Positions 1 through 64,000 of a stretch of 64,000 nt of DNA are shown here, piece after piece. Below the pieces are notes generated by a model that saw only the letters and a list, made by a program, of their open reading frames with translations, had not been told where the DNA came from and did no database searches. Numbering within the stretch: the first letter of the stretch is position 1; each line of letters begins with the position of its first letter. The position numbers were made by a program, and so were the translations under genes. Location of the stretch: contig DASTLN010000126.1 of assembly GCA_035714925.1 (NCBI GenBank), positions 5,106-69,105 on the forward strand, given 5' to 3'. The DNA is from Dehalococcoidia bacterium. Lineage in GTDB: Bacteria > Chloroflexota > Dehalococcoidia > DSTF01 > WHTK01.

Positions 1-1
1 C

Positions 2-382
2 GACGACTACATAAGCCTGCACGAGCAGCTCGGGCGGCACTTCGAGCGCAGCGTCAACTCGCTGCCCATCGCCGTGAACATGCCGGACGACTTCCTGGTA
101 CTGACCTACGCCGCCATCGGCCTGGCGGTCCTCTTCGTTTTCCGCATGGAGCTGTTCGAGGATCGCGCCTCGGCGACGCTGCTGCAGCTGGCGGCAATCG
201 CCTCTTTCGTCATGGTCACTACCGACGCGTTCGCGACGAAGCGCGCGCTGCTGGCGCTGGAGTATCCGTCTCAGACGCTCGCCAACGGCTTGCTGCTGCT
301 GGCGTTTGGGGTGCGCTACCTGGAGGTGACGGCGCCTGAGCGCACCTCGGCCTCCGCCAGAGTGGAGGTGGCGCCGGGATGA
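2..382 (+). CDS. 5'-truncated hypothetical membrane protein; its TGA stop overlaps the ATG of the next gene (ATGA)
   Basis: Open frame runs from the window edge in the same frame as track ORF 74..382. Hydrophobic segments are present. ATGA stop/start overlap with the PhoD-like gene suggests translational coupling. No recognisable family. Confidence 0.4.
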   Translation, partial: DDYISLHEQLGRHFERSVNSLPIAVNMPDDFLVLTYAAIGLAVLFVFRMELFEDRASATLLQLAAIASFVMVTTDAFATKRALLALEYPSQTLANGLLLLAFGVRYLEVTAPERTSASARVEVAPG

Positions 383-2082
383 GGCTGAACCGAGGCGCCA
401 CTTCTATCCTGTTGACGACGGCCCGGCTTTCGGCGTTTGCGGCGAGCCTGACCTTCGCCGCGCTTGCGGTGGCGCAGGGGCCGCCGGTTTCACCTGAGGG
501 GCCGGGGATTGAGCGCGACATCCAGTACGTTTTTGTCGGCGTCGGCATCGTATCGACGCTGCTCGCCTGGTGGCGGCCGCTGCAGGGCGGATGGCTGCTG
601 GTAGTGACCGGCGTCGCGCTGGGGATTGCGGCGGCGGGGCGTTACACGGAGCAGACGGCGCTGCTCGTCGCGCTGCTGTTCGTTGCTCCCGGGGTGCTGT
701 TCCTGCTTGCCGGGACATCAGGCCACCGCCTCGCCTTGCGGCTAACCTACGCCGCGGCCGTCTGTCTGGTCATGGCTTACGGGGGCTTCGAGGCGCAATC
801 GCGTCACGATCAGGCATTCGGGCCGGCGCACCCACAATCGGAGCTCCGGCAGGCCCCCTATGGGGATGTCGAATGGGTCTGGAGCGGCGGAGTCACCTCT
901 ACCGGCGCGACAGTCACGGCACGATTAATTGAAGGCGCGCACGAAGCCCGTCTCCTGCTTCGCCCTGACGAATCGTTGAGCGCGCCGGTGAGCTCGCCGG
1001 TCGTGGGCGCAGACGGTGACGGCATCGTCAGGTTGCGCGTCGATAGTCTGCAGGCCGACACGCTCTACCACTACGCCGTGGAGGTTGATGGTACGGTCGA
1101 TAGTCTGCGGCGCGGCACGCTGCGGACCTTCCCGGAAGGCGCCGCGACCTTCTCGATCGTTGTCGGGGCATGCGTGCGCACGGGCTCCAACGGCGCCGTG
1201 TTCGACGCGCTCCGCGCCGAGGACGCGCTCCTTTACCTGATAACCGGAGACGCGAATTACGAGAACATCACGAACGGCAACATGGATCGCTTCCAGGACG
1301 CCTATCAGACGATGCTGACCTCACCGGCACAGGCCGCGCTCTACCGCGAGACGCCGGTCGCTTACACCTGGGACGACCACGACTTCGGTGGTAGCAACTC
1401 GACGGCGAGCTCGCCGTCGCGGGAGGCGGCGCGCCTGAGCTATCGCCAGAATGTACCGCACTACCCGCTGGCGGCGGGCGATGGCAACTCGGCAATCTAC
1501 CAGGCCTTCTCGGCGGGCCGGGTCCGCTTCGTTCTCCTCGACACGCGGTCGATGCGCAACGAGGAACAGTTGGCGGATGGCAGCCGTAGCCTCCTGGGTG
1601 CCCGGCAGCGCGAATGGCTGAAGCAGGAGCTTGTGAGCGCAAGCCGAACCCATGCGCTCGTCGTGCTGGTGAGTTCGGTGCCGTGGATAGCGGCCGAGTC
1701 GGCTTCTGGGGACGACTGGGGTGGCTACGCGACGGAGCGCCGGGAAATCGCCGACTTCATTGCGGACCAGGGCATCACCAATCTCATGCTGCTCGCAGGC
1801 GACGCCCACATGCTGGGGATCGACGACGGTACGAACTCGGACTACTCCAGCGATCGTGGCGGCGCGGGCTTCCCTGTCATGCACGCAGCGGCGCTTGACC
1901 GCCCCGGCTCTGAGAAGGGCGGTCCCTACAGCGAGGGCGCCTTCCCGGGCGCCGGCCAGTACGGTCTGGTGACATTCCACGACGACGGCGAAAGGATGAC
2001 GGTGGAGCTGCGCGGACGCAACTGGCTTGGCGAAGACATCGTGACCTTCAGCTTCGCTATTGCAGCCGGCCATTTGCCCTGA
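379..2082 (+). CDS. PhoD-like phosphatase (alkaline phosphatase D / metallophosphoesterase) with N-terminal multi-TM region
   Basis: 567 aa. N-terminal ~130 aa are hydrophobic helices. C-terminal region has PhoD-like motifs (GDANYEN..., WDDHDFGGSNS, LLAGDAHM). Confidence 0.8.
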   Translation: MRLNRGATSILLTTARLSAFAASLTFAALAVAQGPPVSPEGPGIERDIQYVFVGVGIVSTLLAWWRPLQGGWLLVVTGVALGIAAAGRYTEQTALLVALLFVAPGVLFLLAGTSGHRLALRLTYAAAVCLVMAYGGFEAQSRHDQAFGPAHPQSELRQAPYGDVEWVWSGGVTSTGATVTARLIEGAHEARLLLRPDESLSAPVSSPVVGADGDGIVRLRVDSLQADTLYHYAVEVDGTVDSLRRGTLRTFPEGAATFSIVVGACVRTGSNGAVFDALRAEDALLYLITGDANYENITNGNMDRFQDAYQTMLTSPAQAALYRETPVAYTWDDHDFGGSNSTASSPSREAARLSYRQNVPHYPLAAGDGNSAIYQAFSAGRVRFVLLDTRSMRNEEQLADGSRSLLGARQREWLKQELVSASRTHALVVLVSSVPWIAAESASGDDWGGYATERREIADFIADQGITNLMLLAGDAHMLGIDDGTNSDYSSDRGGAGFPVMHAAALDRPGSEKGGPYSEGAFPGAGQYGLVTFHDDGERMTVELRGRNWLGEDIVTFSFAIAAGHLP

Positions 2083-2335
2083 GATCCGCCCTCGATCGCC
2101 CGATGTCGAGTTCCTCGCTCAGCGCCCGGTGTGCCAGCGGCGGGTTGCAGGCGCCAATGATGTCGTAGCGGCGAAAATCGACGCCCAGCTTCGGCTGCAG
2201 CGTCTCCTTGATGTCGATCTCGGTGAGGACGCCAAAGCCCTCCGCCTTGAGAGCGTCCTTCGTCGTGGTAAGCGCTTCATCGTAGGTAAAGAGGCCGCGT
2301 GTTCGCTGCTGCATGACTTCACCTCCATCGACCAT
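2057..2335 (-). CDS. DUF302 family protein, apparently C-terminally truncated (convergent 26-nt overlap with the phoD-like gene)
   Basis: 92 aa matching the DUF302 core (GFGVLTEIDIKETL...VDFRRYDIIGACNPPLAHRAL). Ends before the conserved C-terminal segment. Possibly a pseudogene or short variant. Confidence 0.45.
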   Translation of the reverse strand: MVDGGEVMQQRTRGLFTYDEALTTTKDALKAEGFGVLTEIDIKETLQPKLGVDFRRYDIIGACNPPLAHRALSEELDIGRSRADLRANGRLQ

Positions 2336-2408
2336 CTTCAGGCTGGCCTGCTGCCGCAGCGAGAACGCGGGTCAAGGGTCGCGAAATCGGGGCTGTTCGG
2401 CCCCAGAA

Positions 2409-3266
2409 TCACGTGGCAGCGGCATTGCGGCGGTAGATAAACCAGTAGACCGCGCCGACCAGAAGACCGCCGCCGACGAGGTTGCCGACCGTCACGGGCA
2501 GGAGGTTGTTGAGCAGGAAGCTGCCCCAATCCAGCTCCTCGAGCGCGCCGGAATTGAGGCCTGCGGCGACCAGGACCGCGTCCTGCGACTTTAGCAGCAG
2601 CCCCAGCGGGATGAAATACATGTTGGCGACGCTGTGCTCGTAGCCACTGGCGACGAACGCGGTGATCGGGAAGACGACGGCGATTGCCTTGTCCAGGTTG
2701 CTGCGCGCGCTGTAGGTTAACCAAATCGCGAGGCAGACCAGCCCATTGCAGAGTACGCCGAGGAAGAAGGCTTCTTCGAAGCCCAGGTTGACTTTGGCGT
2801 TGGCGATCCGCAGGGCGTTGGCGCCGACGTCGTAATCAGCGAAGCGCCACTGGCCCGACAGCGCCACGAGTATCGCCGTCGCGACCGAGCCGACGAAATT
2901 GCCGGCGTAGACCACCACCCAGACACGGAGCAGCTGCGCCGTGCTGACGCGGTTGCCGGCCCAGGCCATGACCATCAGGTTGTTGCCGGTGAACAGCTCG
3001 GCGCCGGCTGTGACGACGAGGATGAGGCCAAGGCTGAAGGCGACACCGCCTAGCAAACGCGCCGGGCCGTAACCAAGGTCCGTCGATGTCGTGACGGTGG
3101 TGAAGAAATTGGCGCCCAGCCCAATGAAAGCGCCAGCGAGGACCGCTAGCGCCGCCAAGTTGAGCAGCGGCAGACCGGCCTTGGCGGCGCCGATCGACTC
3201 GGCGCGGGCCGCCATTTCGGCGGGCAACAGTGGGTCGAGCGAGGCGTGCTCGGGCGGCCCGTTCAC
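2409..3266 (-). CDS. formate/nitrite transporter (FNT family, FocA/NirC-like)
   Basis: 285 aa, 6-TM FNT signature (FTGNNLMV..., GYEHSVANMYFIP). ATGA overlap with the upstream CoA-transferase gene. Confidence 0.85.
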   Translation of the reverse strand: MNGPPEHASLDPLLPAEMAARAESIGAAKAGLPLLNLAALAVLAGAFIGLGANFFTTVTTSTDLGYGPARLLGGVAFSLGLILVVTAGAELFTGNNLMVMAWAGNRVSTAQLLRVWVVVYAGNFVGSVATAILVALSGQWRFADYDVGANALRIANAKVNLGFEEAFFLGVLCNGLVCLAIWLTYSARSNLDKAIAVVFPITAFVASGYEHSVANMYFIPLGLLLKSQDAVLVAAGLNSGALEELDWGSFLLNNLLPVTVGNLVGGGLLVGAVYWFIYRRNAAAT

Positions 3267-4546
3267 AGCAGGTGAAGGCTCCGCGCCGAGGCGGCAAGCT
3301 CGTCACGAAACGCTGGATGCGCGATGTCGATCAGTCCCCTTGCTCTTTCCCGCAGCGTGCGCCCATGCAGACTCGCGATGCCGTACTCCGTAATGACGTA
3401 CTGCACGTCGCCACGCGTCGTCACCACTCCGGCCCCCGGCTGCAGCTCTGACACAATGCGCGAAATGCTTCCGCCGCGCGCCGTGGACGGCATTGCGATT
3501 ATCGCTCTTCCACCTCGCGAGCGAGCGGCACCGCGTACGAAATCCAGCTGACCACCAATGCCGCTGTACAACACGTGGCCCATGCTGTCGGCGCATACTT
3601 GGCCTGTCAGATCGATCTCAATCGCCGAGTTGATCGACACCATCCGATCGTTACGCGCGATCAAGAACGGGTCGTTGGTAAACGTCGTGGCGTGCATCTC
3701 TATCATCGGGTTGTCGTCGACGAAGTCGTACAGACGACGTGAGCCAATAACGAAGGACGCGACGACCTTGCCGGGGTGGTAGCTCTTGGCTGAGCCGTCG
3801 ACTGCGCCGCCCTCGATCAAGTCCAGCAGGCCGTCGGAGAACATCTCCGTGTGTACCCCCAGTCGCTTGTGCCCCGTCAGCGAAGCGAGTACGGCATTCG
3901 GGATTGTGCCGATCCCTGTCTGAATCGTTGCGCCATCCTCGATTAGCGAGACAACGTGGCGCCCGATACTGAGCGCCACTTCGTCCGGTTCAGGACAGGA
4001 TACTTCGGTCAATTCCGCCGTCGACTCGACGAGGTAATCGATCTGCGAGACGTGAAGAAAGCTATCGCCGTGCGTCCGGGGCATGCGCGGGTTGACCTGT
4101 GCGATCACGGTGCGTGCGGCCAACGAAGCCGGACGTGCGCAGTCGACCGAGATACCCAGGCTGCAGTAACCCGATTGGTCCGGCGGCGAGACCTGGATCA
4201 GTGCGACGTCGAGTGGCAGGGTGGTCTCGAATAGGTTTGGGACATCGGATAGCAGGACCGGCGTCACGTCTGCTCTTCCTTCCCGTACAGCCTCTCGCGC
4301 GTTCGCCCCGACGAAGAGCGCGTTGTGGCGAAAATGTCCTGTCATCTCCGGCCTCGTGTAGGGCGCCGGCCCTTCGGTATGCAGGTGGACGATCTCGACG
4401 TCCCGCAGCTCGTCCTTGCGGGCCATCAGCGCTTCCACCAGCGCGAACGGCACCGCGCAACCGCCCTGCACATAGACACGGTGACCTGTCTCGACCACCG
4501 CGAGCGCTTCTGCTGCAAATACGGTTCGTGACCCTGGACCTGCCAT
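3263..4546 (-). CDS. acetyl-CoA hydrolase/transferase family protein (Cat1/ScpC-like CoA-transferase)
   Basis: 427 aa with family-typical conserved blocks (GIGTIPNAVL..., EMFSDGLLDL). Co-operonic with the FNT channel. Confidence 0.85.
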   Translation of the reverse strand: MAGPGSRTVFAAEALAVVETGHRVYVQGGCAVPFALVEALMARKDELRDVEIVHLHTEGPAPYTRPEMTGHFRHNALFVGANAREAVREGRADVTPVLLSDVPNLFETTLPLDVALIQVSPPDQSGYCSLGISVDCARPASLAARTVIAQVNPRMPRTHGDSFLHVSQIDYLVESTAELTEVSCPEPDEVALSIGRHVVSLIEDGATIQTGIGTIPNAVLASLTGHKRLGVHTEMFSDGLLDLIEGGAVDGSAKSYHPGKVVASFVIGSRRLYDFVDDNPMIEMHATTFTNDPFLIARNDRMVSINSAIEIDLTGQVCADSMGHVLYSGIGGQLDFVRGAARSRGGRAIIAMPSTARGGSISRIVSELQPGAGVVTTRGDVQYVITEYGIASLHGRTLRERARGLIDIAHPAFRDELAASARSLHLL

Positions 4547-4849
4547 GCCGTAATGCTACCAGCGCGGCGGCTTGACGCGCGCAGGGGCCGTTTGGCCCAC
4601 TGCCTGACGACTTCTGGCCCCTGACCTGCCGCCACACCCGGTCCAGACTACGAGCATCCGGCATGGCCCTACGGGCCGTGCCGGAAGAACGGAGGGACGA
4701 AATGGCAATCATCCGACATCAGCAGTACAGACGGCCCGCTGGCCCGCCCCACATTCCTCACATCGAGCAGCTAGCACTGCATGCGGCCATCCTCACGCTC
4801 GTAGCGATAGTGGTCCTCCTGACGCTGCTGGGCTAGGGCGAGTTCTGCC

Positions 4850-5590
4850 GTGACCGCGTTAGCGACACCTGTTTCTATCGAGTCGGCAGCATCGGCACCA
4901 ACCGGCGCGATGGTGCGCGCCGTCGGCGTGACCAAGGTCTATGACACCGGACATGTCAAGGTCGACGCACTGCGAGGTATAGACCTCGACATCCAGTGCG
5001 GCGAGATGGTCGCCATTATGGGGCCGTCCGGCTGCGGCAAGACAACGCTGCTTAACTGCCTCTCGGGCCTTGACGCGCTCTCGGGCGGCGACGTCCTGAT
5101 CGAAGGCACATCGCTTAAATCGATGAGCGATCGTCAGCGCACGCGCTACCGCGCGCGTCGCATGGGCTTCATATTCCAGTTCTACAACCTGCTGGCCGTC
5201 CTGACAGCGGCCGAGAACGTCGAGATGCCGCTGTTGCTAACCGGCGTGCCGACGAAGGAGGCGCGGTCGCGAGCTCTGGATGTCCTCGACCTGGTCGGCC
5301 TGCGTATGCGGGCCGACCAGCGGCCGGGTGAGCTGTCCGGCGGTGAGCGCCAGCGTGTCACGATCGCCCGCGCGCTGGTCAACGATCCCGCGATTGTCTG
5401 GGCGGACGAGCCCACCGGCGACCTCGACAGCACAAACGCCGAGGAGATCATCAACTTGATGTGCCGCCTCAACCGAGAGCGCGACGTGACATTCGCGCTC
5501 GTCACGCACGATATCAGCATCGGCCGCCGGGCCCATCGCATCGTCCGCATGATGGACGGTCGAATTGTGGATGAGGTCATCCCAGCCTAG
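4850..5590 (+). CDS. ABC transporter ATP-binding protein (MacB/LolD/FtsE-like)
   Basis: Walker [10 protein letters not shown], signature LSGGERQR, Walker B. Start is GTG at 4850 or an internal ATG at 4910. Confidence 0.85.
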
Positions 5591-5598
5591 GAGGCTCC

Positions 5599-5934
5599 AT
5601 GCAAGCACGCGTCACGCTATTCGAGATCGACATACTGCGAATCAGCCTGGCCGACGCGCTGCTGCTGTTTAAGCAGCGCGTTCTGCCCCGGCTCCGGGCC
5701 CACCCGGAGTGTGAAGGAGTGATGGCGCTGGAGACGTCGGAAGGCAAAGGGATGCTGATCAGCTTCTGGACCACGGCCGAAGCCGCGGACGAGGCGCTTA
5801 AGAGCGGCTTCTACGACGAGCAGGTTGCCGAGTTCACCATGTTCCTGCGCCAGGCGCCCGGCCGCGAAAATTACGAGGTTGCGTTGCATGAAATGAACTC
5901 GGCGTGCAAGGCGGAAGGAGCTGCCAGCCCATGA
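5599..5934 (+). CDS. small hypothetical protein (ABM/Dabb-like fold?) translationally coupled between the ABC ATPase and the FtsX permease
   Basis: 111 aa ORF 8 nt after the ATPase stop. Its TGA overlaps the ATG of the permease (ATGA). Confidence 0.5.
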   Translation: MQARVTLFEIDILRISLADALLLFKQRVLPRLRAHPECEGVMALETSEGKGMLISFWTTAEAADEALKSGFYDEQVAEFTMFLRQAPGRENYEVALHEMNSACKAEGAASP

Positions 5935-8927
5935 ATGAGCTGTTCGGCATCCCGATGAGCATCCTCATGTGGGTGTTCAGCGGTGGCCTCCTGGCAGTCG
6001 TCCTCTGGTCGGTGTTCCTGGCGCTGCGCCAGCCCGTCCTGTTCCGCCTCTCGGCGCGCAACATCCCGCGGCGCTGGGGCCGTTCGTTGCTCATCATTGC
6101 CGGCCTGACGCTTGCGACGACGATTATCACGTCCGCGCTCGGCACGGGCGACACAATCGCTCTCTCAGCGCGCGGGACGGTGCTCAGAGCCCTCGGCAAC
6201 ATCGATGAGGTCGTCTCCTCGACCGAGGAGAGCGACATCGAGATCACCGGGGAAGCCGTCACCCTGCAGTACTTTGATGAAGCCCACTTGGATGAGATCC
6301 GCAAAGCTGCGCTGCAGTCGCCTGAAGTCGACGGCGTGGCACCGGCCATTTTGGAAGAAGTCGGCGCCCAAAACCTGACCCGTCGCCAGACGGAGCCAAG
6401 GCTCAGCGTCATAGGCGTGGATGCGCGCTACATGGACGGATTCGGCACCATTCGCAACCTGCAAGGCGAGGCGATTGACCTTGCTTCCCTAGCGCCGGGC
6501 GATGTCCTGCTCAACAAAGAAGCGTCAAATGAGCTGCAAGCACAGCCGGGCGATCAGATCGTTCTCTACTCGCCCACCGGTCAATTGCCGGCGCACGTCC
6601 GCGACGTGATCGACTACGACGGGATCGGCACGCCGGACGCCGGGCTCCTGATGCCACTCGCCGATGTACAAGCCTTGTTCGACAAAGCCGGACTCATCAA
6701 GCACGTTGTGATCTCCAATCGCGGCGATTCAAAGAGCGGTGTGAACCACACCGATTCGGTCATCGCCAGCATAAAGCCAACGCTGGACCGCCTCGGGTTG
6801 GCCGTTGAACCGACGAAGCGGGAGGACCTCAAGAGCGCCGATGAAGCTGGAGCTCTGTTTAGCACCTTCTTCATCACATTCGGCAGCTTCTCCATCGCAG
6901 CGGGCATCCTGCTGATCTTCCTGCTCTTTGTCATGCTGGCGGGCGAGCGCAAGCCGGAGATGGGAATCGCGCGGGCGATAGGGACCGAGCGTGTGCACCT
7001 TGTCGAGCTGTTCATGTTCGAGGGCCTACTCTATGACGTGGTGGCTGCCGCGGTCGGGGCGCTGGCTGGCGTCGGCGTGGCTTACGTCATGGTCTGGATG
7101 CTCAGCGCGGCGATTTCAGATCTCGGCAACGTCGAGATTCGCTTCGCGATCAGCGCCCGGAGCCTGATCACCGCCTACTCGATGGGTGTTGTGCTGACCT
7201 TCCTCGTCGTGACGATATCCGCCTGGCGAGTCAGCCTGTTGAACATCGTTACCGCCATCCGCAACCTTCCGGAGCCTGTGGGTAGTGGTGGCGGGCGCGC
7301 CTCGTTGGTCTGGGGCGGGATCGCTATTGCTGCCGGCGCCTTGCTGATCTGGACGGGATTGTCCAGCGAGCAGGCAACGCCGTTCTATCTCGGCATCTCG
7401 CTGCTCTTGCTCTCAACAATCCCGCTGCTGCGCCGGGCCGGCTCGCCGGATCGACTTGCGTTCACGCTCGCGGGAGCGTCGATCGTCATCCTCTGGCTGC
7501 TTCCCTGGCGTGTCGCGGAGTCGATCGCCGGAGAGCTGTCGATGGACTTCAACATCTGGATCGCGGGCGGGCTGATAACCGTGACGGGGGTGACCTGGGT
7601 CGTCATGTATAACTCAGACCTGGTCGTGGCCGGCGCACTCGCCACGTTGGGCCGCCTTAGGGGGTTCGCGCCGATCCTGAGGACGGCGCTGACTTACCCG
7701 CTGACCAACCGCTTCCGCACCGGCGTCACGATGGCTATGTTCACGTTGGTCGTGTTCACGCTCGTCATTGGCGGCACCGTGACCACGGCCTTTACCGAGG
7801 CGTTCAACGACGTAGGCCTGTTTGGCGGCGGCTTCGATATCCGCGCCAGTACCGTCCAAGTCAACCCGATACCAAACCTCCAGGCCGCCATCGACCGGAA
7901 CCCGGAACTGCATAAGGCCGACTTCGGCGTGATCGCCTCGCAGAGTCTTGTGCCGATTCAAGCGCGCCAGATGGACACGGACGACACGCCCGGGGCCTAC
8001 CCTCTCAGGGGCCTCAGTGACTCCTTCTTCGACCACACGACCTACGGCATGGCGGCTATTGCCGAGGGCTACGACTCGCCGCTGGCCGTCTGGCAGGCAC
8101 TCAAGAACGACCCGAGCCTGGCGGTGGTCGACGGACTCGTGGTGCCACGACGAGACAACTTCGGCCTCGGCCCGGCCATCCCTGACTTCCACATCAAAGG
8201 CTTCTTCGTGGAGGACGGTACCTTCAAGCCCGTGCTCATAGAGGTGCGCGACCCGCAAACGGGCGCCGCCTATCAACTGACTGTCATCGGTGTGCTGCCT
8301 GACGTGATCCCCGACTACATGATTGGCATTACGACCTCGCAGCGCTTTGTGGATGAGGCTTTCCCGCAGCAGGCGGTCCCGACAGCTCACCTTATCCAGA
8401 TCACGAATTCGGCGGACGTCGGCAGAGTCACTGATGAGCTCGAATCTGCCTTCCTCGCCAACGGCATGGAGGCCACGCAGCTCAGCGAGGACCTTGAGGA
8501 CCTCGTTGCCGTTAACCGCACCTTCAACTACCTGATCCAGGGCTTCATTGGCCTCGGGCTGGTGGTGGGGGTCGCGGCCCTCGGCGTCGTAAGCGCTCGC
8601 AACGTAGTCGAACGACGACAAGAGATCGGCGTCATGCGAGCCATCGGCTTCGAACAGGACCGTGTGCAAATTGGCTTCCTGCTCGAATCGTCCATGGTGG
8701 CGATTGCAGGTATCGTCGTGGGGACCATCCTGGGTCTGATCCTCGCCTACAACATCATCGACGACAGCCGCCAGCAGGCGAGCTGGGCCAACATCGAGTT
8801 CGCCGTGCCATGGCTGAACCTCGCTGTCATCTACGCCGTGGTCCTGGGCGCGGCGCTGCTGACGGCGTACTGGCCGGCTCGCCAAGCCTCGCGCGTCTAC
8901 CCAGCGCAAGCCCTTCGCTACGAATAG
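5931..8927 (+). CDS. ABC transporter permease, FtsX family (duplicated FtsX domains, large extracytoplasmic domains)
   Basis: About 999 aa from ATG at 5931 (track ORF starts at 5904). Two FtsX-type 4-TM modules separated by large soluble domains. Confidence 0.8.
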   Translation: MNELFGIPMSILMWVFSGGLLAVVLWSVFLALRQPVLFRLSARNIPRRWGRSLLIIAGLTLATTIITSALGTGDTIALSARGTVLRALGNIDEVVSSTEESDIEITGEAVTLQYFDEAHLDEIRKAALQSPEVDGVAPAILEEVGAQNLTRRQTEPRLSVIGVDARYMDGFGTIRNLQGEAIDLASLAPGDVLLNKEASNELQAQPGDQIVLYSPTGQLPAHVRDVIDYDGIGTPDAGLLMPLADVQALFDKAGLIKHVVISNRGDSKSGVNHTDSVIASIKPTLDRLGLAVEPTKREDLKSADEAGALFSTFFITFGSFSIAAGILLIFLLFVMLAGERKPEMGIARAIGTERVHLVELFMFEGLLYDVVAAAVGALAGVGVAYVMVWMLSAAISDLGNVEIRFAISARSLITAYSMGVVLTFLVVTISAWRVSLLNIVTAIRNLPEPVGSGGGRASLVWGGIAIAAGALLIWTGLSSEQATPFYLGISLLLLSTIPLLRRAGSPDRLAFTLAGASIVILWLLPWRVAESIAGELSMDFNIWIAGGLITVTGVTWVVMYNSDLVVAGALATLGRLRGFAPILRTALTYPLTNRFRTGVTMAMFTLVVFTLVIGGTVTTAFTEAFNDVGLFGGGFDIRASTVQVNPIPNLQAAIDRNPELHKADFGVIASQSLVPIQARQMDTDDTPGAYPLRGLSDSFFDHTTYGMAAIAEGYDSPLAVWQALKNDPSLAVVDGLVVPRRDNFGLGPAIPDFHIKGFFVEDGTFKPVLIEVRDPQTGAAYQLTVIGVLPDVIPDYMIGITTSQRFVDEAFPQQAVPTAHLIQITNSADVGRVTDELESAFLANGMEATQLSEDLEDLVAVNRTFNYLIQGFIGLGLVVGVAALGVVSARNVVERRQEIGVMRAIGFEQDRVQIGFLLESSMVAIAGIVVGTILGLILAYNIIDDSRQQASWANIEFAVPWLNLAVIYAVVLGAALLTAYWPARQASRVYPAQALRYE

Positions 8928-8985
8928 GCCGAAAGACTGAGCCTCGCCGGGCCTTTCGGCCCTCACCCTGCTTCTTCATTCACAG
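8928..8985 (+). terminator. putative intrinsic terminator after the exporter operon
   Basis: GGCCGAAAG-N17-CTTTCGGCC perfect 9-bp stem directly after the stop, followed by a pyrimidine/T-rich tail. Confidence 0.45.
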
Positions 8986-9060
8986 GAGAATTCGTGCATC
9001 GGATCCCCGTATATCCCGGTCAAGGCGAAAGCCTCCGCCGGCTGGCAGGACAGGCGTCAT

Positions 9061-9300
9061 GTGACGACAACACTGGTTCGACCGACCTTGAAAGTTCCAC
9101 GAAACGTCTACAAGGGGTGTCAGCGGTGCGGGGGCGACCTCGTACTCGATCGTGAAGCCGAGGTGGACCTGCGCGGCAGCGTCGATTACGTTTGCCTGCA
9201 ATGCGGTCGGCACGTGTCGATTCGCGGCGTCCTGCAGCTCTTGGGGGCCGTTCCTCAGCCGCAGCTAACCAGCGCTGTAAATCGCCCAGAGGCCGCCTAG
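9061..9300 (+). CDS. small zinc-ribbon protein (CxxC...CxxC)
   Basis: 79 aa with two CxxC pairs (CQRCGG...CLQCGR). 3' end overlaps the antiporter gene on the opposite strand. Weak RBS. Confidence 0.35.
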   Translation: MTTTLVRPTLKVPRNVYKGCQRCGGDLVLDREAEVDLRGSVDYVCLQCGRHVSIRGVLQLLGAVPQPQLTSAVNRPEAA

Positions 9301-10248
9301 ATACACGGCGAGCATCAGCACTGCCGACATGTCCAGCGGCAGACGGTTACGCTCCGCCCGTAGCACGATCGCCATCGTGCCGATCGCCATCAGCAGGATC
9401 GCCGTCGACGCTGCGGTCAGCAGGCCCGGGTCCAGGTGGTCCAGGATGGACCCGCTGCCATAAGCGATGTCCAGCGGCAGGAGCAGCGCCATGTTGGTTG
9501 CGTTGCTGCCCAGGAGGTTGGCGATAGCCAGGTTCTGGGCGCCGATGCGCAGCGCCACGATTGAGACGGATAGCTCGGGCAAGGACGTCACGAGAGCCAG
9601 AGAGAACGAGCCGAAGAAGGTCTCGCCGACGCCGGTGCTTTCTGCTAGGTTATCGGCGCTCGCAGCGAGTTGCGGTCCAGCGGCGAGGATGGCCGCGGCC
9701 GCGACAACGAATCCGACCTGGGCGACTTTGAGAGAGATTTCGGCGGCGACGCCCCTTCCCTCCTCGTCAGGCGCGGCGCTCTGCTGACGCTCCTTGATAG
9801 CGTAGGTGCCGGCGAAGAAGACGGCGGTTACGAGTAACGGACCGAGACTGACGTAGCCGATCGAAGGCAGCGATCCGGACGATGCCAGCAGGACTACGAG
9901 CGCGGTCAGGCCGACCGCAAGCATCGCGGTGAGGACGTTTTCGAGGGCAGCGCGCTGCAGAAGCCTTCGGGTGGTGAAGGCAATCGTAACGGCGCCGAGG
10001 ATCGCCATGTTTGCCATCGAGCTGCCGAAGAGATCGCCAAGGGCGAGGGCGGGGGCTCCCCGCCTTACCGCCGAGACGTCGGTGACGAGTTCCGGTAGCG
10101 AGGTTACGAGGGCTACCGCCACCGCGCCGAACCAGAGCGCATTCAGATCGGTCCGCCTGACAATGACCTCGGCGCAGATCGCGAGCGCTGAGCCCGCGAC
10201 GATGATCACGGCAGCGGAGAGCGCGAACAGGAGCCAGTCCAGGGTCAT
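9265..10248 (-). CDS. Ca2+/cation antiporter (CaCA family, YrbG-like Na+/Ca2+ exchanger)
   Basis: Real start is the internal ATG at 10248 (MTLDWLLFAL...). The upstream 149 codons of the track ORF are Arg-rich junk overlapping ald. Two alpha-repeat regions (GDLFGSSMANM, ANLLGSNATN). ATG shares one nucleotide with the ald stop (TAATG). Confidence 0.8.
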   Translation of the reverse strand: MTLDWLLFALSAAVIIVAGSALAICAEVIVRRTDLNALWFGAVAVALVTSLPELVTDVSAVRRGAPALALGDLFGSSMANMAILGAVTIAFTTRRLLQRAALENVLTAMLAVGLTALVVLLASSGSLPSIGYVSLGPLLVTAVFFAGTYAIKERQQSAAPDEEGRGVAAEISLKVAQVGFVVAAAAILAAGPQLAASADNLAESTGVGETFFGSFSLALVTSLPELSVSIVALRIGAQNLAIANLLGSNATNMALLLPLDIAYGSGSILDHLDPGLLTAASTAILLMAIGTMAIVLRAERNRLPLDMSAVLMLAVYLGGLWAIYSAG

Positions 10249-11321
10249 TACCCGGAAATGGCGTCTGTCATGAGTGCGCCGTTTTGAGTCATGAGTCCTC
10301 GGGCCAGTGCCTGGTCGCGGGCAAGAGCGGTTTCGACGCCGAGGTTGGCGATCTGTAAAAGGTAGGGCAGGGTAGCGGCCGTCAGCGCCGCGGTAGCGGT
10401 CCGCGGGACAGCGCCCGGCATGTTGGCGACGCAATAGTGGATGACGCCCTCTTCGACGTAGACCGGTTCGGCGTGCGTGGTGGGACGCGAGGTGTCGAGT
10501 ATGCCGCCCTGGTCGATCGAAACGTCGACGACGACTGCACCGGGACCGAGCAGCCGCAGGTCGTCGCGTTGGAGCAGGCGTGGCGCCGCGGCACCGCCGT
10601 GGATCAAGATCCCGCTGATAAGAACATCGGCGCCCTCGATGGCGCGACGCAGACTTTCCGGCGTCATGACTTCGGTGCGGATCCGGCCAGGCCACCTCTC
10701 CTCTATGCGCCGCAACTGATCGAGGGTACGGCAGACCACCGTGACGTCGGCGCCCATGCCGACCGCGACAGCGCAGGCGTTGGTCGAAACGTTGCCCGCG
10801 CCGAGGATGACGACGCGGGCGGCCGGTGATCCCGGCAGACCGGACAGCAGCTTGCCGCGTCCACCGCTGGGTTTCTCGAGGAAGTGCGCACCGACCTGGG
10901 TTGCCATTCGGCCGGCAATCTGGCTCATCGGCACCAGCAAGGGCAACGTGCCGTTGGCCAGCTCCACGGTCTCGTAGGCGATGCCGGTGGTCCCGGCGGA
11001 CAGCAATGCCTGCGTCACGGATGGCGCGGCGGCGAGGTGGAGGTAGGTGAACAAGGTCTGGTCAGGGTGAAGATGGCGAAACTCCGGTTCCTGCGGCTCC
11101 TTGACCTTTATGACGAGGCCGGCCTCCTGCCAGACGCGCTCCATCGTCGCCAGCTCCGCGCCGGCGGTGGTGTAGGCGTCATCTGTGAAGCCGCTGCCGA
11201 GCCCGGCTCCGGCCTCGACAATGACGCGGTGGCCGGCGGCCGTGAGCTCCCGGGCGCCCTCGGGCGTCAACCCGACGCGGTACTCTTCCGTCTTCACCTC
11301 TCGGACCGTTCCAACGATCAT
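10248..11321 (-). CDS. ald: alanine dehydrogenase
   Basis: 357 aa. Strong AlaDH/PNT family similarity. NAD-binding motif VVILGAGNVS. Confidence 0.9.
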   Translation of the reverse strand: MIVGTVREVKTEEYRVGLTPEGARELTAAGHRVIVEAGAGLGSGFTDDAYTTAGAELATMERVWQEAGLVIKVKEPQEPEFRHLHPDQTLFTYLHLAAAPSVTQALLSAGTTGIAYETVELANGTLPLLVPMSQIAGRMATQVGAHFLEKPSGGRGKLLSGLPGSPAARVVILGAGNVSTNACAVAVGMGADVTVVCRTLDQLRRIEERWPGRIRTEVMTPESLRRAIEGADVLISGILIHGGAAAPRLLQRDDLRLLGPGAVVVDVSIDQGGILDTSRPTTHAEPVYVEEGVIHYCVANMPGAVPRTATAALTAATLPYLLQIANLGVETALARDQALARGLMTQNGALMTDAISG

Positions 11322-11427
11322 GTCTTGCCTCTCTCGTTATTCGACCGGAGCAAGCGATATGCGGTGCAAGGGAGCGGTTTCGATGAGGCCCGGTGTCGAC
11401 CGCCATCGCGTCCATGACATTCCCAGC

Positions 11428-12753
11428 TTACGGCGAATTGCCGCCGGCTTCGCGGTCCGAATGCCGACTCTCCGGCCGCCAGAGCGAGAGCACTTCCATA
11501 GCGACGACACCGGAGGCGAAGAGTCCGGCGCCCAACGCCAGGACGTCGCGGCTCAGGTTTCCCATCTGCAGCGCGACCAGTAGCAGTCCAATCACCGGCA
11601 GGAGCGGCAGACGCTTCCAGGTCAAGGGCAGGCGGAAGGGGCGCGGCAGATCGGGCTGCCGATAGCGCAGGACGATCAGGGATAGGCAGACCGCCTCGAA
11701 CGCGACGAAGATGGCGAAGTTGCTGGCACCAGCCGCGAACGCGAGCTCCCCGGTGAGCGCGAATGCTGTCGCGAGGCCGAGGCAAAGCACGATGGCTCGC
11801 ACCGGCGTACGCCGCCCGGGGTGGACCCACGCGAGGAACCGCGGCAGCGCGTCCGTGCTGGCCATACCGTAAATCATTCGGCTCGCCGCCACGAGGAGCA
11901 GCAGCATCGTGTTGGCGGTGGAGAAGAGGGCGATCAACGCGACCGCCTGGGACGCCCGGCTACCCAGCACCTCCTTGGCCACGTCGGCCAGTGGCGCGTC
12001 GGAAGTGGTGAGGGCTGCCGCCCCCAGGACGCTGACGGCGGCGACCGCGACCATGATGTAGAGGATTGTGGTGATCAGAATGGCCAGAACCATGGCGCGT
12101 GGGACGGTGCGCGTTGGGTCTTCCGTTTCTTCGGCTAGCGTGGCGACCTCTGAGAAGCCGAGGTAGGCGAACATGACCAGCGAGGCGCCACCCAGGACGC
12201 CCCAGACGCCGGCATCGAACTGTGCGAGGTCGACGTCGCCGAGGTGGGGGATGCCGATGGCAATAATCAAGATCAGCCCGGCGACTTCAACCAGCGTGCC
12301 AACGACCATAACCTTGATGGTTTCATCGACCCCCATAAAGGCGACGCCTGTGGCGACCGCGAGCGCCGCGATTGCTGCCACCGTGGCGTCGACTTCGAAG
12401 AAGGTGTTGAGGTAGCCGCCGAAGCCTAGCGCGACGGCGGCGGCGGCGATGATGTTGCCGATAACCATCAGCCAACCGACGACGAAGGCCGGCCGCTCGC
12501 CCATGGCGCGCAAGGTGTACTCGTAATCGGCGCTGCTCTTGGGGAACATCGAGGCGAGCTCCGCATAGCAGAGCCCGACAATCGATGCGACGACGGCCGC
12601 GAAGACGAAAGAGAGCCAGAGGCCGTTGCCGGCTTCGTCCGCGACGGCGCCAACCAGGGCGTAGACACCGGCGCCCAGGATGATGCCGATCCCGGCCAGC
12701 GTGGTTTCAGTAAGGGAGAGGCTGCGCCGAAGCGTATCCGTCTGGCCAGCCAT
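11428..12753 (-). CDS. APC-family amino acid permease
   Basis: 441 aa, 12 predicted TMs, APC superfamily N-terminal signature. Confidence 0.85.
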   Translation of the reverse strand: MAGQTDTLRRSLSLTETTLAGIGIILGAGVYALVGAVADEAGNGLWLSFVFAAVVASIVGLCYAELASMFPKSSADYEYTLRAMGERPAFVVGWLMVIGNIIAAAAVALGFGGYLNTFFEVDATVAAIAALAVATGVAFMGVDETIKVMVVGTLVEVAGLILIIAIGIPHLGDVDLAQFDAGVWGVLGGASLVMFAYLGFSEVATLAEETEDPTRTVPRAMVLAILITTILYIMVAVAAVSVLGAAALTTSDAPLADVAKEVLGSRASQAVALIALFSTANTMLLLLVAASRMIYGMASTDALPRFLAWVHPGRRTPVRAIVLCLGLATAFALTGELAFAAGASNFAIFVAFEAVCLSLIVLRYRQPDLPRPFRLPLTWKRLPLLPVIGLLLVALQMGNLSRDVLALGAGLFASGVVAMEVLSLWRPESRHSDREAGGNSP

Positions 12754-12757
12754 GCGG

Positions 12758-13741
12758 TCAGCTTATCAGGGCCACGGCCAAGCTGAAGTAGATCAGTATC
12801 GAGAGCAGGTCCTGCAAGACTGTGGCCAACGGACCGCTGCCGAATGCCGGGTCGATACCGATGCGGTCCATCAACCACGGCAGACTCATCGCGAGCAGCG
12901 TCGCGCACGTCGCTGACGCCAGCAAGGACAAGGCAATCGCCAGCGAGAGGCTGGTGTCTTCCGTGATCAGGAGGGCCAGCGGAAAGAGTGCCAGCGACAA
13001 CAGCCCGCCGACAACGGCCCCTGTGACGGCCTCCAACCTGAGGATCCGACGAATCGGCACACCGACCGACAGGCCGCGAATTACCAGGGTCTCCGTCTGC
13101 GTGCCAACGGCGTCCGCCATGTAGACGATGCCTGGGAGGAAGAACGCAATCGCCACGGTTTCCTCCAGCTCTGCTTCGAAGGCCCGAACCATCTGCGCGG
13201 CGACGACGGCGCCGATTAAGCCTACGAGGAGCCAGGGAGCCCTGTGCAGGACGCGACGATGCACCGCTTCTTCGCTGGCCGTTCGAGCGACGCGGGCGCC
13301 GCGCAGGAAGCCTCCAAGCCGCGCCATGTCTTCCTCGTGCTCATGGGCCAGAAGGGGAAGGAAGCGGGACAGGGGAGCAATGCCCAGGAAGCGTCCCGAC
13401 TCGTCCTCAGCCACTACGACCTCGGCATCGGCCATCGTGGCGAGCCATGCGGCGCTCTCGGCGGTCGTGGTTGCGGGCACTCTAACGATGCCGGCCCGAG
13501 ATACGTTCTCGATTGCCGTGGAGGGGTCCGCACTGAGGAGAAAGGCGCTTGCGGTCAGTCCGGAAAGGACGTCACCATCGCACACGGCGATCCAGAGGGG
13601 CGGCGTCGCGGGGTTGCGCCTGATACGGTCCAAGACCGCCTCGACCGTCGTGCCGGGACTTGTCCTGAAGGTGTCGGCAGCGAGCACGCTGATGGGCGGT
13701 GATTCGCTCGCCAGCGCTCGTGCCTGACTCATGTCGAGCAT
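12758..13741 (-). CDS. mgtE: magnesium transporter MgtE
   Basis: CBS pair plus MgtE integral-membrane domain. Probable start is the internal ATG at about 13741, preceded by AAAGGAGG (track ORF extends to 13804). Confidence 0.8.
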   Translation of the reverse strand: MLDMSQARALASESPPISVLAADTFRTSPGTTVEAVLDRIRRNPATPPLWIAVCDGDVLSGLTASAFLLSADPSTAIENVSRAGIVRVPATTTAESAAWLATMADAEVVVAEDESGRFLGIAPLSRFLPLLAHEHEEDMARLGGFLRGARVARTASEEAVHRRVLHRAPWLLVGLIGAVVAAQMVRAFEAELEETVAIAFFLPGIVYMADAVGTQTETLVIRGLSVGVPIRRILRLEAVTGAVVGGLLSLALFPLALLITEDTSLSLAIALSLLASATCATLLAMSLPWLMDRIGIDPAFGSGPLATVLQDLLSILIYFSLAVALIS

Positions 13742-13861
13742 TCGGACCTCCTTTTGAAGCAGACGTGTCTTACCGAGCACGATTATGCTGCCGCAGGTCC
13801 GCAACGGGCACCATTGCTCAACCGCGGGTTTCGGCTGAGAATTCGCCCACCGGAGGCTGCT

Positions 13862-16273
13862 GTGCCAGAAGTACCGATCGATCAGCTACGTCCAACCTGC
13901 GATCCGTCCAGCTTCGCATTCGAAACGACGAATGAGGTTGCGCCGCACATCGGCCTCATCGGCCAGCAGCGCGCCATAGACGCAATTCGTTTCGGGCTCG
14001 CGATGGACAGCCCGGGGTTCAACATCGTGGTGACCGGGGAACCGGGGACGGGTCGTGCGACGGCGCTTCGTGAGTATCTACAGGAGATTGCATTGACCAA
14101 GGCGCCGCCGGACGAGTGGTGCTACGTCAACAACTTCGCGGATCCTTATCAGCCCCGCGCGATGCAGTTCCGGCCGGGCCAAGGCAGTGCGTTCGCGCAC
14201 GCGATGTCGTCCATGATTGCGGAGGCGCGGGAGTTGATCCCTCGCACATTCTCGTCGGAAGACTTCACAAAGCGGCGCGACCAGATTGTCAGTTCAGTAC
14301 AGAGGCAGCAGGCGGAACGCTTTGCTTCGCTGGCTGCTCGTGCCCGGGAGTCTGGGTTTCTGTTGCAGGGCAACCCTTCAGGCTTTTTCCTGGTGCCGCT
14401 TAAGGATGGCGAACCGGTGGATGATCAGGGCTTCGCGGCACTGAGTCCGGAGGAACGGAGCGACCTGATGCGGCGCCGCGACGAGCTGATGGCCGAGTTG
14501 CGCCCCGTGGCGAAGCAAGGTGAGGGCGCAGAGGTGGAGGCACAGCAGCGGCTGCAGGACCTAGAGCGTACCGTGGCAACCAGCCTCGTGGATACGTTGG
14601 TTGATCGTCACTTCGAGGCCTTCGCCACGCATGCTGAAGCGACGCAGTATCTCTCCGAGGTCCGCCAAGACATGATTGCGAGTGTTGGCCTATTCATCAT
14701 GGTGGCGCAGCCTTCGCCTGGCCCCGGACCGATGCCCGGCCGGCCTGACTTCGAGGCTCAGTTCCGTAAGTACGAAGTAAATCTTCTCATCGACTGCTCG
14801 ATGGAGGAGTGCGCGCGCGTCGTGTTCGAATCGAACCCCACGCCGCAGCACCTCTTTGGCAGCATCGAGAAGGAGGCTTACTTCGGCGCCCTGACGACGG
14901 ACTTCTCGATGATCCGCGGCGGCTCTCTGCATCGTGCCAACGGTGGCTACCTGGTGCTCGACTTCGACGACCTCCTCATGTACCCGATTTCATGGAACGA
15001 GTTGAAGCGCACGCTGCGCACGCGGGAAATCACCATCGAAGAGCTCGGTAACCGGCTAGGACTAATCGAAACGCGGACGGTGCGGCCGGAGCCGATCCCC
15101 TGGACGGGTAAGGTCGTAGGAATCCTGCGTGAGAGCGTCTATCGCCTGCTGTACACCCTTGACCCGGACTTCCGCGAGCTGTTCAAGGTGAAGGCGAACT
15201 TCGATATGCGGATCGACCGAACGCCACAGCATGAGCTGGAATACGCGGGCCTGATTGCGGCCGTCACGAAGCGTGAGGGGCTCCCGCCACTCGATCGCGG
15301 CGGCGTCGCGCGTGTGGTGGAGCAGGGGATGCGCCTTGCGGAAGATCACAACAAGCTCTCAATCCTGTTCGGTGAGATCTCGGACGTGGTGCGGGAGGCG
15401 GCGCACTGGGCGGGTTCAGAGGGCGCCTCGGTGGTGACGGCGGAGCACGTGGAACGCAGCATCCGTGAGCGCACGCTGCGCGTGAACCTTGTCGAGGAGA
15501 AGATTCGCGAGGCGATCGACAAGGAGATCATCCACGTCAGCACGCAAGGCGAGGTTGTGGGTCAAGTCAATGGACTCTCAGTTGTCGATCTCGGCGATAC
15601 ATCCTTCGGCCAGCCGTCGCGAATCACCGCAACCGTCGGCGTTGGCCGGGAGGGTGTACTCGATCTCCAGCGTGAGGCGCAGATGAGCGGCCCGATCCAC
15701 TCGAAAGCGGTCCTGACGCTGCAGGGCTTCCTCGTCGACCGCTACGCCGATGAAACCCCCGTTACCCTGGCAGCACGCCTCTCCTTTGAGCAGAGCTACG
15801 GCATGATCGAGGGAGACAGCGCAACATGCGCCGAAGTGTGTGCGCTTCTCTCCCGTCTAGCAGAAGCGCCCATCAGGCAGTCTCTGGCGATTACAGGGTC
15901 GATGGATCAGCATGGCGAGGTGCAGGCGATTGGCGGCGTTAATCAGAAAATCGAGGGGTTCTTCGACGTATGCCAGGCACGCGGCTTGACGGGCGAACAG
16001 GGTGTCATTGTCCCCGCGAGTAACGTGCAGCACCTCATGCTACGCGACGATGTCGTGGAGGCGGTAAAGGCAGGGCGCTTCAAGGTCTACGCCGTTTCGG
16101 CTCTCGACGAGGCGCTGGAGTTACTCACGGGCATCGCGGCGGGGAGGAAGGACGCCTCCGGATCCTACCCTGCCGAGTCGCTGAACGGACGGGCGCAGGC
16201 GCGGCTGACGGAGTTCGCGCGGCGCCTACGAGCCTTCAGCGGGCCGAGTTCGATGGACGACCGGCGACCATGA
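13862..16273 (+). CDS. Lon-like protease (LonB/LonC type; degenerate AAA+ Walker A)
   Basis: C-terminal Lon S16 domain (GSMDQHGEVQAIGGVNQKIEGF). AAA-like domain with GEPGTGRAT (K to R, T to A). Likely start is GTG at 13862 after GGAGG (track ORF starts 13754 and overlaps mgtE). Confidence 0.8.
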   Translation: MPEVPIDQLRPTCDPSSFAFETTNEVAPHIGLIGQQRAIDAIRFGLAMDSPGFNIVVTGEPGTGRATALREYLQEIALTKAPPDEWCYVNNFADPYQPRAMQFRPGQGSAFAHAMSSMIAEARELIPRTFSSEDFTKRRDQIVSSVQRQQAERFASLAARARESGFLLQGNPSGFFLVPLKDGEPVDDQGFAALSPEERSDLMRRRDELMAELRPVAKQGEGAEVEAQQRLQDLERTVATSLVDTLVDRHFEAFATHAEATQYLSEVRQDMIASVGLFIMVAQPSPGPGPMPGRPDFEAQFRKYEVNLLIDCSMEECARVVFESNPTPQHLFGSIEKEAYFGALTTDFSMIRGGSLHRANGGYLVLDFDDLLMYPISWNELKRTLRTREITIEELGNRLGLIETRTVRPEPIPWTGKVVGILRESVYRLLYTLDPDFRELFKVKANFDMRIDRTPQHELEYAGLIAAVTKREGLPPLDRGGVARVVEQGMRLAEDHNKLSILFGEISDVVREAAHWAGSEGASVVTAEHVERSIRERTLRVNLVEEKIREAIDKEIIHVSTQGEVVGQVNGLSVVDLGDTSFGQPSRITATVGVGREGVLDLQREAQMSGPIHSKAVLTLQGFLVDRYADETPVTLAARLSFEQSYGMIEGDSATCAEVCALLSRLAEAPIRQSLAITGSMDQHGEVQAIGGVNQKIEGFFDVCQARGLTGEQGVIVPASNVQHLMLRDDVVEAVKAGRFKVYAVSALDEALELLTGIAAGRKDASGSYPAESLNGRAQARLTEFARRLRAFSGPSSMDDRRP

Positions 16274-16393
16274 CGCAAATTGTGTTAGCTGCCAGGGTAC
16301 GGCTCGCTTCAGACTCATGACCGGCGGCCGGTAGCAACGACCGTGTCCAAGGCTGGCCAATCTTGAAGAGGCGCCCTTGCTGAGGTGCTCCGG

Positions 16394-17617
16394 CTAAACG
16401 GCGTCAACGACAACGGCCGCTATTGCGCTGAACGCCACCACCAGCCAAGGCGGCGATTTCCAGAACGCGAGCAGTCCGAAGGCAGCGATCGCGATGCTGA
16501 AGTCCTCGGCCGATCCTACGGCGCTGGTGAACACGGGGTTGTAGAGCGCAGCCAGCAGCAGGCCAACGACCGCGGCGTTGACGCCGCGCAGCGAGGCCAG
16601 GAAGGAGGGGTTGCGCCGGATCAGCGACCATGCCGGAAGGCCGCCGACGACGAGCAGAAAGGAAGGCAGGAAGATCGCGGTCAGGGCGATCGTGCCGCCC
16701 AGGACGCCGTTAGGCCGCGGATCGCTGATGGCGCCGAGGTATGCAGAGAGCGTGAACAACGGGCCAGGAACGGCCTGTGCGGCGCCATAACCGGCCAGGA
16801 AATCGTCCTGCGTGACCCAGCCGGGCGCCACGACCTCGCGTTGGATCAGAGGCAGCACGACGTGGCCGCCTCCGAAAACCAGCGAACCGGTACGGTAGAA
16901 GCTGTCAAAGATGTTGAGCGCCTGGCTCTCGGCGGCTGCAGCGGCCAGGGGCAGTCCGAAAAGTAGGCAGAAAAAAACGACCCAGGCACCGATGGCGACG
17001 TTCCGGCCAACGGACACAGGCAGGTGGGTGTCGGGACCGCCGCCCGCGGAGAAGAAGAGCTTCCAGCCGATGAGGCCGGCCAGAACGATGATCCCTACCT
17101 GAGCCAGCGCGGTCTCAAGGCTCAGCGCGAGGATCGTGGCGATGATCGCGATCGTCGCCCGCTCCTTGTCCGGCGCGAGGTTGCGCGCCATACCCCAGAC
17201 GGCGAAGGCGACGATGGCGACAGCGGCGAGCTTCAGGCCGTGCAGCCAGGCCGCATCGCTGATATCGCCGATTTCCTTGACTCCGAAAGCAAACGCGACG
17301 AGTACGGCGGCCGATGGCAGCGTGAAGCCTATCCAGGCCATGATGGCGCCGACCAGACCGGCTCGCATGAGGCCGATTGCGATGCCCACCTGGCTGCTGG
17401 CGGGTCCGGGCAGGGCCTGGGACAGCGCCACGATTTCCGCGTAGGCGTCCTCAGACAGCCACTTGCGCCGCTCGACGTACTCATTGTGGAAGTAGCCGAG
17501 GTGGGCGATCGGCCCGCCGAAGGATGTCAGTCCGAGCTTCGACGCGACGAGAAAGACTTCCAGCGCGCTGCCGTGCCGGAGGGCATCGGCGGGATCAGGC
17601 GGTGACGCGGCCTGCAA
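16394..17617 (-). CDS. chrA: chromate transporter ChrA
   Basis: 407 aa, duplicated CHR domains, typical ChrA N-terminus (LEVFLVASKLGLTSFGGP). Confidence 0.85.
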   Translation of the reverse strand: MQAASPPDPADALRHGSALEVFLVASKLGLTSFGGPIAHLGYFHNEYVERRKWLSEDAYAEIVALSQALPGPASSQVGIAIGLMRAGLVGAIMAWIGFTLPSAAVLVAFAFGVKEIGDISDAAWLHGLKLAAVAIVAFAVWGMARNLAPDKERATIAIIATILALSLETALAQVGIIVLAGLIGWKLFFSAGGGPDTHLPVSVGRNVAIGAWVVFFCLLFGLPLAAAAAESQALNIFDSFYRTGSLVFGGGHVVLPLIQREVVAPGWVTQDDFLAGYGAAQAVPGPLFTLSAYLGAISDPRPNGVLGGTIALTAIFLPSFLLVVGGLPAWSLIRRNPSFLASLRGVNAAVVGLLLAALYNPVFTSAVGSAEDFSIAIAAFGLLAFWKSPPWLVVAFSAIAAVVVDAV

Positions 17618-17632
17618 AGGACTCCTGTCCCT

Positions 17633-18007
17633 CTAGCTCTTCGAGGACCTTCTGGTGTGCCGGCGCGCGATGGCCGGAGATGGAGCTTCCTCCAGCACCT
17701 CGTCGACCAGTTCGCGGATTCGGTCCCGCGCCTCGGACAGCGCGGCCTGACCCGCTTCCGTGATGGAGTAGTACTTTCGCACTTTGCCCTCGACGTTGCG
17801 GTCCTCGCGGGCCAGGTAGCCGGCCTTCTCCAGGCTGTGCAGGACCGGATACAGGGTACCGGGACTAACCGCGTAGCCGTGCCGCTGCAGCTCTTCGATC
17901 ATCGCCAGGCCGTACACGGGCTCCTCGGCCGCGTGGTGCAGCACGTGGACCTTGATGAAGCCCAGGAAGAAATCGCGCGTCAACCTCTCGGAGCCGGGCA
18001 TGAACAT
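17633..18007 (-). CDS. PadR family transcriptional regulator
   Basis: 124 aa, PadR wHTH (GYAVSPGTLYPVLHSLEKAGYL). 15 nt upstream of chrA. Confidence 0.8.
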   Translation of the reverse strand: MFMPGSERLTRDFFLGFIKVHVLHHAAEEPVYGLAMIEELQRHGYAVSPGTLYPVLHSLEKAGYLAREDRNVEGKVRKYYSITEAGQAALSEARDRIRELVDEVLEEAPSPAIARRHTRRSSKS

Positions 18008-18076
18008 ATCCTAGCCGCACCGGGCCCAGCCGGCACACCCGCCTATGAGTTGCCATGGAGAAGGACGCACCGTGTC

Positions 18077-18598
18077 TCACGGGGAGCCCGGTTCCAGGGC
18101 ACGCAACCAGGCGACCTGTTCGTCGTTGGGGATAATCTCTGGCCGCGCTTGCCGCACCTGCTGCAGAGCATCCTCGAATGACGAGCCTTCGAGGACGAGC
18201 AGGCCGATGGTCATCGTCGCCGCCCTGGCGAAGCCGCCACCGCAGTGGACGTAGAGGCTGCTCTTCTCCGGCTGCGACTGGAACCACTCTGCGACCTCTC
18301 TCAGCTGCTCACGGGACGGAGCGCTGCCGTTGGGCACCGGTATCTGGCGCCGCGCGATGCCCAGTTCCCGGAGGCGTTCAGCGGGAGGAGAGCTGTTCGC
18401 GTTGTCCAGCTCGTGCGGCTCGCGCATGTCGATCACGTGGCTGATCCCGGCATCGAGACAGCGCTCGTACTCGCCGGCAGGAATGAAGCCGCCGACTTGT
18501 AGCCAGTCGTTGACGCGGTCGATCCGCCTTGCAACCGCGCGCATCGCGGCGCGTCGCGCTTCGTCGCCCTGCTCGCCGTGTCCGGACTCAGTGGTCAT
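18077..18598 (-). CDS. protein-tyrosine/dual-specificity phosphatase family protein
   Basis: CX5R active site HCGGGFARA. Start choice is uncertain (track ORF runs to 18646). Confidence 0.65.
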   Translation of the reverse strand: MTTESGHGEQGDEARRAAMRAVARRIDRVNDWLQVGGFIPAGEYERCLDAGISHVIDMREPHELDNANSSPPAERLRELGIARRQIPVPNGSAPSREQLREVAEWFQSQPEKSSLYVHCGGGFARAATMTIGLLVLEGSSFEDALQQVRQARPEIIPNDEQVAWLRALEPGSP

Positions 18599-18662
18599 GT
18601 TCCGCCTCTTGAAATCACTAGTCGTAATCGTATCCCGATAATGCATTCCTGCCGTGCTCGCG

Positions 18663-20006
18663 TCAAGGCGTAGCCGGGCCGACCAGTTCCTCCCGCGGAG
18701 GGGAAGGCTGGCGCACGAATAAGAGCAGGATCAGCGCCGTCGTGAGGTAGGACACGGAGAGCGCCATGAACAGCAGGCGGTAGCCACCGGTGATGTCGAA
18801 GACGAGTGCGCCGATGAACGGTCCCGCGCCGAGCCCGAAACTGGCAAACGTCTGGAAGAAGCCGCTAATCGAGCCGAAGTTGCCGCGACCGAAGTAGCTC
18901 GCGAGCAGCAGGTTGAACAGCGTGCCGCCGCCGCGCGTCGTCAGACCGTAAACGGCGCTGACGCCAAGCGCCATCGCTCCGCTGTTGACTCCGAGCATCG
19001 CAAGGACGGCGAGGGAGCCGGCGAACGTCAGGCCGGCTGCCAGCAGCCGCTCGGAGATGCGCTCCGACAGCAGGCCCCAGAGGCCGCTGGAGAACGCGCC
19101 CGCCAGCGTGAACGTGCTGATCGTTGCAGCTGCGACCGTGGGCGAGAGGCCGAGGTCCTGGTAATAGGCCACCTGGTGAAACGAGACGGCGCCGCCGCCG
19201 AGGATGGAGAGGAAGCTGGCGACGACGATGAACCAGAAGACCCGCGTATGCAGGGCTTGCTTCAGAGTGAAGTCGTATTCGCCTGCCATGACCTCCCGTC
19301 GCGCAGGCCCGCCGCCCGGCGCCCGGGCAACGGGCGGGCCAGATGCTCCATCCGGGAACAACCCGAGCTCCTCCGGACGCTTGCGCAGCAGCAAGTAGCC
19401 GGGTGCGATGATCAGGACCGCCGCGAGCGCGCCGAGAAGGAAGAACACCTCGCGCCAGCCGGCCTGGTCCGTGATCCATTGCGCTAGCGGCGCCTGCACG
19501 GAATTGGCGAGCGGAAGCGTCATGACTATCAAGCCCATGGCCCGGCCGCGCTTCGTGGCGAACCAGTTCACTATCGTCGTCTGGGCGCCGACGTTGGTGA
19601 GGCACGGCGAGGCGATACTACGAGCGAGGATGTATGCGAGGTAGAACTGCCACAGCGCATTGACGCCCGCCAGCGCGAAGAAGGCTATAGAGAGCAGGAC
19701 GCCTCCCACCGGTACCAGGATGCGCGGACCGTAGCGGTCGGCGAGGCGTCCCACGAATGGGCTGACGAAGCCGATGCCGATGGTACCGAGGCTGATCGCG
19801 GTGGTCGCTTCCGTGCGGCTCCAGCCAAACTCCTCGGTCATCGGCCGCAGCATCACGGCCATGAACGGCTGCGTGCTGCCGGCTGCGATGGAGCCGGCCA
19901 GCATCATCATGCCGAGGACAACCCAGCCGTAATAGAAGGGAAGGCTGAGGAGCGCCCTCATGATTGCGGTATGTCTTCTCGACGAAGCCTCCATAGCTCG
20001 CCGCAT
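18663..20006 (-). CDS. MFS transporter
   Basis: 447 aa, 12 TMs, MFS motifs (GRLADRYGPR). Confidence 0.8.
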   Translation of the reverse strand: MRRAMEASSRRHTAIMRALLSLPFYYGWVVLGMMMLAGSIAAGSTQPFMAVMLRPMTEEFGWSRTEATTAISLGTIGIGFVSPFVGRLADRYGPRILVPVGGVLLSIAFFALAGVNALWQFYLAYILARSIASPCLTNVGAQTTIVNWFATKRGRAMGLIVMTLPLANSVQAPLAQWITDQAGWREVFFLLGALAAVLIIAPGYLLLRKRPEELGLFPDGASGPPVARAPGGGPARREVMAGEYDFTLKQALHTRVFWFIVVASFLSILGGGAVSFHQVAYYQDLGLSPTVAAATISTFTLAGAFSSGLWGLLSERISERLLAAGLTFAGSLAVLAMLGVNSGAMALGVSAVYGLTTRGGGTLFNLLLASYFGRGNFGSISGFFQTFASFGLGAGPFIGALVFDITGGYRLLFMALSVSYLTTALILLLFVRQPSPPREELVGPATP

Positions 20007-20108
20007 GATATCGTAAGTCGATATTGCTGCAAGAGCCTTGACATGACGGGTTCATATGACACAATCGCCATGCGTTATCGGCTTTCGAGAACAGACGGAG
20101 GCAGACCA

Positions 20109-20519
20109 ATGACCTCAGGCGGGCTCTTCTACTCGCGCGACGACACCGACGCTGTCGCCGAAGCGCAGCTGACATACTCGAACCCGCACGGCCAGCGCGT
20201 GGGTCCGCGCTGGGTGCGCGGCGAGGTCGTCTTCGCAATGCCCCTCGGCATCGTCAACGTCGACCCGGCGACGACGCGCTGGGCCAAGGAGTACGTAGTC
20301 GTGTACAGCACCGATGGCGGGCCGGAGGGCAGACCGGAGCGTGTGCCGGGCCAGTTCGGCATCTACGACTCCAAGCCCGGCGACGACAACTACAGCCCGA
20401 TCTGGCGTTACAACTACGTCATCGTGCCGCGCGACTACGAACCGAACGCGCTGAAGTCCGAGGACGATTGCCTCAATTCCGACTATCCTGTCATCGAGTC
20501 CGACGTTTACACCAATTGA
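20109..20519 (+). CDS. hypothetical protein
   Basis: ATG at 20109 preceded by GGAGG at -8 (track ORF 19971 overlaps the MFS gene). No family recognised. Confidence 0.5.
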   Translation: MTSGGLFYSRDDTDAVAEAQLTYSNPHGQRVGPRWVRGEVVFAMPLGIVNVDPATTRWAKEYVVVYSTDGGPEGRPERVPGQFGIYDSKPGDDNYSPIWRYNYVIVPRDYEPNALKSEDDCLNSDYPVIESDVYTN

Positions 20520-20582
20520 CCCGTCCTCTAGCGCCGGCGTGACCGGCCGCCACATCGCACCTTTCATCAGGAGGCTTCAGCC

Positions 20583-20924
20583 ATGGCAGGGACCAGCGGG
20601 TTCGACCATATCGCCATCGCCGTGCCGGACCTGGACGCGCAGGTTGAGCGCCTGACGGCCGCGTTCGGAATGGTGGTCCAGAGCCGCTCCGAGCGCTACG
20701 CACTCTTCGCCGACCCGGCGTCCGGCTTCAAGATCGAGATGAACCTATCGGAGGACGGCGAGGCCCGCTTTCGCCATCTGGGCTTTCGCTCGGCCGACGT
20801 GGACGGCGAGCATCAGACGCTGCTCGACGCCTCGAGTCTGAAACCCGACACCGGATCCGCCACTTTTTCGTGGCTAGCAGCAGAACGGTTTGCACACCAG
20901 TGCATCGGCGCGATGCGATTGTAA
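20583..20924 (+). CDS. VOC/glyoxalase family protein; its last ~65 nt are duplicated at 24701-24770
   Basis: 113 aa, glyoxalase-like N-terminus (FDHIAIAVPDL). AGGAGG RBS. Confidence 0.7.
   Translation: MAGTSGFDHIAIAVPDLDAQVERLTAAFGMVVQSRSERYALFADPASGFKIEMNLSEDGEARFRHLGFRSADVDGEHQTLLDASSLKPDTGSATFSWLAAERFAHQCIGAMRL
20853..20924 (+). repeat. direct repeat copy A (3' end of VOC gene), ~92% identical to 24701-24770
   Basis: Sequence ccgccacttttt-cgtggctagcagcagaacggtttgcacaccagtgcatcggcgcgatgcgattgtaa versus the copy at 24701-24770, which differs at about 6 positions. Confidence 0.8.
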
Positions 20925-21130
20925 CCCGATCCTCTCACGCGGGAGTCAGTTTAGCCATGAGGCTCTTGTGGTCGTCGCCGATCGTGATCGAGCGGAGCGA
21001 CCGTCGAGTACCTGAAGGTCGGTAAATCTCTGGCGATATCGCCTAGTCTTCTCGACCTGAGATGTCTTTTGGTAGATTCATAACCCGAGCTTGGTAGCTA
21101 TGTCCCACTCAGAATGCGCAGGCAGGCGTT

Positions 21131-21586
21131 CTATCCATCCGTGGCCGGCAGCTTGGATTCGCCGCCCGCCCCAGGCCCGTCGAGCAACTTGACGTCTCGG
21201 CGCTCCAGCGGTTCGCCGCACTCCGAGCAAGTCACGACGGTCGTGGCGACGCGGCCACAGCGACGATGCAGGAGCTGCAAGGGAGGGCCATTCGGCGACT
21301 CCCAGCGGTCACCCCACTCACGCAGGGCCGTGAGCACCCGCCACAGGTCCGCGCCCTTCTCGGTCAGGCGATAGTCGAACCTCACCGGGCGCTCCTGATA
21401 GGGCACCTTCTCCGCCACGCCGGCTTCGACCAGCCGGTTGAGGCGCTCGGTCAGGACGTTGCGGGCGATACCCAGACGCTCCTGGAAGTCGTCGAAGCGG
21501 GAGACGCCCAGAAACAGGTCTCGGAGGAGAAGCGGCGTCCACCACTCGCCGATCACCTCGAGTGACCGGGCGACGCTGCAGTTCAT
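21131..21586 (-). CDS. HxlR-family (MarR-like wHTH) transcriptional regulator with C-terminal CxxC zinc-ribbon tail
   Basis: HxlR signature (TPLLLRDLFLGVSRFDDFQERLGIARNVLTERL). Divergent from the MFS gene. Confidence 0.75.
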   Translation of the reverse strand: MNCSVARSLEVIGEWWTPLLLRDLFLGVSRFDDFQERLGIARNVLTERLNRLVEAGVAEKVPYQERPVRFDYRLTEKGADLWRVLTALREWGDRWESPNGPPLQLLHRRCGRVATTVVTCSECGEPLERRDVKLLDGPGAGGESKLPATDG

Positions 21587-21663
21587 TCCTTCAAAGCTCG
21601 TACGGCGCATACCAGCATCCTAATGGGTTGCGTTATAAAACTCAATGGCCTACAGTGCGTTGC

Positions 21664-23118
21664 ATGACGAAACTCACTGCCGCCCTCGATCCTCCAGGGC
21701 CCGTGGCGCGACCCGGGTGGCGGACGCTCGCGATCGCCAGTCTCGCCGTGCTCGCGACCTTCCTGGACGCCACGGCGCTGTACGTTGCCTTTCCCGACAT
21801 CGGGCGCAGCTTCGGGTCCGTTTCGGCGGCATCGCTATCCTGGGTGCTCAACGGTTACACGATCACCTTCGCCGCCCTCCTGGTACCGGCGGGGAAGGTC
21901 GCCGACCGAGTCGGTCACAAGCAGGCGTTCCTTGCTGGGTCGACGCTGTTCACGCTGGCGTCCCTGCTGTGCGCGCTTGCGCCCAACATCGAGCTCCTGG
22001 TGGCTTTCAGGCTCGCCCAGGCGGCTGGCGCCGCGGCGTTGCTGCCATCCTCGCTGGCGCTGGTCCTGCGCGCTTTCCCCCGAGAGCAGCTGCCGTTGGC
22101 CGTGGCGGTCTGGGGCGCCGCGGGAGCCGCCGCCGGCGCACTTGGCCCCACGCTTGGAGCGGCGGTGGTAGAGGCTGGCGGCTGGCGTTGGGTCTTCCTG
22201 ATAAACCTTCCCGTCGGCCTCGTCACGCTTGGAGCCGGCCTTCGCCTGCTCGCGGAATACAAGGACCCGGGTGTGCGCCTCCCGGCTTTCGCCGGCATCG
22301 GGCTCGTCGCGGCGGGAGCTGCCCTGGTTTCTTTGGGCGTAGTGCAGAGCGACGCCTGGGGATGGACGGACGGCCGCGCGCTGACGGCAATCGGGGGCGG
22401 CGTGGCGATTCTTGCGCTTTTCGTCGTCAGCCAGCGGCAAAGTGACGCTCCGGTGCTCGACCTCGATCTGTTCGCATCGGCCAACTTCCGTTGGGCGAAC
22501 CTGGCGACCCTGGCCTTCGGTGCTGCGTTCACCGCGATGTTCTTCGGCTCTGTCCTCTTTCTCACTCAGGTATGGCAATGGTCCGTCCTGGAGGCCGGAC
22601 TCGGCATCGCCCCGGGTCCCTTGCTGGTAGCCCTCCTGTCACCCGTCTTTGGCCGGGTAGCAAGGGGGAAGGGACAGCGGCCGCTGCTGATTCTGGGCGG
22701 CATCTCGTTTGCCCTCGGCGGCCTCTGGCGGCTGGTGGCACTGGATGAAACGCCCAATTACCTCGTCGATTACCTGCCGTCCATGCTCTTTACGGGCACA
22801 GGTGTGGCGCTTTGCCTGCCGCAGCTGTCGAGCGTGGTGGCCCAGTCCCTCGCCCCGGGCCGGCTGGGCGTTGGCAGCGCCCTGCACCAGTCAGCGCGCC
22901 AGTTCGCCGGCACGCTTGGGGTGGCGCTCACCATCGCGCTCGTCGGGCAAACGTCGCCGCCGGAGGACGGCCTGCCGGGCTTCGACCTGATCTGGTGGCT
23001 GATAGTCGCCGGCGGCCTAGCGACCGCGCTCCTAGTCCTTCCTTTACGCACGCATCCGCAGGTGGCAGAAGAGCGGATCACTGGCTCGCTAGCGCAGCCG
23101 GGACAGCGGGCAACGTAG
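21664..23118 (+). CDS. MFS transporter, DHA2 (EmrB/QacA-like, 14-TM) drug-efflux family
   Basis: About 485 aa from ATG at 21664. 14 hydrophobic segments. MFS motif GKVADRVGHK. Confidence 0.8.
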   Translation: MTKLTAALDPPGPVARPGWRTLAIASLAVLATFLDATALYVAFPDIGRSFGSVSAASLSWVLNGYTITFAALLVPAGKVADRVGHKQAFLAGSTLFTLASLLCALAPNIELLVAFRLAQAAGAAALLPSSLALVLRAFPREQLPLAVAVWGAAGAAAGALGPTLGAAVVEAGGWRWVFLINLPVGLVTLGAGLRLLAEYKDPGVRLPAFAGIGLVAAGAALVSLGVVQSDAWGWTDGRALTAIGGGVAILALFVVSQRQSDAPVLDLDLFASANFRWANLATLAFGAAFTAMFFGSVLFLTQVWQWSVLEAGLGIAPGPLLVALLSPVFGRVARGKGQRPLLILGGISFALGGLWRLVALDETPNYLVDYLPSMLFTGTGVALCLPQLSSVVAQSLAPGRLGVGSALHQSARQFAGTLGVALTIALVGQTSPPEDGLPGFDLIWWLIVAGGLATALLVLPLRTHPQVAEERITGSLAQPGQRAT

Positions 23119-23137
23119 ATGTCCTGAGAGGGCAGAA

Positions 23138-24022
23138 ATGCAACCCCATGAGTTTCCAGGTACGACGTACGTGACCACGTGGAGCAACGGCCGAGGCGAG
23201 GTTCGTTTCTTCACACGGTCCGATGGTTCACGGCTACGCTACTTCACCACAGGCGATGGTCCGCCCCTCGTTCTAATGCACACCGTTCGGACGCAGCTAG
23301 ACTACTTTCAGCGCGTGATTACGCGGGTGTGGGACCACTACACGGTCTACGCGCTGGATCTCCCCGGGATGGGATGGTCCGACATCGTCCCTGGCGCATG
23401 CTACGAGGAGCCGGATCTGCGCGCCGCGGTGGTCGAATTCGTGACTGGACTGGGCCTTCACGGCGTCACACTGGCGGGTGAATCGCTCGGAGCTGCCCTC
23501 GCATTGTCCGCATCGATCGATCTCGGCGACAGAGTCAGCCGGGTCGTGGCGTTCAACGCCTACGACTACCCCAGTGGATTGGAGCGCGGCAACTGGCTCG
23601 CCCGTTTCATCATCACCTGTGTACGGCTGCCCTTGCTAGGGCCGGTTTTCGCGCGCCAAGAGCCCCGGCCCATCCTGCGCGCGGTACTACAAGGCGGCTT
23701 CATCGATAAGACCAAGTTGCCTGAGGACTTCGTGGAAGAGCTCTTGAGGAGCGGACGCCGCGAGAATTACTCAACGGTGGCCCGGGCAGTCTACCGCAGC
23801 CTCAAGGGATTCAATCGCGCGCGGCGACGTTACCCGGAAGTATCGGCTCCGGTCACCCTCGTCTACAGCGACCGTGACTGGTCTCGGCCTGCCGAGCGAG
23901 ATCAGGTAGCAAGCTCGTTGGCGAATGTTCAACGGATCGCGCTGCACCACACCGGCCACTTCTCCTCGTTGGAGCGCCCTGACGACGTCGCGCGGATTCT
24001 ACTTGGCGCTGTCGGGAGCTGA
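23138..24022 (+). CDS. alpha/beta hydrolase
   Basis: 294 aa. HGG-type oxyanion region and nucleophile elbow GESLGAAL. Confidence 0.8.
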   Translation: MQPHEFPGTTYVTTWSNGRGEVRFFTRSDGSRLRYFTTGDGPPLVLMHTVRTQLDYFQRVITRVWDHYTVYALDLPGMGWSDIVPGACYEEPDLRAAVVEFVTGLGLHGVTLAGESLGAALALSASIDLGDRVSRVVAFNAYDYPSGLERGNWLARFIITCVRLPLLGPVFARQEPRPILRAVLQGGFIDKTKLPEDFVEELLRSGRRENYSTVARAVYRSLKGFNRARRRYPEVSAPVTLVYSDRDWSRPAERDQVASSLANVQRIALHHTGHFSSLERPDDVARILLGAVGS

Positions 24023-24597
24023 GCGCGGATCCAGAGAACAAACACCGTGCCCGGCAGATACTTCGCGCCTCGGACCAGCTTCGCCCGCGGCCATCGCTGC
24101 GCCCGCTCACCAGCATGCCCAGCCCGTTGCAGAACTACGACGGCAGCCGCCTCTAGCGCTGCGTCCGCGACGCGTGGACCTTGAGTCAACGATTCATTGC
24201 CGCTCCGTCCAGTGTGGAGATGGCAGGCCAGTTCGTCCTCACCGGCGAAATGGCCCCGCCACGTTAGACCGGGCTGTCGGCGTCCCTGCCTCGAGTGCAA
24301 CTTTTCCAACCAGCGAAGCTCTTGACCGTCAGCCAGTGGTTCCCCGCCGCTATTGGGCCATTCAACCTGATGACGGCGTCACGACGATCAGGGAGTGCCT
24401 CAGGCAGTTCGCCCACGCTAACTACCTAAGATGCGTGAACCCACGCGACCGTCGCGTGCGGTTAGCGTGACCGAAAGCAGCAGAACGGTTGAGAAGGCGG
24501 CGTAACGGTTTAAGGGACCCCGCAACCGTCAGGCGGTCATGCGTAAACGACAAGCGTGCCGATTCGAGTCTGAGACCGATACGCTGCTAGGCGGAAG

Positions 24598-24650
24598 TGG
24601 CGTCCCTGGAGGGATTCGAACCCCCGACCCGCCGCTTAGAAGGCTCAGTA
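24598..24650 (-). other. tRNA 3'-end-like fragment (variable loop, T-arm, acceptor 3' strand, CCA) with no matching 5' half
   Basis: Minus strand reads GGGTCGGGGGTTCGAATCCCTCCAGGGACGCCA, with canonical GTTCGAATC T-loop and CCA. No complementary acceptor 5' strand or anticodon arm could be folded upstream. Confidence 0.5.
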
Positions 24651-24700
24651 GCGGGAACTACTTGGCGGCGTAACGGTTTTGAATCTGAGAACCGGCCCCA

Positions 24701-24770
24701 GATCCGCCACTTTTCGTGGCTGGCAGCAGAACGGCTTGCACGCCAGTGCATCAGCGCGATGCGATCGTAA
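24701..24770 (+). repeat. direct repeat copy B (pseudo 3' end of VOC gene), partner of 20853-20924
   Basis: Same frame would encode FSWLAAERLARQCISAMRS*, against ...FSWLAAERFAHQCIGAMRL* in the intact gene. Confidence 0.8.
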
Positions 24771-25042
24771 TGCTGGTTGGTGGCACTCTCTACCCGGTAG
24801 GAAGGATCAACGGATTAGGTAGCTAGATAGAGCGCCTTAGTCCGCCGGTCCAACCTGAATCTGAAGCAGCCGCGCCACCGTGCGACTTCGACGTGAGTCC
24901 GTTGGTCTAATTCGACCGCCGCTCGTGAGTTTGCCAGCGTTGGCCGGCGTTTGCACCGGCTTGCCCCGTTTGTCTTCAAAGGTTGGCAGTTCCGGACGAC
25001 GGCGTCCGCAATGCGCTCAGGTGTATTGTGGTGGCGTGCGGT

Positions 25043-26047
25043 CTAGTGGGCGGCTTGGGGCCAAACAGGTGTAAGACGGGGGAACAGGGCGCCGAGGTCC
25101 CTGCCGACGCCTTTCTCCTGAGCGATCTGGTAAAGACGGAAGGCCGGCAGTGTATCCTGGGCGGCCGTGCCGACCGTCTTCAGTAGCGTAACCTCGTCGG
25201 GGCCCTGTCGGCCCGGCCGGACGCCTCCCACGACGTCTTCTAGCGCGTCGATCTCATCCCAGGTCGTGATCCCCTTCTCTACCTGGCGGGTGATGTCCCA
25301 GGACTCCTCGGGGAACGTCTTCTTCGCATCGACCACCACTCGGTCGGCGCGCCGCACGACCTCATCGTCCAACTCGGCCCGCCCAGCGATCGAGCTGACA
25401 TGCATGCCCGGACTGAGCCACTCGCCCAGCAGTACAGGCGGGCGGTTCGGGCCGGTGACGCCACTCCCGCCGATAACGATGTCAGCCCCGTCCACGGCCT
25501 TCTGCGCGGAATCTACGCCGACGATGTCTATGCCTTCGCCTTTAAACCGCCGCACGAACGCGTCCCGGTGCTCCTCGGTCGGGCTGAAGACCTTGCACTC
25601 GCTGATTTCGAAGAGTGTCGAGTGCGCCGCCAGGCTGGCCGACGCCTGGTTGCCCGAGCCAATGACGCCGAATTTGTGCGAGTCGGATCGGGCGAGGTAC
25701 TTCGATGCGATGGCGGCGACTGCCCCGGTACGACGGTCCCTGAGCGTCTGGGCATCGATCATCATCAACTCCGACTGCTCGTCCCAGAGAATGAGCATGG
25801 GGCTCGGCGACAGGGTGCGCAGGGTGGTGATGCCGTAGGGGCGAAGGTAGGCGATCATGAACGCAGGGCTGCCTGGTGGAAGCCCCGGCATGATGGTGCC
25901 CTCTGGGAGCGGCTCGCGCAGAAACTTGAAGCGAGGCATCTCCTCCGCCTGACCCTGCGCCTGCAGCTTGAGCACCTCCTCGCACGCCTCAATGCACAGC
26001 TCGAAGCTGAGCAGCTTACCCACGTCATCCCGGTTCAGGTAGAGCAT
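25043..26047 (-). CDS. ornithine cyclodeaminase / mu-crystallin family protein
   Basis: 334 aa. OCD/mu-crystallin Rossmann region (KFGVIGSGNQA) and overall family similarity. Confidence 0.85.
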   Translation of the reverse strand: MLYLNRDDVGKLLSFELCIEACEEVLKLQAQGQAEEMPRFKFLREPLPEGTIMPGLPPGSPAFMIAYLRPYGITTLRTLSPSPMLILWDEQSELMMIDAQTLRDRRTGAVAAIASKYLARSDSHKFGVIGSGNQASASLAAHSTLFEISECKVFSPTEEHRDAFVRRFKGEGIDIVGVDSAQKAVDGADIVIGGSGVTGPNRPPVLLGEWLSPGMHVSSIAGRAELDDEVVRRADRVVVDAKKTFPEESWDITRQVEKGITTWDEIDALEDVVGGVRPGRQGPDEVTLLKTVGTAAQDTLPAFRLYQIAQEKGVGRDLGALFPRLTPVWPQAAH

Positions 26048-26139
26048 GATGTCCCCTCACAATGCGCGGCGGAACACCGATGGTGCTCCGCCGCGGCAAT
26101 CACAGATGTCGCTCGGACCTTTAAGCTCGGGCGGCCCGG

Positions 26140-26679
26140 CTACTCGCCCTCGCAGACGACCGTCGTGTCGAAGGCGCCACCCAGGGGTTGGGGTCCCTCG
26201 ACCGAGAGGTACTTGAGCCGCGTGGTGCCGGTGTTCCCCATGCCGTGCCACTGGCCCGGCAGGGCGTGGCAGACGTCGCCGGCCTTGACGGGATGCACCT
26301 CGTCGAGGTCCGGGCCGCCGTAGAACTCGCCCTCTCCTTCGAGGATGACCCAGATCGTCTCGGCGTGGACGTGGTGGTGCAGGTACTTGCGGTTGCCCGG
26401 CTCGATGTAGGCGCACTGGATCAGGTGGACGCTGGGCACCTCTCGCCTATCGACCAGGTTGTTGCCCATGATCTGGCCGATGCCGGGCGTACGGAAGGCC
26501 ACCGGGGGTTTTGTGCCGCCCTTGAGCGCCACCGGCCGGAACTTGTCTTCCTTCTTGTACTCCTCCTCGATGTTGAAGGTGCGTACGGTCTTCTTGTCGC
26601 GCCACTCATCTGCCCGCTTGTGTTCGTCGGGCTCGAACTCCGTGGGCGTGAACGGTGGACGGGACTGCTGCTGGACCAT
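26140..26679 (-). CDS. cupin domain protein
   Basis: 179 aa. Cupin His motifs (HHHVHAETIWVILEGEGEF..., HALPGQWHGMGN). Confidence 0.7.
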   Translation of the reverse strand: MVQQQSRPPFTPTEFEPDEHKRADEWRDKKTVRTFNIEEEYKKEDKFRPVALKGGTKPPVAFRTPGIGQIMGNNLVDRREVPSVHLIQCAYIEPGNRKYLHHHVHAETIWVILEGEGEFYGGPDLDEVHPVKAGDVCHALPGQWHGMGNTGTTRLKYLSVEGPQPLGGAFDTTVVCEGE

Positions 26680-26735
26680 GTCTATCCTCCTCTATGCGCG
26701 TGTACTGCTTCCAAGCCGGACCCGCTGATAACGCC

Positions 26736-27437
26736 TCAGATTGAATCCAGACCTTGAGACTCCATGTGGGCGACGATGTCTGCCTTGAGCGATGAGACAT
26801 GACGGCGCACGATCTCCTCGGCCCGTCCGTCTCTCTGCCGCAACGCCTCGACCAGTTCAGCGTGCTCGTCCTGAGCCTTCTCGGGACGGCCCGGCAGGTT
26901 GAACTGGTGCTCCACCGTGGCAAACCGCACCCGCTGCACCCAGATCCGTATCTCACCCAGCAATCGCAGCAGCCGTTGGTTGTTTGCGGCCTGGGCGACG
27001 CAGTCATGCAAAGCCACGTCGGCGGCGTTGAACGTCGGGTAGTCGTTCCGGTCGATCCCTCGTTTCCCCTGCTGAAGATGATCTTCCAGGTGCGCGAAGT
27101 CTTCGGGTGTCATGCGCGCCTGGGCCAGCCGCGTGACCTCCGCCTCCAGCGCCTCACGCACTTCGAAGATCTCCTCGACATCCCGAATGGTCAGGCGGAC
27201 GACGCGCGCGCCGCGGCGCGGCAGCAGCTCGACGAAACCCTCTGATGCCAACCGCACCATGGCGTCGTGTACCGGCGTCGTGCTGACACCGAGTTGCCGC
27301 GCCAGGTCCGACTCCGTGAGCAGGCTTCCGCCGCCAAACTGCGCGTTGCGAAGCGCCGTCCTCAGCTGCTCGTACGCCAGCTGAGATTGGGAGGGAGGCC
27401 GCTCGATGGCAGCCAGAGTGACCAGAGGTGCGCTCAT
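26736..27437 (-). CDS. GntR family transcriptional regulator (FadR/FCD C-terminal domain)
   Basis: N-terminal GntR wHTH (LLTESDLARQLGVSTTPVHDAMVRLASEG) plus FCD domain. Confidence 0.85.
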   Translation of the reverse strand: MSAPLVTLAAIERPPSQSQLAYEQLRTALRNAQFGGGSLLTESDLARQLGVSTTPVHDAMVRLASEGFVELLPRRGARVVRLTIRDVEEIFEVREALEAEVTRLAQARMTPEDFAHLEDHLQQGKRGIDRNDYPTFNAADVALHDCVAQAANNQRLLRLLGEIRIWVQRVRFATVEHQFNLPGRPEKAQDEHAELVEALRQRDGRAEEIVRRHVSSLKADIVAHMESQGLDSI

Positions 27438-27599
27438 AGACGCTCCAATCTTAAGTCTTAGATCTCAGACGATACGCTATCAGGAGAAGCTCCTGCCAGG
27501 CAATGGAATCAAGCATTCTTTCCTTCGATGCTTAGGATTCTTCGTGGCAATGTCAGGACCGGTGGCGCAGACGCTGGCGGGTCGGCTCCCGGCGAGGAG

Positions 27600-28580
27600 T
27601 CAGCGCAGGAGCCGGTCCGCCGTGCCGTGATAGATGGCGTCCTTCTCCGCGCCGGTCAGGTCTTGACGTTCGATTGACTCGATCATGGGCTCATACCCAC
27701 GCGCGAATGGATAATCCGTGCCGAACACGATCTGCGAAGCGCCGACCGTCTGTAGCGCCGCGCTCCAGAGGTTCTGCGCCGGCGTGACCGTGTCGTAGTA
27801 CAGCCTCGTCAGGTAGTCGTGGATCGGCTTCGGCGTCTCGCGCCGCTTGCCGGCTGAGCCCATCGGGCCGGCCCCGCCACCGCCAATTCGGTCCCACGCG
27901 GCCAGCACGAACGCGCCCATGTGCGGCACGATCAGGTTGATGTCCGGGTTCTCCTCGAACACGCCGCTGTTCGCCAGCTTCAGCGTTGCCACGGCGCCGT
28001 CGTATATGAAGCCCGCGCCGGTGGCAATGTCCCAGTCCACGGTCTCTTCGTAAGCGGGGGGCGTTACCGGGTGGAGAAGCACGGTGACTTTCAGCCGGTT
28101 CATCTCGCGATACAACGGCCGAAACCGCTCGTCGTCCAGGCCGACGCCGCGTACGTTCGCGCCCAGCATGACTCCGTGCATTCCCAGGTCATTGATCGTG
28201 CGGTCGAGCTCCTTCAAGGCCGCGTCGACGTGCGGTAGCGGCAGACAGGGCATGCCCTTGAAGCGCTCGGGGTACCTGGCGCAGAGCTCGGCGATGTGGT
28301 CGTTTGTGATGCGGGCCGCTTCGACGGCATCGCTTTCCTTTTCGAAGTAGGCCTGGGGGATCGGGAGAGACAAAGCCTGCACCTGGACGCCAGCGCGGTC
28401 CATGACTTCGAGATGCGCGGCAACGTCCCACATGGCGGGGTTCGTCGAGATCCGGTTATCCAGAAGGAAGGCTGCATGCCGTCCCCAAGGGGTGGAGTCG
28501 TTGTGGACGATGTCGCGAATGAACTCGAGGTAACGCTCGGGATAAATATGGGCGTGCACATCCACGATTCCTGAGGGCAT
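27600..28580 (-). CDS. amidohydrolase-2 family protein (ACMSD/LigW-like metal-dependent hydrolase or decarboxylase)
   Basis: 326 aa. N-terminal VDVHAHIYP and family-typical HxH...D pattern. Confidence 0.8.
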   Translation of the reverse strand: MPSGIVDVHAHIYPERYLEFIRDIVHNDSTPWGRHAAFLLDNRISTNPAMWDVAAHLEVMDRAGVQVQALSLPIPQAYFEKESDAVEAARITNDHIAELCARYPERFKGMPCLPLPHVDAALKELDRTINDLGMHGVMLGANVRGVGLDDERFRPLYREMNRLKVTVLLHPVTPPAYEETVDWDIATGAGFIYDGAVATLKLANSGVFEENPDINLIVPHMGAFVLAAWDRIGGGGAGPMGSAGKRRETPKPIHDYLTRLYYDTVTPAQNLWSAALQTVGASQIVFGTDYPFARGYEPMIESIERQDLTGAEKDAIYHGTADRLLR

Positions 28581-28657
28581 AGTTACTCGCTCCCCGCATT
28601 AATCACAAAGAGATCGCCGCTAAGGATCGAAGGCCGACGTTTCCTGGCAGCGGCTCA

Positions 28658-29569
28658 TTAATCTGCTCTGGGACGGGAGTTTGCCGAGAGCGGCGGCCCC
28701 AGACCAGGCGCGTGCTCTAAACGCCCCCCGGGTGCGAAGTCCTCGATGCTGAGGTGCTCGGCCCCCGCCTCCAGGCGCATGCCGTGTGCGATCGTGTTGA
28801 ACGACAGGGAATGCATCGTCATCGCCGTCGCCTCGACGATCCCCCGGTCATCGAGACCGCAGGAATGTCGCAGTATCTGCGTCTGATAGGCGATCCAGTA
28901 CGGGCTCTGCCTGAAGAGCGCGACGGCGAAGGCCGCGCAGTTCTTCACCAGCTCATCGAGGACTCCGGGTCCGAAGATGAGCCGGTTCTTCCGCCATGCA
29001 GCCTCCAGGAAACGAGGGTGGTGCGCGAAGGCACGCCATATGTTCGGCGCTCTGTCCACGTTCAGCGCCGAGCCCGCCCACTCGCGGATCTCCGCCAGAG
29101 TAGCCGCCGCGTCCGGCGCGGAGGCTTCATCGAGGAGCTCCACCGAGGCGATGGCGGGCGCAACCTCATTGGGGATGTCAGGCTCCAGCCGGAACGCCGC
29201 GGCTGCTGCCGTCAAGCTCGCCATGTGCTCGGCGATCGCCGCCAGCTCGACTACGGCGCGGTCACTGTTGGTAAGCCGCATCACGGCGGCTGAGTGGGCA
29301 GTAAGTCAATAATTGCAGTGGTTCGTCATCGATACGGCTGTGTGTATTGCCTCCTTGGCGAGCCGCGGCAGTTTACCCTGCAGCATGTAAGCCATGCCTG
29401 TCTCCGCGTGGTTGGCTTCCAGCCAGGCAGGCCAGTGGGTCTGCACACCGAAGATCGAGGGGTTCAGAAGCTGCTCGGGAGATTGCCCCGTGCGTTTCGC
29501 CATACGTTCCAGGATGGCGCGGTCATCTTCGGAGAAGTCGGACAGTTTGGGAGTTCGGAGAGTAGTCAT
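28658..29569 (-). CDS. AhpD/carboxymuconolactone-decarboxylase (CMD) family protein with in-frame TGA at 29306-29308 at the second catalytic Cys: putative selenoprotein
   Basis: Track ORFs 29306..29569 and 28658..29284 are in the same frame, separated by one TGA plus 7 sense codons. Read-through gives ...EAIHTAVSMTNHCNY-U-LTAH..., matching the AhpD core E-x11-C-x-x-C-x-x-x-H. A hairpin begins about 15 nt after the TGA. Confidence 0.6.
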
Positions 29570-29766
29570 GGACGATCCTCTTGTCTAGTTCTAACTCTTG
29601 CACCTGGCACCACTCTGGCCGCGTTGGGCTTTCTCTGCCCTCTCCTCCCTTTTGTGGGCGAAAGGGAGTCACAGCCAGTATAGCCAGCGCTTTTAAGGAA
29701 CGGCACTTCTGCCAATCGCTTGGACGCAATCCGGGGCCTTCGATCCGCACCTCAATCTCGACCGTT

Positions 29767-30573
29767 TCAATCTGGGGGTGGCGTGTTCCCCCTCCCGCCC
29801 TTGTTCACGACGAAGAACTCGCCGCGCTGTATGAAGTCCGTGACCAGCGCTACCCATTTCGTGGTCGCGGCAATCGGCAGTTCGTGCGCGGCGCCGTAGA
29901 CAAAGATGCGCAGCGCATGCGGGATGTGCTCCTGGTAGAGTTTCGAGTTCTCCGGCGGCACCATCCGGTCCTCGGTGCCCCAGATGACCAGCACCGGCGC
30001 CTTGATTTCTCCGAGCCTCTCCCGAAGCTTATCGTTCGAGCCGGCGAAGTGCTGCGTGTTGAACGCGGCGTTGCGCCGGATGCGGGCCTGCTCCTGGTCG
30101 TCAGGCGGCGAGGACCAGGAAGGCCGATCGCCGTACAAGATGCGGTCCAGTTCCTCCGGCCCGCGGGCGGGAGGCCCCGCGGACGCGGGCCTGTGGGCGA
30201 AGGCTGCCGGAGCGGAGAGGACGAGGCTCGCCACGAGGTCGGGATAGAGGACGGCGAGCCAGAGGCCCACGGCGCCGCCTGCCGATTGCGCGACGACGTG
30301 GGCGGACCTGCCGGCCATCTTATTAACGAAGGCAGCGACCGCCTCCGCGGCGTCCCTCGGCGTTTCGTAGCGTCCGGCAGGCGATTCGTCAAAGCCCGGC
30401 CGCGACGGCAAGAGCACGCGGAAGCTCCGTCCTAATTCGGCGACGAAGGTCGCGCCGGCGGGAGGGCGGCCGCCGGCGCCGTGGAGGTATACCAGGGGCT
30501 CGCCCGTCCCTGTCTCGAGGTAGGCGATGCTTCCTCCATCGATATCTACTGTGGCGATGGGCAGGACAGCCAT
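29767..30573 (-). CDS. alpha/beta hydrolase
   Basis: 268 aa. HGAGG oxyanion motif, nucleophile elbow AQSAGG. Confidence 0.8.
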   Translation of the reverse strand: MAVLPIATVDIDGGSIAYLETGTGEPLVYLHGAGGRPPAGATFVAELGRSFRVLLPSRPGFDESPAGRYETPRDAAEAVAAFVNKMAGRSAHVVAQSAGGAVGLWLAVLYPDLVASLVLSAPAAFAHRPASAGPPARGPEELDRILYGDRPSWSSPPDDQEQARIRRNAAFNTQHFAGSNDKLRERLGEIKAPVLVIWGTEDRMVPPENSKLYQEHIPHALRIFVYGAAHELPIAATTKWVALVTDFIQRGEFFVVNKGGRGNTPPPD

Positions 30574-30574
30574 C

Positions 30575-31699
30575 CTAGAGGTTCCTCAGGGCCGGCATGA
30601 CTTCGCGCGCGAACAGCGTCATCGCCTGCTGCTTCGCTTCAGCTGACCCCATGGGAGCGGCGAACGACACCTCGATCACGCCGCAGCCGATCTCCTCGCG
30701 CAGCCTGGCGACCTGCTCGATGACGCTTGTGGGACCGCCGCAGAGCAGGGTGCCCAGCCGCACGGCGTCCTCCAGTCCGTGAGGCGCCCCTTCTCCCAGG
30801 TTCTGGAATCGCTGTGTCAGGTTGGCGTCTCGCTGACCGAAGAAGCCGGAGGCGGCCACCAACCGGTTCGCGTTCATGATGCCGGCGCCGACCCCGGCGG
30901 CGCCCCTGCCCGCGGACTGCTGGCTCATGTCCGTGAATGCCTTTTCGTCGCTCTCGGCCACGTATGCGTTGAGCCGGTAAAGCACGTCCTCCGGTTGCGG
31001 CGTCCAGCCGAACTGCTCCGCCTTCGCACGATAGAAGCGCGCGGCCTCGGTAGCCAGTGGGAGGTTGGTGAAGGCAAGCCCCAGGGCGGTCCGCTTGCGG
31101 GCGGCGAACTCGCCGGAGTCCTTGCTGGAGCCCGAGGCAATGATCGGCGGCGCAGGCTGCTGGACCGGCCGCGGCCAAATCGAGACGTTGCGGAAGCTGT
31201 AGTGCTCCCCCTCCCAGCCGAACGGCTGGGTGTCCGTCCAGGCGCGGTAGATGAGGTCCCATGCCTCCTCAAAGCGCGAACGCGACTGCGCCGGGTCGAC
31301 GTTGTAGACGAGGTACTCGTAGGGCGCGCCGCGCAGGAGGGCGACGATGACACGACCGTCCGTGAGGTTGTCCAGCATCGCGATCTCTTCCGCGACACGT
31401 ACAGGGTTGGAAAGCGGCAGCAAGGGCCCGAGGATGGCAAGCTTCGCTCTCTGCACGCGTTGGCTCAACGCGGCGGCAAGGACATTGATGCTGGGAGCGA
31501 GGGAGTTGGGCGAGTAGTGATGCTCCGCCAGCGATACCCAGTCGAAGCCGAGCTCGTCCGCCAACTCGTAGTCGGAGAAGCAGGCGTCGCGGGCGCGCAG
31601 CGCCTGCTCCGGGTCAAACTGCTCGTTTGGGACCGGCCAGGTGGCTACAGGGTTGCGAAGTGCGCCGTAAGACATGGAGCCGAAAAAGCAAAACTTCAC
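30575..31699 (-). CDS. LLM-class (luciferase-like) flavin-dependent oxidoreductase
   Basis: Likely GTG start (MKFCFFG...) preceded by AGGAGG. Luciferase-like monooxygenase conserved blocks. The track ORF (to 31960) has an Arg-rich false N-extension. Confidence 0.8.
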   Translation of the reverse strand: MKFCFFGSMSYGALRNPVATWPVPNEQFDPEQALRARDACFSDYELADELGFDWVSLAEHHYSPNSLAPSINVLAAALSQRVQRAKLAILGPLLPLSNPVRVAEEIAMLDNLTDGRVIVALLRGAPYEYLVYNVDPAQSRSRFEEAWDLIYRAWTDTQPFGWEGEHYSFRNVSIWPRPVQQPAPPIIASGSSKDSGEFAARKRTALGLAFTNLPLATEAARFYRAKAEQFGWTPQPEDVLYRLNAYVAESDEKAFTDMSQQSAGRGAAGVGAGIMNANRLVAASGFFGQRDANLTQRFQNLGEGAPHGLEDAVRLGTLLCGGPTSVIEQVARLREEIGCGVIEVSFAAPMGSAEAKQQAMTLFAREVMPALRNL

Positions 31700-31740
31700 C
31701 GCGCCTCTCCTCCTTGGGCGACCGCAGCCGCCACGTCCGA

Positions 31741-32877
31741 TCAGCCGAACGCCGACTCGGGCTCGAGGCCAAACGCCCAGCGTGCATACGCGAGGCCCCT
31801 CGGGTCCCAGTTGCAGGCGTGAGTGGAGATGGCGTGGATGTCGCGCCCCGCCCGGTGGATCGGGTTGTTGACATCGATGGCATGCGCGCCGACCGCGGGT
31901 AGCAGGCGATCGACTGCTTGCACGCATAGCTTCGTGGCGTAACCCAGGTCGCGCTCCCATCTGGCCAGCTGCTCTGGGGTCATCTCGCCTTCGGAGTGGC
32001 CGATTGTCACCATCTCATTCATGTCGGCGCGCATCAAAGACAGGGCCGCGTCGACCTCAGCCGATGACTCGGCCAGGCGCATCTGACGACCCACTGTAGG
32101 CGGTCCCGGTCTTGCGTTCATCTGGCTGACATATTCCTCGACGGCGCCCCGGGCCACACCCAGCGCGGGGCTCGAGGTGTTGATAAAGAAGAAGGGTATG
32201 AACGGGATTCGGTAGATGTAGGACTCGTGTAGTGAGGCACCCGGTCTGGCCCCCCACCCCGAGGTCCAAGCCTCCGGCACGAACGCGTCCTTGACGTCGA
32301 CGTCCTTGCTGCCCGTCCCTGCCAGGCCCATCGGGTGCCAGGAGTCGTGATCGATCTCGAAGTCGCGCTTGTGTACCAGGCACCAGGGCGCCCGCCTCTG
32401 TTCACCCTCCAGCGGCCCGCTGAGGAGGATCCACTCCGCGAAGTCGCAGCCGCTGGAGAACTGCCATCGGCCGTTGAGCAGGTAACCGCCCTCAACGCGC
32501 CTGATCTTCCCGGTCGAAGGCGACACCGCGGTGGTCATGAGCGTGTCGGGGCCCGTGCTCCAGACTGCTTCCTGGGCGGGCTCCGGCATCATGCCGAGCA
32601 GCCAGGCGTGGCAGGTGACGACCGAGAACACCCATGCGCTGGAACCGCAGGCGCGACCGATCTGGTTGCATAGCTCGACCTGCGTGAGCCCGTAGTCCAG
32701 CTCGAGGCCGCCGTAGCGCCTGGGCACAAAGACGCGAAGGAAGCCTGCTTCCTTGAATTCGTCGATCGTCTCCTGGGGCAGGCGGCCCTCGGCTTCGGCG
32801 CGGGCGGCCCGTTGCTTCAACGCCGGAAGCATGTCTTCGGCTCGATCGGCGAGTTCGGCGATGGTTGGTGTTTTCAT
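31741..32877 (-). CDS. acyl-CoA dehydrogenase-type flavin-dependent monooxygenase, oxygenase component
   Basis: Start is the internal ATG at 32877 (MKTPTIAEL...) with a GAGGAA RBS. ACAD N, middle and C domains. Paralog of 44932..46092. Confidence 0.8.
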   Translation of the reverse strand: MKTPTIAELADRAEDMLPALKQRAARAEAEGRLPQETIDEFKEAGFLRVFVPRRYGGLELDYGLTQVELCNQIGRACGSSAWVFSVVTCHAWLLGMMPEPAQEAVWSTGPDTLMTTAVSPSTGKIRRVEGGYLLNGRWQFSSGCDFAEWILLSGPLEGEQRRAPWCLVHKRDFEIDHDSWHPMGLAGTGSKDVDVKDAFVPEAWTSGWGARPGASLHESYIYRIPFIPFFFINTSSPALGVARGAVEEYVSQMNARPGPPTVGRQMRLAESSAEVDAALSLMRADMNEMVTIGHSEGEMTPEQLARWERDLGYATKLCVQAVDRLLPAVGAHAIDVNNPIHRAGRDIHAISTHACNWDPRGLAYARWAFGLEPESAFG

Positions 32878-32935
32878 CTGGTTCCTCACGTATGCCGGGC
32901 TCGCCAGAGTTAGGTGAGCAGCGACGAAGCGACGC

Positions 32936-34138
32936 TCATGGCCACAGCTGCCGCGTAGCCAGGCGGGCTCCTTCCGCCAGCGCGCCAAACTTGGCCCAGA
33001 CGACGGTCGGGTGGATGTCGGGCTGGCCGCCGCCGCCCGCTGCGAAGCCGCAGTCCGCGCCTGCGATGACGTTCTCACGCCCGGCGATCCTGGCGTATCG
33101 GCAGATGCGTTCGGTGACAAGCTCCGGATGCTCCACAAGGTTGGTGGTGTGTGAGATAACGCCGGGGATCAGCACCTGCCCATCGCGGAGCTTGACGTCC
33201 TCCCAGAGGTGATACTCGTGCTCGTGCCGCGGGTTCGATGCCTCGAATGAGTAGGCGCCGGCATTTATCGTCACCAGGATGTCAATCATGTGCTTCAGCT
33301 CGATGTCGTAAACGCGCGGGCCGATGTCGATGCCGTAGCAGGTATGAAAGCGCACGCGGTCGAGGGGGATGTCGCGCAAAGAATAGTTGGTGATTTCGGC
33401 CGAGCGCTGCGCCCAGGCTCGTGCCTCCTCGATGCTCTTGTCTGGGTGCATCGTCCAGTACATGATCATGCGCGGCTCGTCGACTTGTAGCGTCAGGCCG
33501 GCGTCGATGATGGCGCAGTACTCCTCGTACATCGCGTCGGCTAGCGCCTGGTGGTACTCCTCGTCACTCTTGTAGAACTCGTTGGGGCGGGTCGCGGCGA
33601 TGTAGGCGGCGCCGAGCGATGGCATGAACAACTCTTCGTGGGGGAGCCCTTCTGCCGCTGCCTTGAGTCGTCCGATGTCCCTGGTGACGGCCGAGTGGCC
33701 TTTGTACTTCACTGGCCCTACACAGGTCACGATGCCACCGAAGCCGCCGCCGGTGGTCCCGCCGCCGGCAGGGGCGCCCTGCGGCGCGTTGCGGGCGTAG
33801 AACTCGGGGAAGGCGGCCGCTTCGCGCGTCCCCGCCCAGGGGCCGCGGCCCGCCAGGGTTGAAGGCCGCAGCTCGAAACCCTCCAGTCGCGAGTTGACGT
33901 AGCCGTTGAAGCTGAGCTTGCCCTGCTCGCCATCGTCGATGATGTCGATTCCGGCTTCTGCCTGCTTCTTGACTACCTCGCGCACAGCCTCGTCAATTTC
34001 GCGCTCCAGTTCGGCCGCGTCGTGCTCTTGCCCGCTTTCGCGCGCCCGGATCATCGCCGAGAGGTCGGGACTGCGGGCCAGGCTACCGACATGAGTCGTG
34101 AGGATGCGTTCCGTACTTCTGTTCACGCCTTTTCCCAA
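32936..34138 (-). CDS. MetE-like (cobalamin-independent methionine synthase C-terminal domain family) Zn-dependent methyltransferase
   Basis: 400 aa, Meth_synt_2-like. Zn ligands conserved (FHTCYG, E, ADCGF). Paralog at 39583..40824. Confidence 0.8.
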   Translation of the reverse strand: MGKGVNRSTERILTTHVGSLARSPDLSAMIRARESGQEHDAAELEREIDEAVREVVKKQAEAGIDIIDDGEQGKLSFNGYVNSRLEGFELRPSTLAGRGPWAGTREAAAFPEFYARNAPQGAPAGGGTTGGGFGGIVTCVGPVKYKGHSAVTRDIGRLKAAAEGLPHEELFMPSLGAAYIAATRPNEFYKSDEEYHQALADAMYEEYCAIIDAGLTLQVDEPRMIMYWTMHPDKSIEEARAWAQRSAEITNYSLRDIPLDRVRFHTCYGIDIGPRVYDIELKHMIDILVTINAGAYSFEASNPRHEHEYHLWEDVKLRDGQVLIPGVISHTTNLVEHPELVTERICRYARIAGRENVIAGADCGFAAGGGGQPDIHPTVVWAKFGALAEGARLATRQLWP

Positions 34139-34183
34139 CTAGGCCCACCGCAAAGCGGGCTGTCCACAAGAGGGGGAAGCCCG

Positions 34184-36001
34184 CTAGGCGATCGGCGGCT
34201 TGCTGGGGTCGAGGAACCACCGCGCGTAGTTCTGGTACGCCTGAGCGTAGACGTTGATGTTCCGCATCGCCGGCCAGTATGCGGTGAATGTAGTGGCTGC
34301 CCCCATGCGCGGGAAGACCTGCTTCTCGGCCTCGTAGCGCTGGAACTCCCAGGTCAGCTCCTTGCGCTTCTCAATGTCGAACTCGGCGATCGACTTTTCG
34401 ATCAGGTCCGTCATCTTGTCGTCCGTGAGCCCTACTTGACCTCCCGATGGGTGATAGTAGGTGAAGAGGTACTGCGTGGGGTCCATCGGCTGGTTGGCGT
34501 AGTAGTGAGCGAGGCCGTCGAACTCTGCTTTGCCGCCCTGATATTTCGGGATGAATTCCACCACGCGGTCGTGAGGCGCGAACTCCCCCTTGAAGAGGCC
34601 GCTGTTGTTTACCTGCCCGGCGACCACCTCGTTCATGCGTTGCCACAGGGCGTTGATGCCTGGTTGTGGGTGGTGAATCTTGAAGGAGACTCCCTCAGGG
34701 AAGCCGGCTGCCTCCACCAGGCGTTTTGCCTCCGCGAGATCGAACTGGAAGTATTTGGCGTTTGGACCAATCTCGGACTCATCCCTGGCGTTCAAGAACC
34801 AGCTTTGCCAGTGGTTGGCCTGGATGCCACTCTCGTAGGCGGTGCCAACCGGGAAGCCCTCAGCTTCGAAGGCAGAGATGTTGTAGAAAGCGTCGAGGAT
34901 AGCCTCGCGGTCCCAGGTCATCACGTAGGCCTGGCGCAGGCGCTCGTCCACGAACGGACCCTGCCTCCCAGGTATCACGTGCCAAAGGATGCTCGTCATG
35001 ACCGGCGTCGGGGTGATCTGGATGTCGGGGATGTCGCGCTTGGTTGGCAGGAGGTCCTCCGCGTTGACGTCGTACTGGTAGATGGCTCCGGTCCGGAATT
35101 GGGCCAGGCCGGCGGCGTACTCGCCGAGGATCGGCGCCTCCATCGTATCCATGTAGGGGAGGCCTTCGTGGGGATATCCCGGGTTCGCCTTCCAGACGGA
35201 TCTCACAGAGGGCTCGTATTCGTCCATGTACCACGGCCCGGTGCCCAGCACACTCCGCGACGGGTCATGGACCGCGGGATCGGTGGATTCCTTGGGAACG
35301 ATCCAAAGGCCGCCCAGGAAGTTCAGGCCAAACATACTGAGCGTGGGCGCAAAGGGAAACGCCAGGTCGACCCGGACCGTCTTGGAATCGATTGCGGTGG
35401 CGGAGGTTATCGGTGCCGCGGGGCTAAACGAGTTAAAGAATTCGAACCGACGGTTGCTGACCTCGGAATGGCGCTGGAGCGTGACCACGATGTCCTCAGC
35501 GTCGACCGTGCGGCCGTTAACGGGCGCGAGGGGCGGCCAGCCCGCGTTTTCCTTGATCTTGAAGGTCACCGAGAGCCTGTCGGGCGCCATCTCCCAGGAC
35601 TCGGCGACATCCCCCTCGACCTCACCTTGCGGCGGCCCGAGCACACCCTCGACCTCCTTGAGGAGGCCGGAGTAGGCGCGGAAGGTTGTCGCGGCGTTGC
35701 CGCCGATGCTTTGCGGCTCAAAGGTGAAGAAGTCGGCGTCCTCAAAGTGCTTGAACACGCCGCCTTTGAGAGCCTGCGCCGACTCATCCTTCCCGGGCGT
35801 AAGAAGGCTGCTGACCTGGGGTTCCTGGGTCGCCGCCTGGCCGTTGCTCTCGGCGGTTGATCCGGGCGAGGTGGCGGGCGGTTTCTCGTCCTCGCCGCCA
35901 CAGGCGGCGAGCAGGACGGCTCCCAGTCCGAGGGAGCCCATGCTTGCCAGGGAGCGGCGGCGGGTTAGGCGGCGGTTGGCGACGCGATGCCAGTAGTTCA
36001 T
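34184..36001 (-). CDS. ABC transporter substrate-binding protein, family 5 (DppA/OppA-like), Tat/lipoprotein signal
   Basis: 605 aa. N-terminal RRRSLASMGSLGLGAVLLAACGG lipobox. No cognate permease or ATPase genes are nearby. Confidence 0.85.
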   Translation of the reverse strand: MNYWHRVANRRLTRRRSLASMGSLGLGAVLLAACGGEDEKPPATSPGSTAESNGQAATQEPQVSSLLTPGKDESAQALKGGVFKHFEDADFFTFEPQSIGGNAATTFRAYSGLLKEVEGVLGPPQGEVEGDVAESWEMAPDRLSVTFKIKENAGWPPLAPVNGRTVDAEDIVVTLQRHSEVSNRRFEFFNSFSPAAPITSATAIDSKTVRVDLAFPFAPTLSMFGLNFLGGLWIVPKESTDPAVHDPSRSVLGTGPWYMDEYEPSVRSVWKANPGYPHEGLPYMDTMEAPILGEYAAGLAQFRTGAIYQYDVNAEDLLPTKRDIPDIQITPTPVMTSILWHVIPGRQGPFVDERLRQAYVMTWDREAILDAFYNISAFEAEGFPVGTAYESGIQANHWQSWFLNARDESEIGPNAKYFQFDLAEAKRLVEAAGFPEGVSFKIHHPQPGINALWQRMNEVVAGQVNNSGLFKGEFAPHDRVVEFIPKYQGGKAEFDGLAHYYANQPMDPTQYLFTYYHPSGGQVGLTDDKMTDLIEKSIAEFDIEKRKELTWEFQRYEAEKQVFPRMGAATTFTAYWPAMRNINVYAQAYQNYARWFLDPSKPPIA

Positions 36002-36044
36002 CGGTGACCTCCAACTTATACTTATACGAACTAGTGTCTGAAAG

Positions 36045-36069
36045 TTAAATGATGTAGCATTAAATGATG
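36045..36069 (+). promoter_or_regulatory. AT-rich divergent promoter/operator with tandem TTAAATGATG direct repeats (probable MarR operator)
   Basis: The 143-bp intergenic region is far more AT-rich than its surroundings. TTAAATGATG occurs twice at a 15-bp period. A CTTATA tandem lies just upstream. Confidence 0.4.
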
Positions 36070-36143
36070 AACCTCAGTATTAGGCTGACGTTCTCCAATT
36101 ACCAATTCTTTTTATGTATGTCTCGCATCTATCGAGCGCATGA

Positions 36144-36743
36144 TTGGCACCGCGGTTGAAGCACGAGAGGGGAAGTCTCGACGTGGACGAGATGAATCAG
36201 GTCCGCGAGCCCCTCGGGACGCCGGATGACATCGCGCTGAAGTATCAGGCGGTCTGTCAGTGGGCCGACCTTCCTGCCCTGCAAGTAAACCTCTGGATCG
36301 TCGAGGCGTACCGGAGTCTGGTTGCGGGACTGCATCGAGTCCTCGATTCAGTCGAACCGGGGATGTCTGCTCCTCGCTTTCTGGCGCTCCGAGACCTCTA
36401 TCTGACACCCGGTCACCGTCTTACTCAGGGCGACATTCAGCGCCGGGGTAAGACCACATCCGGCAGCGTTACGCGACTCGTGGATTCCCTCGAGCAGGAG
36501 GGACTCATCGTGCGCCGGCCGAACCTCACGGACCGCAGGACGAACTACGTTGAGCTGACACCGAGGGGCGTAGAGCTCTGCCACCGGCTGATCCCCGCCG
36601 TGGCGCGCTATTCAGTGGACGTTTGCACAGAGATGGACGAAGCCGACCGACAGCGCTTCGTGAACTTGCTCAAAGCCCTGAGCAGCGGCGCTGAGCAATC
36701 CGCAGCTCAATCTGCGGCCTCGCAGGATTATGATTGGGACTGA
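36144..36743 (+). CDS. MarR family transcriptional regulator
   Basis: MarR wHTH (LTQGDIQRRGKTTSGSVTRLVDSLEQEGLIVRRPNLTDRRTNYVELT). Start position is uncertain. Confidence 0.8.
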   Translation: MAPRLKHERGSLDVDEMNQVREPLGTPDDIALKYQAVCQWADLPALQVNLWIVEAYRSLVAGLHRVLDSVEPGMSAPRFLALRDLYLTPGHRLTQGDIQRRGKTTSGSVTRLVDSLEQEGLIVRRPNLTDRRTNYVELTPRGVELCHRLIPAVARYSVDVCTEMDEADRQRFVNLLKALSSGAEQSAAQSAASQDYDWD

Positions 36744-36772
36744 CCTCACCCGCTGCCGGGCGATGCAGCGGC

Positions 36773-37717
36773 CTACTGGTCATCTGCGAAGCCAAGTACT
36801 CCCGCGGCGTTCCTGTGCAGTATTCGCTCGATGTCGACCGATGAGAGGCCGGAACCGTTGATGTAGTCGAAGGTCTGCTTGTAAGACTCGAAGCTCAGCA
36901 GCACCGGATAGTCACTCCCCGTCACCAGATGCTCCGCACCGAAGGCTTCAACGGCGCAGTGCAGCGCGGCTAAAGAACCGTGGCCCACCGTGTCGTAGTA
37001 GAAGCGCCGCGCCGTCACGCTCGGCTTTTCCGTTAGGTCGGGGTGCTGCTGTGGCGCCTGGTTGTCGAGCCGTGCAAGGAGCATCGGGATGATACCGCCG
37101 AGATGAGGCACGATCATCTTGATGTTGGGGTAGCGCGAGAGCGTCTTACGAGCAATGTGGTGGAGGACAATCGCACTGTCCTCGAGCGAAGCACCCACGG
37201 AGACAGTGAAGCCGTAGTCGGTAATCATCGGTGAGCAAATGCCGTTCTGTACCGGGTGGTAGAAGACCGTCGTGCCCCGACGGTTCATCTCCTCGTACAA
37301 CGGCTCGAACTCCTCTTCGGCGGTTGACCGGTCAAACACGGAGCAGTTCATGGCCACGCCCGCCATACCCAGTTCGTCAAGGCCCCGAGCCATCTCCTTG
37401 AGAGAGGGGTCGACGTGCGGCAGGGGCAGCGAAACGAAGCCTGCGAAGCGGTGAGGATGCTTCGTAACCAGCTCGGCGTAGCAGTCGTTTAGAACCTTGG
37501 CAGCCTCCGCGCCCTTAGAGGCATCCTCCAGGTATGGCCCCTGCATCGGTGAAAGGACCTGGCGGATGACATCCGCTGCATCCATCATCTCCAGCCGCTT
37601 CACAGTCTCCTGCAGTTGGCCTGCACCTGGCGGTATTCGTGGCGGACGCTCGCTAAGCGCGGCGAGCCTTTTCACGTACTCTGGAGGCAGGTAGTGGGCG
37701 TGGACGTCCGTGATCAT
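36773..37717 (-). CDS. amidohydrolase-2 family protein (ACMSD/LigW-like)
   Basis: 314 aa, MITDVHAHYLP N-terminus. Start overlaps the FAH stop (ATGA). Confidence 0.8.
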   Translation of the reverse strand: MITDVHAHYLPPEYVKRLAALSERPPRIPPGAGQLQETVKRLEMMDAADVIRQVLSPMQGPYLEDASKGAEAAKVLNDCYAELVTKHPHRFAGFVSLPLPHVDPSLKEMARGLDELGMAGVAMNCSVFDRSTAEEEFEPLYEEMNRRGTTVFYHPVQNGICSPMITDYGFTVSVGASLEDSAIVLHHIARKTLSRYPNIKMIVPHLGGIIPMLLARLDNQAPQQHPDLTEKPSVTARRFYYDTVGHGSLAALHCAVEAFGAEHLVTGSDYPVLLSFESYKQTFDYINGSGLSSVDIERILHRNAAGVLGFADDQ

Positions 37718-38700
37718 GGGCCGGTCCGAGCCGCCTGGGGCACCGGCATCTGGAATACGCCTTCTTTCGCCTTGAAGCGATAGTCCGCATCCTCAAAGAC
37801 CTTCGGGCCGATCGTGTTTCTCAGCACGCCGACGCCCTCGATCTCCATCTCGACCACGTCGCCCGGCTGAAGGTATCGTGCCGGCTTGCCGAGGTCCCGG
37901 ATCGCCTCGCCTATCGAGCCGCCCGTGACCGTGCCGCTACCGAGGACATCGCCGGGGACGATGCGGCTGTCGCGGCTGGCGCGCTCGATCATGGCTCCCC
38001 AGCTGTGATAGGCGATGCCGGTGTCGTTCGCCATCCACTCGACGCCGTTGACCCTGACGCTGCAGCGGGTGTGCAGACGGCCGTCATGGACCGTCAGCTC
38101 GTCCGGCGTCACCAGCATTGGGCCGAGCGACGTGGCCGCGTCCTTGCCCTTGGCCGGACCGAGGCCAACGGCCTGCTCGTCGCGCTGCAAGTCACGACAG
38201 CTCCAGTCATTGAAGATGGTGAAGCCGGCCACGTAGTCCAGCCAGTCGGCGTCGCGTACGTTGCTGCCTTCCTTGCCGATGACCAGCCCGACCTCCAGCT
38301 CGTAATCGAGCACAGCGGCGGCGGACGGGTAGGGGACGGAGTCTCCGGGGCCGAAAATGCGTAGCGGGTTGGAGAAATAGAAGATGGGCAGGCGGTACCA
38401 GGCTTCGGCCTGCTGCCGCGTACCGCCTCCGGTTGCGTGGCCCTCGTAGACCATGAAGTCGCGCACGGTGGGCGGCTGCAGGATTGGAGCGCGGAGCCGG
38501 ACCTGATTCAGAGGCGTGCCCTTCCCGGCCGGCGAGGCCGCACGAAGGCGGTCAAGGGGGTTGTCCGGCAGCTCGAGGAGTGCGCGTAAGTCGCGTAGGC
38601 CGGCGCTCACGCCCAGCAGGTCTGCGGCGTCGTGGACGCTATCGCCGACGACCAAGCCGGCCGCGGGTCCGTTGCCTGTGTCGTATGTCACGAGTCTCAT
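37714..38700 (-). CDS. fumarylacetoacetate hydrolase (FAH) family protein
   Basis: 328 aa. FAH-fold blocks (YELEVGLVIGKEG..., FTIFNDWSCRD). Confidence 0.85.
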   Translation of the reverse strand: MRLVTYDTGNGPAAGLVVGDSVHDAADLLGVSAGLRDLRALLELPDNPLDRLRAASPAGKGTPLNQVRLRAPILQPPTVRDFMVYEGHATGGGTRQQAEAWYRLPIFYFSNPLRIFGPGDSVPYPSAAAVLDYELEVGLVIGKEGSNVRDADWLDYVAGFTIFNDWSCRDLQRDEQAVGLGPAKGKDAATSLGPMLVTPDELTVHDGRLHTRCSVRVNGVEWMANDTGIAYHSWGAMIERASRDSRIVPGDVLGSGTVTGGSIGEAIRDLGKPARYLQPGDVVEMEIEGVGVLRNTIGPKVFEDADYRFKAKEGVFQMPVPQAARTGP

Positions 38701-38723
38701 CCGGGGTCCTCCTGGCCGACGCG

Positions 38724-39572
38724 CTAGCGCTGCACTATGTGCTTGTAGATATTGCTGACGTTCATGCCGTTCAGCCGATCGCTTATCGCAAACAGCCGTT
38801 GGCCGATGGGATACGGGTCCAGGCTCGGCACGTCCAGCGGCTGGGCCAGCGCCTCTTCTTCCGTCATGCCGCGCCGCACGAAGTCCTCCACCGTACCGAG
38901 CCAGTTCTGGATGATCTGTGTCTGCTCAGACAGATAGCGTTTGTCGCAGGTCTCGCCGTGGCCGGGAGCGATGACGTCCACGTCCATCGCCTCCATCGCC
39001 TTGAGCGCATCCAGCCACTCCCAGGGGTCGGCCTCCTGGATGAAGGTTTTACACTTGTAGAAGATGTTGTCGCCGGTGAAGACCACGCCCTCCTCCGGCA
39101 CCAGGATCGCGGTTTGCGGCTTGGTGTGGCCCGGGAGATGCGTGATCTCAAAGGTGTGATTGCCGACCTTGAGCGTGAGCTCCTTGTCGAAGGTCCGCGT
39201 GGGCGGGTTGGGCGGGTAGTCCGGGTGGTTGACCAGCCAGACGCTGTCGGGATCGGTCTCCTTCAGCCGTTCGAGGCGTTCGCCGGAGGTCATCTGCGGA
39301 ATCGCATCCTCGTAGCGCTTCTTGAGTCCTTCCTGACCGACGACCTCGACGCCGGGAAAGTAGGCATTGCCGCTAATGTGGTCGCCGTGCGGTTCAGTGT
39401 TGATCAAGTACCGGATCGGACCGTGCTCGAGGATCGTCTCGCGCCAGCGCAGCGCATCGATTGGTTCCTGAGGGGTATCGATCATGACCACGCCGTCGTT
39501 GGTGACGACGAAGCTGGGGTTACAGCCCCAGAAGTAGACCTCGGTGTAGGCGTTCTTGCCGACGCGTCGCAT
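38724..39572 (-). CDS. MBL-fold metallo-hydrolase
   Basis: 282 aa. HxHxDH-type motif (EPHGDHISG). Confidence 0.8.
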   Translation of the reverse strand: MRRVGKNAYTEVYFWGCNPSFVVTNDGVVMIDTPQEPIDALRWRETILEHGPIRYLINTEPHGDHISGNAYFPGVEVVGQEGLKKRYEDAIPQMTSGERLERLKETDPDSVWLVNHPDYPPNPPTRTFDKELTLKVGNHTFEITHLPGHTKPQTAILVPEEGVVFTGDNIFYKCKTFIQEADPWEWLDALKAMEAMDVDVIAPGHGETCDKRYLSEQTQIIQNWLGTVEDFVRRGMTEEEALAQPLDVPSLDPYPIGQRLFAISDRLNGMNVSNIYKHIVQR

Positions 39573-39582
39573 GTGATCCCTC

Positions 39583-40824
39583 CTACTTCGCCCAGAGTCG
39601 CTTCGAGGCGAGCTGCGCCCCTTGGACCATCGCCCTTAACTTCTCCCACATCGGCTCAGAGTGGACACGGGGCAGAAAGCCGGCGAAGGTACCGAAGCCG
39701 CAGTCTGGCGCCGCGATGACGTTTTCGCGGCCCACGATGTTGGCGTAGCGGATGATGCGCTGGGCGACCAGCTCCGGGGGCTCTATGAACAGGCTGACCG
39801 AGTCGATGACGCCAGGGATGAGGATCTTCCCGTCCGGGAGCTTGACGTCCTCCCAGACCTCATACTCGTGCTCATGGCGCGGATTGGCTGCCTCAATCGT
39901 GTAGGCCTGCGCTTTGACCTGGAGAACGATGTCGACGATGTCCTTGAGGGGCACGTCCCGATGGTGCGTCCCGTAAGTGTTGCCCCAGCAGATGTGAAAG
40001 CGGATGCGATCCTCAGGGATGTTTTGAAGAGCGTGGTTAAGCGCCTCGACACGAAGGGCCAGGTGCTTCCTGTAGTCCTCGAAAGGAATCTGCCACAGCT
40101 GGCGGTTGCGCATCATCGGCACGTCCGGGGCGTCCAGCTGGAGCAGGAAGCCGGCGTTGACGATGGCCTCGTACTCCAGCTTCATCGCGTCGGCCAGCGC
40201 ATAGAGATACTCGCTATCGGACTTGTAGTGGGCGCTGCGGATCATGAAGATGACCTGCCCCACGGCCACGGATGGCATGAACGCCTCTTCGTACTGCAGT
40301 CCCGTCAGCGCCTCCTTGAGGTTGGCGAGGTCCGTCTCCAGTTCCCCGCGCTCGTCTTTCCAGCCGATGGGGCCGATGTTGCGCGGCAGCGTGCCGATCT
40401 GCGCCGCGACCGGTGAGCGGCCGGGGGGCGGCGCAGCAGTCGCGGCGGTGGCTGAGCCGCTGCCCAGGCCGACGCCGCCGATGGGTCCGGCGCGCCCATA
40501 GCGACGCGAGATTTCGGCAAACTCGGGAAAGTCGTCAGGCGGACCGGGCCAGGGTTCCGATTCGACCGCCTCGAATCCGGAGAGGCGGTCCTTCATGTAG
40601 TTCGTGAAGCTGCCCTTGCTAATCTCGCCGTCCGCGACGATGTCGATGCCGACCTCGACCTGCTTCTTGACGACGGCCGCGACCTCTTCTTTCACACGCC
40701 GCGCCAGCAGGTCTTTATCGTACGGCTCGCCGGCGTCCTTGGCCAGGAGCATCTCGCGAATGTCGGGCGGCCGTGGCAGGCTGCCCACGTGAGTGGTAAG
40801 GATTCGATCGGTGCTCCGCTTCAT
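39583..40824 (-). CDS. MetE-like Zn-dependent methyltransferase family protein (paralog of 32936..34138)
   Basis: 413 aa. Conserved N-terminus (RILTTHVGSLPRPPD), Zn ligands H-x-C (FHICWG), E, C (PDCGF). Confidence 0.8.
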   Translation of the reverse strand: MKRSTDRILTTHVGSLPRPPDIREMLLAKDAGEPYDKDLLARRVKEEVAAVVKKQVEVGIDIVADGEISKGSFTNYMKDRLSGFEAVESEPWPGPPDDFPEFAEISRRYGRAGPIGGVGLGSGSATAATAAPPPGRSPVAAQIGTLPRNIGPIGWKDERGELETDLANLKEALTGLQYEEAFMPSVAVGQVIFMIRSAHYKSDSEYLYALADAMKLEYEAIVNAGFLLQLDAPDVPMMRNRQLWQIPFEDYRKHLALRVEALNHALQNIPEDRIRFHICWGNTYGTHHRDVPLKDIVDIVLQVKAQAYTIEAANPRHEHEYEVWEDVKLPDGKILIPGVIDSVSLFIEPPELVAQRIIRYANIVGRENVIAAPDCGFGTFAGFLPRVHSEPMWEKLRAMVQGAQLASKRLWAK

Positions 40825-40830
40825 TTCGAG

Positions 40831-42390
40831 TTACGCCTCTTTGCTTGTTTCAAGGTCCGCCGGTGCGCCCGTTCCCGGGCTGGAGCCCTGCCGGCCGTTC
40901 GCCGCTGGCGGTTGACCCGGCCCGGGCGGCGCCATGTTCCGCAAATACTCCACGTCGACGGCCGGCATCTCGACGTCGAGCGTGGCGAGCACTCGGCGGG
41001 TCAGTTCGTTACCTCGATCGAACCAGCGCTGCATCCTGCTGCGCCAGAGGGCGAGGCCGCCGCTGGCGTGCATCTCAAAGGCGGACTCGCGGCCGTCGAG
41101 GCCGGACGAGACGTGGTCCCAGACGAGGTTGAGCAGCGCGGCCCGCTGCTGCGCCGTGTAGCCCCCGCCGCCAAAGGACTTCTCCAGGTACGCGGCCATC
41201 TCCGTGTCCTCGAAGTCAGCGTCTGTCGGCGTGATGACGAGAGAGGACCCCGGCAGGTCGCGCAAGATCTCAGCCATACGCTGACGGACGCTCAGTGTGT
41301 AGACGGTGGACGAGACCAGGTGTAGCGGGTTGGGATAGAGATAACCCGCCGTAGACGTCTGTGGTTCCAGGGTCGCGGCCGTGAGGCAGCTTCGCATCGT
41401 CTGGGCGTGGATCATCAGGTCGACCAGCCGCGCCACGATTGCCGGGCTCTCCCGCTGCCCCATGGCGTCAGCCACGGCCAGTGCAAGGCCCAGCGTGAAG
41501 TCGGCGCGAGCCAGGTAAGAGTGCTGGTGGTGCCACACCAGCCAGCAGAAGATGCGGTCACGCTGCTGCGTCTCTTCAGGCGGTGGCGGCTCGAAGCGGT
41601 AGGCGAAGACCTTCTCCCAGGGCACGAGTACGTCTTCCAGCCAGAGGTGCGCGTCGAGCTCGTCGTAGCGGCTGGACAGCGGCGACATGAACGGCGTTTG
41701 GTAGCGCGCGGCGGGGCGGCGCGCTACAACGCGGGCTCCGGGGCTGTTGACTGCCACGGCGATCATCGCCCGCTGATTCACGTCGGGCCGCTGCAGCCCG
41801 ATGTAAACGTCGTGCGCGAAGGGCGTGCTGGTGTGCATCCCGGTCCGGCCCGAGACGACGAGTCCGGCATCGGTCTCTTTGACGATGCGCAGCGCCGAGT
41901 GCTCGCTCGGGTCGCGAAAGCGGTCGCCCAGGACCGCGGCCCCGCCCGTGAGAGTGAGAAAGAAGCCGTCGCGCTCCAGCGAATCGCGGTAGGCCTTGGC
42001 AACCGCGGGACGTCCTCCGCCCGCATCGCCGATGATCTCTGCGGCGTCCAGGATTCCCAGCGCAATCAGCGCGCCGTATGCGGGCGTGTGTGTCGCGTTG
42101 CCGGCGCTGACGATGGCCTGCGCGTAGATCGAGCGGCTCAGGCGGACCAGGTCCTCGGCTGTGCGCGGGATCCGTAGGCCGAGCGGCCGCCGGACGCCGT
42201 CCTCGTCGGGGTCGCAAAGGAGGTCATCGGCCCATTCGGGATCGGAGTGACGGTCGTACCAGAGGGCGTACTCGTCCACCAGCCCCTTGGTGGCCGGGTG
42301 CGCGGTGAGGTCCGGGACGTCTCCTTCGCCGAGGACCCAGACCTTGCGCCCGTCCCGCAGGCTGCTCTTGTACTCCGTCCCGGTCAGCAC
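40831..42390 (-). CDS. 4-hydroxyphenylacetate 3-monooxygenase (HpaB) family oxygenase component
   Basis: 519 aa. HpaB-type N-terminus (LTGTEYKSSLRDGRKVWVLGE) and family length. Confidence 0.8.
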   Translation of the reverse strand: MLTGTEYKSSLRDGRKVWVLGEGDVPDLTAHPATKGLVDEYALWYDRHSDPEWADDLLCDPDEDGVRRPLGLRIPRTAEDLVRLSRSIYAQAIVSAGNATHTPAYGALIALGILDAAEIIGDAGGGRPAVAKAYRDSLERDGFFLTLTGGAAVLGDRFRDPSEHSALRIVKETDAGLVVSGRTGMHTSTPFAHDVYIGLQRPDVNQRAMIAVAVNSPGARVVARRPAARYQTPFMSPLSSRYDELDAHLWLEDVLVPWEKVFAYRFEPPPPEETQQRDRIFCWLVWHHQHSYLARADFTLGLALAVADAMGQRESPAIVARLVDLMIHAQTMRSCLTAATLEPQTSTAGYLYPNPLHLVSSTVYTLSVRQRMAEILRDLPGSSLVITPTDADFEDTEMAAYLEKSFGGGGYTAQQRAALLNLVWDHVSSGLDGRESAFEMHASGGLALWRSRMQRWFDRGNELTRRVLATLDVEMPAVDVEYLRNMAPPGPGQPPAANGRQGSSPGTGAPADLETSKEA

Positions 42391-42403
42391 GATGCGCTCC
42401 TCA

Positions 42404-42853
42404 CTAACTCTTGCTCACTTCCGCCTGGGATGACTCAATCATCGACCTCACGAGCGGCCCGGCAGTGCCCTCGTTCAGCATCCAACTGCACAGCGTGTGG
42501 GTGCGCCAACCGGCCGCCTCGAAGGGCTCGCTGGCCGCTATGGCCTCGGCAGCCTCGCGAGACGGCGCCACGATGAAGTACATGCCGCTGGCATCGATCA
42601 GCCTCTCGCCGGCCGGGGTGCTGTCGCGGTACTTCACCAGCGTCGAGGCGCGGCCGAAGTCGTCGAGCGGGCCGGCGGCCAGGAGGATGCCCTTGTCCTC
42701 CATCTCGAGCTGGAACTGCAGATGGCGGCGCATGATCTCGCGGCCTTCCTCGGACTCGGTGTCGTACTTCTCGGTCGGCCGCATAAAGATGGCATAGAGC
42801 TGCAACCGCGCCATGCGGGACATGATCTCGTCCATCGACATCTCGCGTGTCAT
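42404..42853 (-). CDS. YciI-like (Dabb) domain protein
   Basis: 149 aa. YCII-related fold signature. Confidence 0.55.
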   Translation of the reverse strand: MTREMSMDEIMSRMARLQLYAIFMRPTEKYDTESEEGREIMRRHLQFQLEMEDKGILLAAGPLDDFGRASTLVKYRDSTPAGERLIDASGMYFIVAPSREAAEAIAASEPFEAAGWRTHTLCSWMLNEGTAGPLVRSMIESSQAEVSKS

Positions 42854-42871
42854 CGCCTTTTCCTCCCGGCC

Positions 42872-43858
42872 TTAGGCCTGCATTTTCAGTAGCCGGCGGG
42901 CGTTGCCGTTGAGCATCTTTCCCTTGTCTTCTTCCGACAGCGGCACTGTCTCCATCCATCGCATGCCGGGCAGGTTCTCCACGAAGGGCCAGTCGACGGA
43001 GAACAGGACCCGGTCGATTCCCATCTGGAGGATGGTGCAGAGCAGCGCGGGTGTGGAGAAGAAGCCGCTGGTCGTGACGTAGAAGTGGTCGCAGAACGTC
43101 TTCTTGAACTCCATGGGCTTGCTGCCCTCGCGTTTGAACGCCTCGTCCATGCGGTCGAGCATGAAAGGCAGACCTTCGCCGAGGTGGCCGAGGATGATCT
43201 TCAGGTCAGGGAAGCGGTTGAATAGCCCGCTGAGCACCATGCGCATTGCCTGGTTCGCCGTGTCGATCGTGTAGCCCCAGGCTGCCGAGGTGAGCCACGG
43301 GAAGTCGGGGATGAAGTCTCCGTAGTATGCCTCCACGACGGCGGGATGGGGCGGGCCGGGATGGAGGTAAATCGGCACGTCCAGCGCCTGAGCGCGCTCG
43401 AAGATGGGATAGAACCGCTCATCGTCGTGGAACGCGCCCTGGCTGCGTCCGTGGATCATGGCGCCTTTGAAGCCGAGCTTCCTGACGCAGCGTTCCAGCT
43501 CTTCGGCAGCGGCCCCGGGGTGCGGCGTCGGCAGCGCCGCGAAGCCCGCGAAGCGCTCGGGATGCCTGGCGACGGCCTCGGCCAGCCGGTCGTTGGCGCC
43601 GATGGCCATCTCCACGGCCTTGTCCGGCTCCAGCTGTTGCACCGGTGACGGCGTATGCGACAGCACCTGCACGTCTATGCCCGCCGCATCCATGTCACGC
43701 AGCCGTACCTCGCCGAGATCCGGCAGGCGTTGGAAGATACCCGACGTAGGCGATCTGGCCTGGCCGCCGCCGTCTGGCCGTGGCGCACCGGCCTGCAGGA
43801 GCGGGTCGGCATAATGCTCTTCCAGGGCGATAACGAAGGGCTTGGTCGATTGAGTCAC
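42872..43858 (-). CDS. amidohydrolase-2 family protein (third paralog)
   Basis: 328 aa. ALEEHYADP N-terminus, amidohydrolase-2 blocks. Confidence 0.8.
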   Translation of the reverse strand: MTQSTKPFVIALEEHYADPLLQAGAPRPDGGGQARSPTSGIFQRLPDLGEVRLRDMDAAGIDVQVLSHTPSPVQQLEPDKAVEMAIGANDRLAEAVARHPERFAGFAALPTPHPGAAAEELERCVRKLGFKGAMIHGRSQGAFHDDERFYPIFERAQALDVPIYLHPGPPHPAVVEAYYGDFIPDFPWLTSAAWGYTIDTANQAMRMVLSGLFNRFPDLKIILGHLGEGLPFMLDRMDEAFKREGSKPMEFKKTFCDHFYVTTSGFFSTPALLCTILQMGIDRVLFSVDWPFVENLPGMRWMETVPLSEEDKGKMLNGNARRLLKMQA

Positions 43859-43954
43859 GCTGGACCTCGAGAGCTAAGTGCGACCGCGCAGTCGACTCAG
43901 GATGCTTCGCTTCATGACTCAACCCTTCATGATTCGGGGCGGGCGTAGCTATGG

Positions 43955-44908
43955 TTAGACCGGCGGCGCCACCCAAAGGCCCGTGTCGGGCTGACGCATC
44001 CGGGTCGAGGGCAGGTCTCCGGCCTGTGCCTGCCTGGCGGGTGGGTCCATCTGCGTGCCCGCAGGCCGGCCGGGCATCTGGGCCGTGCCCCACATGTCGG
44101 TCGGTGGATGCTCGCGCGGCGTCCAGGCGCTTTCGTCCGTGATCTGCTCAACTTCCGAGGTGTACTCGGAGACGTTGCCCTGGGGATCGAAGAAGTAATA
44201 GAAGGTGTTGTCGCCGGCCGAGTGCCTGCCGGGGCCCATCAGGATGCGCGCGCGCCCATCCTTCATCACACGCCCGGACCCGCGCATCATGTCGTCAATG
44301 CTGCCCACTTCGAACGCGACGTGGTTCAGCGTCGCGACTTCTCCGTCGGCGATTGCAAGGCTGTGGTGATTGGCGTTGCAGCGGTAGAAGCCCATGAAAG
44401 GGATCCAGTCCGAGAGCTTGAAACCCAGGCGTTCCGCGTAGAACGCCTCGACCTCCTTGCGGTTGGGTGAGTTCAGCACGACGTGGTTGAGGGTAACCGG
44501 TATTCCCTCGCGGGGTTCGACCTCTCGGAAAGACCTTTGCTCCACCCCAGCCGACACTTCTACGACGCGGCCGTCGGGGTCGAAGAAACGGAAGCCATAG
44601 CCGCCGCCCGGCGTTTGCAGCTGGCCGGGCTCGGACACGAAGCGAACTCCGGCTGCCGCGAGGTCGGCGGCGAGCTGGTCAATGTCTTCGGGGGAGTCGG
44701 CGCCCAACGCGATCAGGTCGAGGCGCTTCTCGTCCGCCTTCCGGATTCGGTAGACGTATTGCTCGGGAGAACCTTCCGCGGCGAGGAAAGCGATGTCCTT
44801 CTCGCCGTCCGTCCGCTTCAACCCCCAGACACCGCCATAGAAGTCAACCTGCTGTTCGAAGTCTGGTACGGCCACGTCTACGTGCCTGAGACTGCTTACT
44901 TTCGCCAT
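43955..44908 (-). CDS. extradiol ring-cleavage dioxygenase (two-domain VOC, catechol 2,3-dioxygenase-like)
   Basis: 317 aa with tandem VOC domains (HVDVAVPDF..., LNHVVLNSPN..., LNHVAFEV). Confidence 0.8.
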   Translation of the reverse strand: MAKVSSLRHVDVAVPDFEQQVDFYGGVWGLKRTDGEKDIAFLAAEGSPEQYVYRIRKADEKRLDLIALGADSPEDIDQLAADLAAAGVRFVSEPGQLQTPGGGYGFRFFDPDGRVVEVSAGVEQRSFREVEPREGIPVTLNHVVLNSPNRKEVEAFYAERLGFKLSDWIPFMGFYRCNANHHSLAIADGEVATLNHVAFEVGSIDDMMRGSGRVMKDGRARILMGPGRHSAGDNTFYYFFDPQGNVSEYTSEVEQITDESAWTPREHPPTDMWGTAQMPGRPAGTQMDPPARQAQAGDLPSTRMRQPDTGLWVAPPV

Positions 44909-44931
44909 GAGTATCCTCCGTCTAATGAGTG

Positions 44932-46092
44932 CTAATGAAACGGGTCGAGGGGCGGCAGGCCCAGGGCCGCTCGTCCGTACCCCTCCGCGATGGAATCCCA
45001 GTAGAGTGCCATCTGATGCGAGCCGGCGTGGATGTCACGGTGGAACCGCTGCAAGGCCTGCGACTCGTAGAGAGCATGGCCGCCGCTGGCCTCGAATAGC
45101 CGGTTCGCGGCCTGCAGGCAGAGCTTTGCCACATAGCCATAGTCGCGGCGAATCCTTGCCTGCTCGAGTTCGTTCGGCAGTTCACCACGCGAAGCCTGTT
45201 CCAGCACCTCTCGCGGCGTGGTCTTGACAATGCGCCTGGCGGCGTCGATTTCGGCCGAAGACTCAGCGATTCGCAATTGGATCGCAATTGAGTCGGCCGT
45301 GCGACCCGGACCGGTCTTGCCCTGAAGCTTCTCGATGAAAGCATCGAGCATGCCCTGGGCCATGCCTACCAGCGGGGAGCACAGCGTGAAGGGCAGCAGG
45401 CTCATCGTCGGCAACCGGTAGCTCGGCCGACCGTGGAGCTCGAACCCTGGGCTGTCGTAACCGGGGAGCATGAGTGCTGCGACGCGGTGAGCCGGGACAA
45501 ACGCGTCCTTGATTTCGATGTCCTTGCTCCCCGTCCCGCGCAGGCCGGAGACGAACCACGTGTCCAGGATCTCGTAGTCTGAGCGCGGCACGAGGGCCAT
45601 GCACGGGCCAGCCGGCCCCATCGCCCCGAGCATGGCCCAGCTGGCGCCATCGCTACCGCTGGAGAAATCCCAGTGCCCGTTAAGGCGGAAGCCGCCCTCC
45701 ACGGGTTCGATTCTTCCCTGAATCGCAAAGGCGCTGGAGCCGAGCACGTCCGGCCCGGCCGCGAAGTACTCTTCCTGGGCCTCCAGCGGCCAGTGGCCGA
45801 TCATCCAGTCGTGACTGGACCACACGGAGAAGCACCAGGCCGTGGAGCCGCAAGCGCGGCCGATCTCCATGTCGAGCTCGAAGTAGAGGTCCATGTCGGC
45901 GCCGTCATAGCCCCCGAAACGGCGCGGGTTGCCGACTCGAAGCAATCCGGCGGACCTGAGGTCGTCGATGGTCGCCTGCGGTATCTGGCGCAGCTTCTCA
46001 GCCTCTGACGCGCGTTCCTTGAGGACAGGCAGGAGGTCGGCGGCTCGATTCAGCAGGTCCTCCCTGCTGACGGTCTCGGCTTCGATGGCCAT
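44932..46092 (-). CDS. acyl-CoA dehydrogenase-type flavin-dependent monooxygenase oxygenase component (HsaA/C2-like; paralog of 31741..32877)
   Basis: 386 aa, ACAD domains. Divergent from the LysR gene. Confidence 0.8.
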   Translation of the reverse strand: MAIEAETVSREDLLNRAADLLPVLKERASEAEKLRQIPQATIDDLRSAGLLRVGNPRRFGGYDGADMDLYFELDMEIGRACGSTAWCFSVWSSHDWMIGHWPLEAQEEYFAAGPDVLGSSAFAIQGRIEPVEGGFRLNGHWDFSSGSDGASWAMLGAMGPAGPCMALVPRSDYEILDTWFVSGLRGTGSKDIEIKDAFVPAHRVAALMLPGYDSPGFELHGRPSYRLPTMSLLPFTLCSPLVGMAQGMLDAFIEKLQGKTGPGRTADSIAIQLRIAESSAEIDAARRIVKTTPREVLEQASRGELPNELEQARIRRDYGYVAKLCLQAANRLFEASGGHALYESQALQRFHRDIHAGSHQMALYWDSIAEGYGRAALGLPPLDPFH

Positions 46093-46164
46093 GGGGGCCC
46101 TCCAAATTCAACTTGCTCCCTGCGGCTAGGGTTGGAGTATATTGGCGCAATGAGCATCTACAAA

Positions 46165-46179
46165 ATCGATATTTGCGAT
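46165..46179 (+). promoter_or_regulatory. LysR-type T-N11-A box (ATCGATATTTGCGAT) in the divergent promoter
   Basis: ATC-N9-GAT interrupted dyad about 35-50 bp upstream of the LysR start, between divergent operons. Confidence 0.4.
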
Positions 46180-46211
46180 GCTTACCATGCACCTGCTTCA
46201 TGGAGGCCTGG

Positions 46212-47126
46212 ATGAACCTCGCTTCGGTCGATCTGAATCTACTGGTGGCTCTGGACGCGATTCTGGATGAGCGTCATGTGACGCGGGCGGGAGAACGGCT
46301 TGGTCTCACTCAGCCGACGATGAGCCATACCTTGGGGCGTCTGCGCCGGCTCTTTGACGATCAGCTCCTTATCAGGATCGGCCGAGGGTACGAGTTGACG
46401 CCACTAGCCAGGGATTTGAGACAGCCGGTACGTGACATCCTCAAGCAAATTGAACAGACCATAGAGTATCGTCCGAGCTTCGACCCGGCTGTCGACGAGC
46501 ACGTCTTCACCATCACGGCTTCGGATTACGCCACCTACGTGGTATTTCAGCCCGCTCTGCGGCGAATGCAGGAGGTAGCTCCGGGCGTGCGGCTGGAGAT
46601 TCACCCGTTGTGGACGGGGTGGATTCCGGCAGTCGAAGCTGGTGACGTCGACCTTGCCATTGTGCCGTCTGCGATCGGGCCAGACCTGCCCTCAGAGGAG
46701 CTCTTCGCGGACAAGTGGGTCGCCGTTGCCTGGTCTGGCAATGAGGAACTGGACGGGACGCTTTCTATGGAGCAGTATCTTAGCTTCCCGCACCTCGCTT
46801 ACGGCTCCAGCCTCCAAGGTCTGGAAGGTGTCGGAATCCTGGACCGCGCGATCCTTGCGACGCATCCCGAAGCCCGAGTAGCGGTGCTCATGCAGAGTTT
46901 CTTCATGCTGCCTTTCATGTTGCCCGGGACTCGCTACATCGCAGTCGTGCACGAAAGGATGGCCCTGCAGGTCGCGCGCCAGGGCGACTTCAAGATCCTC
47001 CAGCTGGAATTCCCCACAGCCCGGATTACGGAGGCAATGTTCTGGCACCCCCGACTGACTTCGGATACTGCTCATCGCTGGCTTCGGACGTTCCTGCGGG
47101 AATCTACGGGAACCATAGACTGTTGA
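46212..47126 (+). CDS. LysR family transcriptional regulator
   Basis: ATG at 46212 after GGAGG. LysR HTH (LNLLVALDAILDERHVTRAGERLGLTQPTMSHTLGRLR). Confidence 0.85.
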   Translation: MNLASVDLNLLVALDAILDERHVTRAGERLGLTQPTMSHTLGRLRRLFDDQLLIRIGRGYELTPLARDLRQPVRDILKQIEQTIEYRPSFDPAVDEHVFTITASDYATYVVFQPALRRMQEVAPGVRLEIHPLWTGWIPAVEAGDVDLAIVPSAIGPDLPSEELFADKWVAVAWSGNEELDGTLSMEQYLSFPHLAYGSSLQGLEGVGILDRAILATHPEARVAVLMQSFFMLPFMLPGTRYIAVVHERMALQVARQGDFKILQLEFPTARITEAMFWHPRLTSDTAHRWLRTFLRESTGTIDC

Positions 47127-47224
47127 TCATGCACGCAATCGATGTTAGGCATCCTTATAATCGATTTTTCAAATCATAGGAAGCTCCATATACTGCCGCT
47201 CATCGCGAGTTAATCGCAGGAGGA

Positions 47225-49114
47225 GTGGCAATGGACAGCTACTGGAACAAGGTCCTAATGAGGCGCATCTCCCGCCGGAGGGCGATGGTTGCCGGCGGCG
47301 GCTTCACCGCAGCCGCAGCGTTTCTCGCTGCTTGTGGCGGGGACGATGACGAACAAAGTGGTGGAACTAGCGGCTCGTCCTCATCGGGAGGAGGAGCAAC
47401 AGGCGGCAGCACTCCGGCGGCGAGCGGAGGAGGCAGTTCGGGTTCCGCCAGCAGCGGTCTGCTAACGGAGCCGATCAACGAGACCAGCAGCGCAAAGAAG
47501 GGCGGAGTTCTAAAGTCTCGAAACAGCTTCGAGCCTTCCACTCTTGACCCGCAGCAGTTTCCCAACAACTTCCATTCCAACGCCACCTATAGCAATCTCT
47601 TCCGCATTGAGGACGGAGTCCTTTCGTATAGCACCGGAAACGTCATCGGTGACCTGGTCGAGTCCTGGGAGCTGTCTGGGGACAAACTGACAATCACAGC
47701 GAAGCTGAACCCAGATGCCCACTTCGCGCCAACCGCGCCTGTCAACGGAAGGGCCGTCGATGCCAACGACGTCGTAGCCAGCTGGCAACGGCACTCCGAG
47801 TCGAGCAATCAGCGATTCGATTTCGCGAATTCTGCAAACCCGGCGGCTCCCATCAAGTCGATCGAGGCCTCGGACGAACGCACCATCATCATTTCTCTCG
47901 CGGCGCCGAACGCAGTGGTGACCGCGCGCCTCGCTCGCGCCACCCCGGGCTCGATGTACGTCGTGCCGAAGGAAGCCTTAGACCCAGCAGTGCTGGACCT
48001 GAACCGAACATCCATCGGCAGCGGTCCGTACTACATGTCGGAATACGAGCCCTCGACTCGCATCGTCTTGACACGCAATCCGGGCTTCCACGACGAGGAC
48101 TTTCCCTTAATCGAGACAATTGAGTACCCGACCGTCCCCGAATACGCGGCCTTCCTGGCTCAGTACAAAGCAGGCAATATTTACGAGGGCGGAGGCCTTC
48201 TTGCGGAAGACTTACTGCCGGCGAAGAAGGACAACTCCGAGATGGAGTTGATGGCGACTTATTTCTCCACTCTCGTCCCGAGGATCGGCTTTGGCATGGC
48301 GGAGGGATCGCCTTTCGTCGACGATCGCCTGCGCCAGGCCTGGGTTCTCGGTATGGACCGTGAGCTCTTCCTCACAACCGTCTTCAACAAGGACCGGTTC
48401 GCCGATGCAGGGCTCGACGTGGTCCTGGCTTACGAGAGTGGCCTCCAGGCCAACACCTTTGCGGGCTGGTTGATTGATCCGCTCAGCGCAGAGTTTGGTG
48501 AGAACTCCAAGTTCTTCACGCAGGACGTGGCTGAAGCGAAAAAGCTAATCGTGGCTGCCGGCCATGAAGATGGTGTGCTCAAGGACTTTGACCTCACATA
48601 TGCTTCGGCTGGTGCCGGTGTGCCGGGCACTTACTCGGTGTACATCGACACGATCATTGCGCTCATGCAAGAGAGTGGCCTGTTCGAATGGAATCTGAAC
48701 ATCATCCAGAACTTCTTTGCCGAGTTCATCCCGGTTTATCACAATCAGGCACGCGGGACGTTCAGCGGCGTGAGTATTTCGCTCTCAAGCCTGGCGGAAG
48801 ATCCGGCGAACTATCTGTTCACCTATTACAATTCTTTCGGCACGCTCCGCATGGGCACTGACGAGACGCTGAGCGAGATGACCGCGAACGCCATCCAGGA
48901 GTTCGATGCCGAAGCCCGCAAGGAGATTTGTCACGAAATCCAGCGCTATGAAGGTGGCAAGAACTTCTACCCACGCCTCGGTGGTGGATCCGGCTTCAGT
49001 ATCGCCTGGCCTGCCGTGAGAAATCGGGAGGTGTATCAGGGCGGCTCAGGTCGCTCTGGCACACTCAATTCGTCCACGCTGTGGATCGATCCAGCGAAGG
49101 CACCGCTGGCTTAG
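47225..49114 (+). CDS. ABC transporter substrate-binding protein, family 5, Tat/lipoprotein signal (paralog of 34184..36001)
   Basis: 629 aa. RRRAMVAGGGFTAAAAFLAACGG lipobox. Conserved blocks shared with the other SBP. No permease or ATPase nearby. Confidence 0.85.
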   Translation: MAMDSYWNKVLMRRISRRRAMVAGGGFTAAAAFLAACGGDDDEQSGGTSGSSSSGGGATGGSTPAASGGGSSGSASSGLLTEPINETSSAKKGGVLKSRNSFEPSTLDPQQFPNNFHSNATYSNLFRIEDGVLSYSTGNVIGDLVESWELSGDKLTITAKLNPDAHFAPTAPVNGRAVDANDVVASWQRHSESSNQRFDFANSANPAAPIKSIEASDERTIIISLAAPNAVVTARLARATPGSMYVVPKEALDPAVLDLNRTSIGSGPYYMSEYEPSTRIVLTRNPGFHDEDFPLIETIEYPTVPEYAAFLAQYKAGNIYEGGGLLAEDLLPAKKDNSEMELMATYFSTLVPRIGFGMAEGSPFVDDRLRQAWVLGMDRELFLTTVFNKDRFADAGLDVVLAYESGLQANTFAGWLIDPLSAEFGENSKFFTQDVAEAKKLIVAAGHEDGVLKDFDLTYASAGAGVPGTYSVYIDTIIALMQESGLFEWNLNIIQNFFAEFIPVYHNQARGTFSGVSISLSSLAEDPANYLFTYYNSFGTLRMGTDETLSEMTANAIQEFDAEARKEICHEIQRYEGGKNFYPRLGGGSGFSIAWPAVRNREVYQGGSGRSGTLNSSTLWIDPAKAPLA

Positions 49115-49130
49115 GAGTAGCAAGAAGGCC

Positions 49131-49165
49131 TTGATAAGTGGGGTCGGCCCAGACCGGGCTGACCC
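49131..49165 (+). promoter_or_regulatory. intercistronic stem-loop after the SBP gene
   Basis: GTGGGGTC...GACCCCAC 8-bp stem with no U-tract, between the SBP stop and the FAH RBS. Analogous hairpin CGGGCT-N16-AGCCCG follows the other SBP gene at about 34140-34180. Confidence 0.35.
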
Positions 49166-49194
49166 CACTTCCTAACGAAGGGGAAGGATTGGAC

Positions 49195-50295
49195 ATGAGA
49201 CTCGTGTCGTTCGAGGTCAGCACCGCGTTGGGACCTGTACGCCGCATCGGGGCTGTAATGGACGCGCAACTGGACGAGGTGGCGCGCATAATCGACCTCA
49301 GCGCGGGGTACTCGCAGCTCCTGCGCGAGGGCGGCGACCCGCGTGGCGGGGAGATCGCCGCCGCCGCGCTGCCGCCGGACATGCTCGCGTTCCTCGAAGG
49401 CGGCGCCCCGGCCATGGACCGCGCTCGCCAGGTCCTCGACTTCGCCGGCCAGCGCAAAGATGGGCAGAGCGATGGCGCTCAACTGATCTTTGCCCGCGGC
49501 GACGTCAAGCTACTGGCGCCGCTGCCGCGGCCGCGTACAATGCGCGACTTCTCCGAGTATGAGGAGCACATGTCGACTCGGACCGGAGCACAGCACAAGC
49601 AGCCCGGCTTCTATCACTTCGCATGCTGCTACAAGGGCAACCCGGACATGGTCTTTGGACCCGACGACCCGATTATCTGGCCCGACTACACGGAGAAGCT
49701 CGACCCGGAGCTCGAGCTGGCCTGCGTCGTCGGCAAGCGCGGAAAGAACCTGACGCCTGAAGAAGCCGGCGACTACATCGCCGGCTACCTTATTTTCTGT
49801 GACGGGTCGGCGCGCGACGTGATGGCCAAGGAGTATTTGGGCCCCTACAAAGCAAAGGACTTCGGGACCAACCTGGGGCCGTGTCTCGTGACCCCGGACG
49901 AGGTCGGCGACGAGCTGAACCTGCGCTGCTCGCTTAAGGTCAACGGCGAAACGTGGTACGAGGGCAACACCGGCTGGAGGCGCAACTATTCAATGCCCCA
50001 ACTCCTGGCCTACGCCTCGGACTCCGAAGAGATACAGCCGGGCGACGTCATATCCGCCGGCACGATCGGCCTCAGCTGCAGCGTCGACTCGGGCAAGTGG
50101 CCGCAACCGGGAGACGTGGTCGAGCAGTGGATCGAGAACATCGGGACGATGACGATGCGCTGCGAGCGGCAACCACGCGAGGTGTCCTATGTGCGCGACG
50201 GCCTGCCTGGCCTGCTGCCCTTGCCGCCCGGTGCGGAGGACTACCCGCAGAAGCTCAAGGACGGCAGCGTGGACCCGCTCGCTTCGCGGCGCTAG
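49195..50295 (+). CDS. FAH family protein
   Basis: ATG at 49195 after GGAAGGA. FAH blocks (ELELACVVGKRG..., FCDGSARD). Confidence 0.85.
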   Translation: MRLVSFEVSTALGPVRRIGAVMDAQLDEVARIIDLSAGYSQLLREGGDPRGGEIAAAALPPDMLAFLEGGAPAMDRARQVLDFAGQRKDGQSDGAQLIFARGDVKLLAPLPRPRTMRDFSEYEEHMSTRTGAQHKQPGFYHFACCYKGNPDMVFGPDDPIIWPDYTEKLDPELELACVVGKRGKNLTPEEAGDYIAGYLIFCDGSARDVMAKEYLGPYKAKDFGTNLGPCLVTPDEVGDELNLRCSLKVNGETWYEGNTGWRRNYSMPQLLAYASDSEEIQPGDVISAGTIGLSCSVDSGKWPQPGDVVEQWIENIGTMTMRCERQPREVSYVRDGLPGLLPLPPGAEDYPQKLKDGSVDPLASRR

Positions 50296-50314
50296 AGACT
50301 GGAGGAGAAGAACG

Positions 50315-50896
50315 ATGGGTGAGGAGCATTACAAGCTGCCGCCGCCGATGCCCAAAGACCCGGACTACGTGTATCCAGCACGCGCGGATCGCGTGTCCAA
50401 CGACGCGCCGCTAGAGTCGGCGCGCCCCGGTCGTGTCACGCCCCATGTGGTCGCCGAGGTCATCCTGCACGAGGGCCAGCTCAAGGAGGGGCGCGTCCAG
50501 GGGTTCACCATCCGCTGCGACGAGGGGCTGTATATTCCGGGCGCCACCGATACGGCGCCGTCACCGCTCGGCTACTTCACGACTGCGATCGGGTTTTGAA
50601 TGGGCACGCATATTGCGGGCGTCGCCCGCAGACAGAACCTGGACTTGAAGGTGAAGATAACCGTCGACGGCGAGTACTTCTCTGAGGGCTCAATCTTGCG
50701 CGGCGACCGTAAGGCCGGTGCCGAGTCGGTTCAAGTCAACGTGGCAGTCGAGGGGGAGCACCCACCAGACCTCATCGCCCGCATCGTCCGGGAGGCAGAG
50801 GCTGGATGCTTCACGATAAACGCTCTGCGCAATCCCTCACCAGTGACCGTCAGCGCGACACTGAACGGCTCGTCCGTTCAGGAGTCGGCGGTCTAG
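50315..50896 (+). CDS. OsmC/Ohr family peroxiredoxin with in-frame TGA at 50597-50599 at the peroxidatic Cys: putative selenoprotein
   Basis: Track ORFs 50189..50599 and 50600..50896 are contiguous and in-frame. ATG at 50315 after GGAGGAG. Read-through gives ...TAIGF-U-MGTHIAGVA... and a downstream AEAGCFTINAL (resolving Cys, OsmC CxxxNAL motif). GC hairpin about 15 nt after the TGA. Confidence 0.6.
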
Positions 50897-50915
50897 CTAC
50901 AGAAGACGAGGACTC

Positions 50916-51815
50916 ATGCCTGTAAGACCTGCGCCGAAGTGGCAGACCGGCCTGCAGGAGGTCGCGCCCAACACCTACGCCTACCTGCAGCACGACGGCA
51001 GCTGGGGGATCAGCAACGCCGGCTTTCTGGCCGGCGACGACGGCCTTCTCGTCATCGACGCCACGATGGTGGCCTCCATGGCGGAGGCGTTCATCAAGGA
51101 GATCCGGCGCGTCTCGGACAAGCCGTTTCGGCACTTGATCAACACGCATAGCCATCCCGACCACATCGGCGGTAACCGCCTTTTCACGGGAGCCGAAATC
51201 ATCAGCCATCGCATCTGCCGCGAGGAAATGGCGGGGACGTGGACCAGACCGCTCGCGGGCGAGCTGCCGCGAGGGCCGATGAGCCTCATGCCCCGGACGC
51301 CCGCGCTTGAGCGGATGTTCGAGATGGTGGCGAACGACCCCGACCGCTCCATCCCCTTACCGGACGTCACCTACGACGACAGTCTCACGCTGCATTACGG
51401 TGAGACGGAGGTTCAGCTTCTCTACTACGGTCCGGCTCACACCTTCGGCGACACGCTGGTCTACTTCCCGCAGTCGAAGGTCCTGTTCGCGGGGGACGTG
51501 GCGTTCTTCTATGCCATGCCCCTCGTGGCGGGCGAGGTCGGTGGCTGGCTCCATGTCATCGACCGCGTCAAGGAGCTGGACATCGAGCTTATCGTCCCCG
51601 GCCACGGGCCGGTTGGCGGAAAGCGGGAGCTGGAGGATGAGCGCGAGTACTTCGAATTCGTGATGGAGCAGTCGCGTAGGTGCTTCGAGCGTGGCCTGAC
51701 GCCTGAGGAGGCGGTCAAAGAAATAAACCTGGGGCCCTACGCCGAGTGGCCGGAGGCCGAGCGCTTCATCGCCAACGTCGCCGTGGCCTACCGAGAGTTG
51801 CGCGGCGAACTTTGA
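50916..51815 (+). CDS. MBL-fold metallo-hydrolase
   Basis: 299 aa. NTHSHPDHIGG motif. Confidence 0.8.
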   Translation: MPVRPAPKWQTGLQEVAPNTYAYLQHDGSWGISNAGFLAGDDGLLVIDATMVASMAEAFIKEIRRVSDKPFRHLINTHSHPDHIGGNRLFTGAEIISHRICREEMAGTWTRPLAGELPRGPMSLMPRTPALERMFEMVANDPDRSIPLPDVTYDDSLTLHYGETEVQLLYYGPAHTFGDTLVYFPQSKVLFAGDVAFFYAMPLVAGEVGGWLHVIDRVKELDIELIVPGHGPVGGKRELEDEREYFEFVMEQSRRCFERGLTPEEAVKEINLGPYAEWPEAERFIANVAVAYRELRGEL

Positions 51816-51853
51816 TCGGGGCCGATGTCACAACGAAGGTGGGACACTGAGCG

Positions 51854-52315
51854 ATGCCTGGTCCCTCGGTAAGACGCGTGATCACCGGACATAACGCAGG
51901 AGGGCTCGCGGTTGTTCAGACGGACGAGGTCGCCCGCGGGGCGCGGTTTACCCTGATCTGGACAACGGAGGGCTTTCCGGTGGATAACACGGATCCTCGC
52001 GATGGGGGCGAGCGAGAGGTTGGTATTACCATACCTGGAGGCACGGTGTTTCGCGTAGGCGAGATCGGGCCCGGCGCCAGGTCTCCAATGCACCGCACCA
52101 ACTCCGTCGACTACGGCATCGTCCTCGAAGGCGAGCTGGACATGGAGCTGGACGGCGGCGACCGTGTTCATCTCAAAGCGGGTGACGTGGTGGTCCAGCG
52201 TGGTACGAATCACGCCTGGATAAACGACAGCCACCAGCCTGCCAGGATGGCCTGGATCCTCCTCGACGCCGAGCCGGTCCGCATCGGCGACCGCGTCCTG
52301 GAACCGACGATGTGA
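51854..52315 (+). CDS. cupin domain protein
   Basis: 153 aa. Cupin motifs (RSPMHRTNSVDYGIVLEGEL..., GDVVVQRGTNHAW). Confidence 0.7.
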   Translation: MPGPSVRRVITGHNAGGLAVVQTDEVARGARFTLIWTTEGFPVDNTDPRDGGEREVGITIPGGTVFRVGEIGPGARSPMHRTNSVDYGIVLEGELDMELDGGDRVHLKAGDVVVQRGTNHAWINDSHQPARMAWILLDAEPVRIGDRVLEPTM

Positions 52316-52325
52316 GCCGCGTGAT

Positions 52326-53015
52326 ATGGACAAGGTATTCGACAGCCCGGCTGCAGCCATCCACGACGTCTTCGACGGCGCGACGATCATGTTCGGCGGC
52401 TTCGTGTCGGCCGGCAGCCCGACCAACCTCATCCTCGCCCTGTACGAGAAGGAGACGAAGGACCTCACCGGCATCGCCAACAATATCGGCCTCGGCGACA
52501 AGCTGGACGTCCTCTGCGAGAAGAAGCAGCTGCGCAAGATGATCGCATCATTCGCCATCCGCGCCTCGGCCAAGCGGCAGAGCCTGTTCGAGCAGCTCTA
52601 CGCCAAGGGCGAGGTCGAGTTGGAGCTGGTGCCGCAGGGTACGCTGGCCGAGCGCATCCGCGCGGGCGGCGCCGGCATACCGGCCTTCTACACGCCGACC
52701 GGGGTCGGCACTGTCGTCGCGGAAGGCAAGCGCGTCGAATGCTTCGACGGCCGCGAGTACATCCTGGAGCGCGCGCTGACCGCCGATTTCGCCTTCATCC
52801 GCGCCCACAAAGCCGACCACCACGGCAATCTTATATATAGAAGGGCATCACGAAATTTCAACGAGATCATGGCCACCGCCGCCCGCGTCACCATCGCCGA
52901 GGTCGAGGAGATCGTCGAGCCCGGCGAGCTCGATCCCGAGGCTATCGTCACACCCGCCGTTTACGTCGACCGCATCGTAAAGGCGCCTGCTTATGACGTC
53001 CGCTGGTTTAACTAG
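52326..53015 (+). CDS. 3-oxoacid CoA-transferase subunit A (PcaI/ScoA/AtoD family)
   Basis: 229 aa. Canonical subunit A N-terminus and blocks (GFVSAGSP, ELELVPQGTLAERIRAG). Confidence 0.9.
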   Translation: MDKVFDSPAAAIHDVFDGATIMFGGFVSAGSPTNLILALYEKETKDLTGIANNIGLGDKLDVLCEKKQLRKMIASFAIRASAKRQSLFEQLYAKGEVELELVPQGTLAERIRAGGAGIPAFYTPTGVGTVVAEGKRVECFDGREYILERALTADFAFIRAHKADHHGNLIYRRASRNFNEIMATAARVTIAEVEEIVEPGELDPEAIVTPAVYVDRIVKAPAYDVRWFN

Positions 53016-53658
53016 AGAGCTGATCGCGCTGCGCGTGGCGCGCGAGCTGCGCGACGGCATGGTCGTCAACCTCGGCATCGGCCTGCCCACTCTCGTTGCG
53101 AACTTCCTGCCGGAGGACGCAACCATTGTCCTGCACGCCGAAAACGGCATTCTCGGCTACGGCGGCATCGTCACGGACGAGGCCGAGTTCGATCAGGACC
53201 TGATCAACGCCGGCGGCCAGCCGGTGACGCTCGCCCCGGGCGCGTCGTTCTTCGACAGCGCGACGTCCTTCGCCATGATCCGCGGCGGTCACGTCGACGT
53301 CACCGTGCTGGGTGGGCTGCAGGTCTCGGCGCAGGGTGACCTGGCCAACTGGGCCGTGGCGGGCCGGGGCGGCGGCGCCATCGGCGGCGCTATGGACCTG
53401 GCGGCGGGCGCCAAGCGCGTCATCGTCGCCATGGAGCACACCACGCGTGACGGCGAGCCGCGCATCCTGGAGCAGTGCACCTATCCGCTGACCGCGCAGC
53501 GCTGCGTTGACCTCATTGTCACGAACCTTGCAGTCATCGAGGTAACCGGCCAGGGGCTGGCGCTTCGCGAGGTCGCGCCGGGCGTTAGCGCCGATGAAGT
53601 GCGGGCGGCGCCGGCAGCGCGGCTCATAATTGAAGACGTGAAGGTCGTGGACCTCTAA
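52993..53658 (+). CDS. 3-oxoacid CoA-transferase subunit B (PcaJ/ScoB/AtoA family)
   Basis: 221 aa. Subunit B blocks ([10 protein letters not shown], catalytic-Glu region AMEHTTRDG). 23-nt overlap with subunit A. Confidence 0.9.
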
Positions 53659-53695
53659 CCGTGCAGGGCGCCTGAGCGGTGCAGGCGCCGGGAGA

Positions 53696-54877
53696 ATGGC
53701 AATGGATGAAGTAGTCGTAGTTAGCGGCGCCAGGACGGCCATCGGCCGTTTCCAGGGAGGCTTCGCCGAGACGCCGGCGTCGGATCTCGCCGCGGCCGTA
53801 ATCAAAGCTGCCGTCGAGCGAAGCGGTCTGCAGCCCGAGCAGGTCGACCAGGTTGTGCTGGGCTGCGTCGGCCAGGTGATGGAGGACGCTTACATCGCCC
53901 GTCACGCCGCCGTGAAGGCGGGTCTGCCGATCGAGGTGCCGGCCTACACGGTCAACCGTATCTGCGGTTCCGGCCTGGAGGCGATCAACACGGCCGCACG
54001 CTGGATCGAGTGCGGCGACGCCGAGGTTGTCGTCGCAGGCGGCGCCGAGAACATGACGCGGCTGCCGCACTACCTGCGCGCCGCCCGCTCTGGCTATCGC
54101 CTTGGCGACGGTAAGCTGGAGGACGGCATCCTGCACGTGCTGAGCGACCCCTTCAACCGCTACCACATGGGCGTCACGGCGGAGAACCTGGCGGCCGAGT
54201 TCGAGATATCGCGCGAGGTGCAGGACGAATATGCGCTGCGCAGCCAGCGACGCGCCTCCGCCGCCCTAGCCGCCGGCCGCTTCCAGGACGAAATCGTGCC
54301 GCTAGAGGTACACAACGGCCGCGAGACATTGGTCGTCGACCGCGACGAGCACCCCCGCGAGACCTCGACGGAGGCGCTGGCGAAGCTCTCGCCGGCGTTC
54401 AAAGAAGGCGGCAGCGTAACGGCCGGCAACGCCAGCGGCATCAACGACGGCGCCGCGGCGGTCATGCTCATGTCCGCTGCGAAGGCGGGCGAACTTGGCG
54501 TGGCGCCGAAGCTGCGCCTGGTCGCCAGGGCGGAGGCCGGGGTGCGGCCGGAGATCATGGGCTCAGGGCCGATCCCGGCCGTCGAGAAGGCGCTGGCCAA
54601 AGCCGGATTGACCGTCGACGATCTCGACGTTGTAGAGCTAAACGAGGCCTTCGGCGCGGTCGCTGCCGCCTGCAGCCTCGCGCTGGGACTCGATCCCGAA
54701 AAGGTGAACCCTAACGGTGGCGCGATTGCGCTGGGCCATCCCGTCGGCGCTTCCGGCGCAATCCTGGTCGTCAAGCTGATGTACGAGCTAGAGCGCCGCC
54801 AGGGCCGCCACGGCATGGTCACTCTTTGCATCGGCGGCGGGCAGGGCATCGCCACCATCTTCGAGCGCGTTAGTTGA
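53696..54877 (+). CDS. acetyl-CoA C-acyltransferase (thiolase; PcaF/FadA-like)
   Basis: 393 aa. Thiolase active-site regions ([38 protein letters not shown]). Confidence 0.9.
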
Positions 54878-54887
54878 GGAGAGAGCG

Positions 54888-55916
54888 GTGAGAGTAGTCG
54901 TTTACGGGCCGGAGCGCAGGGTTGGCATTCTGGAAGGCGATAGCGTGGTCGACGCCGAGCGCGCCTACGCCAAGCTGGCGCACGAAGTCCAGGACCACCC
55001 CGCGCCGTACAGGGCGGCCACCGCGACCGCGCCGGCGGACCTCGAGGCCTTCATCCAGCTCGGCGACAGGGCGATTGATGCCGCACACGAGGCCGTCGAG
55101 TATCTAGGGAAGCGCCGCGCGGATCAGTCTGGGCCTAGAGGCGAGCCGGTCGTCTTCCCACTTTCGGAAGCGAGGCTGCGCGCGCCGCTGGCCCACCGCG
55201 GCGTCAAGCTATGTATGGCCGGGGCGAACTACGCCGACCACCTCTTCGACATGATGCGGGCGCAGGACCCCAGCGTGACCATGGCGCAGGTCAAGGAAAG
55301 GTCGCGCGAGCGCGGCATCGGCGGGTTCTGGAAGCACCCGTCGTTCGTTGCGGACCCCGAGGCCGACATCGTCTATCCCGCAAAGACCCGCTACCTCGAC
55401 TACGAGGGCGAGGTAGCCATCGTAGTCGGGAAAGCGGCAAAGGACGCGAGTGCAGGCGACCTGCTGGACTACATCTGGGGCTACACGCTGCAGAACGACT
55501 GGAGTGCCCGCGATCAACGCGACAACGCCGTGGGCACGCTTTCCTTTGCCGGCATGAAGAACTGGGACGGCTCATCGTCGATTGGGCCGTGCATCGTCGT
55601 TGGCGAGATCAAGGACCCGCAGGACATCGACTTTCAGACCACCGTCAACGGCGAGCTGCGCCAGAACGGCAACACCAGCGGGATGACCTTCAGCTTCGCG
55701 GAGTACCTGGAGTACGCGACCCGGGATGTCACATTCACCGCCGGAGACATGATCGCCGCCGGCACCTGCAAGGGCACGGCGATGGACTCGACGCCTCGTA
55801 TCGAAGGCGGCGGTTTCGAGAACGACAAGCTGTTCTTGAACGCGGGCGACGTGGTCGAGGTGTCGTCGCCGCAGATCGGCGCGCTGCGCAACCGGGTGGT
55901 GGCGAAGAAGGCTTAG
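54888..55916 (+). CDS. FAH family protein (third paralog)
   Basis: GTG start after GAGGAGAGAG. FAH blocks (YEGEVAIVVGKAAKD, YTLQNDWSARD). Confidence 0.85.
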   Translation: MRVVVYGPERRVGILEGDSVVDAERAYAKLAHEVQDHPAPYRAATATAPADLEAFIQLGDRAIDAAHEAVEYLGKRRADQSGPRGEPVVFPLSEARLRAPLAHRGVKLCMAGANYADHLFDMMRAQDPSVTMAQVKERSRERGIGGFWKHPSFVADPEADIVYPAKTRYLDYEGEVAIVVGKAAKDASAGDLLDYIWGYTLQNDWSARDQRDNAVGTLSFAGMKNWDGSSSIGPCIVVGEIKDPQDIDFQTTVNGELRQNGNTSGMTFSFAEYLEYATRDVTFTAGDMIAAGTCKGTAMDSTPRIEGGGFENDKLFLNAGDVVEVSSPQIGALRNRVVAKKA

Positions 55917-56627
55917 CTCAGCTTCGAATCGAAGGAAACGGGCAACTTCCCTGGCCGCAAACACGACCATGCGCGACCGCACACTGTTCCTAGACCCAAC
56001 GAAGGCGCCGCTGAACGGGGAGGCCTGGTGCGGGGCCGCGTAAGACCGCCGGACTCTGGATCGCTACTCCCTTCAATTTGTATAAGAAATGTGTAAGAGC
56101 TGGAGGACCCTGGGGACTTAGCGTCTTCCAATAGGGAGGCGGTTACGCCGGCGCAGCGCCTTTGTGTGCGGGAGACAAGAGACTCACCTGTGGCTAAGAA
56201 ACAAAAGGCGATGCTTCGCGCACAATGATGCGCACGCGCGCACGTCCTAGGCGATCTTAGATTAGTCACCGGAGGAGACGCGAGTAAGCCTCAGGTCGCG
56301 TGAGCCAGTACGCGTCGACGACATCGCCCGATCTCTGGGCGATGGAGGACACCGACTGGCCGCGGGGGCGATTATTGAAGGTGGCCTCAAAGAGGTTGTT
56401 TCTGCGGTTCTGGGGCGTGTTAGCACTTACCTCCGAGGGCGCGAGCAAGCAGTCCGACCGATGGATGAGTCAAACCGATAGATGAGTCAACCAGTACCAC
56501 CGCTCGAAAGGCGGCGTAACTGTCTCGCCGCTGACCTTCGCAACGATTTACTCAGACCCAATCGAAACAGTCGAACCGGACTTCAGGAGCAGCTCGCTTA
56601 TATCTGCCGGCAGGAGCCATTCAGGGT

Positions 56628-56940
56628 GCGTGAACAGCACGTGACGTCTGCGTGCGGTCAGCGCGATGGAAAGCAGCAGAACGGTTGGGGAAAGCAGCAG
56701 AACGGTTTGGGGGCGCTCTCCGCTCTGTCAGGCGATCCTGCGTAAACGAAAGCGTGCCGATTTCGAATCTCGGGCGCCCCTCAACCCGGCCGGGATGACC
56801 GACGGATTAAAAGGTAGCTAGATACGTCGCCTTAGTCCGTCGGTCCATTTTGAACCTTAATCGACCGGGCCACCCGCCGGGACCTTTCGACATGAGTCCG
56901 GTGGTCTATTTCAGCCGCCGTTCATGAGTTTACCTATGTT
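56628..56940 (+). repeat. non-coding interspersed repeat copy R-c (direct orientation relative to R-b)
   Basis: Aligns to the flanks of 24430-24960. Begins with tandem GAAAGCAGCAGAACGGTT x2. Contains a 10-bp perfect inverted repeat GACCGACGGA...TCCGTCGGTC. Confidence 0.7.
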
Positions 56941-57252
56941 GGCGAGCGTTCGCACACTCTCGATCAAACCGGATATCCCTTGTGCCCTTGAAACCTTTTG
57001 AGGCACGCGATCTCGCCGCAATGAAGGTTAAGGTTCATGATTTTGGTGGCGAGGACCCAGCCAATGTTTTCGTGCCAAAACCCATCTGCGACAGGTCCAC
57101 CGCAGTCGCCGCGGCGTCACTCACGAGGCCAAGGTTCAATTGCGTCCGATCGCCTGGCTGCGTTAGCCGCGTGAGCCTTGGTGACGCTGATCACATAGCC
57201 CCGCAGACCGAGGCTCGATACTGTTCAATGATCTTGCAAACTCCGGAGCGCG

Positions 57253-57732
57253 ATGGGCTTGAACATCTGGATCATTCCGCTGCAATTGAAAACCGCCGAG
57301 GTCTACCTCCACGCCGGCCGGGATGAAGTCTTCGCGCGGCTGACCGGGTTCAGAGAGAACAGGCTCCCCAACGCCTGGCCGCGCGTGCTCGAAGCGGACG
57401 AGTCTGGTTCGTCGCTGCTAGTTGAGTTCCGCACGCCCGTTACCGGGCTGCTCGGCCGCCGCAAGTTGCATCGCACGGTGGAGCGCGTGACGATCGACGA
57501 GGCGGCAGAGGTCCGCTTCGAGGGAGTCGAAGGGCCGCTCGACCTCCTGCACGACCGTTTCTCTACCGAGCCATTCGAGGGCGGCACGCTCGTACGCTAC
57601 GAGAGCACGATCGGCCTGCGGGGCTCCGTCTTCGGCTGGCTGCTGTGTCTGCTCTACGTCCGGCCGGTGATGCAGCGATTCATGGTGCAGCACCTGACGC
57701 AACTAAAGCAGGCCGTGGAGGCAGCGGCGTGA
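57253..57732 (+). CDS. SRPBCC (polyketide cyclase/START-like) domain protein
   Basis: 159 aa. SRPBCC-like pattern. Weak assignment. Confidence 0.55.
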   Translation: MGLNIWIIPLQLKTAEVYLHAGRDEVFARLTGFRENRLPNAWPRVLEADESGSSLLVEFRTPVTGLLGRRKLHRTVERVTIDEAAEVRFEGVEGPLDLLHDRFSTEPFEGGTLVRYESTIGLRGSVFGWLLCLLYVRPVMQRFMVQHLTQLKQAVEAAA

Positions 57733-58127
57733 ACCTGCCGTCGCGACCGAAGCCCCGCCGATCTCCAGAGCCGAGGCTGGTGCCACGGCGAAGGGTCGTG
57801 ATTCCGGAGGTGTCGCCCGACGGCGCAGCCCCGGCGCGAAACGATAGAGCGAGAGAGCGGGCCGCGTCGTTGGTGGCCGGTAGGCTTCGCTGTGTCGCCC
57901 CGGAGCAGTTCCTGATGTGGGTCGATTCCGTTTCGCCCAAGGCCACGACAGCGGAGAGCCTTCTGGCTTCGTTCTGCAAGGACTGCCTGCTTGCTTTCAA
58001 ACGGCAGATGAGGAGCGAGGAACGCTGCATCCAGCATCTGAGCTGGCGAGAGGAGGGCCGGGTAGCCCTGCCGAGTCCGAGGCGCAGCTATCGCAAGCGG
58101 TAAAGGTCACTGGGTGGCGGCGTGCGA

Positions 58128-59084
58128 TCAGACGGCCTCTGCCCGGTCGGCCGCCTGCCTGGCGCGCCGCGTGTTGTACATGTCGGCGTCGGCGAGCCTG
58201 ATCAGCTCGGTGGCCGTGTCCGAATCGTCGGGATAGCTCGCGAAACCGAAGGTAGCCGCCACGGACAAGTGCTTGCCGCCGGCATCGAAGGTGGCCAGCG
58301 CTTCCCCGACCCGCCTAGCGAAGAAGCGCCCCTGTTCGGCTGAGCCTTGAACGAGCGCCAAAAACTCGTCACCTCCGAAGCGTCCGACTGTCGCGCCCGG
58401 TCGGGACAATTCCTGCGCAACGTCTCTGAGCACCTGGTCGCCGGTTAGATGGCCGTATGTGTCGTTGACGGCTTTGAAGCCGTTGAGGTCGACCATACAT
58501 ACGGTCAGTGGTTCCGGCGACGATTCGATTCGCGCTTCAAGCTCCTCGACAACAGCGGCGTGGTTGAGCGCTCCGGTCAACGGATCAAGTCGTACGCGGG
58601 CGCGCAGCTCTTCCTCCAGCGCACGGCGCCGGCTCACGTCCACGACCGCGGATCTGCTGGCAATCACCCGTCCCGATTCGTCGCTGATCGGTTCGACGGT
58701 TAGGCTGACCCAGGCGGACTCGCCAGAGAACCTCCGCATCTCGAGTTCCTCACTATCGATAGCGAGACCAGCTTTGAATCGCTGGAAGAGCATCTGCGCT
58801 TTATCCCTGCCGGAAGGCGTATCCGCGTACAGTTCCATGACTTTCTTACCAACCAAGGTATCATCCTGCGACGCAAGCAGGTCTCTGGCGCGGCGGTTAG
58901 CGCCCTGCACAACTCCGGCGCGATCGACTGTGAAGTAGGCGAGCGGCGCGTTTTCATAGAGATCCCGAAACCTCGCTTCGGATGCCTTCAAGCGTTCGTA
59001 GTCCCGGCGCCATTCGATGAAACCGGCGATGGAAGCAGGGAGGTTCGCGAGGCGATGGAGCAGCGTTCGTGGATATCGGCGCAT
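58128..59084 (-). CDS. PAS-GGDEF diguanylate cyclase
   Basis: 318 aa. PAS region plus GGDEF active site (RFGGDEFLAL). Confidence 0.85.
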   Translation of the reverse strand: MRRYPRTLLHRLANLPASIAGFIEWRRDYERLKASEARFRDLYENAPLAYFTVDRAGVVQGANRRARDLLASQDDTLVGKKVMELYADTPSGRDKAQMLFQRFKAGLAIDSEELEMRRFSGESAWVSLTVEPISDESGRVIASRSAVVDVSRRRALEEELRARVRLDPLTGALNHAAVVEELEARIESSPEPLTVCMVDLNGFKAVNDTYGHLTGDQVLRDVAQELSRPGATVGRFGGDEFLALVQGSAEQGRFFARRVGEALATFDAGGKHLSVAATFGFASYPDDSDTATELIRLADADMYNTRRARQAADRAEAV

Positions 59085-59094
59085 CGTACCTGGC

Positions 59095-60597
59095 TCAGTG
59101 GGTGGCGCAGTAGCAGAACAGCACGCCGCTCTGCCGGCCGTCCCGGACGTGCTCGATGAAGCGCTTCGTCATCACCGGGTCTAGCTGATCGCCCGCCACG
59201 CTCTCCAGGTGAAGCAGCGCCTCCTCCTCGGTCAACGCGGCGCGGTAGGGGCGGTCCGTGGTCATTGCATCGAAGACATCGATGATCGCGAGCAGCCGCG
59301 CTTCCGGCATGATCTCTTCGCCCTTGAGGCCGCGCGGATAGCCGCCGCCGGCCCAGCGTTCGTGGTCTTCGCCGGCGATGCGGGCGATGCTCTCCAGGCC
59401 GGGGATGCGCGAGACGATCGACTCGCCGATGGGAGCGTGGCGCTTCATCTGTTCGAACTCGCCGGCGTCCAGTTTGCCGGGTTTGAAGAGGACGGCGTCC
59501 GGGACGCCGATCTTGCCCACGTCGTGCATCAGGGCCGCCCTCCTCAGGCGGTCGACGTGGCCGCGCGACCAGCCCAGGAACGTGGCGAAATGCGCCGCGT
59601 AGTCCGCAACCCGCAGGGAGTGTCCGGCGGTATACGGATCGCGCGCGTCGATAGCCTCGCCCAGGGCAGCGATCGCGGCTTCTGAGACCCAGCTCGCGCG
59701 CTCGTACATGCGATAGGCAGCCTGCGCCAGCAGCAGCCCGCCCAGACTGAGGGCGAGGATGGCGTCGCCTTCGACAGCAGCCCAGTGCGCCAGGAGGGAG
59801 CCGGAGATGATCAGGCCGTTGTAACGGAAGAAGAGCAACGGCAGGTGTTCGCCCCAGAATGCGGTCCCTATCTGGCCCGCCTGCAGCCTTGCCCTGGCGC
59901 TTGCCGTTACGAAGTCGACCAGCATGAAGGCGCCCGCGAAGCGCATACCCTCCATGGCGGCATTCCTCCACAGGTCCACTTCAGCGTGCAGGAGGGACTC
60001 CCACCGGCCGGCCGTCATGCCGCCGATGATGACAGCGATTGCCGCCAGGCCCGGCGAAAGCGACAGAAGCTTATGTCCGGCTTCGTGACGCGCGGCGAGC
60101 CAGAGACCGAAGATGATGAGCCAGACAATGGGGACGCTGCTTTGCCCGACAGAAGGCGGTTCAGCGCCCGAAATCGCGCCGGCGGCGAAAGCCCCGGCCG
60201 TGACCATGAGCCCAAAGAGGGCAAGATTCCAGAGGACCAGCGACGCCCGCCGGCGCCTGATCGCGCCATCTCCTATGAGTACGGAGGTGGCGACTACCGC
60301 GAGTCCGGCGCCGAAGCCGAGGTAGAGCACGGCGAGGGCCGCCAGCAGACCCGCGAGTGTTACGGCCTTGCCGTGGTGCGAGGTTGCGAGGAACTCGGCT
60401 GCGAGCGCGGCCAGCATGAGGAGGGCGATTCGCCAATCGCCCTCGAGTGCCAGCGTGACCAGGACAACGGCCGCCCAGAGGCAGGCGTAGGTGCTGCTCG
60501 CGCCGACTCTGCGGAGGAACCCTGGGACTTTCGGGACGGCAGAATCCCACGTTAGCCGTCGTTCTATTCCAGTAGCCGTAACCGGCCTCCTTCTCAA
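59095..60597 (-). CDS. membrane-anchored HD-GYP c-di-GMP phosphodiesterase
   Basis: About 280 aa of N-terminal TM helices, then HD-GYP (HSLRVADYA..., LMHDVGKIGVPD..., HHERWAGGGYPRG). 10-nt gap to the GGDEF gene. Confidence 0.8.
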   Translation of the reverse strand: MRRRPVTATGIERRLTWDSAVPKVPGFLRRVGASSTYACLWAAVVLVTLALEGDWRIALLMLAALAAEFLATSHHGKAVTLAGLLAALAVLYLGFGAGLAVVATSVLIGDGAIRRRRASLVLWNLALFGLMVTAGAFAAGAISGAEPPSVGQSSVPIVWLIIFGLWLAARHEAGHKLLSLSPGLAAIAVIIGGMTAGRWESLLHAEVDLWRNAAMEGMRFAGAFMLVDFVTASARARLQAGQIGTAFWGEHLPLLFFRYNGLIISGSLLAHWAAVEGDAILALSLGGLLLAQAAYRMYERASWVSEAAIAALGEAIDARDPYTAGHSLRVADYAAHFATFLGWSRGHVDRLRRAALMHDVGKIGVPDAVLFKPGKLDAGEFEQMKRHAPIGESIVSRIPGLESIARIAGEDHERWAGGGYPRGLKGEEIMPEARLLAIIDVFDAMTTDRPYRAALTEEEALLHLESVAGDQLDPVMTKRFIEHVRDGRQSGVLFCYCATH

Positions 60598-60659
60598 CCA
60601 GACTGGCTCAACCCAGACCGGCGTCAGAGGATGTATCGGCTCTTTCTGTGTCCGGCTGC

Positions 60660-60673
60660 GTGACGCACGTCAC
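60660..60673 (+). promoter_or_regulatory. perfect palindrome GTGACGCACGTCAC (CRE/TGACG-like) upstream of the glutaredoxin-like gene
   Basis: 6-bp arms with a 2-bp spacer, about 55-120 bp upstream of the candidate starts. Confidence 0.3.
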
Positions 60674-60789
60674 AGTCAGCGACTCGTCGGGGTGGGATGG
60701 TGGTCAGGCAGACTAAGGAGCAGAACATCGTGAGCCTGATTTCCAGATTCTTCCGCCGTGACGGCGAGGCGCAGCAAGGGGGACCTCAC

Positions 60790-61062
60790 GTGGTTGAGCG
60801 CCCCCTGGCCGACCCTCCGGCAGTCACGGTCTATACGACGGGGTGGTGCGCCAGTTGCTTTATGGCCAAGCGCTATCTGCAGCAGAAGGGCGTTGCCTTC
60901 CGCGAAATCGACATCGAACGCGTACCGGGCGCCGCCAGAGAGGTCATGAACCTGGCGCGTGGGTACAAGACGGTCCCCACCTTCATCATCGGGGAATCCG
61001 TGGTGGTGGACTGGGACCAGCGTGCGGTAGCGTCTGCGCTCACCAGAGAGGGATTGCTCTGA
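60790..61062 (+). CDS. glutaredoxin/NrdH-like thioredoxin-fold protein (CASC motif)
   Basis: VTVYTTGWCASCF...TVPTFIIGE. GTG at 60790 after GGGGGA gives a 90-aa Grx-sized product. Track ORF starts at 60697 and another GTG lies at 60730. Confidence 0.6.
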   Translation: MVERPLADPPAVTVYTTGWCASCFMAKRYLQQKGVAFREIDIERVPGAAREVMNLARGYKTVPTFIIGESVVVDWDQRAVASALTREGLL

Positions 61063-61161
61063 CGTTCGGGAGATCGGAGGTGATGCCGAGCCCAGAATCA
61101 AACAGGTGTGAGTCTGTCAACATCCGAGAGGGATCTCTCGCGACTCGAAAGGGGAGCATCG

Positions 61162-61443
61162 TTGAAAGAACTGAAGGCACGCCTGGCACTCGCCATCGCG
61201 ATACTCGGGCTGGCTGCGTCTGCGCTCGGTCCGGGAGTCGCACTGGCGGCATCACCCGACAACCCAGATTGTTTGGGCGTCGTAACGAGTCAGAGAGCGA
61301 GCGCGTTGCATGACGTCGGCGAGCACGCTTCGTCGCAGGAGGTACCGCGATCGGGCCTGGGAAACAACCCGTTTGGCCACGTTAGCGAACTCGGAAGCTT
61401 CCTCGCCGTAATCGACGGCATAGATGAAACGAACTGCCCTTAG
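61162..61443 (+). CDS. small hypothetical secreted protein (signal-peptide-like N-terminus)
   Basis: Possible TTG start after GGGGAG. LKELKARLALAIAILGLAASALGPGVALAA resembles a signal peptide. Weak. Confidence 0.3.
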   Translation: MKELKARLALAIAILGLAASALGPGVALAASPDNPDCLGVVTSQRASALHDVGEHASSQEVPRSGLGNNPFGHVSELGSFLAVIDGIDETNCP

Positions 61444-61880
61444 CTGGAAGGCCTAGCGATTTGAAGAGGCCCGGCGAAGCGCTGGGCCTCTCCTCAAGAG
61501 GCGGAAGAAGGGACGGTGGACTGATGAACGTCAACCTCACGCAGCGAGCGGCGAAAGAGCTAGCAAGGCGCGGCGGAATCGCCACTATAGACTACGTCCC
61601 AGCCATCGCTTGAGGCGGATACCCTGAGGTGTCGGTCGGCACCCATCTCAAAGGCAGGAACCTTAGCCGCTACCGCAGCATCCTTCAAGACGAGTTCAAG
61701 CTGCTGATTGCGCCTGCCCTTTACTCACAGGCCAGCAGCATCACCGTGGACGTGGCCGACTTCCTCTTCTGGCGGTCGCTGACAGCCGCGGCGGAGCCTC
61801 TAAGCGACCACTTCCACAGCCCTGCCTGTCGCCATTAGGAGCGCGACGCTTTCCGGAAAGACCCACCGACGAAGCCCCCC

Positions 61881-63692
61881 CTAGTCGCGCAGCGCCTTAT
61901 CGAGATTAAAGGCGGCGCTGATCAGGCCCATGTGTGTAAAGGCCTGGGGGAAGTTGCCAAGCGCCTCGCCGGTGAGCCCCGTCTGCTCCGAATACAGGCC
62001 GACATGGTTGGCATACGTGAGCATCTTCTCGAAGATCAGGCGAGCTTCGTGGATCCGGCCCGCGCGCGTCAGCGCCTCCACCAGCCAGAAGGTGCACATG
62101 TTGAAGGTGCCCTCGCGGCCCGCCAAGCCGTCGAAGTCCCCGTTGCCGGTCTCATAGCGGTAGATCAAGCCGTCCGAGACCAATCGTTCCTGCATCGCGT
62201 CTAGGGTTGAGAGCATGCGAGGGTCTGTCGGCGAGATGAAAAAGGTCAGTGGCATGAGCAGGTTGCTGGCGTCGAGGGCATCCGTCTCATAGTGCTGCAC
62301 GAACGCCTTGCGTGAGTCGTTCCAGCCGCGCGACATGATTTCCTCGTAGATCTTGTCGCGGACCTCGATCCACTTTGCCCGCGGCGCCGGGAAGGATCGC
62401 TTGTCCGCGAGCCTGATGCCTCGGTCGAGGGCAACCCAGCACATGAGCTTGGAGTAGACCATGTCGTGGCGGCCGCCACGGATCTCCCAGATCCCCTCGT
62501 CCTTTTTGTTCCAGTTATGCACGACGTAGTCCAGCAGTTGACGCAAGTGGCCCCACAGCTCATACGTCGTCGGCTTGCCGTACTTGTTTGCCAGATAGGC
62601 GGCGTCCAGCAACTCGCCGTAGATGTCGAGCTGGAGCTGTCCGGCCGCCGCGTTACCGACGCGCACGGGCGCCGAACGCTGGTAGCCTTCGAGGTGTGGT
62701 AAGTCGATCTCAGGCAGGTTGTGCTCGCCCCTGATGCCATACATGATCTGAAGCGAGCCGTCGGGGGCGGTCTCGTGCGCGCGGTCGTCGATCCAGTCCA
62801 TGAACCGCTCCGCCTCGCGCGTGAGGCCGAGACGGACGAAGGCGTAGATCGTGAAGGCCGCGTCGCGGATCCAGGTGTAGCGGTAGTCCCAGTTGCGGAC
62901 GCCGCCGATCTCCTCCGGGAGGCTGGTTGTGGGCGCCGCGACCAGGGCGCCGGTCGGCTCGAACGTCAGCAGCTTGAGCGTCAGCGCCGAACGCATCACC
63001 ATCTCCTGCCAGCGGCCGCTGTACTTGATGCCGCCTGCCCAGCGGCGCCAGTATTCGATCGTGGACTCGAACTCCGGCTGGCCATCGTAAGACTGCTCGA
63101 CTGGCTCGCTGCTGCTGTTGGCGCGTGACCAGCGCAGCATAAATGTGACAGACTCTCCTTCCTGCAGTGCGAAGTCCGCTTCTACAGCACCGCGAACCGC
63201 GGAGAGGGGTACAGGTGAAGAAAGCCCCAGCTTGACGCTACCCGAGGTGAAGACGGCGCCCCCGGGAATCAGCTCGATCTCGTGGTCGCCCCGCGCGTAG
63301 TCGAATGCTGGCCGACACACGAGCTTGAAGCGGACCGAGCCGCGCACGACCTTCACCTGTCGCACGATATCCGTAGGGGTGTCGTCCCAGTCTGGGCCTG
63401 CCTGGACCGGCATGAAGTCTGTCAGTTCGCCGACGCCCTCCGGGCAGAGGAAGCGTGTCAAGAGCACATTCGTCTCGGGCAGATACATCTGTTTCGAAGT
63501 GCCGACGTCCGCCGGCATGATCCGGAAGAGGCCACCCTTGGCGGCGTCGAGCAAGCCGCCAAAGACACTGGGCGAGTCGAAGTCCGGCAGGCAGCACCAG
63601 TCGATGGAGCCGTCCAGTCCCACGAGCGCCACGGTGCGGAGATTGCCGATGACCCCGTAGTCGCTGATCGGTTTGTAAGGTCCCTCGTACAC
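61881..63692 (-). CDS. glycoside hydrolase family 15 (glucoamylase/trehalase-like)
   Basis: 603 aa. GH15 N-terminal beta-sandwich and (alpha/alpha)6 blocks (YGVIGNLRT..., WIRDAAFT). GTG start with AGGGAG RBS. Confidence 0.85.
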
Positions 63693-63704
63693 GGCTGCTC
63701 CCTT

Positions 63705-64000
63705 TCAAACTCGCACTCGGACCAGAGGCCCAGACGAGAACACGCCCGGCGGCGCCGGGATTCCCGCTTCCCGGTAGACCGCGTCCGGGATACCTATGTC
63801 CGCGAGCAGGACCTGGCCAACGTGGCCGCGGGCCGATTCTGCCAGCAGGCCGGCCTTGGGAAGCGCCAGCGTGACGGTCGCCGTGGCGCGGACGGCGAGC
63901 CCCTGCGCGGCACCCGTGTCGGCGTCAACGCCGCTCGGAAGGTCGAGCGCGATGACCCCGGCCCCGGACGCGTTCAGCGCTTCGACGGCATCGGCGGCGG
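63705..64000 (-). CDS. NAD(P)H-hydrate epimerase / YjeF N-terminal domain protein, 5'-partial (runs off window end)
   Basis: Manual translation gives ...AADAVEALNASGAGVIALDLPSGVDADTGAAQGLAVRATATVTLALPKAGLL...VLLADIGIP...*, matching YjeF_N conserved blocks. Absent from the ORF track because it is truncated by the window edge. Confidence 0.55.
   Translation of the reverse strand, partial: AADAVEALNASGAGVIALDLPSGVDADTGAAQGLAVRATATVTLALPKAGLLAESARGHVGQVLLADIGIPDAVYREAGIPAPPGVFSSGPLVRVRV

What the first reader, a model, noticed from the sequence alone, without database searches (positions are those of the whole stretch)
20853..24770. 65-70-bp duplication of the 3' end of a VOC gene flanks a 3.8-kb HxlR / DHA2-efflux / alpha-beta-hydrolase module
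The last ~65 nt of the VOC gene (20853-20924, ...FSWLAAERFAHQCIGAMRL*) recur at 24701-24770 with about 6 substitutions, several of them synonymous. Between the copies lie a HxlR regulator, a 14-TM MFS exporter, an alpha/beta hydrolase and about 700 bp of non-coding DNA with dubious ORFs. This is the classic footprint of integration into the 3' end of a protein-coding gene, where the element reconstitutes the gene end and leaves a pseudo-3'-end at its far side. It suggests modular accretion at this hotspot: module 1 at 20.9-24.7 kb, then the 31-kb island.
Basis: seen in the sequence. Interest (0 to 1): 0.55.

Follow-up and report, generated by a model that had tools for sequence, protein, structure and literature searches.

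The report
Decayed tandem islands at tRNA-Arg gene
The repeated 90 bases are not the end of the VOC gene but an internal arm of two integrase-less genomic islands stacked at a tRNA-Arg(TCT) gene, one of which cut off the VOC gene's true end; this is an ordinary kind of event, seen here in an uncultured soil Dehalococcoidia.

Summary
The repeat is real and longer than reported: 20834-20924 matches 24681-24770 (79/91 identical). It is not the native 3' end of the VOC gene. All 52 homologues end with a different, conserved 35-residue tail. The window's ORF leaves them at codon 84, exactly where the repeat (U) starts, and the native tail is absent from the window.

Two contigs from a sister sample explain the locus. 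L005 (97% identical) has an intact VOC gene followed 23 nt later by a convergent tRNA-Arg(TCT), which is the empty site. L094 carries the same HxlR-MFS-hydrolase module (95% identical) between 50-nt direct repeats of the tRNA's 3' half. Its order is tRNA fragment, 34-nt spacer, U, three genes, arm R_L, intact tRNA.

In the window, R_L is followed by a tRNA 3' half (24596-24644) broken in the anticodon stem, 2 nt from the L094 break. A spacer, U_B and a 31-kb catabolic block follow.

So U is the left arm of two tandem, integrase-less islands. Accretion is supported. Integration into the VOC 3' end with reconstitution of that end is not.

This is a new member of a known kind.

The parts
20583..20833 (+). 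5' 84 codons of a VOC/glyoxalase-family gene. It is truncated; the annotated ORF runs on to 20924 through foreign sequence.
   Evidence: Pfam matches cover residues 6-82 only. All 52 homologues align to about 73% of the ORF and have a different 35-residue tail. 97.3% nt identity to L005 up to 20831, then none.
20834..20924 (+). U_A: left-arm segment of island 1. It supplies a fortuitous 29-codon tail and stop codon to the truncated VOC ORF.
   Evidence: 86.8% identical to U_B and 82.8% to the U of L094 (174-263). Collinear with L094 from here through the hydrolase at 95.1%. Contains one GCAGCAGAACGGTT unit.
21131..21610 (-). HxlR-family regulator (cargo of island 1)
   Evidence: PF01638, E = 4e-21. 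Same gene in L094 at 472-951.
21664..23118 (+). MFS transporter (cargo of island 1). The start codon is uncertain.
   Evidence: PF07690, E = 4e-46. L094 1005-2456.
23138..24022 (+). alpha/beta hydrolase (cargo of island 1)
   Evidence: PF12697/PF00561. 93% identical to the L094 protein P0055.
24366..24565 (+). R_L: right-arm segment of island 1, with two 14-nt units 20 nt apart (start to start; 24477 and 24497)
   Evidence: 83% identical to L094 3383-3578, where it directly precedes the trailer and the intact tRNA. 77% identical to 56627-56762.
24566..24595 (+). Boundary motif C2 (GAGTCTGAGACCGA) plus a diverged tRNA trailer
   Evidence: Aligns with L005 375-403 (VOC stop plus trailer) and L094 3573-3604.
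24596..24644 (-). 3' half of tRNA-Arg(TCT), from the CCA end to the anticodon stem. It is the att remnant at the junction of islands 1 and 2.
   Evidence: 48/51 identical to the 3' half of the intact L094 tRNA and 44/51 to the L005 tRNA. Not a complete tRNA. The break is 2 nt from the break in the left fragment of L094.
24645..24680 (+). Spacer at the left end of island 2, with one GCGGCGTAACGGTT unit (24665-24678)
   Evidence: Collinear with L094 140-173. Unit count.
24681..24770 (+). U_B: left-arm segment of island 2
   Evidence: L094 91-263 matches window 24598-24770 at 83%. Alignment A6.
24788..24956 (+). R_R: sequence next to U_B inside island 2, repeated at 56780-56955
   Evidence: 75% identity over 176 columns. 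Not related to the sequence after U_A.
56627..56955 (+). R_right: R_L joined directly to R_R, without the tRNA half or U. Two units in tandem, 21 nt apart. Probable decayed junction at the right end of the 31-kb block.
   Evidence: No tRNA or Rfam family.

Best explanation
The locus is a decayed tandem array of integrase-less genomic islands that integrated by site-specific recombination into a tRNA-Arg(TCT) gene lying convergent to, and 23 nt downstream of, the VOC gene.

Each island of this family has the same ends. The left end is a spacer followed by U. The right end is R_L, then a trailer, then its own copy of the tRNA 3' half. Integration therefore leaves a tRNA 3'-half fragment on the VOC side and rebuilds an intact tRNA on the far side.

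Island 1 (U_A, HxlR, MFS, hydrolase, R_L) integrated first. Island 2 (spacer, U_B, R_R, about 31 kb of aromatic-catabolism genes) then integrated into the tRNA rebuilt by island 1. That left the tRNA half at 24596-24644 as a chimeric junction. The two U copies are thus homologous left arms of two related islands. They are not a target-site duplication.

Later, a roughly 215-nt illegitimate deletion removed VOC codons 85-118, the trailer, island 1's own tRNA fragment and the spacer. This fused VOC codon 84 to U_A, which happens to stay open for 29 codons.

Shown here: the empty site, the occupied site with 50-nt direct repeats, the collinearity of arms, the VOC breakpoint and the absence of recombinase genes. 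Inferred: the order of events, the deletion, mobilisation by an integrase encoded elsewhere (probably a tyrosine recombinase acting at the anticodon-loop sublocation), and the clustered 14-nt units acting as its arm-type binding sites.
For: 1. The VOC ORF follows its homologues to residue 84 and then diverges. P0002 is 99% identical over residues 1-83 and has the native tail.
2. L005 has an intact VOC gene and a tRNA-Arg(TCT) on the minus strand at 405-481.
3. L094 has 50-nt direct repeats (90-139 and 3605-3654, 92% identical) that bracket a 3,515-bp unit holding U, HxlR, MFS, hydrolase and R_L. The right repeat is part of an intact tRNA-Arg(TCT).
4. The flank beyond the L094 tRNA is homologous to the flank in L005, so both are the same chromosomal site.
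5. The left L094 fragment matches the L005 tRNA 3' half at 49/50 over the 50-nt repeat (100% over 49 nt by BLAST; chromosomal version). The right L094 repeat and the window fragment share a different T-stem (element version). This is the pattern expected from integration.
6. The window segment 24598-24770 is collinear with L094 91-263: tRNA half, spacer, U.
7. The unit GCRGCRKAACGGYT occurs 7 times in the window and 4 times in L094, against 0.01 expected in each. All copies lie in the junction regions.
8. No recombinase domain was found in any large ORF of the window or of L094.
9. U_A and U_B are 87% identical, whereas the module is 95% identical between lineages. The two arms therefore diverged before the lineages did.
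Against: 1. No intact tRNA-Arg(TCT) and no second tRNA half is present in the window or in 10 kb to its right, so the right end of island 2 is not defined by an att site. R_right lacks both the tRNA half and U.
2. No integrase of matching specificity was found, and no further family members appeared in two metagenome scans, four viral scans or 80 reference-genome loci.
3. The three U copies are mosaic, which shows that homologous exchange also acted here.
4. The empty site rests on a single 541-bp contig. The VOC/tRNA-Arg adjacency was not seen in more distant relatives.
5. The left flank of L094 is neither VOC nor clearly R_L.
6. GC content gives no island signal.
Confidence: 0.75

Rival explanations
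1. First reader's model. A 3.8-kb element integrated into the 3' end of the VOC gene. U is the att-type duplication, the element rebuilds the gene end, and a pseudo-3'-end is left at the far side.
For: Two direct copies of about 90 nt bracket the three genes, and one copy forms the end of the annotated ORF.
Against: The U-encoded tail is unrelated to the conserved native tail of all 52 homologues. The native tail is absent from the window. In L094 the same module is bounded by tRNA-Arg halves and U is internal. In the empty site the VOC gene is followed by the tRNA, not by U.
Confidence: 0.03
2. Only one site-specific integration happened. The second tRNA-half/U copy and the R copies arose by segmental duplication and homologous recombination within the genome. 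The 31-kb catabolic block is resident chromosome, not an island.
For: The U copies are mosaic. The R copies are only 75-77% identical. The 31-kb block has no mobility genes, no compositional signal and no att at its right end.
Against: The window's tRNA half is broken within 2 nt of the position broken in the left fragment of L094, as expected for a second site-specific event. U_A and U_B are more diverged (87%) than orthologous module DNA between lineages (95%). The sequences after U_A and after U_B are unrelated.
Confidence: 0.15
3. U and R are members of a dispersed non-coding repeat family (MITE/REP-like) or encode a small RNA, and merely happen to sit here.
For: Short hairpins can be drawn in U. 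The 14-nt unit is strongly over-represented.
Against: All copies lie at this one locus type, next to tRNA-Arg halves. There are none in 91 other loci, two metagenome scans or four viral scans. U folds no better than shuffled sequence on either strand (z between +0.1 and -1.4). No Rfam family matches. No terminal inverted repeats were found.
Confidence: 0.05
4. Assembly artefact. The repeats caused chimeric joins in a metagenome-assembled contig.
For: A sister assembly breaks at 21872-21891 inside the MFS gene. The source is a MAG.
Against: VOC|U_A is reproduced in L010, which differs by 12 mismatches and so is an independent assembly. L094, from another sample, is collinear across the break point. 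The tRNA-half/U_B junction is present in L092/L093.
Confidence: 0.02

Closest known systems
CIMEs (cis-mobilizable elements) and site-specific tandem accretion, first described for ICESt1-related elements of Streptococcus thermophilus (definition as given in PMC5704250)
   Same: The elements lack integration and transfer genes but are bounded by att repeats (the L094 copy). A second element has integrated into an att site of the resident one, giving a tandem array with a chimeric internal junction (window 24366-24770).
   Different: The host is an uncultured soil Dehalococcoidia. The target is a tRNA-Arg(TCT) gene rather than the 3' end of a protein gene. No partner ICE or IME and no integrase were found. 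In the window island 1 has lost its attL, so it no longer meets the CIME definition.
Dehalococcoides ssrA-specific genomic islands (PMC3146451)
   Same: They belong to the same class (Dehalococcoidia). They form tandem islands bounded by direct repeats of the 3' end of a small structured-RNA gene. Several islands lack an integration module and were proposed to be CIMEs. The cargo is catabolic or respiratory.
   Different: The target there is tmRNA (ssrA), with a 20-bp repeat and insertion in the T-loop. The integrase is a CcrB-like serine recombinase (DsiB). Here the target is tRNA-Arg(TCT), the repeat is 50 nt and reaches the anticodon stem, and the recombinase is unknown.
tRNA-gene-targeting islands and prophages with tyrosine integrases, anticodon-loop sublocation (classification recalled from Williams 2002, Nucleic Acids Res; my own knowledge, not checked here)
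   Same: The identity block runs from the anticodon stem-loop to the CCA end. The intact tRNA is rebuilt from element-borne sequence. The displaced 3' fragment stays at the other end. Clustered short repeats flank the core, as arm-type sites do.
   Different: No integrase gene is present. The arm homology (U, R_L) is unusually long, and the unit repeats have not been tested for binding.

Membership tests
Genomic island integrated in a tRNA gene | The element is flanked by direct repeats consisting of the 3' part of the tRNA gene | tested here: met
   L094 has 50-nt repeats at 90-139 and 3605-3654, 92% identical. In the window only one tRNA half survives (24596-24644).
Genomic island integrated in a tRNA gene | An intact tRNA gene is reconstituted at one end | tested here: met
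   The intact tRNA-Arg(TCT) lies at L094 3606-3681. This is not met in the window itself, nor within 10 kb to its right.
Genomic island integrated in a tRNA gene | An empty site exists in a close relative | tested here: met
   L005 has an intact VOC gene followed by tRNA-Arg(TCT). It is 97% identical to the window over the shared VOC part, and its flank beyond the tRNA is homologous to that of L094. This rests on a single 541-bp contig.
Genomic island integrated in a tRNA gene | An integrase gene lies next to an att site | tested here: not met
   No recombinase domain was found in any large ORF of the window or of L094.
CIME (cis-mobilizable element) | It lacks integration and transfer genes | tested here: met
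   The cargo is HxlR, MFS and a hydrolase only.
CIME (cis-mobilizable element) | It retains both attL and attR | tested here: inconclusive
   Met for the L094 copy. Not met for island 1 in the window, whose left tRNA fragment is missing. For island 2 only attL is seen.
CIME (cis-mobilizable element) | It is excised or transferred in cis with, or in trans by, a functional element | not testable with these tools
   This needs read-level or experimental evidence of circular forms.
   The tail encoded by U is unrelated to the conserved native tail. Sixteen invariant positions are lost. There is no native tail in the window.
Dispersed repeat (MITE/REP) or structured RNA | Many dispersed copies, or a conserved fold | tested here: not met
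   Copies occur only at this locus type. Fold z-scores lie between +0.1 and -1.4. No Rfam hit.

The most novel reading that the evidence does not exclude
U, R_L and the clustered 14-nt units define a previously undescribed family of small, integrase-less, tRNA-Arg(TCT)-specific cargo elements in soil Dehalococcoidia. They would be moved in trans by an unidentified integrase that recognises the long repeat-studded arms, and they would help spread cargo such as the alpha/beta hydrolase, which is more than 80% identical across named members of three phyla.
Probability: 0.2. Interest if true: 0.5.

Novelty: new member of a known kind. Interest (0 to 1): 0.3.

Why it matters
The result corrects an attractive but wrong reading. 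The annotated 'VOC family protein' is a truncated gene fused to island DNA, not a gene repaired by an element. The real hotspot is a tRNA-Arg(TCT) gene that no longer exists at this position in this genome. It documents tRNA-targeted tandem accretion of integrase-less islands in an uncultured soil Dehalococcoidia lineage. So far the comparable evidence in that class is for ssrA islands of organohalide respirers. It also gives concrete att and arm sequences with which the missing integrase and other family members could be sought. It does not reveal a new mechanism.

Tried and rejected
- **tmRNA or permuted tmRNA.** Relaxed ARAGORN proposed a 'tmRNAp' at 24641-24901 with an implausible tag. There is no similarity to a genuine Chloroflexi tmRNA from L004. 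Rejected.
- **Complete or unusual tRNA in the window.** None at default settings. Only a sub-threshold mascRNA-like hit over the tRNA half. The GGGGGCGC/GCGCCCC stem with a T-arm-like hairpin in R_right is not called by ARAGORN or Rfam. Left unexplained.
- **U as a structured RNA or attC-like site.** It folds no better than shuffles. Rejected.
- **My own idea that U on the plus strand is homologous to the tRNA acceptor end plus trailer.** Only the 16-17-nt unit is significant. Dropped.
- **Native VOC tail elsewhere in the window.** tblastn found nothing.
- **Further copies of U, R or the att site.** None in viral contigs, JGI metagenome contigs or 91 fetched loci.
- **Empty sites in reference genomes.** Among the 80 VOC loci, the 48 closest were scanned for tRNAs and none has a tRNA-Arg after the VOC gene. 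L096 was too short to tell.
- **The module on plasmids.** Only single-gene matches at 66-69% identity.
- **Homology between R_R and the sequence after U_A.** Not significant.
- **L094 left flank as VOC tail or R_L.** Only the 17-nt boundary motif is similar.
- **Composition.** No island signal.


Full report
**Observation.** The repeat is real.
- It extends leftwards. 20834-20924 (U_A) matches 24681-24770 (U_B) at 79/91 with one single-base indel.
- Between the copies lie an HxlR regulator, an MFS transporter and an alpha/beta hydrolase, followed by about 660 bp without a supported ORF.

**U is not the end of the VOC gene.**
- Pfam VOC models match only residues 6-82 of the 113-residue ORF.
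- A search of 5.8 billion proteins returned 52 homologues besides the protein itself. All are 104-130 residues long and align to only about 66-79% of the query.
- In the alignment the window's protein follows them to ...HQTLLDA (residue 84) and then diverges completely. Homologues continue with a conserved tail, GMxEVEAPHRRDFARMRTSFLRExNGLEFQLVKYD, which holds 16 invariant positions.
- P0002 is 99% identical over residues 1-83 and has this native tail.
- Residue 84/85 corresponds to nt 20834, the first base of U.
- The native tail is not encoded anywhere in the window.
- The annotated 'VOC family protein' is therefore a truncated gene fused to foreign sequence that happens to stay open for 29 codons.

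**The empty site.**
- P0002 is encoded on L005, a 541-bp contig from a sister sample. It is 97.3% identical to the window up to nt 20831 and unrelated afterwards.
- In L005 the intact VOC gene stops, and 23 nt later a complete tRNA-Arg(TCT) gene lies on the opposite strand.
- The window has no tRNA gene at all. It does keep, at 24570-24644, an 84%-identical copy of 'VOC stop, trailer, tRNA 3' half' that ends in the anticodon stem.

**The occupied site.**
- The closest homologue of the hydrolase (P0055, 93%) lies on L094. This is a 16.7-kb contig from the same sample as L005.
- L094 is 95.1% identical to window 20834-24041, that is U, HxlR, MFS and hydrolase.
- Its layout is as follows.

| L094 coordinates | Feature |
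|---|---|
| 90-139 | tRNA-Arg 3' half; 49/50 identical to the L005 tRNA (100% over 49 nt by BLAST) |
| 140-173 | 34-nt spacer |
| 174-263 | U |
| 472-3360 | HxlR, MFS, hydrolase |
| 3383-3578 | R_L, the segment that precedes the tRNA half in the window |
| about 3579-3604 | boundary motif and trailer |
| 3606-3681 | intact tRNA-Arg(TCT) |

- The two tRNA halves form 50-nt direct repeats, 92% identical and 3,515 bp apart.
- The flank beyond the tRNA's 5' end is homologous between L094 and L005, so they represent the same chromosomal site, occupied and empty.
- The left fragment carries the chromosomal T-stem version. The right, intact tRNA carries a different version, which is also the one in the window. 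This is the expected outcome when an element brings its own copy of the tRNA 3' half.

**Reading the window with this key.**
- Window 24598-24770 is collinear with L094 91-263: tRNA half, spacer, U.
- Window 24366-24644 is collinear with L094 3383-3652: R_L, trailer, tRNA 3' half.
- So 24366-24770 is a right end fused to a left end. This is the chimeric junction expected when a second element integrates into the tRNA rebuilt by the first.
- The tRNA is broken within 2 nt of the position broken in the left fragment of L094.
- After U_B comes unrelated DNA (R_R), then about 31 kb of aromatic-catabolism genes: HpaB, amidohydrolase_2, FAA hydrolases, CoA-transferase, thiolase and an extradiol dioxygenase.
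- U_A and U_B are therefore homologous left arms of two related islands. Their 87% identity, against 95% for orthologous module DNA between lineages, fits old divergence rather than a fresh duplication.
- At the VOC side, island 1's own tRNA fragment, the spacer, the trailer and VOC codons 85-118 are missing. This is about 215 nt by comparison with L005 plus L094. I infer an illegitimate deletion, and no convincing microhomology marks it.

**Arms and motifs.**
- A 14-nt unit, GCRGCRKAACGGYT, occurs 7 times in the window and 4 times in L094. Only 0.01 is expected in each.
- In the window all seven lie in the three junction regions. In L094 all four lie within about 150 nt of a tRNA half. Some are in tandem 20-21 nt apart, and one is inverted in the trailer (I3).
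- A second short motif, GA(A/G)TCTGA(A/G)ACC, sits at several module boundaries.
- This is what arm-type recombinase sites look like, but that is inference only.

**What is missing.**
- No recombinase domain occurs in any large ORF of the window or of L094.
- No intact tRNA-Arg lies in the window or 10 kb to its right.
- The third repeat region, R_right (56627-56955), is R_L joined directly to R_R, with neither the tRNA half nor U. It may be a decayed junction or an ancestral form, and I cannot tell which.
- The three U copies are mosaic, so homologous exchange also occurred.
- No further copies of U, R or the att site were found in viral or JGI metagenome collections, in 80 reference-genome loci or on plasmids.
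- U shows no RNA fold signal and no Rfam match.

**Artefact check.**
- L010, an independent assembly with 12 mismatches over 11.3 kb, carries the VOC|U_A junction.
- L094, from another sample, spans the point where one sister assembly breaks.
- L092/L093 carry the tRNA-half/U_B junction. They are 100% identical to the window and so may not be independent.

**Comparison with known systems.**
- The architecture matches the published definitions. [quoted passage not shown] Accretion is integration of another element into an att site of a resident one (PMC5704250).
- Within the same class, Dehalococcoides carries tandem islands bounded by 20-bp repeats of the ssrA 3' end. Several of them lack integration modules and were proposed to be CIMEs (PMC3146451).
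- The present case differs in target (tRNA-Arg(TCT)), in repeat length (50 nt, reaching the anticodon stem) and in the unknown recombinase.
- In the window island 1 has lost its attL, so it is a fixed remnant rather than a CIME in the strict sense.

**Verdict.**
The proposed mechanism, integration into the VOC 3' end with reconstitution of that end, is wrong.
- This is a new member of a known kind and of modest interest.

Noticed in passing
window 23138-24022: The alpha/beta hydrolase has more than 3,600 homologues at E <= 1e-30. The best 120 are all at least 79% identical. Named sources span Dehalococcoidia, Casimicrobiaceae and Vicinamibacterales. Gene contexts differ; L095 has MarR-Fer4-hydrolase. 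It is either unusually conserved or widely exchanged between phyla.
   Followed up: partly
window 56627-56955: R_right joins R_L directly to R_R without the tRNA half or U. It holds two AAAGCAGCAGAACGGTT units 21 nt apart. A 10-bp stem (GGGGGCGCUC/GGGCGCCCC) encloses a T-arm-like hairpin (CCGA-TTTCGAATC-TCGG). It is not called as tRNA or tmRNA and matches no Rfam family.
   Followed up: partly
window 21872-21891: In the sister assembly ERZ27256989 two contigs (20 kb and 75 kb) end here, inside the MFS gene, with about 20 nt of overlap. The window and L094 run through. This may reflect strain variation at this point.
   Followed up: no
window 20583-20924: NCBI names the truncated ORF 'VOC family protein'. 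It has lost 35 C-terminal residues, including 16 invariant positions, and has no precomputed Pfam domain. It is probably a pseudogene.
   Followed up: yes
window 31700-36000 vs 44900-49100: There are two paralogous catabolic sub-clusters. Direct repeats D2, D7 and D12 link the acyl-CoA-dehydrogenase-like genes at 32274-32475 and 45492-45810 (both minus strand). Inverted repeats I1, I4 and I5 link the SBP_bac_5 genes at 34797-35245 and 48017-48471, which lie on opposite strands. Amidohydrolase_2, FAA hydrolase, Meth_synt_2-like and metallo-beta-lactamase genes are also duplicated.
   Followed up: no
window 24023-25042 and 55917-57252: Two non-coding stretches of 1.0 and 1.3 kb, unusually long for this genome, contain the junction repeats. 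ORFs within them have no Pfam support.
   Followed up: partly
L094 1-89: The flank left of the L094 tRNA fragment is neither the VOC tail nor clearly R_L. Only the 17-nt boundary motif (ATCCGAATCTGGAACCG) resembles its own right arm (7 of 500 shuffles reach the score). L094 may itself be part of a longer array.
   Followed up: partly
window 19971-20519: The mechanical 182-residue ORF upstream of the VOC gene is called as a 136-139-residue gene in sister contigs and relatives. It is syntenic with MFS(-)/VOC(+) in L001-L003. The longer ORF start is probably spurious.
   Followed up: no

Follow-up and report, generated by a model that had tools for sequence, protein, structure and literature searches.

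Repeats flanking a 31-kb catabolic block in soil Dehalococcoidia are best read as recombination-site arms of an integrase-less island family at tRNA-Arg

In Dehalococcoides, the ssrA-GIs are tandem islands located downstream of a small-RNA gene, with direct repeats of its 3′ end between them, extra conserved sequence around each repeat, and a metabolic cargo that varies (PMC3146451). Their target is the tmRNA gene, their repeat is 20 bp long and most members carry a serine recombinase (DsiB) module, while some have no integration module and were proposed to be cis-mobilizable (PMC3146451). In Streptococcus thermophilus, the CIMEs related to ICESt1 and ICESt3 are bounded by att sites, have no integration or transfer genes and accumulate one behind another at the 3′ end of their target gene, separated by attP-like junctions, the recombinase being supplied by another element (PMC5704250). 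The locus described here resembles both. The repeats around its 31-kb catabolic block are best read as the recombination-site arms of an island family that has no integrase and sits at tRNA-Arg.

The window, which is the whole stretch of DNA analysed, consists of 64,000 nucleotides. An initial annotation had proposed that two colinear repeats on the same strand, R-b and R-c, bracket a catabolic gene block within unusually long non-coding stretches, and this was borne out. The repeats are located in gaps of 1,020 bp (24023-25042) and 1,336 bp (55917-57252), which flank the genes at 25043-55916. When the window was compared with itself by BLAST, two colinear, same-strand pairs were found at 75-80% identity and E values of about 1e-22 to 1e-25: block A, which aligned 24432-24571 with 56627-56770 (79.6% identity, 147 columns, E 1.9e-22), and block B, which aligned 24788-24956 with 56780-56955 (75.0% identity, 176 columns, E 3.7e-25). 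The similarity is significant and the sequence is not low-complexity, the outer edges of A and B are sharp, with the copies unrelated beyond them, and every shared stretch that had been quoted (GAAAGCAGCAGAACGGTT; TGCGTAAACGA.AAGCGTGCCGATT; GGTAGCTAGATA...CGCCTTAGTCCG.CGGTCCA; GAGTCCG.TGGTCTA; TGAGTTT) was found.

Although its similarity to R-c is real, R-b is not one repeat; it is made up of block A, a 216-nt insert without a counterpart in R-c (24572-24787) and block B. The insert contains a 3′ fragment of tRNA-Arg(UCU), called t here, and a further block, C. Segment t (24598-24644, minus strand) corresponds to the 3′-terminal 47 nt of the tRNA (anticodon loop to CCA) and matches the tRNA-Arg(TCT) genes of two related contigs, L035 and L039, at 47 of 47 positions; it is a putative att core. 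No complete tRNA was called at t by ARAGORN, Rfam gave only a weak tRNA-like match, and matches in the plasmid database were to this segment only. Block A of R-b (24432-24571, plus strand) is homologous to L035 3443-3536, which adjoins an intact tRNA gene, and it has two direct copies of a 12-nt motif, at 24477 and 24497; it would be a P-arm. An inverted copy, GCAGCGTATCGG (24576-24587, minus strand), lies 22 nt from the tRNA fragment, and its L035 counterpart has the same position and orientation (GCAGCAGAACGG at -21). On the other side of t, block C (24664-24770, plus strand) carries the motif at 24665 and 24723 together with the palindrome ACGGTTTTGAATCTGAGAACCG. Its homologues come after the distal tRNA fragment in L035, L038, L039 and L040, and it could be the P′-arm of the next element. 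Block B of R-b (24788-24957, plus strand) contains a palindrome with 14-bp arms and a third copy of GACCRACGGAYT, has a sharp right boundary and is 81% identical to its counterpart in L040, where t, C and B are contiguous; it may be an optional extension of the P′-arm. In R-c, block A (56627-56770, plus strand; two tandem GGAAAGCAGCAGAACGGTTKG units at 56668-56709) is joined directly to block B (56780-56955, plus strand; palindrome 56797-56810 / 56832-56845), without the tRNA core and without block C.

The tRNA fragment, block C and a 3.5-kb islet on the left (20834-24644) had been overlooked in the initial annotation. This islet, E1, is the best-documented member of the family, as positions 20834-24041 are 95.1% identical to L035 174-3380, which has a tRNA-Arg fragment at one boundary and the intact tRNA-Arg(TCT) gene at the other. 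Its cargo (21131-24022) was identified by Pfam as an HxlR regulator (21131-21610, minus strand), an MFS transporter (21562-23118, plus strand) and an alpha/beta hydrolase (23138-24022, plus strand). At its left end lies another copy of block C, R-a (20834-20924, plus strand), which is 86.8% identical to 24681-24770 in the self-BLAST (E 1.6e-23) and about 95% identical to L035 174-263, a copy preceded by a tRNA-Arg 3′ fragment. R-a has one GCAGCAGAACGG motif, at 20877, and would be the P′-arm at the left end of E1. A truncated VOC/glyoxalase ORF (20583-20924, plus strand), which matches the Pfam Glyoxalase profile with residues 6-80 (profile positions 1-88 of 121), runs into this copy, its last ~30 codons being read out of block C from 20834, and it marks the left breakpoint of E1 in this genome. 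The window thus ordered runs from the truncated VOC gene through C, the HxlR/MFS/hydrolase cargo, A, t, C, B, the 31-kb block, A and B to the right flank.

The 31-kb block (24958-56626, genes at 25043-55916) encodes, according to Pfam, OCD, cupin, GntR and LysR proteins, amidohydrolases, an HpaB-type hydroxylase, an extradiol dioxygenase, FAA hydrolases, a CoA transferase, a thiolase and two family-5 solute-binding proteins. No copies of A, B, C or t were found inside it. By Pfam, the island genes are regulators, transporters and catabolic enzymes only, and do not include genes for integration or transfer.

Related contigs show where such blocks belong. In three contigs from Dehalococcoidia (L035, L038 and L039), small integrase-less islets were found at the 3′ end of an intact tRNA-Arg(UCU) gene, which adjoins the element in each; block A, or its last 40-70 nt, is next to the tRNA gene in two of the three, and a tRNA fragment with block C is at the far end in all three. 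The order is tRNA fragment, C, HxlR/MFS/hydrolase, A and intact tRNA-Arg gene in L035; tRNA gene, LysR/RibD_C/cupin, C and t in L038; and tRNA gene, A-end, SnoaL/HD-GerE, C, t and A-end in L039, where the tRNA 3′ segment forms a perfect direct repeat of 106 nt. L040 has unrelated genes, t, C, B and an ABC/FtsX cargo, so that L038, L039 and L040 have the same architecture with different cargo, and distal tRNA fragments are present in these three and in L035. Because of the architecture of L035, the A-t-C of R-b corresponds exactly to both ends of the L035 element joined via the core. The tRNA gene of L035 has one T-stem allele and the displaced distal fragment has the other, that of L038, the outcome expected if an integrase had swapped the 3′ end of the tRNA. 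Block C borders the catabolic cluster at the same end in relatives whose OCD protein is 89% identical. The cluster in L041 has C, but t is not recognisable there and the genes inside the cluster are ordered differently.

We therefore read R-a, R-b and R-c, with a probability of about 0.65, as pieces of the recombination sites of an island family that integrates at the 3′ end of tRNA-Arg(UCU) in soil Dehalococcoidia. The site of the circular form, equivalent to attP, would be A-t-C, sometimes followed by B, with t being the last 47 nt of the tRNA. Integration would rebuild the tRNA gene, placing A beside it and t-C at the far end, and repeated integration would lead to stacked elements in which each internal junction is A-t-C. 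R-b (A-t-C-B) could then be an intact, attP-like junction between two stacked elements, with the catabolic block as the cargo of the second (C-B ... A), and this block may have moved as one unit. R-c (A-B) would be the next junction, a deletion derivative without t and C, and due to their loss it is probably no longer recombinogenic.

The suggestion in the initial annotation that the repeats are scars of site-specific integration holds in so far as 47 nt of R-b are identical to the 3′ end of tRNA-Arg(UCU) in the relatives and the blocks flank islets in three contigs, but R-b and R-c do not fit a duplication made in a single integration event. A single 31-kb insertion or segment duplication, from which excision or amplification by homologous recombination could still take place, would explain why two colinear, same-strand repeats bracket the block; we consider it improbable. 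Integration is expected to duplicate only the tRNA core, with copies identical at first, and the core is in R-b and missing from R-c, whereas the shared parts are arms. The two copies have no identical run longer than 19 nt, while E1 differs by just 5% between two genomes. With identical runs this short, it is also unlikely that the block is excised or amplified through homologous recombination between the repeats. In addition, block A of R-b belongs to the neighbouring islet E1, as seen in L035. A better reading is that R-b and R-c are the homologous arms of separate elements that diverged long ago and are stacked next to one another.

The 12-nt motif GCRGCRKAACGG occurs in blocks A and C at fixed offsets around t: about -121/-111, -101/-91, -22 (inverted), +67 and +125 in the copies that bear it, offsets that rest on 3-5 sequences as only a handful of copies could be compared. 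It is present on both arms in R-b, on the A side at the right end of L035, on the C side at the left end of L035 and in L040, and at +67 only in L038. Its density is 3.6 per kb, versus 0.21 per kb in the rest of the window. Fixed offsets of this kind would resemble the arm-type sites bound by a tyrosine-type integrase and its helpers.

Another explanation is that block B, and possibly A, are small non-autonomous insertions or mosaic repeats (MITE-, REP- or BIME-like) that landed independently near both ends of the block, their adjacency to att sites reflecting target preference or coincidence. Block B is present in R-b and missing from the orthologous OCD-C junction of L041-L044, and a short GGTTGG-like repeat flanks the insertion in R-b relative to L041 (a weak feature, read by eye). 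It has sharp boundaries and the internal 14-bp-arm palindrome, and it adjoins A in R-c but C in R-b and L040. However, all three copies of B lie directly against an att arm, B has no convincing terminal inverted repeats, and no further copies of A, B or C were detected by nhmmer in the window, its 10-kb extension, L036, L037 or L045. An 18-mer from block A gave only single chance matches, in 27 unrelated genomes, among 185,579 species genomes. A ubiquitous REP-like element, which had been raised as a possible objection to any link with the island, is thus unsupported, and we regard independent insertion as rather unlikely.

As the blocks are conserved, non-coding and have hairpin potential, they could also be genes for small structured RNAs or cis-regulatory leaders, with a duplicate at each end of the block, and in some copies the B palindrome keeps G-U-compatible changes (read by eye). 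We hold this to be very improbable: the window has zero Rfam matches at gathering thresholds, with only weak, chance-level ones in the two repeat regions, the RNAalifold covariation terms of B (either strand) and of seven copies of C were zero or unfavourable, the blocks contain no sites resembling promoters or terminators, and their orientation relative to the adjacent genes varies between copies. There is hardly any likelihood that they are decayed protein-coding genes, such as an old integrase. The intergenic stretches are long and slightly lower in GC (0.58-0.62), but the regions translated beside and between the repeats are interrupted by stops in every one of the six frames, no ORF within or near the repeats resembles a known protein (judged by eye alone), and the conserved positions are short DNA motifs and palindromes and not codon-periodic.

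No integrase, transposase or recombinase Pfam domain was found in any ORF of the window, and no integrase in the 10-kb flanks of L035, L038, L039, L040 and L041, which agrees with the earlier statement that neither integrase nor transposase is present. Neither side of the tRNA gene carries an integrase in L035, L038 or L039, and no integrase-bearing family member was found in the genome, metagenome and viral collections searched. Since no element encodes an integrase, any movement depends on a recombinase from elsewhere, presumably of the tyrosine type and acting in trans, as in CIME accretion. The earlier proposal that the element may be immobilised, or mobilised in trans, fits this absence from the window and the five related loci.

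Several observations speak against a tandem array of this kind. The left end in the window is the truncated VOC gene and not a tRNA fragment, and the array could not be placed at the target gene, as ARAGORN found no tRNA gene, and so no intact tRNA-Arg gene, either within the window or over the 10 kb that follow on the right. The 31-kb block has a proper att site on one side only, since R-c has no core, and its GC content equals that of the flanks (0.640 vs 0.644). Block B may have been inserted independently, as it is an indel in the comparison with L041, and the cluster in L041 without a recognisable t and the lack of an integrase-bearing member in the collections searched count on the same side.

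A more speculative and rather doubtful extension is that tRNA-Arg(UCU) acts as a platform for stacking cassettes, in which a portable A-t-C module of ~0.5 kb (with B optional) is attached to unrelated blocks of 2.5 to 31 kb, all of which one recombinase with its gene elsewhere in the genome would capture, stack and exchange. If true, this would amount to a division of labour as in integrons, based on a tRNA att site, by which entire catabolic pathways could move. The main reading, for its part, offers a concrete and testable account of how catabolic clusters are gained and shuffled in an uncultured, abundant soil lineage. The 3′ half of tRNA-Arg(UCU) flanked by the 12-nt motifs is a recognisable signature, by which the limits of islands can be set when metagenome assemblies are fragmentary. 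That none of these elements has a recombinase of its own points to a helper, and if this helper exists and is active, the system could be a route for spreading aromatic- or heterocycle-degradation pathways among Dehalococcoidia.

Like integron cassettes, these islands are units of variable cargo, each with a conserved recombination site, which are stacked and do not encode the recombinase; in contrast to integrons, no intI/attI platform was seen beside the array, the cores are tRNA-derived with long arms instead of attC hairpins, and the cargo is up to 31 kb. With REP, BIME and RIME mosaic repeats and MITEs they share modular non-coding blocks with palindromes that are combined differently in each copy, but the blocks are neither dispersed nor high-copy in the sequence examined, and are always tied to a tRNA-Arg fragment or an island boundary.

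The tyrosine integrases of some islands and prophages reportedly insert at the anticodon-loop sublocation of tRNA genes. The islands described here look similar in that the repeat covers the tRNA from its anticodon loop to its 3′ end, a substitute 3′ end comes with the element (the two T-stem alleles in L035) and copies of a repeated motif lie around the core in both orientations, in the manner of arm-type sites, whereas the defining integrase gene at the tRNA-proximal end is absent.

The ssrA-GIs (PMC3146451) come from the same bacterial class and share the tandem architecture. The target here is instead tRNA-Arg(UCU), the repeat is 47 nt or longer, the conserved arms are ~0.5 kb and contain repeated motifs, none of the members seen has a recombinase, and ARAGORN reported no tmRNA gene in the window. 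The CIMEs (PMC5704250) are likewise att-bounded, free of integration and transfer genes, and lined up at the 3′ end of the target gene, neighbours being joined by attP-like junctions. They differ in that an integrase-bearing ICE/IME partner was not found here, and in the host (uncultured Dehalococcoidia), the target (tRNA-Arg(UCU)) and the core-less junction R-c; islet E1 keeps both attL and attR in L035, while the 31-kb block has the core in R-b and not in R-c. Overall, the locus is best read as a CIME-like tandem array of islands at tRNA-Arg, a known architecture of mobile DNA in a new lineage.

The paired repeats reported in the initial annotation on either side of the 31-kb catabolic block were recovered by self-BLASTN of the window as two matches, colinear and on the same strand: block A (24432-24571 versus 56627-56770, 79.6% identity, E 1.9e-22) and block B (24788-24956 versus 56780-56955, 75.0%, E 3.7e-25). 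All of the sequence blocks quoted in that annotation were located in these two sites, R-b on the left and R-c on the right, and the long non-coding setting it described was also found, with gaps of 1,020 and 1,336 bp bordering the enclosed genes (25043-55916). As it had stated, there was no integrase or transposase domain in any ORF of the window (Pfam). The genes between the repeats were identified by Pfam as a dense catabolic set, including an ornithine-cyclodeaminase-like protein, cupins, GntR and LysR regulators, amidohydrolases, a luciferase-like monooxygenase, an HpaB-type hydroxylase, an extradiol dioxygenase, FAA hydrolases, a CoA transferase, a thiolase and two family-5 solute-binding proteins. 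No compositional signal of foreign origin was detected in this 31-kb island, the GC content being that of its flanks. The island also contains two diverged Meth_synt_2-like paralogues (32936-34138 and 39583-40824, about 75% identity over several segments) and an acyl-CoA-dehydrogenase-like pair with a short match (32274-32328 and 45492-45546), pairs that suggest a catabolic module was duplicated within the island.

The extra length of R-b relative to R-c comes from a 216-nt insert (24572-24787) sited between A and B. The insert carries the 3' part of a tRNA-Arg(UCU) on the minus strand (24598-24644, designated t), extending from the anticodon loop (anticodon UCU) across the T-arm as far as CCA, which is identical at 47 of 47 positions to the tRNA genes of two related contigs, L035 and L039. 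No tRNA or tmRNA gene was reported by ARAGORN over the window; t was missed because its 5' half is absent and the fragment is too short, and Rfam gave a weak tRNA-like match to it at most. With both repeat regions as queries, distant BLASTN against the plasmid database gave matches limited to t, corresponding to tRNA genes of unrelated bacteria. The insert also carries block C (24681-24770), which self-BLASTN aligned at 86.8% with a third copy (20834-20924), R-a. The R-a copy begins at the very point at which the domain of a VOC/glyoxalase ORF breaks off, with Pfam covering profile positions 1-88 of 121, and the reading frame of the truncated ORF continues into the repeat. Six-frame translation after R-b and R-c gave nothing recognisable as the lost 3' part of the VOC gene.

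The repeats could instead be the remains of a decayed gene, but stops break every frame translated around them and no ORF resembling a known protein was seen by eye. A structured RNA is also poorly compatible with the results, as Rfam returned nothing meaningful, either at gathering thresholds for the whole window or at permissive E-values for both repeat regions, no structure or covariation support was obtained for B (both strands) or C, and sigma-70 promoter and terminator scans were empty within the blocks.

A 93%-identical homologue of the alpha/beta hydrolase that adjoins R-b on the left is encoded on L035, a contig from a sister sample with 95.1% nucleotide identity to window positions 20834-24041. 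Rightward of the hydrolase, L035 carries in turn block A, a 12-nt motif in inverted orientation and an intact tRNA-Arg(TCT) gene on the minus strand (3606-3681), with DUF6391 and other unrelated genes beyond; at its left end, 50 nt copied from the 3' end of the tRNA precede block C. The tRNA gene at one end and the distal copy at the other identify the HxlR-MFS-hydrolase set as an islet, E1, inserted at the 3' end of tRNA-Arg(UCU); it is a 3.5-kb unit bounded by the usual direct repeat. The junction of a circular form of E1 would be A-t-C, exactly the order present in R-b.

Exact protein matches assign the window to two contigs of ENA assembly ERZ27256989, and NCBI attributes the proteins to a Dehalococcoidia MAG. 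Within the MFS gene of the islet, at about 21872-21891, two ENA megahit contigs from the same sample (k141_2477097 and k141_4310402) break with an overlap of about 20 nt. The window is continuous across this break, and the join looks genuine because Pfam MFS_1 extends across it. The hydrolase (23138-24022) has more than 100 homologues with 79-93% identity in soil metagenomes, certain of which are labelled as Vicinamibacterales or Casimicrobiaceae MAGs, a hint of either cross-phylum transfer or binning errors. The 324 nt separating the end of the hydrolase gene from block A (24042-24365) are an indel without a clear ORF, missing from the otherwise 95%-identical L035.

Two long contigs obtained from other samples, L038 and L039, were reached through the neighbouring DUF6391 gene, and both have DUF6391 and then tRNA-Arg(TCT). 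The order in L038 is tRNA gene, LysR, RibD_C, cupin, block C and tRNA fragment. In L039, the tRNA gene is followed by 60 nt resembling the end of A, SnoaL, an HD/GerE protein, a partial C, a tRNA fragment and a second copy of these 60 nt; the resulting direct repeat is perfect over 106 nt, and the internal junction, C-t-A, resembles R-b. Scanning metagenomes with the t-C junction pattern gave one informative match only, L040, in which HAD and GNAT genes, t-C-B and an ABC/FtsX pair follow each other. As t-C-B is contiguous there, with 81% identity to window positions 24598-24957, B genuinely continues C in a subfamily. On four further contigs (L041-L044, OCD protein 89% identical), the catabolic cluster meets block C directly at its OCD end, and both B and a recognisable t are missing. 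More than one genome therefore shows the cluster linked to the C arm, and B, being missing on these contigs, is an indel. The internal gene order of the cluster on L041 is unlike that of the 31-kb block.

Two similarities to these contigs lie elsewhere in the window. The ABC ATPase and large FtsX-type permease of L040 (4498-8519) share 72-76% nucleotide identity with window positions 4850-8927, where, unlike in L040, no repeat adjoins the pair. A GH15 glucoamylase-like gene (17358-19184 in L039, 61881-63692 in the window, 76% over 164 nt) lies a few kb away from the tRNA-Arg array in the former and a few kb to the right of R-c in the latter, with a different orientation relative to the tRNA fragment; it could be a shared-backbone remnant or a paralogue.

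B alone may be an independent small insert. The repeats as a whole could also be dispersed REP- or MITE-like elements, but an nhmmer search covering 74 kb of this genome and unrelated loci of the relatives found no further copies, and the most conserved 18-mer, GAAAGCAGCAGAACGGTT, had only chance matches among 185,579 species genomes (27 single matches in unrelated taxa, none extending past about 30 nt).

The arms around t share a 12-nt motif, GCAGCAGAACGG or GCGGCGTAACGG on the plus strand, at 20877, 24477, 24497, 24665, 24723, 56673 and 56694, with a single inverted occurrence at 24576-24587; its density in the t arms is 17 times that of the rest of the window. In the motif-carrying copies, the offsets from t are about -121/-111, -101/-91, -22 (inverted), +67 and +125. 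All five are present in R-b, three (A side) at the right end of L035, and two (C side) at the left end of L035 and in L040; L038 has +67 alone, and the arms of L039 had none at one mismatch. A one-base variant, GCGGCGTAACTG, is isolated at 56511, inside a 710-bp non-coding stretch upstream of R-c (55917-56626) of lower GC (0.587), which also contains a tandem 17-nt repeat, AGTCCGACCGATGGATG / AGTCAAACCGATAGATG, at 56451-56484; Rfam gave no match there. Tyrosine integrases with accessory factors typically have several arm sites around a core in the segment from the tRNA anticodon to the 3' end, while short sites suffice for large serine recombinases. From the arm sites we therefore only infer that the recombinase is of the tyrosine type.

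Block B contains a palindrome with 14-bp arms (56797-56810 and 56832-56845) and, some 57 nt beyond it, the same motif for a third time, an architecture that fits a putative second DNA-binding protein. The candidate integrase or excisionase binding sequences are GCRGCRKAACGG and GACCRACGGAYT, the latter being this palindrome. A sigma-54 promoter identity for TGGCAGCAGAACGGCTTGCA was rejected by eye, the spacing being four bases too long.

The T-stem of tRNA-Arg(UCU) has two alleles with compensatory changes, GGGGG/CCCTC and GCAGG/CCTGC. In L035 the gene (3606-3681) carries one allele and the displaced fragment (91-140) the other, which is also that of L038 (10530-10605), as would be expected if an incoming element supplies a new tRNA 3' end. 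The two irregular breakpoints, between VOC and C and between A and B in R-c, are both at TCGA(A/G)TCT, which is also found on either side of t, and we speculate that they reflect aberrant recombination.

From left to right, the window contains the truncated VOC, C (R-a), HxlR/MFS/hydrolase, A-t-C-B (R-b), the 31-kb block and A-B (R-c), with SRPBCC, PAS-GGDEF and further genes to the right. R-b is best read as an attP-like junction between two elements, the catabolic block being the cargo of the second, E2, which has C-B as its left arm and A as its right arm. R-c would then be the following junction, lacking both the core and C, for which loss by deletion is the simplest account. The left end of the array is a rearrangement breakpoint. 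Duplication by one integration, or recombination between R-b and R-c, would also give paired repeats, but their identity is 75-80% with a longest identical run of 19 nt, and R-c has no core. The interpretation in the initial annotation holds in part: the sequences belong to an integration system that has no integrase here, although they are more than two simple insertion scars.

For the arrangement of two elements joined at R-b, the att core is present on one side of the 31-kb block only. ARAGORN found no intact tRNA gene in the window or in the 10 kb to its right, and a search for the window's own tRNA-Arg locus via DUF6391 gave no homologue on the 74.7-kb source contig. Because no tRNA gene was located there, the left end is a rearrangement breakpoint, the core is one-sided, the GC is flank-like, the gene order differs from L041 and no integrase-bearing member was found, we only infer that the block moved as one unit and is active at present.

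No integrase-bearing member of the family was found in the genome, metagenome or viral collections searched. Five patterns, one of them the tRNA half itself, were scanned against viral contigs and gave no phage or provirus helper, only three chance 18-mer matches and two chance coding-sequence matches. All members seen, from five or six genomes, are without a recombinase, yet in them a recombination module of about 0.5 kb is conserved. An integron-like, helper-dependent cassette system at tRNA-Arg is thus conceivable.

The window array lacks the integrase of a self-sufficient integrative element. It has no integration genes of its own, and islet E1 in L035 has retained its att sites, both being features of cis-mobilizable elements (CIMEs), whose definition and tandem-accretion scenario have been described (PMC5704250). 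In Dehalococcoides, ssrA-specific islands are arranged in tandem with ssrA 3'-end repeats between them, and some are without an integration module (PMC3146451). The window array has another target and no DsiB module, and so falls outside the ssrA-GI family. Dehalococcoides belongs to the same bacterial class, and the window architecture works like both these tandem islands and CIME tandem accretion.

What the first reader, a model, noticed from the sequence alone, without database searches (positions are those of the whole stretch)
25043..55916. About 31-kb aromatic/heterocyclic catabolic gene island built from mirrored paralogous modules, with selenium-dependent peroxidases embedded in the operons
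The 26 consecutive genes between the two repeat copies form three regulator-headed units. The GntR unit has amidohydrolase-2, cupin and ornithine-cyclodeaminase genes. The MarR unit has SBP, MetE-like, ACAD-like oxygenase, LLM oxidoreductase and a hydrolase. A LysR gene sits between two divergent 9-gene operons. The left LysR operon runs ACAD-like oxygenase, extradiol dioxygenase, amidohydrolase-2, YciI, HpaB-like, MetE-like, MBL, FAH, amidohydrolase-2. The right LysR operon runs SBP, FAH, OsmC(Sec), MBL, cupin, CoA-transferase A/B, thiolase, FAH. Paralog counts are unusual: 3 FAH, 3 amidohydrolase-2, 2 MetE-like Zn-methyltransferases, 2 ACAD-type oxygenases, 2 MBL, 2 cupin, 2 family-5 SBPs. 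The combination of extradiol cleavage, flavin hydroxylases, LigW/ACMSD-type decarboxylases and a PcaIJF-like lower pathway points to degradation of substituted (possibly methoxylated or carboxylated) aromatics, with the MetE-like proteins as candidate O-demethylases. Placing Sec-containing AhpD- and OsmC-type peroxidases inside the oxygenase operons suggests built-in hydroperoxide detoxification for uncoupled flavin monooxygenases. This gene combination does not correspond to a textbook pathway operon.
Basis: inference. Interest (0 to 1): 0.75.

Follow-up and report, generated by a model that had tools for sequence, protein, structure and literature searches.

The report
Phenolic-compound breakdown cluster with two selenoproteins
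An uncultured soil Chloroflexi bacterium carries a tightly packed 30-gene cluster that most likely imports and breaks down substituted phenolic compounds, has two selenium-containing peroxidase-type genes built into its operons, and contains two methionine-synthase-like zinc enzymes whose role is unknown.

Summary
There are 30 genes, not 26, in four operons.

Both in-frame TGA codons are well supported as selenocysteine. They give the published motifs CXXU (AhpD-like) and UXXT (OsmC-like). Homologues carry Cys or a TGA at the same column, and a hairpin follows each TGA. Both belong to known selenoprotein families.

"Mirrored paralogous modules" is overstated. The paralogues are only 26-43% identical, the two cupins are not detectably related, and there is no inverted DNA repeat.

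"Island" is unproven. The flanking repeats are real, and a tRNA-Arg 3' fragment adjoins the left copy. But one repeat block recurs outside the region, there is no integrase and no G+C shift. Related Dehalococcoidia carry shuffled versions of the same gene set.

Best reading: a funnel-type catabolic supercluster for phenolic acids or phenols. Lipoprotein binding proteins come first, then decarboxylases, three two-component flavin hydroxylases, an extradiol dioxygenase of an uncharacterised subfamily, FAH-type C-C hydrolases, and a 3-oxoacid CoA-transferase plus thiolase. No enzyme reaches an equivalog cut-off, so the substrate stays unknown.

The MetE-like proteins keep the zinc site and the positions I take to be MetE's homocysteine site, but not its folate-stacking Trp. 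An O-demethylase role remains speculation. I rate this a new variant of a known kind, of moderate interest.

The parts
24432..24956 (.). Left copy of the flanking intergenic repeat. It has an extra ~220-nt insert that holds a truncated tRNA-Arg(TCT) 3' fragment at 24598-24645 (minus strand).
   Evidence: The fragment matches a real tRNA-Arg(tct) gene in L048. ARAGORN finds no complete tRNA.
25043..26047 (-). Ornithine cyclodeaminase/mu-crystallin family enzyme; last gene of the GntR operon.
   Evidence: Pfam OCD_Mu_crystall, 149 bits. NCBIfam hits are all below cut-off.
26140..26679 (-). Cupin_2 protein (cupin1).
   Evidence: Pfam, 45 bits. 94% identical in relative L006.
26736..27437 (-). GntR/FCD regulator.
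   Evidence: Pfam GntR + FCD.
27600..28580 (-). Amidohydrolase-2 (AH2_a), ACMSD/decarboxylase-like; last gene of the MarR-headed operon.
   Evidence: Pfam. PDB best hit ACMSD, 108 bits. Follows the hydrolase gene directly in L006.
28658..29569 (-). AhpD-like two-domain selenoprotein. In-frame TGA at 29306-29308; motif C-N-Y-U-L-T-A-H.
   Evidence: TIGR00778 scores 33.3, above its cut-off of 27.8. Cys aligns with the TGA column in full-length homologues. A hairpin lies 17 nt after the UGA. The CXXU motif of the family is given in PMC1088965.
29767..30573 (-). Alpha/beta hydrolase, distantly PcaD/BphD/HsaD-like.
   Evidence: Pfam. NCBIfam hits are all below cut-off.
30575..31699 (-). Luciferase-like monooxygenase/oxidoreductase.
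   Evidence: Pfam Bac_luciferase. NCBIfam subfamilies are below cut-off.
31741..32877 (-). ACAD-fold flavin monooxygenase, oxygenase component (ACAD_a), HsaA/C2-HpaH-like.
   Evidence: NF045629 HsaA 274 bits (cut-off 450); SfnB only 54 bits.
32936..34126 (-). MetE-like single-barrel zinc protein (MetE_a).
   Evidence: Pfam Meth_synt_2. Zn ligands aligned to E. coli MetE. Homologues of ~59% identity are widespread.
34184..36001 (-). Family-5 solute-binding lipoprotein (SBP_a).
   Evidence: Pfam SBP_bac_5. RR motif plus LAAC lipobox.
36192..36743 (+). MarR regulator, divergent from SBP_a.
   Evidence: Pfam MarR. 183-aa gene call.
36773..37717 (-). Amidohydrolase-2 (AH2_b); last gene of the left LysR operon.
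   Evidence: Pfam. Only weak PDB matches, 84 bits.
37714..38700 (-). FAH-family enzyme (FAH_a).
   Evidence: Pfam, 166 bits. NCBIfam below cut-offs.
38724..39572 (-). Metallo-beta-lactamase-fold hydrolase (MBL_a).
   Evidence: Pfam. NCBIfam.
39583..40824 (-). MetE-like single-barrel zinc protein (MetE_b).
   Evidence: Pfam. PDB 1YPX/MetE. H277/C279/E311/C375 are invariant.
40831..42390 (-). HpaB/TftD-type two-component flavin monooxygenase, oxygenase component.
   Evidence: Pfam HpaB_N + HpaB. PDB 4-HPA, 4-nitrophenol and chlorophenol monooxygenases, 137-170 bits.
42404..42853 (-). YCII-family protein.
   Evidence: Pfam YCII, 29 bits. No PDB sequence match.
42872..43858 (-). Amidohydrolase-2 (AH2_c), gamma-resorcylate/5-carboxyvanillate decarboxylase-like.
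   Evidence: PDB 3S4T 230 bits, 2DVT 227 bits, LigW 194 bits.
43955..44908 (-). Two-domain type I extradiol dioxygenase-like VOC protein of the 3B59 subfamily.
   Evidence: Pfam Glyoxalase x2. PDB 3B59 266 bits. TIGR03211 scores 111, below its cut-off of 320.
44932..46092 (-). ACAD-fold flavin monooxygenase, oxygenase component (ACAD_b), HsaA/C2-like; first gene of the left operon.
   Evidence: NF045629, 312 bits (cut-off 450).
46212..47126 (+). LysR regulator between the two divergent operons.
   Evidence: Pfam HTH_1 + LysR_substrate. 304-aa gene call.
47231..49114 (+). Family-5 solute-binding lipoprotein (SBP_b); lowest G+C of the block.
   Evidence: Pfam. Lipobox. G+C 0.58.
49195..50295 (+). 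FAH-family enzyme (FAH_b).
   Evidence: Pfam. PDB HpaG/FAHD1-like.
50315..50896 (+). OsmC-related selenoprotein. In-frame TGA at 50597-50599; motif U-M-G-T.
   Evidence: NF041052 OsmC_like_Se scores 119.3, above its cut-off of 95. Homologue L009 has a TGA at the same column and 47% identity over 188 aa. Hairpins follow the UGA in both. The UXXT motif is given in PMC1088965.
50916..51815 (+). Metallo-beta-lactamase-fold hydrolase (MBL_b).
   Evidence: Pfam. NCBIfam.
51854..52315 (+). Monocupin of the 3ES1 subfamily (cupin2).
   Evidence: PDB 3ES1, 151 bits. 50% identical to a cupin that sits next to an FAH gene on N. aromaticivorans pNL2.
52326..53658 (+). 3-oxoacid CoA-transferase subunits A (52326-53015) and B (52993-53658).
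   Evidence: TIGR02429 scores 279.5 (cut-off 128.5); TIGR02428 scores 304.2 (cut-off 243.6).
53696..54877 (+). Thiolase, closer to the BktB/acetoacetyl-CoA type than to PcaF.
   Evidence: PRK09051 530 bits against PcaF 405-411 bits; TIGR01930 passes its cut-off.
54888..55916 (+). FAH-family enzyme (FAH_c).
   Evidence: NCBIfam HpaG-C 129 bits, below its cut-off of 276. PDB.
56627..56955 (.). Right copy of the flanking intergenic repeat, inside a 1.3-kb gene-free stretch (55917-57252).

Best explanation
The block is a four-operon catabolic supercluster of an uncultured Dehalococcoidia (Chloroflexota) bacterium, probably from soil. It channels substituted phenolic compounds (hydroxy- or carboxy-substituted, possibly methylated) into acetyl-CoA.

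SHOWN by sequence evidence:
(a) Four units. GntR-cupin-OCD (27437 to 25043). MarR, divergent from SBP-MetE_a-ACAD_a-LLM-hydrolase-AhpD(Sec)-AH2_a (36001 to 27600). LysR, divergent from ACAD_b-extradiol-AH2_c-YciI-HpaB-MetE_b-MBL-FAH-AH2_b (46092 to 36773). SBP-FAH-OsmC(Sec)-MBL-cupin-CoA-transferase A/B-thiolase-FAH (47231 to 55916).
(b) The family assignment of every gene.
(c) Both SBPs are exported lipoproteins.
(d) Both UGA codons sit at the redox-active Cys position of known selenoprotein families.
(e) The same genes recur, reshuffled, in related populations. HpaB-MetE-MBL-FAH-AH2 is a conserved five-gene core.

INFERRED order of events:
1. The SBPs deliver substrates to an Opp/Dpp-type ABC importer encoded elsewhere.
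2. The amidohydrolase-2 enzymes (AH2_c resembles gamma-resorcylate/LigW decarboxylases) remove ring carboxyl groups.
3. Three two-component flavin monooxygenases (two HsaA/C2-type, one HpaB/TftD-type), using a flavin reductase encoded outside the window, make a catechol or hydroxyquinol-type ring.
4. The 3B59-type extradiol dioxygenase opens the ring.
5. FAH-family enzymes, with the MBL and alpha/beta hydrolases, isomerise and hydrolyse the polyketo-acid fission product to pyruvate or a small acid plus a 3-oxoacid. This is acetoacetate or 3-oxoadipate; the thiolase type and the acetoacetate-CoA ligase in an actinobacterial analogue favour acetoacetate.
6. The ScoAB/PcaIJ-type transferase and the thiolase convert the 3-oxoacid to acetyl-CoA.
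7. The AhpD-like (CXXU) and OsmC-like (UXXT) selenoproteins are co-transcribed thiol peroxidase-type proteins. They probably deal with peroxides or quinone stress from these oxygenases.
8. The two MetE-like proteins keep MetE's zinc site and the three positions I take to be its homocysteine-binding site. They lack the folate-stacking Trp and the N-terminal barrel. They most likely transfer an alkyl (methyl) group from a non-folate donor to a homocysteine-like thiol. Their place in the pathway is not established.
For: - Family assignments.
- Decarboxylase-like AH2_c: 230 bits to gamma-resorcylate decarboxylase.
- HpaB: 170 bits to 4-HPA and 4-nitrophenol monooxygenases.
- ACAD-like genes score 312 and 274 bits to HsaA against 54-58 bits to SfnB.
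- Extradiol enzyme: 266 bits to 3B59.
- CoA-transferase subunits above subfamily cut-offs, and thiolase at 530 bits to the BktB type.
- Operon-tight spacing and lipoprotein signals.
- Relatives: L006 fuses the LysR, MarR and GntR unit genes into one 18-kb run at 57-94% amino-acid identity. L099 and the P0014 contig keep HpaB-MetE-MBL-FAH-AH2 next to extradiol, ACAD, cupin-FAH, CoA-transferase and thiolase genes. The P0014 contig adds a Flavin_Reduct gene.
- Analogous modules in cultured bacteria. C. occultum pCOCCU: hydroxylase-VOC (51%)-FAH-cupin-acetoacetate-CoA ligase, plus thiolase and OCD. Novosphingobium EMRT-2: VOC-FAD oxidoreductase-FAH-MBL-FAH-amidohydrolase. N. aromaticivorans pNL2: FAH-cupin (50%), and amidohydrolase-hydroxylase-VOC-FAH-hydrolase. 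Polymorphobacter from lichen.
- Selenocysteine.
- MetE-like site mapping.
Against: - No enzyme reaches an equivalog cut-off, so no substrate can be named.
- No flavin reductase, ABC permease/ATPase, ring-fission-product dehydrogenase, or maleylacetate reductase is in the window.
- The extradiol subfamily (3B59) and the cupin subfamily (3ES1) are structural-genomics proteins whose PDB entries name no function.
- Across phyla the MetE-like genes mostly sit in unrelated neighbourhoods. Their presence here could be for another reason.
- The order of steps is inferred from family chemistry, not shown.
- SBP family 5 usually binds peptides, opines or nickel, so the imported compound may not be a simple phenolic acid.
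Confidence: 0.6

Rival explanations
1. The block is a horizontally acquired genomic island. It would have been inserted at a tRNA-Arg gene and bounded by att-like direct repeats.
For: - Direct repeats lie at both borders.
- A truncated tRNA-Arg(TCT) 3' end lies inside the left repeat region.
- The same repeat plus tRNA fragment borders the cluster in relative L006.
- SBP_b has a lower G+C, 0.58.
Against: - No integrase, transposase or complete tRNA is in the window.
- G+C is 0.62-0.68 both inside and outside the block.
- One repeat block recurs at 20.8 kb, outside the block, and the short motif is multi-copy.
- The right repeat copy lacks the tRNA fragment.
- Related populations carry rearranged versions rather than an empty site.
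- The empty-site search was uninformative.
Confidence: 0.2
2. The genes form not one pathway but several unrelated catabolic operons that merely lie side by side. For example, the GntR-cupin-OCD unit would serve an amino-acid-derived cyclic imine, and the MarR unit a different compound.
For: - Four separate regulators.
- OCD-family enzymes usually act on cyclic imino acids (NCBIfam names).
- Relatives carry only subsets: L006 lacks HpaB/MBL/FAH, and L099 lacks the SBP/LLM part within the contig held.
Against: - In L006, genes of three of the units are contiguous in one run.
- The C. occultum analogue also has an OCD gene beside its hydroxylase-VOC-FAH-cupin module.
- Only one ring-cleavage enzyme and one CoA-transferase/thiolase pair serve the whole block.
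Confidence: 0.2
3. The cluster is for organosulfur scavenging or methionine metabolism. ACAD-like SfnB/DszC-type and LLM SsuD/SfnG-type oxygenases would work with MetE-like methionine synthases and an SBP.
For: - ACAD-like plus LLM plus SBP combinations are typical of sulfur-starvation operons (established knowledge).
- The MetE-like proteins keep the positions I take to be the homocysteine site.
- There are weak hits to SfnB, SsuD and SfnG.
Against: - HsaA/C2 scores are 274-312 bits, against 54-58 bits for SfnB and 28-35 bits for DszC.
- The LLM scores only 40-43 bits to SsuD/SfnG.
- An extradiol dioxygenase, decarboxylases, FAH enzymes and a CoA-transferase/thiolase pair have no role in sulfur scavenging.
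Confidence: 0.05
4. The two in-frame TGA codons are genuine stops. The genes would then be split genes or pseudogenes, not selenoproteins.
For: - No Sec machinery gene or tRNA-Sec is in the window.
- Rfam finds no SECIS.
- The hairpin energies are not exceptional against shuffles (z = -0.7 to -1.1).
Against: - The TGA falls exactly at the second redox residue of CxxC-xxxH (AhpD) and at the peroxidatic Cys of OsmC.
- Protein conservation continues across the TGA in a 47%-identical homologue that also has a TGA there.
- Distant full-length homologues have Cys at that column.
- The motifs equal the published CXXU and UXXT.
- Hairpins start 14-17 nt after the UGA in three genes, with different sequences.
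Confidence: 0.05

Closest known systems
AhpD-like (CXXU) and OsmC-like (UXXT) prokaryotic selenoprotein families (Zhang et al. 2005, PMC1088965; NCBIfam NF041052 'OsmC-related (seleno)protein')
   Same: - Same folds and same redox motifs, with Sec at the same position.
- The OsmC gene passes the curated NF041052 cut-off.
- The AhpD core-domain model is passed.
- A SECIS-like hairpin follows each UGA.
   Different: - Here the genes sit inside long oxygenase-rich catabolic operons of a Chloroflexota bacterium.
- The AhpD-like protein is a two-domain, 303-aa form.
- It is a lineage-specific insertion into its operon.
Gamma-resorcylate/resorcinol pathways (Rhizobium gra genes, Rhodococcus tsd genes)
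   Same: An amidohydrolase-2 decarboxylase closely resembling gamma-resorcylate decarboxylase lies next to a two-component flavin hydroxylase.
   Different: The known pathways cleave hydroxyquinol with an intradiol dioxygenase and use maleylacetate reductase (my knowledge of those pathways). Neither family is present here. Instead there are an extradiol VOC enzyme and three FAH-family enzymes.
Homoprotocatechuate (hpa) meta-cleavage pathway
   Same: HpaB-family hydroxylase, extradiol dioxygenase and HpaG-like FAH-family enzymes.
   Different: - All scores are far below equivalog cut-offs (152/480, 96/321, 129/276).
- No HpaE dehydrogenase, HpaH hydratase, HpaI aldolase or HpaC reductase.
Hydroxyquinol-type extradiol routes: the trihydroxytoluene oxygenase step of 2,4-dinitrotoluene degradation (Johnson et al. 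2000, cited in PMC3757077) and the classical orcinol pathway
   Same: Extradiol cleavage of a trihydroxylated ring, followed by hydrolysis of a polyketo acid. The role of FAH-type isomerase/hydrolases in those routes is from my own knowledge, not tested here.
   Different: No nitro-group enzymes are present. Sequence relation to DntD/DntG was not tested. The substrate here is unknown.
Uncharacterised hydroxylase-VOC-FAH-cupin(-MBL-amidohydrolase) modules on plasmids of cultured Novosphingobium, Polymorphobacter and Corynebacterium. These include the loci encoding close relatives (45-50% identical) of the structural-genomics proteins 3B59 and 3ES1.
   Same: The same subfamilies of extradiol enzyme (45-51% identity) and cupin (29-50%), with FAH, MBL and amidohydrolase neighbours and acetoacetate-activating enzymes.
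   Different: - Those use single-component FAD hydroxylases, with TonB or MFS uptake.
- They have no MetE-like genes in the module, no SBPs and no selenoproteins.
Cobalamin-independent methionine synthase MetE and the short 'core-MetE'/YxjG-like proteins (PDB 1YPX)
   Same: A single (beta-alpha)8 barrel with His-Cys-Glu-Cys zinc ligands. The Ser/Glu/Asp positions that I take to be MetE's homocysteine site are also conserved.
   Different: - No N-terminal barrel.
- The position I take to be the folate-stacking Trp is replaced by Phe or Ala.
- There is an insertion of ~50-70 residues.
- Scores are far below all methionine-synthase cut-offs (105/406).
- The genes are embedded in oxygenase operons.

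Membership tests
OsmC-related selenoprotein (NF041052) | Profile score at or above the curated cut-off | tested here: met
   119.3 bits against a cut-off of 95.
OsmC-related selenoprotein (NF041052) | In-frame UGA at the peroxidatic Cys position (UXXT motif), with coding conservation beyond it | tested here: met
   U-M-G-T at 50597-50608. Homologue L009 has a TGA in the same column and 47% identity over 188 aa. The motif is given in PMC1088965.
OsmC-related selenoprotein (NF041052) | Bacterial SECIS hairpin shortly after the UGA | tested here: inconclusive
   A 7-bp hairpin lies 17 nt after the UGA, and an 8-bp hairpin lies 14 nt after the UGA in L009 with a different sequence. Energies are not exceptional (z = -1.1), and there is no Rfam hit.
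AhpD-like selenoprotein (CXXU) | AhpD core domain with a Cys-x-x-Cys/Sec-x-x-x-His motif | tested here: met
   C-N-Y-U-L-T-A-H. TIGR00778 scores 33.3 against a cut-off of 27.8. The TIGR01926 subfamily scores 44, below its cut-off of 81.8.
AhpD-like selenoprotein (CXXU) | Homologues carry Cys (or UGA) at the same column | tested here: met
   P0132, P0147, P0172 and P0200 have GCxxC, with the second Cys aligned to the UGA. The closest homologues are gene calls that begin just after the UGA.
Any selenoprotein | The genome encodes selA, selB, selD and tRNA-Sec | not testable with these tools
   None of these is in the 64-kb window. The rest of the genome is not available.
Homoprotocatechuate (hpa) pathway | HpaB, HpaD and HpaG at equivalog level, plus HpaE, HpaH, HpaI and HpaC | tested here: not met
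   152/480, 96/321 and 129/276 bits. No aldehyde dehydrogenase, hydratase, aldolase or flavin reductase is in the window.
Beta-ketoadipate lower pathway (PcaIJF) | PcaI/PcaJ-type CoA-transferase | tested here: met
   TIGR02429 scores 279.5 (cut-off 128.5) and TIGR02428 scores 304.2 (cut-off 243.6). These subfamilies also include acetoacetate-specific ScoAB.
Beta-ketoadipate lower pathway (PcaIJF) | PcaF 3-oxoadipyl-CoA thiolase at equivalog level | tested here: not met
   TIGR02430 scores 405 against a cut-off of 597. The BktB-type model scores higher, at 530 bits.
Gamma-resorcylate (gra/tsd) pathway | Gamma-resorcylate decarboxylase | tested here: inconclusive
   230 and 227 bits to solved gamma-resorcylate decarboxylases, but also 194 bits to LigW. 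Substrate specificity cannot be read from this.
Gamma-resorcylate (gra/tsd) pathway | Intradiol hydroxyquinol 1,2-dioxygenase and maleylacetate reductase | tested here: not met
   Neither family is among the 30 genes or the flanks.
Steroid ring-A/B HsaABCD module | HsaA, HsaC and HsaD at equivalog level, plus HsaB reductase | tested here: not met
   HsaA 312 and 274 bits (cut-off 450), HsaC 68 (450), HsaD 54 (400). No reductase is present.
Cobalamin-independent methionine synthase MetE | His-Cys-Glu-Cys zinc site | tested here: met
   H277, C279, E311 and C375 align with E. coli MetE H641, C643, E665 and C726, and are invariant in all 18 aligned sequences.
Cobalamin-independent methionine synthase MetE | Two-barrel architecture, folate site and equivalog-level score | tested here: not met
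   Single barrel of ~400 aa. E. coli W561 aligns with Phe or Ala. The best methionine-synthase model scores 105, below its cut-off of 406.
Genomic island | Flanking direct repeats at a tRNA gene | tested here: inconclusive
   Repeats are present, but one block recurs outside the region. Only a tRNA-Arg 3' fragment is found, and at one end only.
Genomic island | Integrase or mobility genes, deviating composition, absence from close relatives | tested here: not met
   No integrase. G+C is like the flanks. Relatives carry rearranged versions. The empty-site search was uninformative.

The most novel reading that the evidence does not exclude
The MetE-like proteins may be a new class of aerobic, corrinoid- and folate-independent zinc alkyl-transferases working in aromatic catabolism. 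This includes the five-gene core HpaB-MetE-MBL-FAH-amidohydrolase, which recurs in three Dehalococcoidia contigs, and the tandem paralogue pairs seen in other phyla. One possibility is that they remove the methyl group of methoxylated phenolics, or another alkyl substituent, by transfer to homocysteine or a similar thiol. That would link lignin- or humic-derived methoxy groups directly to methionine. The evidence does not exclude this. The zinc site and the positions I take to be the homocysteine site are intact, while the folate-stacking Trp and the N-terminal barrel are missing. In L099 a MetE-like gene occupies the slot held here by the ring decarboxylase. A 40% homologue lies among LigM/metF/ligAB genes in Novosphingobium.
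Probability: 0.12. Interest if true: 0.8.

Novelty: new variant of a known kind. Interest (0 to 1): 0.45.

Why it matters
Dehalococcoidia are known mainly as anaerobic organohalide respirers. This cluster adds concrete, operon-level evidence that uncultured members, probably soil-dwelling, carry extensive oxygen-dependent machinery for phenolic compounds, which are the kind of molecules that make up lignin- and humus-derived soil carbon.

It also points to three testable unknowns:
- an uncharacterised extradiol-dioxygenase/cupin/FAH module, shared with cultured sphingomonads and actinobacteria in which it could be studied;
- a large family of MetE-like zinc enzymes with a non-folate donor site;
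- the placement of selenocysteine peroxidase-type genes inside oxygenase operons, a possible case of pathway-linked oxidative-stress protection.

None of these is a new principle. Each is a tractable gap in enzyme annotation.

Tried and rejected
1. Rfam, whole window at gathering threshold, and the two UGA regions at E<=10: no SECIS or other RNA family.
2. Homologue search with the OsmC protein (U replaced by C): only three truncated hits, because gene callers cut at the UGA. I used their DNA instead.
I searched with the post-UGA part instead.
4. Guilt by association for the MetE-like family across 80 GTDB genomes: neighbours are highly variable and no conserved partner emerged. A single conserved operon across phyla is therefore rejected.
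5. Literature searches returned nothing. One covered 'cobalamin-independent methionine synthase' with Chloroflexi, aromatic and amidohydrolase; another covered 'MetE-like' with demethylase. PDB codes 8SKY and 8SM7/8SM9 led to unrelated work.
6. YciI against PDB by sequence: no hit. The TftG (dehydrochlorinase) parallel remains a lead from the literature only.
7. Empty-site test for the island, using the flanking hydrolase gene in metagenome contigs. The nearest relatives (83% amino-acid identity) share neither flank, so the test is uninformative.
8. Sulfur-scavenging reading: rejected on scores.
9. cupin1 plus AH2_a as a 3-hydroxyanthranilate dioxygenase/ACMSD pair: considered. cupin1 hits only the generic Cupin_2 model, and AraC_binding below its cut-off, so this is not supported.
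10. AhpD-like protein as a PcaC-type decarboxylase partnering the PcaD-like hydrolase: considered, because the two genes are adjacent and PcaDC fusions exist. The CxxU-xxxH redox motif argues for an oxidoreductase.
11. The promoter/terminator scan gave nothing above shuffles.

Full report
SOURCE AND SETTING

The window matches an ENA metagenome contig (k141_4310402, 74.8 kb), which covers window positions from about 21.9 kb to 64 kb. An identical MetE-like protein is named by NCBI as coming from a 'MAG TPA: Dehalococcoidia bacterium'. Another identical one lies on a 64,295-bp JGI contig. The closest species-representative genome is a Chloroflexota MAG labelled SMAG_U9707, at only 58% identity for that protein. 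The soil origin is my inference from such isolate labels and from the titles of related MAG records. G+C is 0.62-0.68 inside and outside the block, dipping to 0.58 only over the SBP gene at 47-49 kb.

CHECK OF THE OBSERVATION

I count 30 genes, not 26, in four units:
- D: GntR-cupin1-OCD (27437 to 25043, minus strand).
- C: MarR (plus strand), divergent from SBP_a-MetE_a-ACAD_a-LLM-alpha/beta hydrolase-AhpD(Sec)-AH2_a (36001 to 27600).
- A: LysR (plus strand), divergent from ACAD_b-extradiol-AH2_c-YciI-HpaB-MetE_b-MBL_a-FAH_a-AH2_b (46092 to 36773).
- B: downstream of LysR, SBP_b-FAH_b-OsmC(Sec)-MBL_b-cupin2-CoA-transferase A/B-thiolase-FAH_c (47231 to 55916).

Intergenic gaps inside operons A and B are -23 to 98 bp. 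In relative L006 it follows the hydrolase gene by 2 bp while GntR-cupin-OCD is inverted, so it belongs to operon C.

'MIRRORED PARALOGOUS MODULES'

All-against-all BLASTP gives these identities: ACAD a/b 41%, MetE a/b 43%, SBP a/b 39%, FAH a/b 41%, FAH_c 29%, amidohydrolase-2 27-33%, MBL 26%. The two cupins show no match at E<=1e-3. Each MetE-like paralogue has much closer relatives in other genomes (60-90% for b, about 59% for a). No inverted DNA repeat of 40 nt or more exists. The paralogues are therefore old members of large families, recruited or retained together. They are not a recent mirrored duplication.

THE TWO SELENOPROTEIN CANDIDATES

OsmC-like gene (50315-50896):
- The in-frame TGA at 50597-50599 gives G-F-U-M-G-T-H.
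- With Cys substituted, the protein passes NCBIfam NF041052, 'OsmC-related (seleno)protein', at 119.3 bits against a cut-off of 95.
- Metagenomic homologue L009 has a TGA in the same column, and 47% identity runs across it for 188 residues.

AhpD-like gene (28658-29569, minus strand):
- The TGA at 29306-29308 gives C-N-Y-U-L-T-A-H, the CxxC-xxxH active-site pattern of AhpD. The AhpD core-domain model is passed.
- In a search of 1.8 billion representatives, the closest homologues are gene calls that begin just after the UGA. Full-length distant homologues carry GCxxC with the second Cys aligned to the UGA.

Evidence common to both:
- CXXU for AhpD-like and UXXT for OsmC-like are exactly the motifs tabulated for these selenoprotein families by Zhang et al. 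2005 (PMC1088965).
- Hairpins with G/U-containing loops start 14-17 nt after the UGA in the two window genes and in L009, with different sequences. Their energies are unremarkable, and Rfam has no hit.
- Sec-insertion genes are not in the window, so that requirement is untested.

I regard Sec as very probable. Both proteins are members of known families.

WHAT THE ENZYMES RESEMBLE

- Both ACAD-fold proteins are HsaA/C2-HpaH-like oxygenase components (312 and 274 bits; SfnB only 54-58 bits).
- HpaB is closest to 4-hydroxyphenylacetate, 4-nitrophenol and chlorophenol monooxygenases (137-170 bits).
- AH2_c is close to solved gamma-resorcylate decarboxylases (230 and 227 bits) and to LigW (194 bits). 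AH2_a is ACMSD-like (108 bits). AH2_b is distant from everything solved.
- The extradiol enzyme matches the structural-genomics protein 3B59 at 266 bits and catechol 2,3-dioxygenases only weakly. cupin2 matches 3ES1 at 151 bits.
- The three FAH proteins resemble HpaG/HpcE, acylpyruvases and diketo-acid hydrolases.
- The CoA-transferase subunits pass the PcaI/ScoA and PcaJ/ScoB subfamily cut-offs. The thiolase is nearer the BktB/acetoacetyl type (530 bits) than PcaF (405-411 bits).
- No pathway-specific equivalog cut-off is reached by any enzyme.
- Both SBPs have a twin-arginine region and an LAAC lipobox. No ABC permease or ATPase, flavin reductase or integrase lies in the window.

RELATED LOCI

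Three related Dehalococcoidia contigs carry reshuffled versions:
- L006 (57-94% protein identity) has LysR, ACAD_b, extradiol, SBP, AH2_c, MetE_b, YciI, ACAD_a, SBP, LLM, hydrolase, AH2_a and then OCD-cupin1-GntR in one 18-kb run. It lacks HpaB, MBL, FAH and the AhpD gene.
- L099 (79-89% for the shared genes) has extradiol, a third MetE-like paralogue in the slot held here by AH2_c, YciI, HpaB, MetE_b, MBL, FAH, AH2_b, ACAD_a and, further on, CoA-transferase A/B.
- The P0014 contig has LysR/SBP, HpaB-MetE-MBL-FAH-AH2, two VOC genes, ACAD, a Flavin_Reduct gene, cupin-FAH and thiolase-CoA-transferase.

So the gene set is a lineage-typical, modular supercluster, with HpaB-MetE-MBL-FAH-AH2 as a conserved core. 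The AhpD gene is an insertion specific to this genome.

In cultured bacteria, the same extradiol and cupin subfamilies lie in analogous but unnamed modules:
- Corynebacterium occultum pCOCCU: hydroxylase-VOC (51%)-FAH-cupin-acetoacetate-CoA ligase, with a thiolase and an OCD gene nearby.
- Novosphingobium sp. EMRT-2: VOC-FAD oxidoreductase-FAH-MBL-FAH-amidohydrolase.
- N. aromaticivorans pNL2: FAH-cupin (50%), and amidohydrolase-hydroxylase-VOC-FAH-hydrolase.
- A lichen-derived Polymorphobacter.

These parallels support a shared chemistry: hydroxylation, extradiol cleavage, FAH-type C-C hydrolysis, and a 3-oxoacid product, probably acetoacetate.

THE MetE-LIKE PROTEINS

Aligned with the C-terminal barrel of E. 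coli MetE, all 18 sequences keep the zinc ligands (H641/C643/E665/C726 = H277/C279/E311/C375). They also keep S433, E484 and D599. From my knowledge of MetE structures, these three bind the homocysteine carboxylate and amino groups.

W561, which I take to be the folate-stacking Trp, is Phe or Ala here. The N-terminal barrel is absent, and a ~50-70-residue insertion is present. Methionine-synthase models score far below cut-off.

The family is very large and found in many phyla, mostly in unrelated neighbourhoods. It sometimes occurs as tandem paralogue pairs. In Novosphingobium pentaromativorans pLA3, a 40% homologue sits next to a LigM-type aminomethyltransferase, metF, purU, folD and ligAB.

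This fits a thiol alkyl-transferase with a non-folate donor.

ISLAND QUESTION

- The border repeats are real. The left one encloses a tRNA-Arg(TCT) 3' fragment (24598-24645) that matches a genuine tRNA-Arg elsewhere. The same repeat plus fragment borders the cluster in L006.
- Against an island: one repeat block recurs at 20.8 kb; a short motif matched within 3 mismatches at 4 sites against 0.01 expected; there is no integrase, no complete tRNA and no compositional shift.
- The empty-site search found no syntenic relatives.
- Past mobility or repeat-mediated rearrangement is possible but not shown.

VERDICT

The most likely function is a funnel-type catabolic system for substituted phenolics with extradiol ring cleavage and a 3-oxoacid lower pathway (confidence about 0.6). 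Two known-family selenoprotein oxidoreductases are co-transcribed with it. The protective role proposed for them is plausible, since faulty oxygenase reactions are a documented source of endogenous oxidative stress in a catabolic pathway (abstract of PMC3757077). It remains untested, and it is not conserved for the AhpD gene.

The cluster is a new variant of a known kind. Its most interesting open point is the function of the MetE-like zinc enzymes.

Noticed in passing
window 24598-24645 (minus strand); also L006 ~19030-19080: A truncated tRNA-Arg(TCT) 3' end (T-arm, acceptor stem, CCA) with no 5' half. It lies inside the left border repeat and again at the border of the related cluster in L006. 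It matches a complete tRNA-Arg gene in L048. It could be an old integration scar.
   Followed up: partly
window 20873, 24473 (variants ~24497, ~24665, ~24723), 56669, 56690: A short motif, GCAGCAGAACGGTT, with its variant GGCGGCGTAACGGTTT, recurs in intergenic DNA. The pattern search found 4 matches within 3 mismatches against 0.01 expected; the variant copies were read by eye. It could be a regulator binding site or a small repeat element. A 90-nt block at 24681-24770 recurs at 20834-20924.
   Followed up: partly
L011 1484-3822; L099 1616-6143; L100 5685-8188; L101 8001-10757: MetE-like (Meth_synt_2) genes often come as pairs of two diverged paralogues, side by side or a few genes apart. This is seen in Dehalococcoidia and in other phyla. 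It hints that the two types work together.
   Followed up: partly
L091 (Novosphingobium pentaromativorans pLA3) 8995-18254: A 40%-identical MetE-like gene sits with an NTF2-like gene and an IclR regulator. Next to them are a LigM-type aminomethyltransferase, metF, purU, ligAB and folD, the tetrahydrofolate-dependent aryl O-demethylation/C1 region. A cupin2 homologue lies about 10 kb away.
   Followed up: no
P0014 contig (no DNA held), genes at 13653-13994 and 13991-14155: The flavin reductase gene beside the related cluster is called as two overlapping pieces (113 + 54 aa). This could be a frameshift, a sequencing error or recoding. The window itself has no flavin reductase, although it has three or four flavin-dependent two-component oxygenases.
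   Followed up: no
window 55917-57252 and 24023-25042: Unusually long gene-free stretches (1.3 kb and ~1 kb) border the cluster and hold the repeats. The ORF at 23925-24470 (181 aa) has no Pfam match.
   Followed up: partly
window 60697-61062, and beyond the window on contig k141_4310402 (L098 640-3419): The right-hand neighbourhood is rich in thiol-redox genes: a glutaredoxin, two Redoxin/AhpC-TSA proteins, a Thioredoxin_3 protein and a Crp-family regulator. I did not check them for in-frame UGA codons.
   Followed up: no
window 47231-49114: The SBP_b gene has the lowest G+C of the window (0.58 against ~0.64) and a long Gly/Ser-rich linker after the lipobox. In L006 there are three SBP_bac_5 genes in the equivalent cluster.
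   Followed up: no
L096 (Polymorphobacter megasporae plasmid, isolated from a lichen) 5365-15937: A lichen-associated sphingomonad carries TonB receptor-VOC-FAD oxidoreductase-hydrolase-FAH and SDR-cupin-amidohydrolase (38% to AH2_c). This would fit lichen or fungal resorcylic acids (orsellinate, depsides) as one candidate substrate class for this enzyme set.
   Followed up: no
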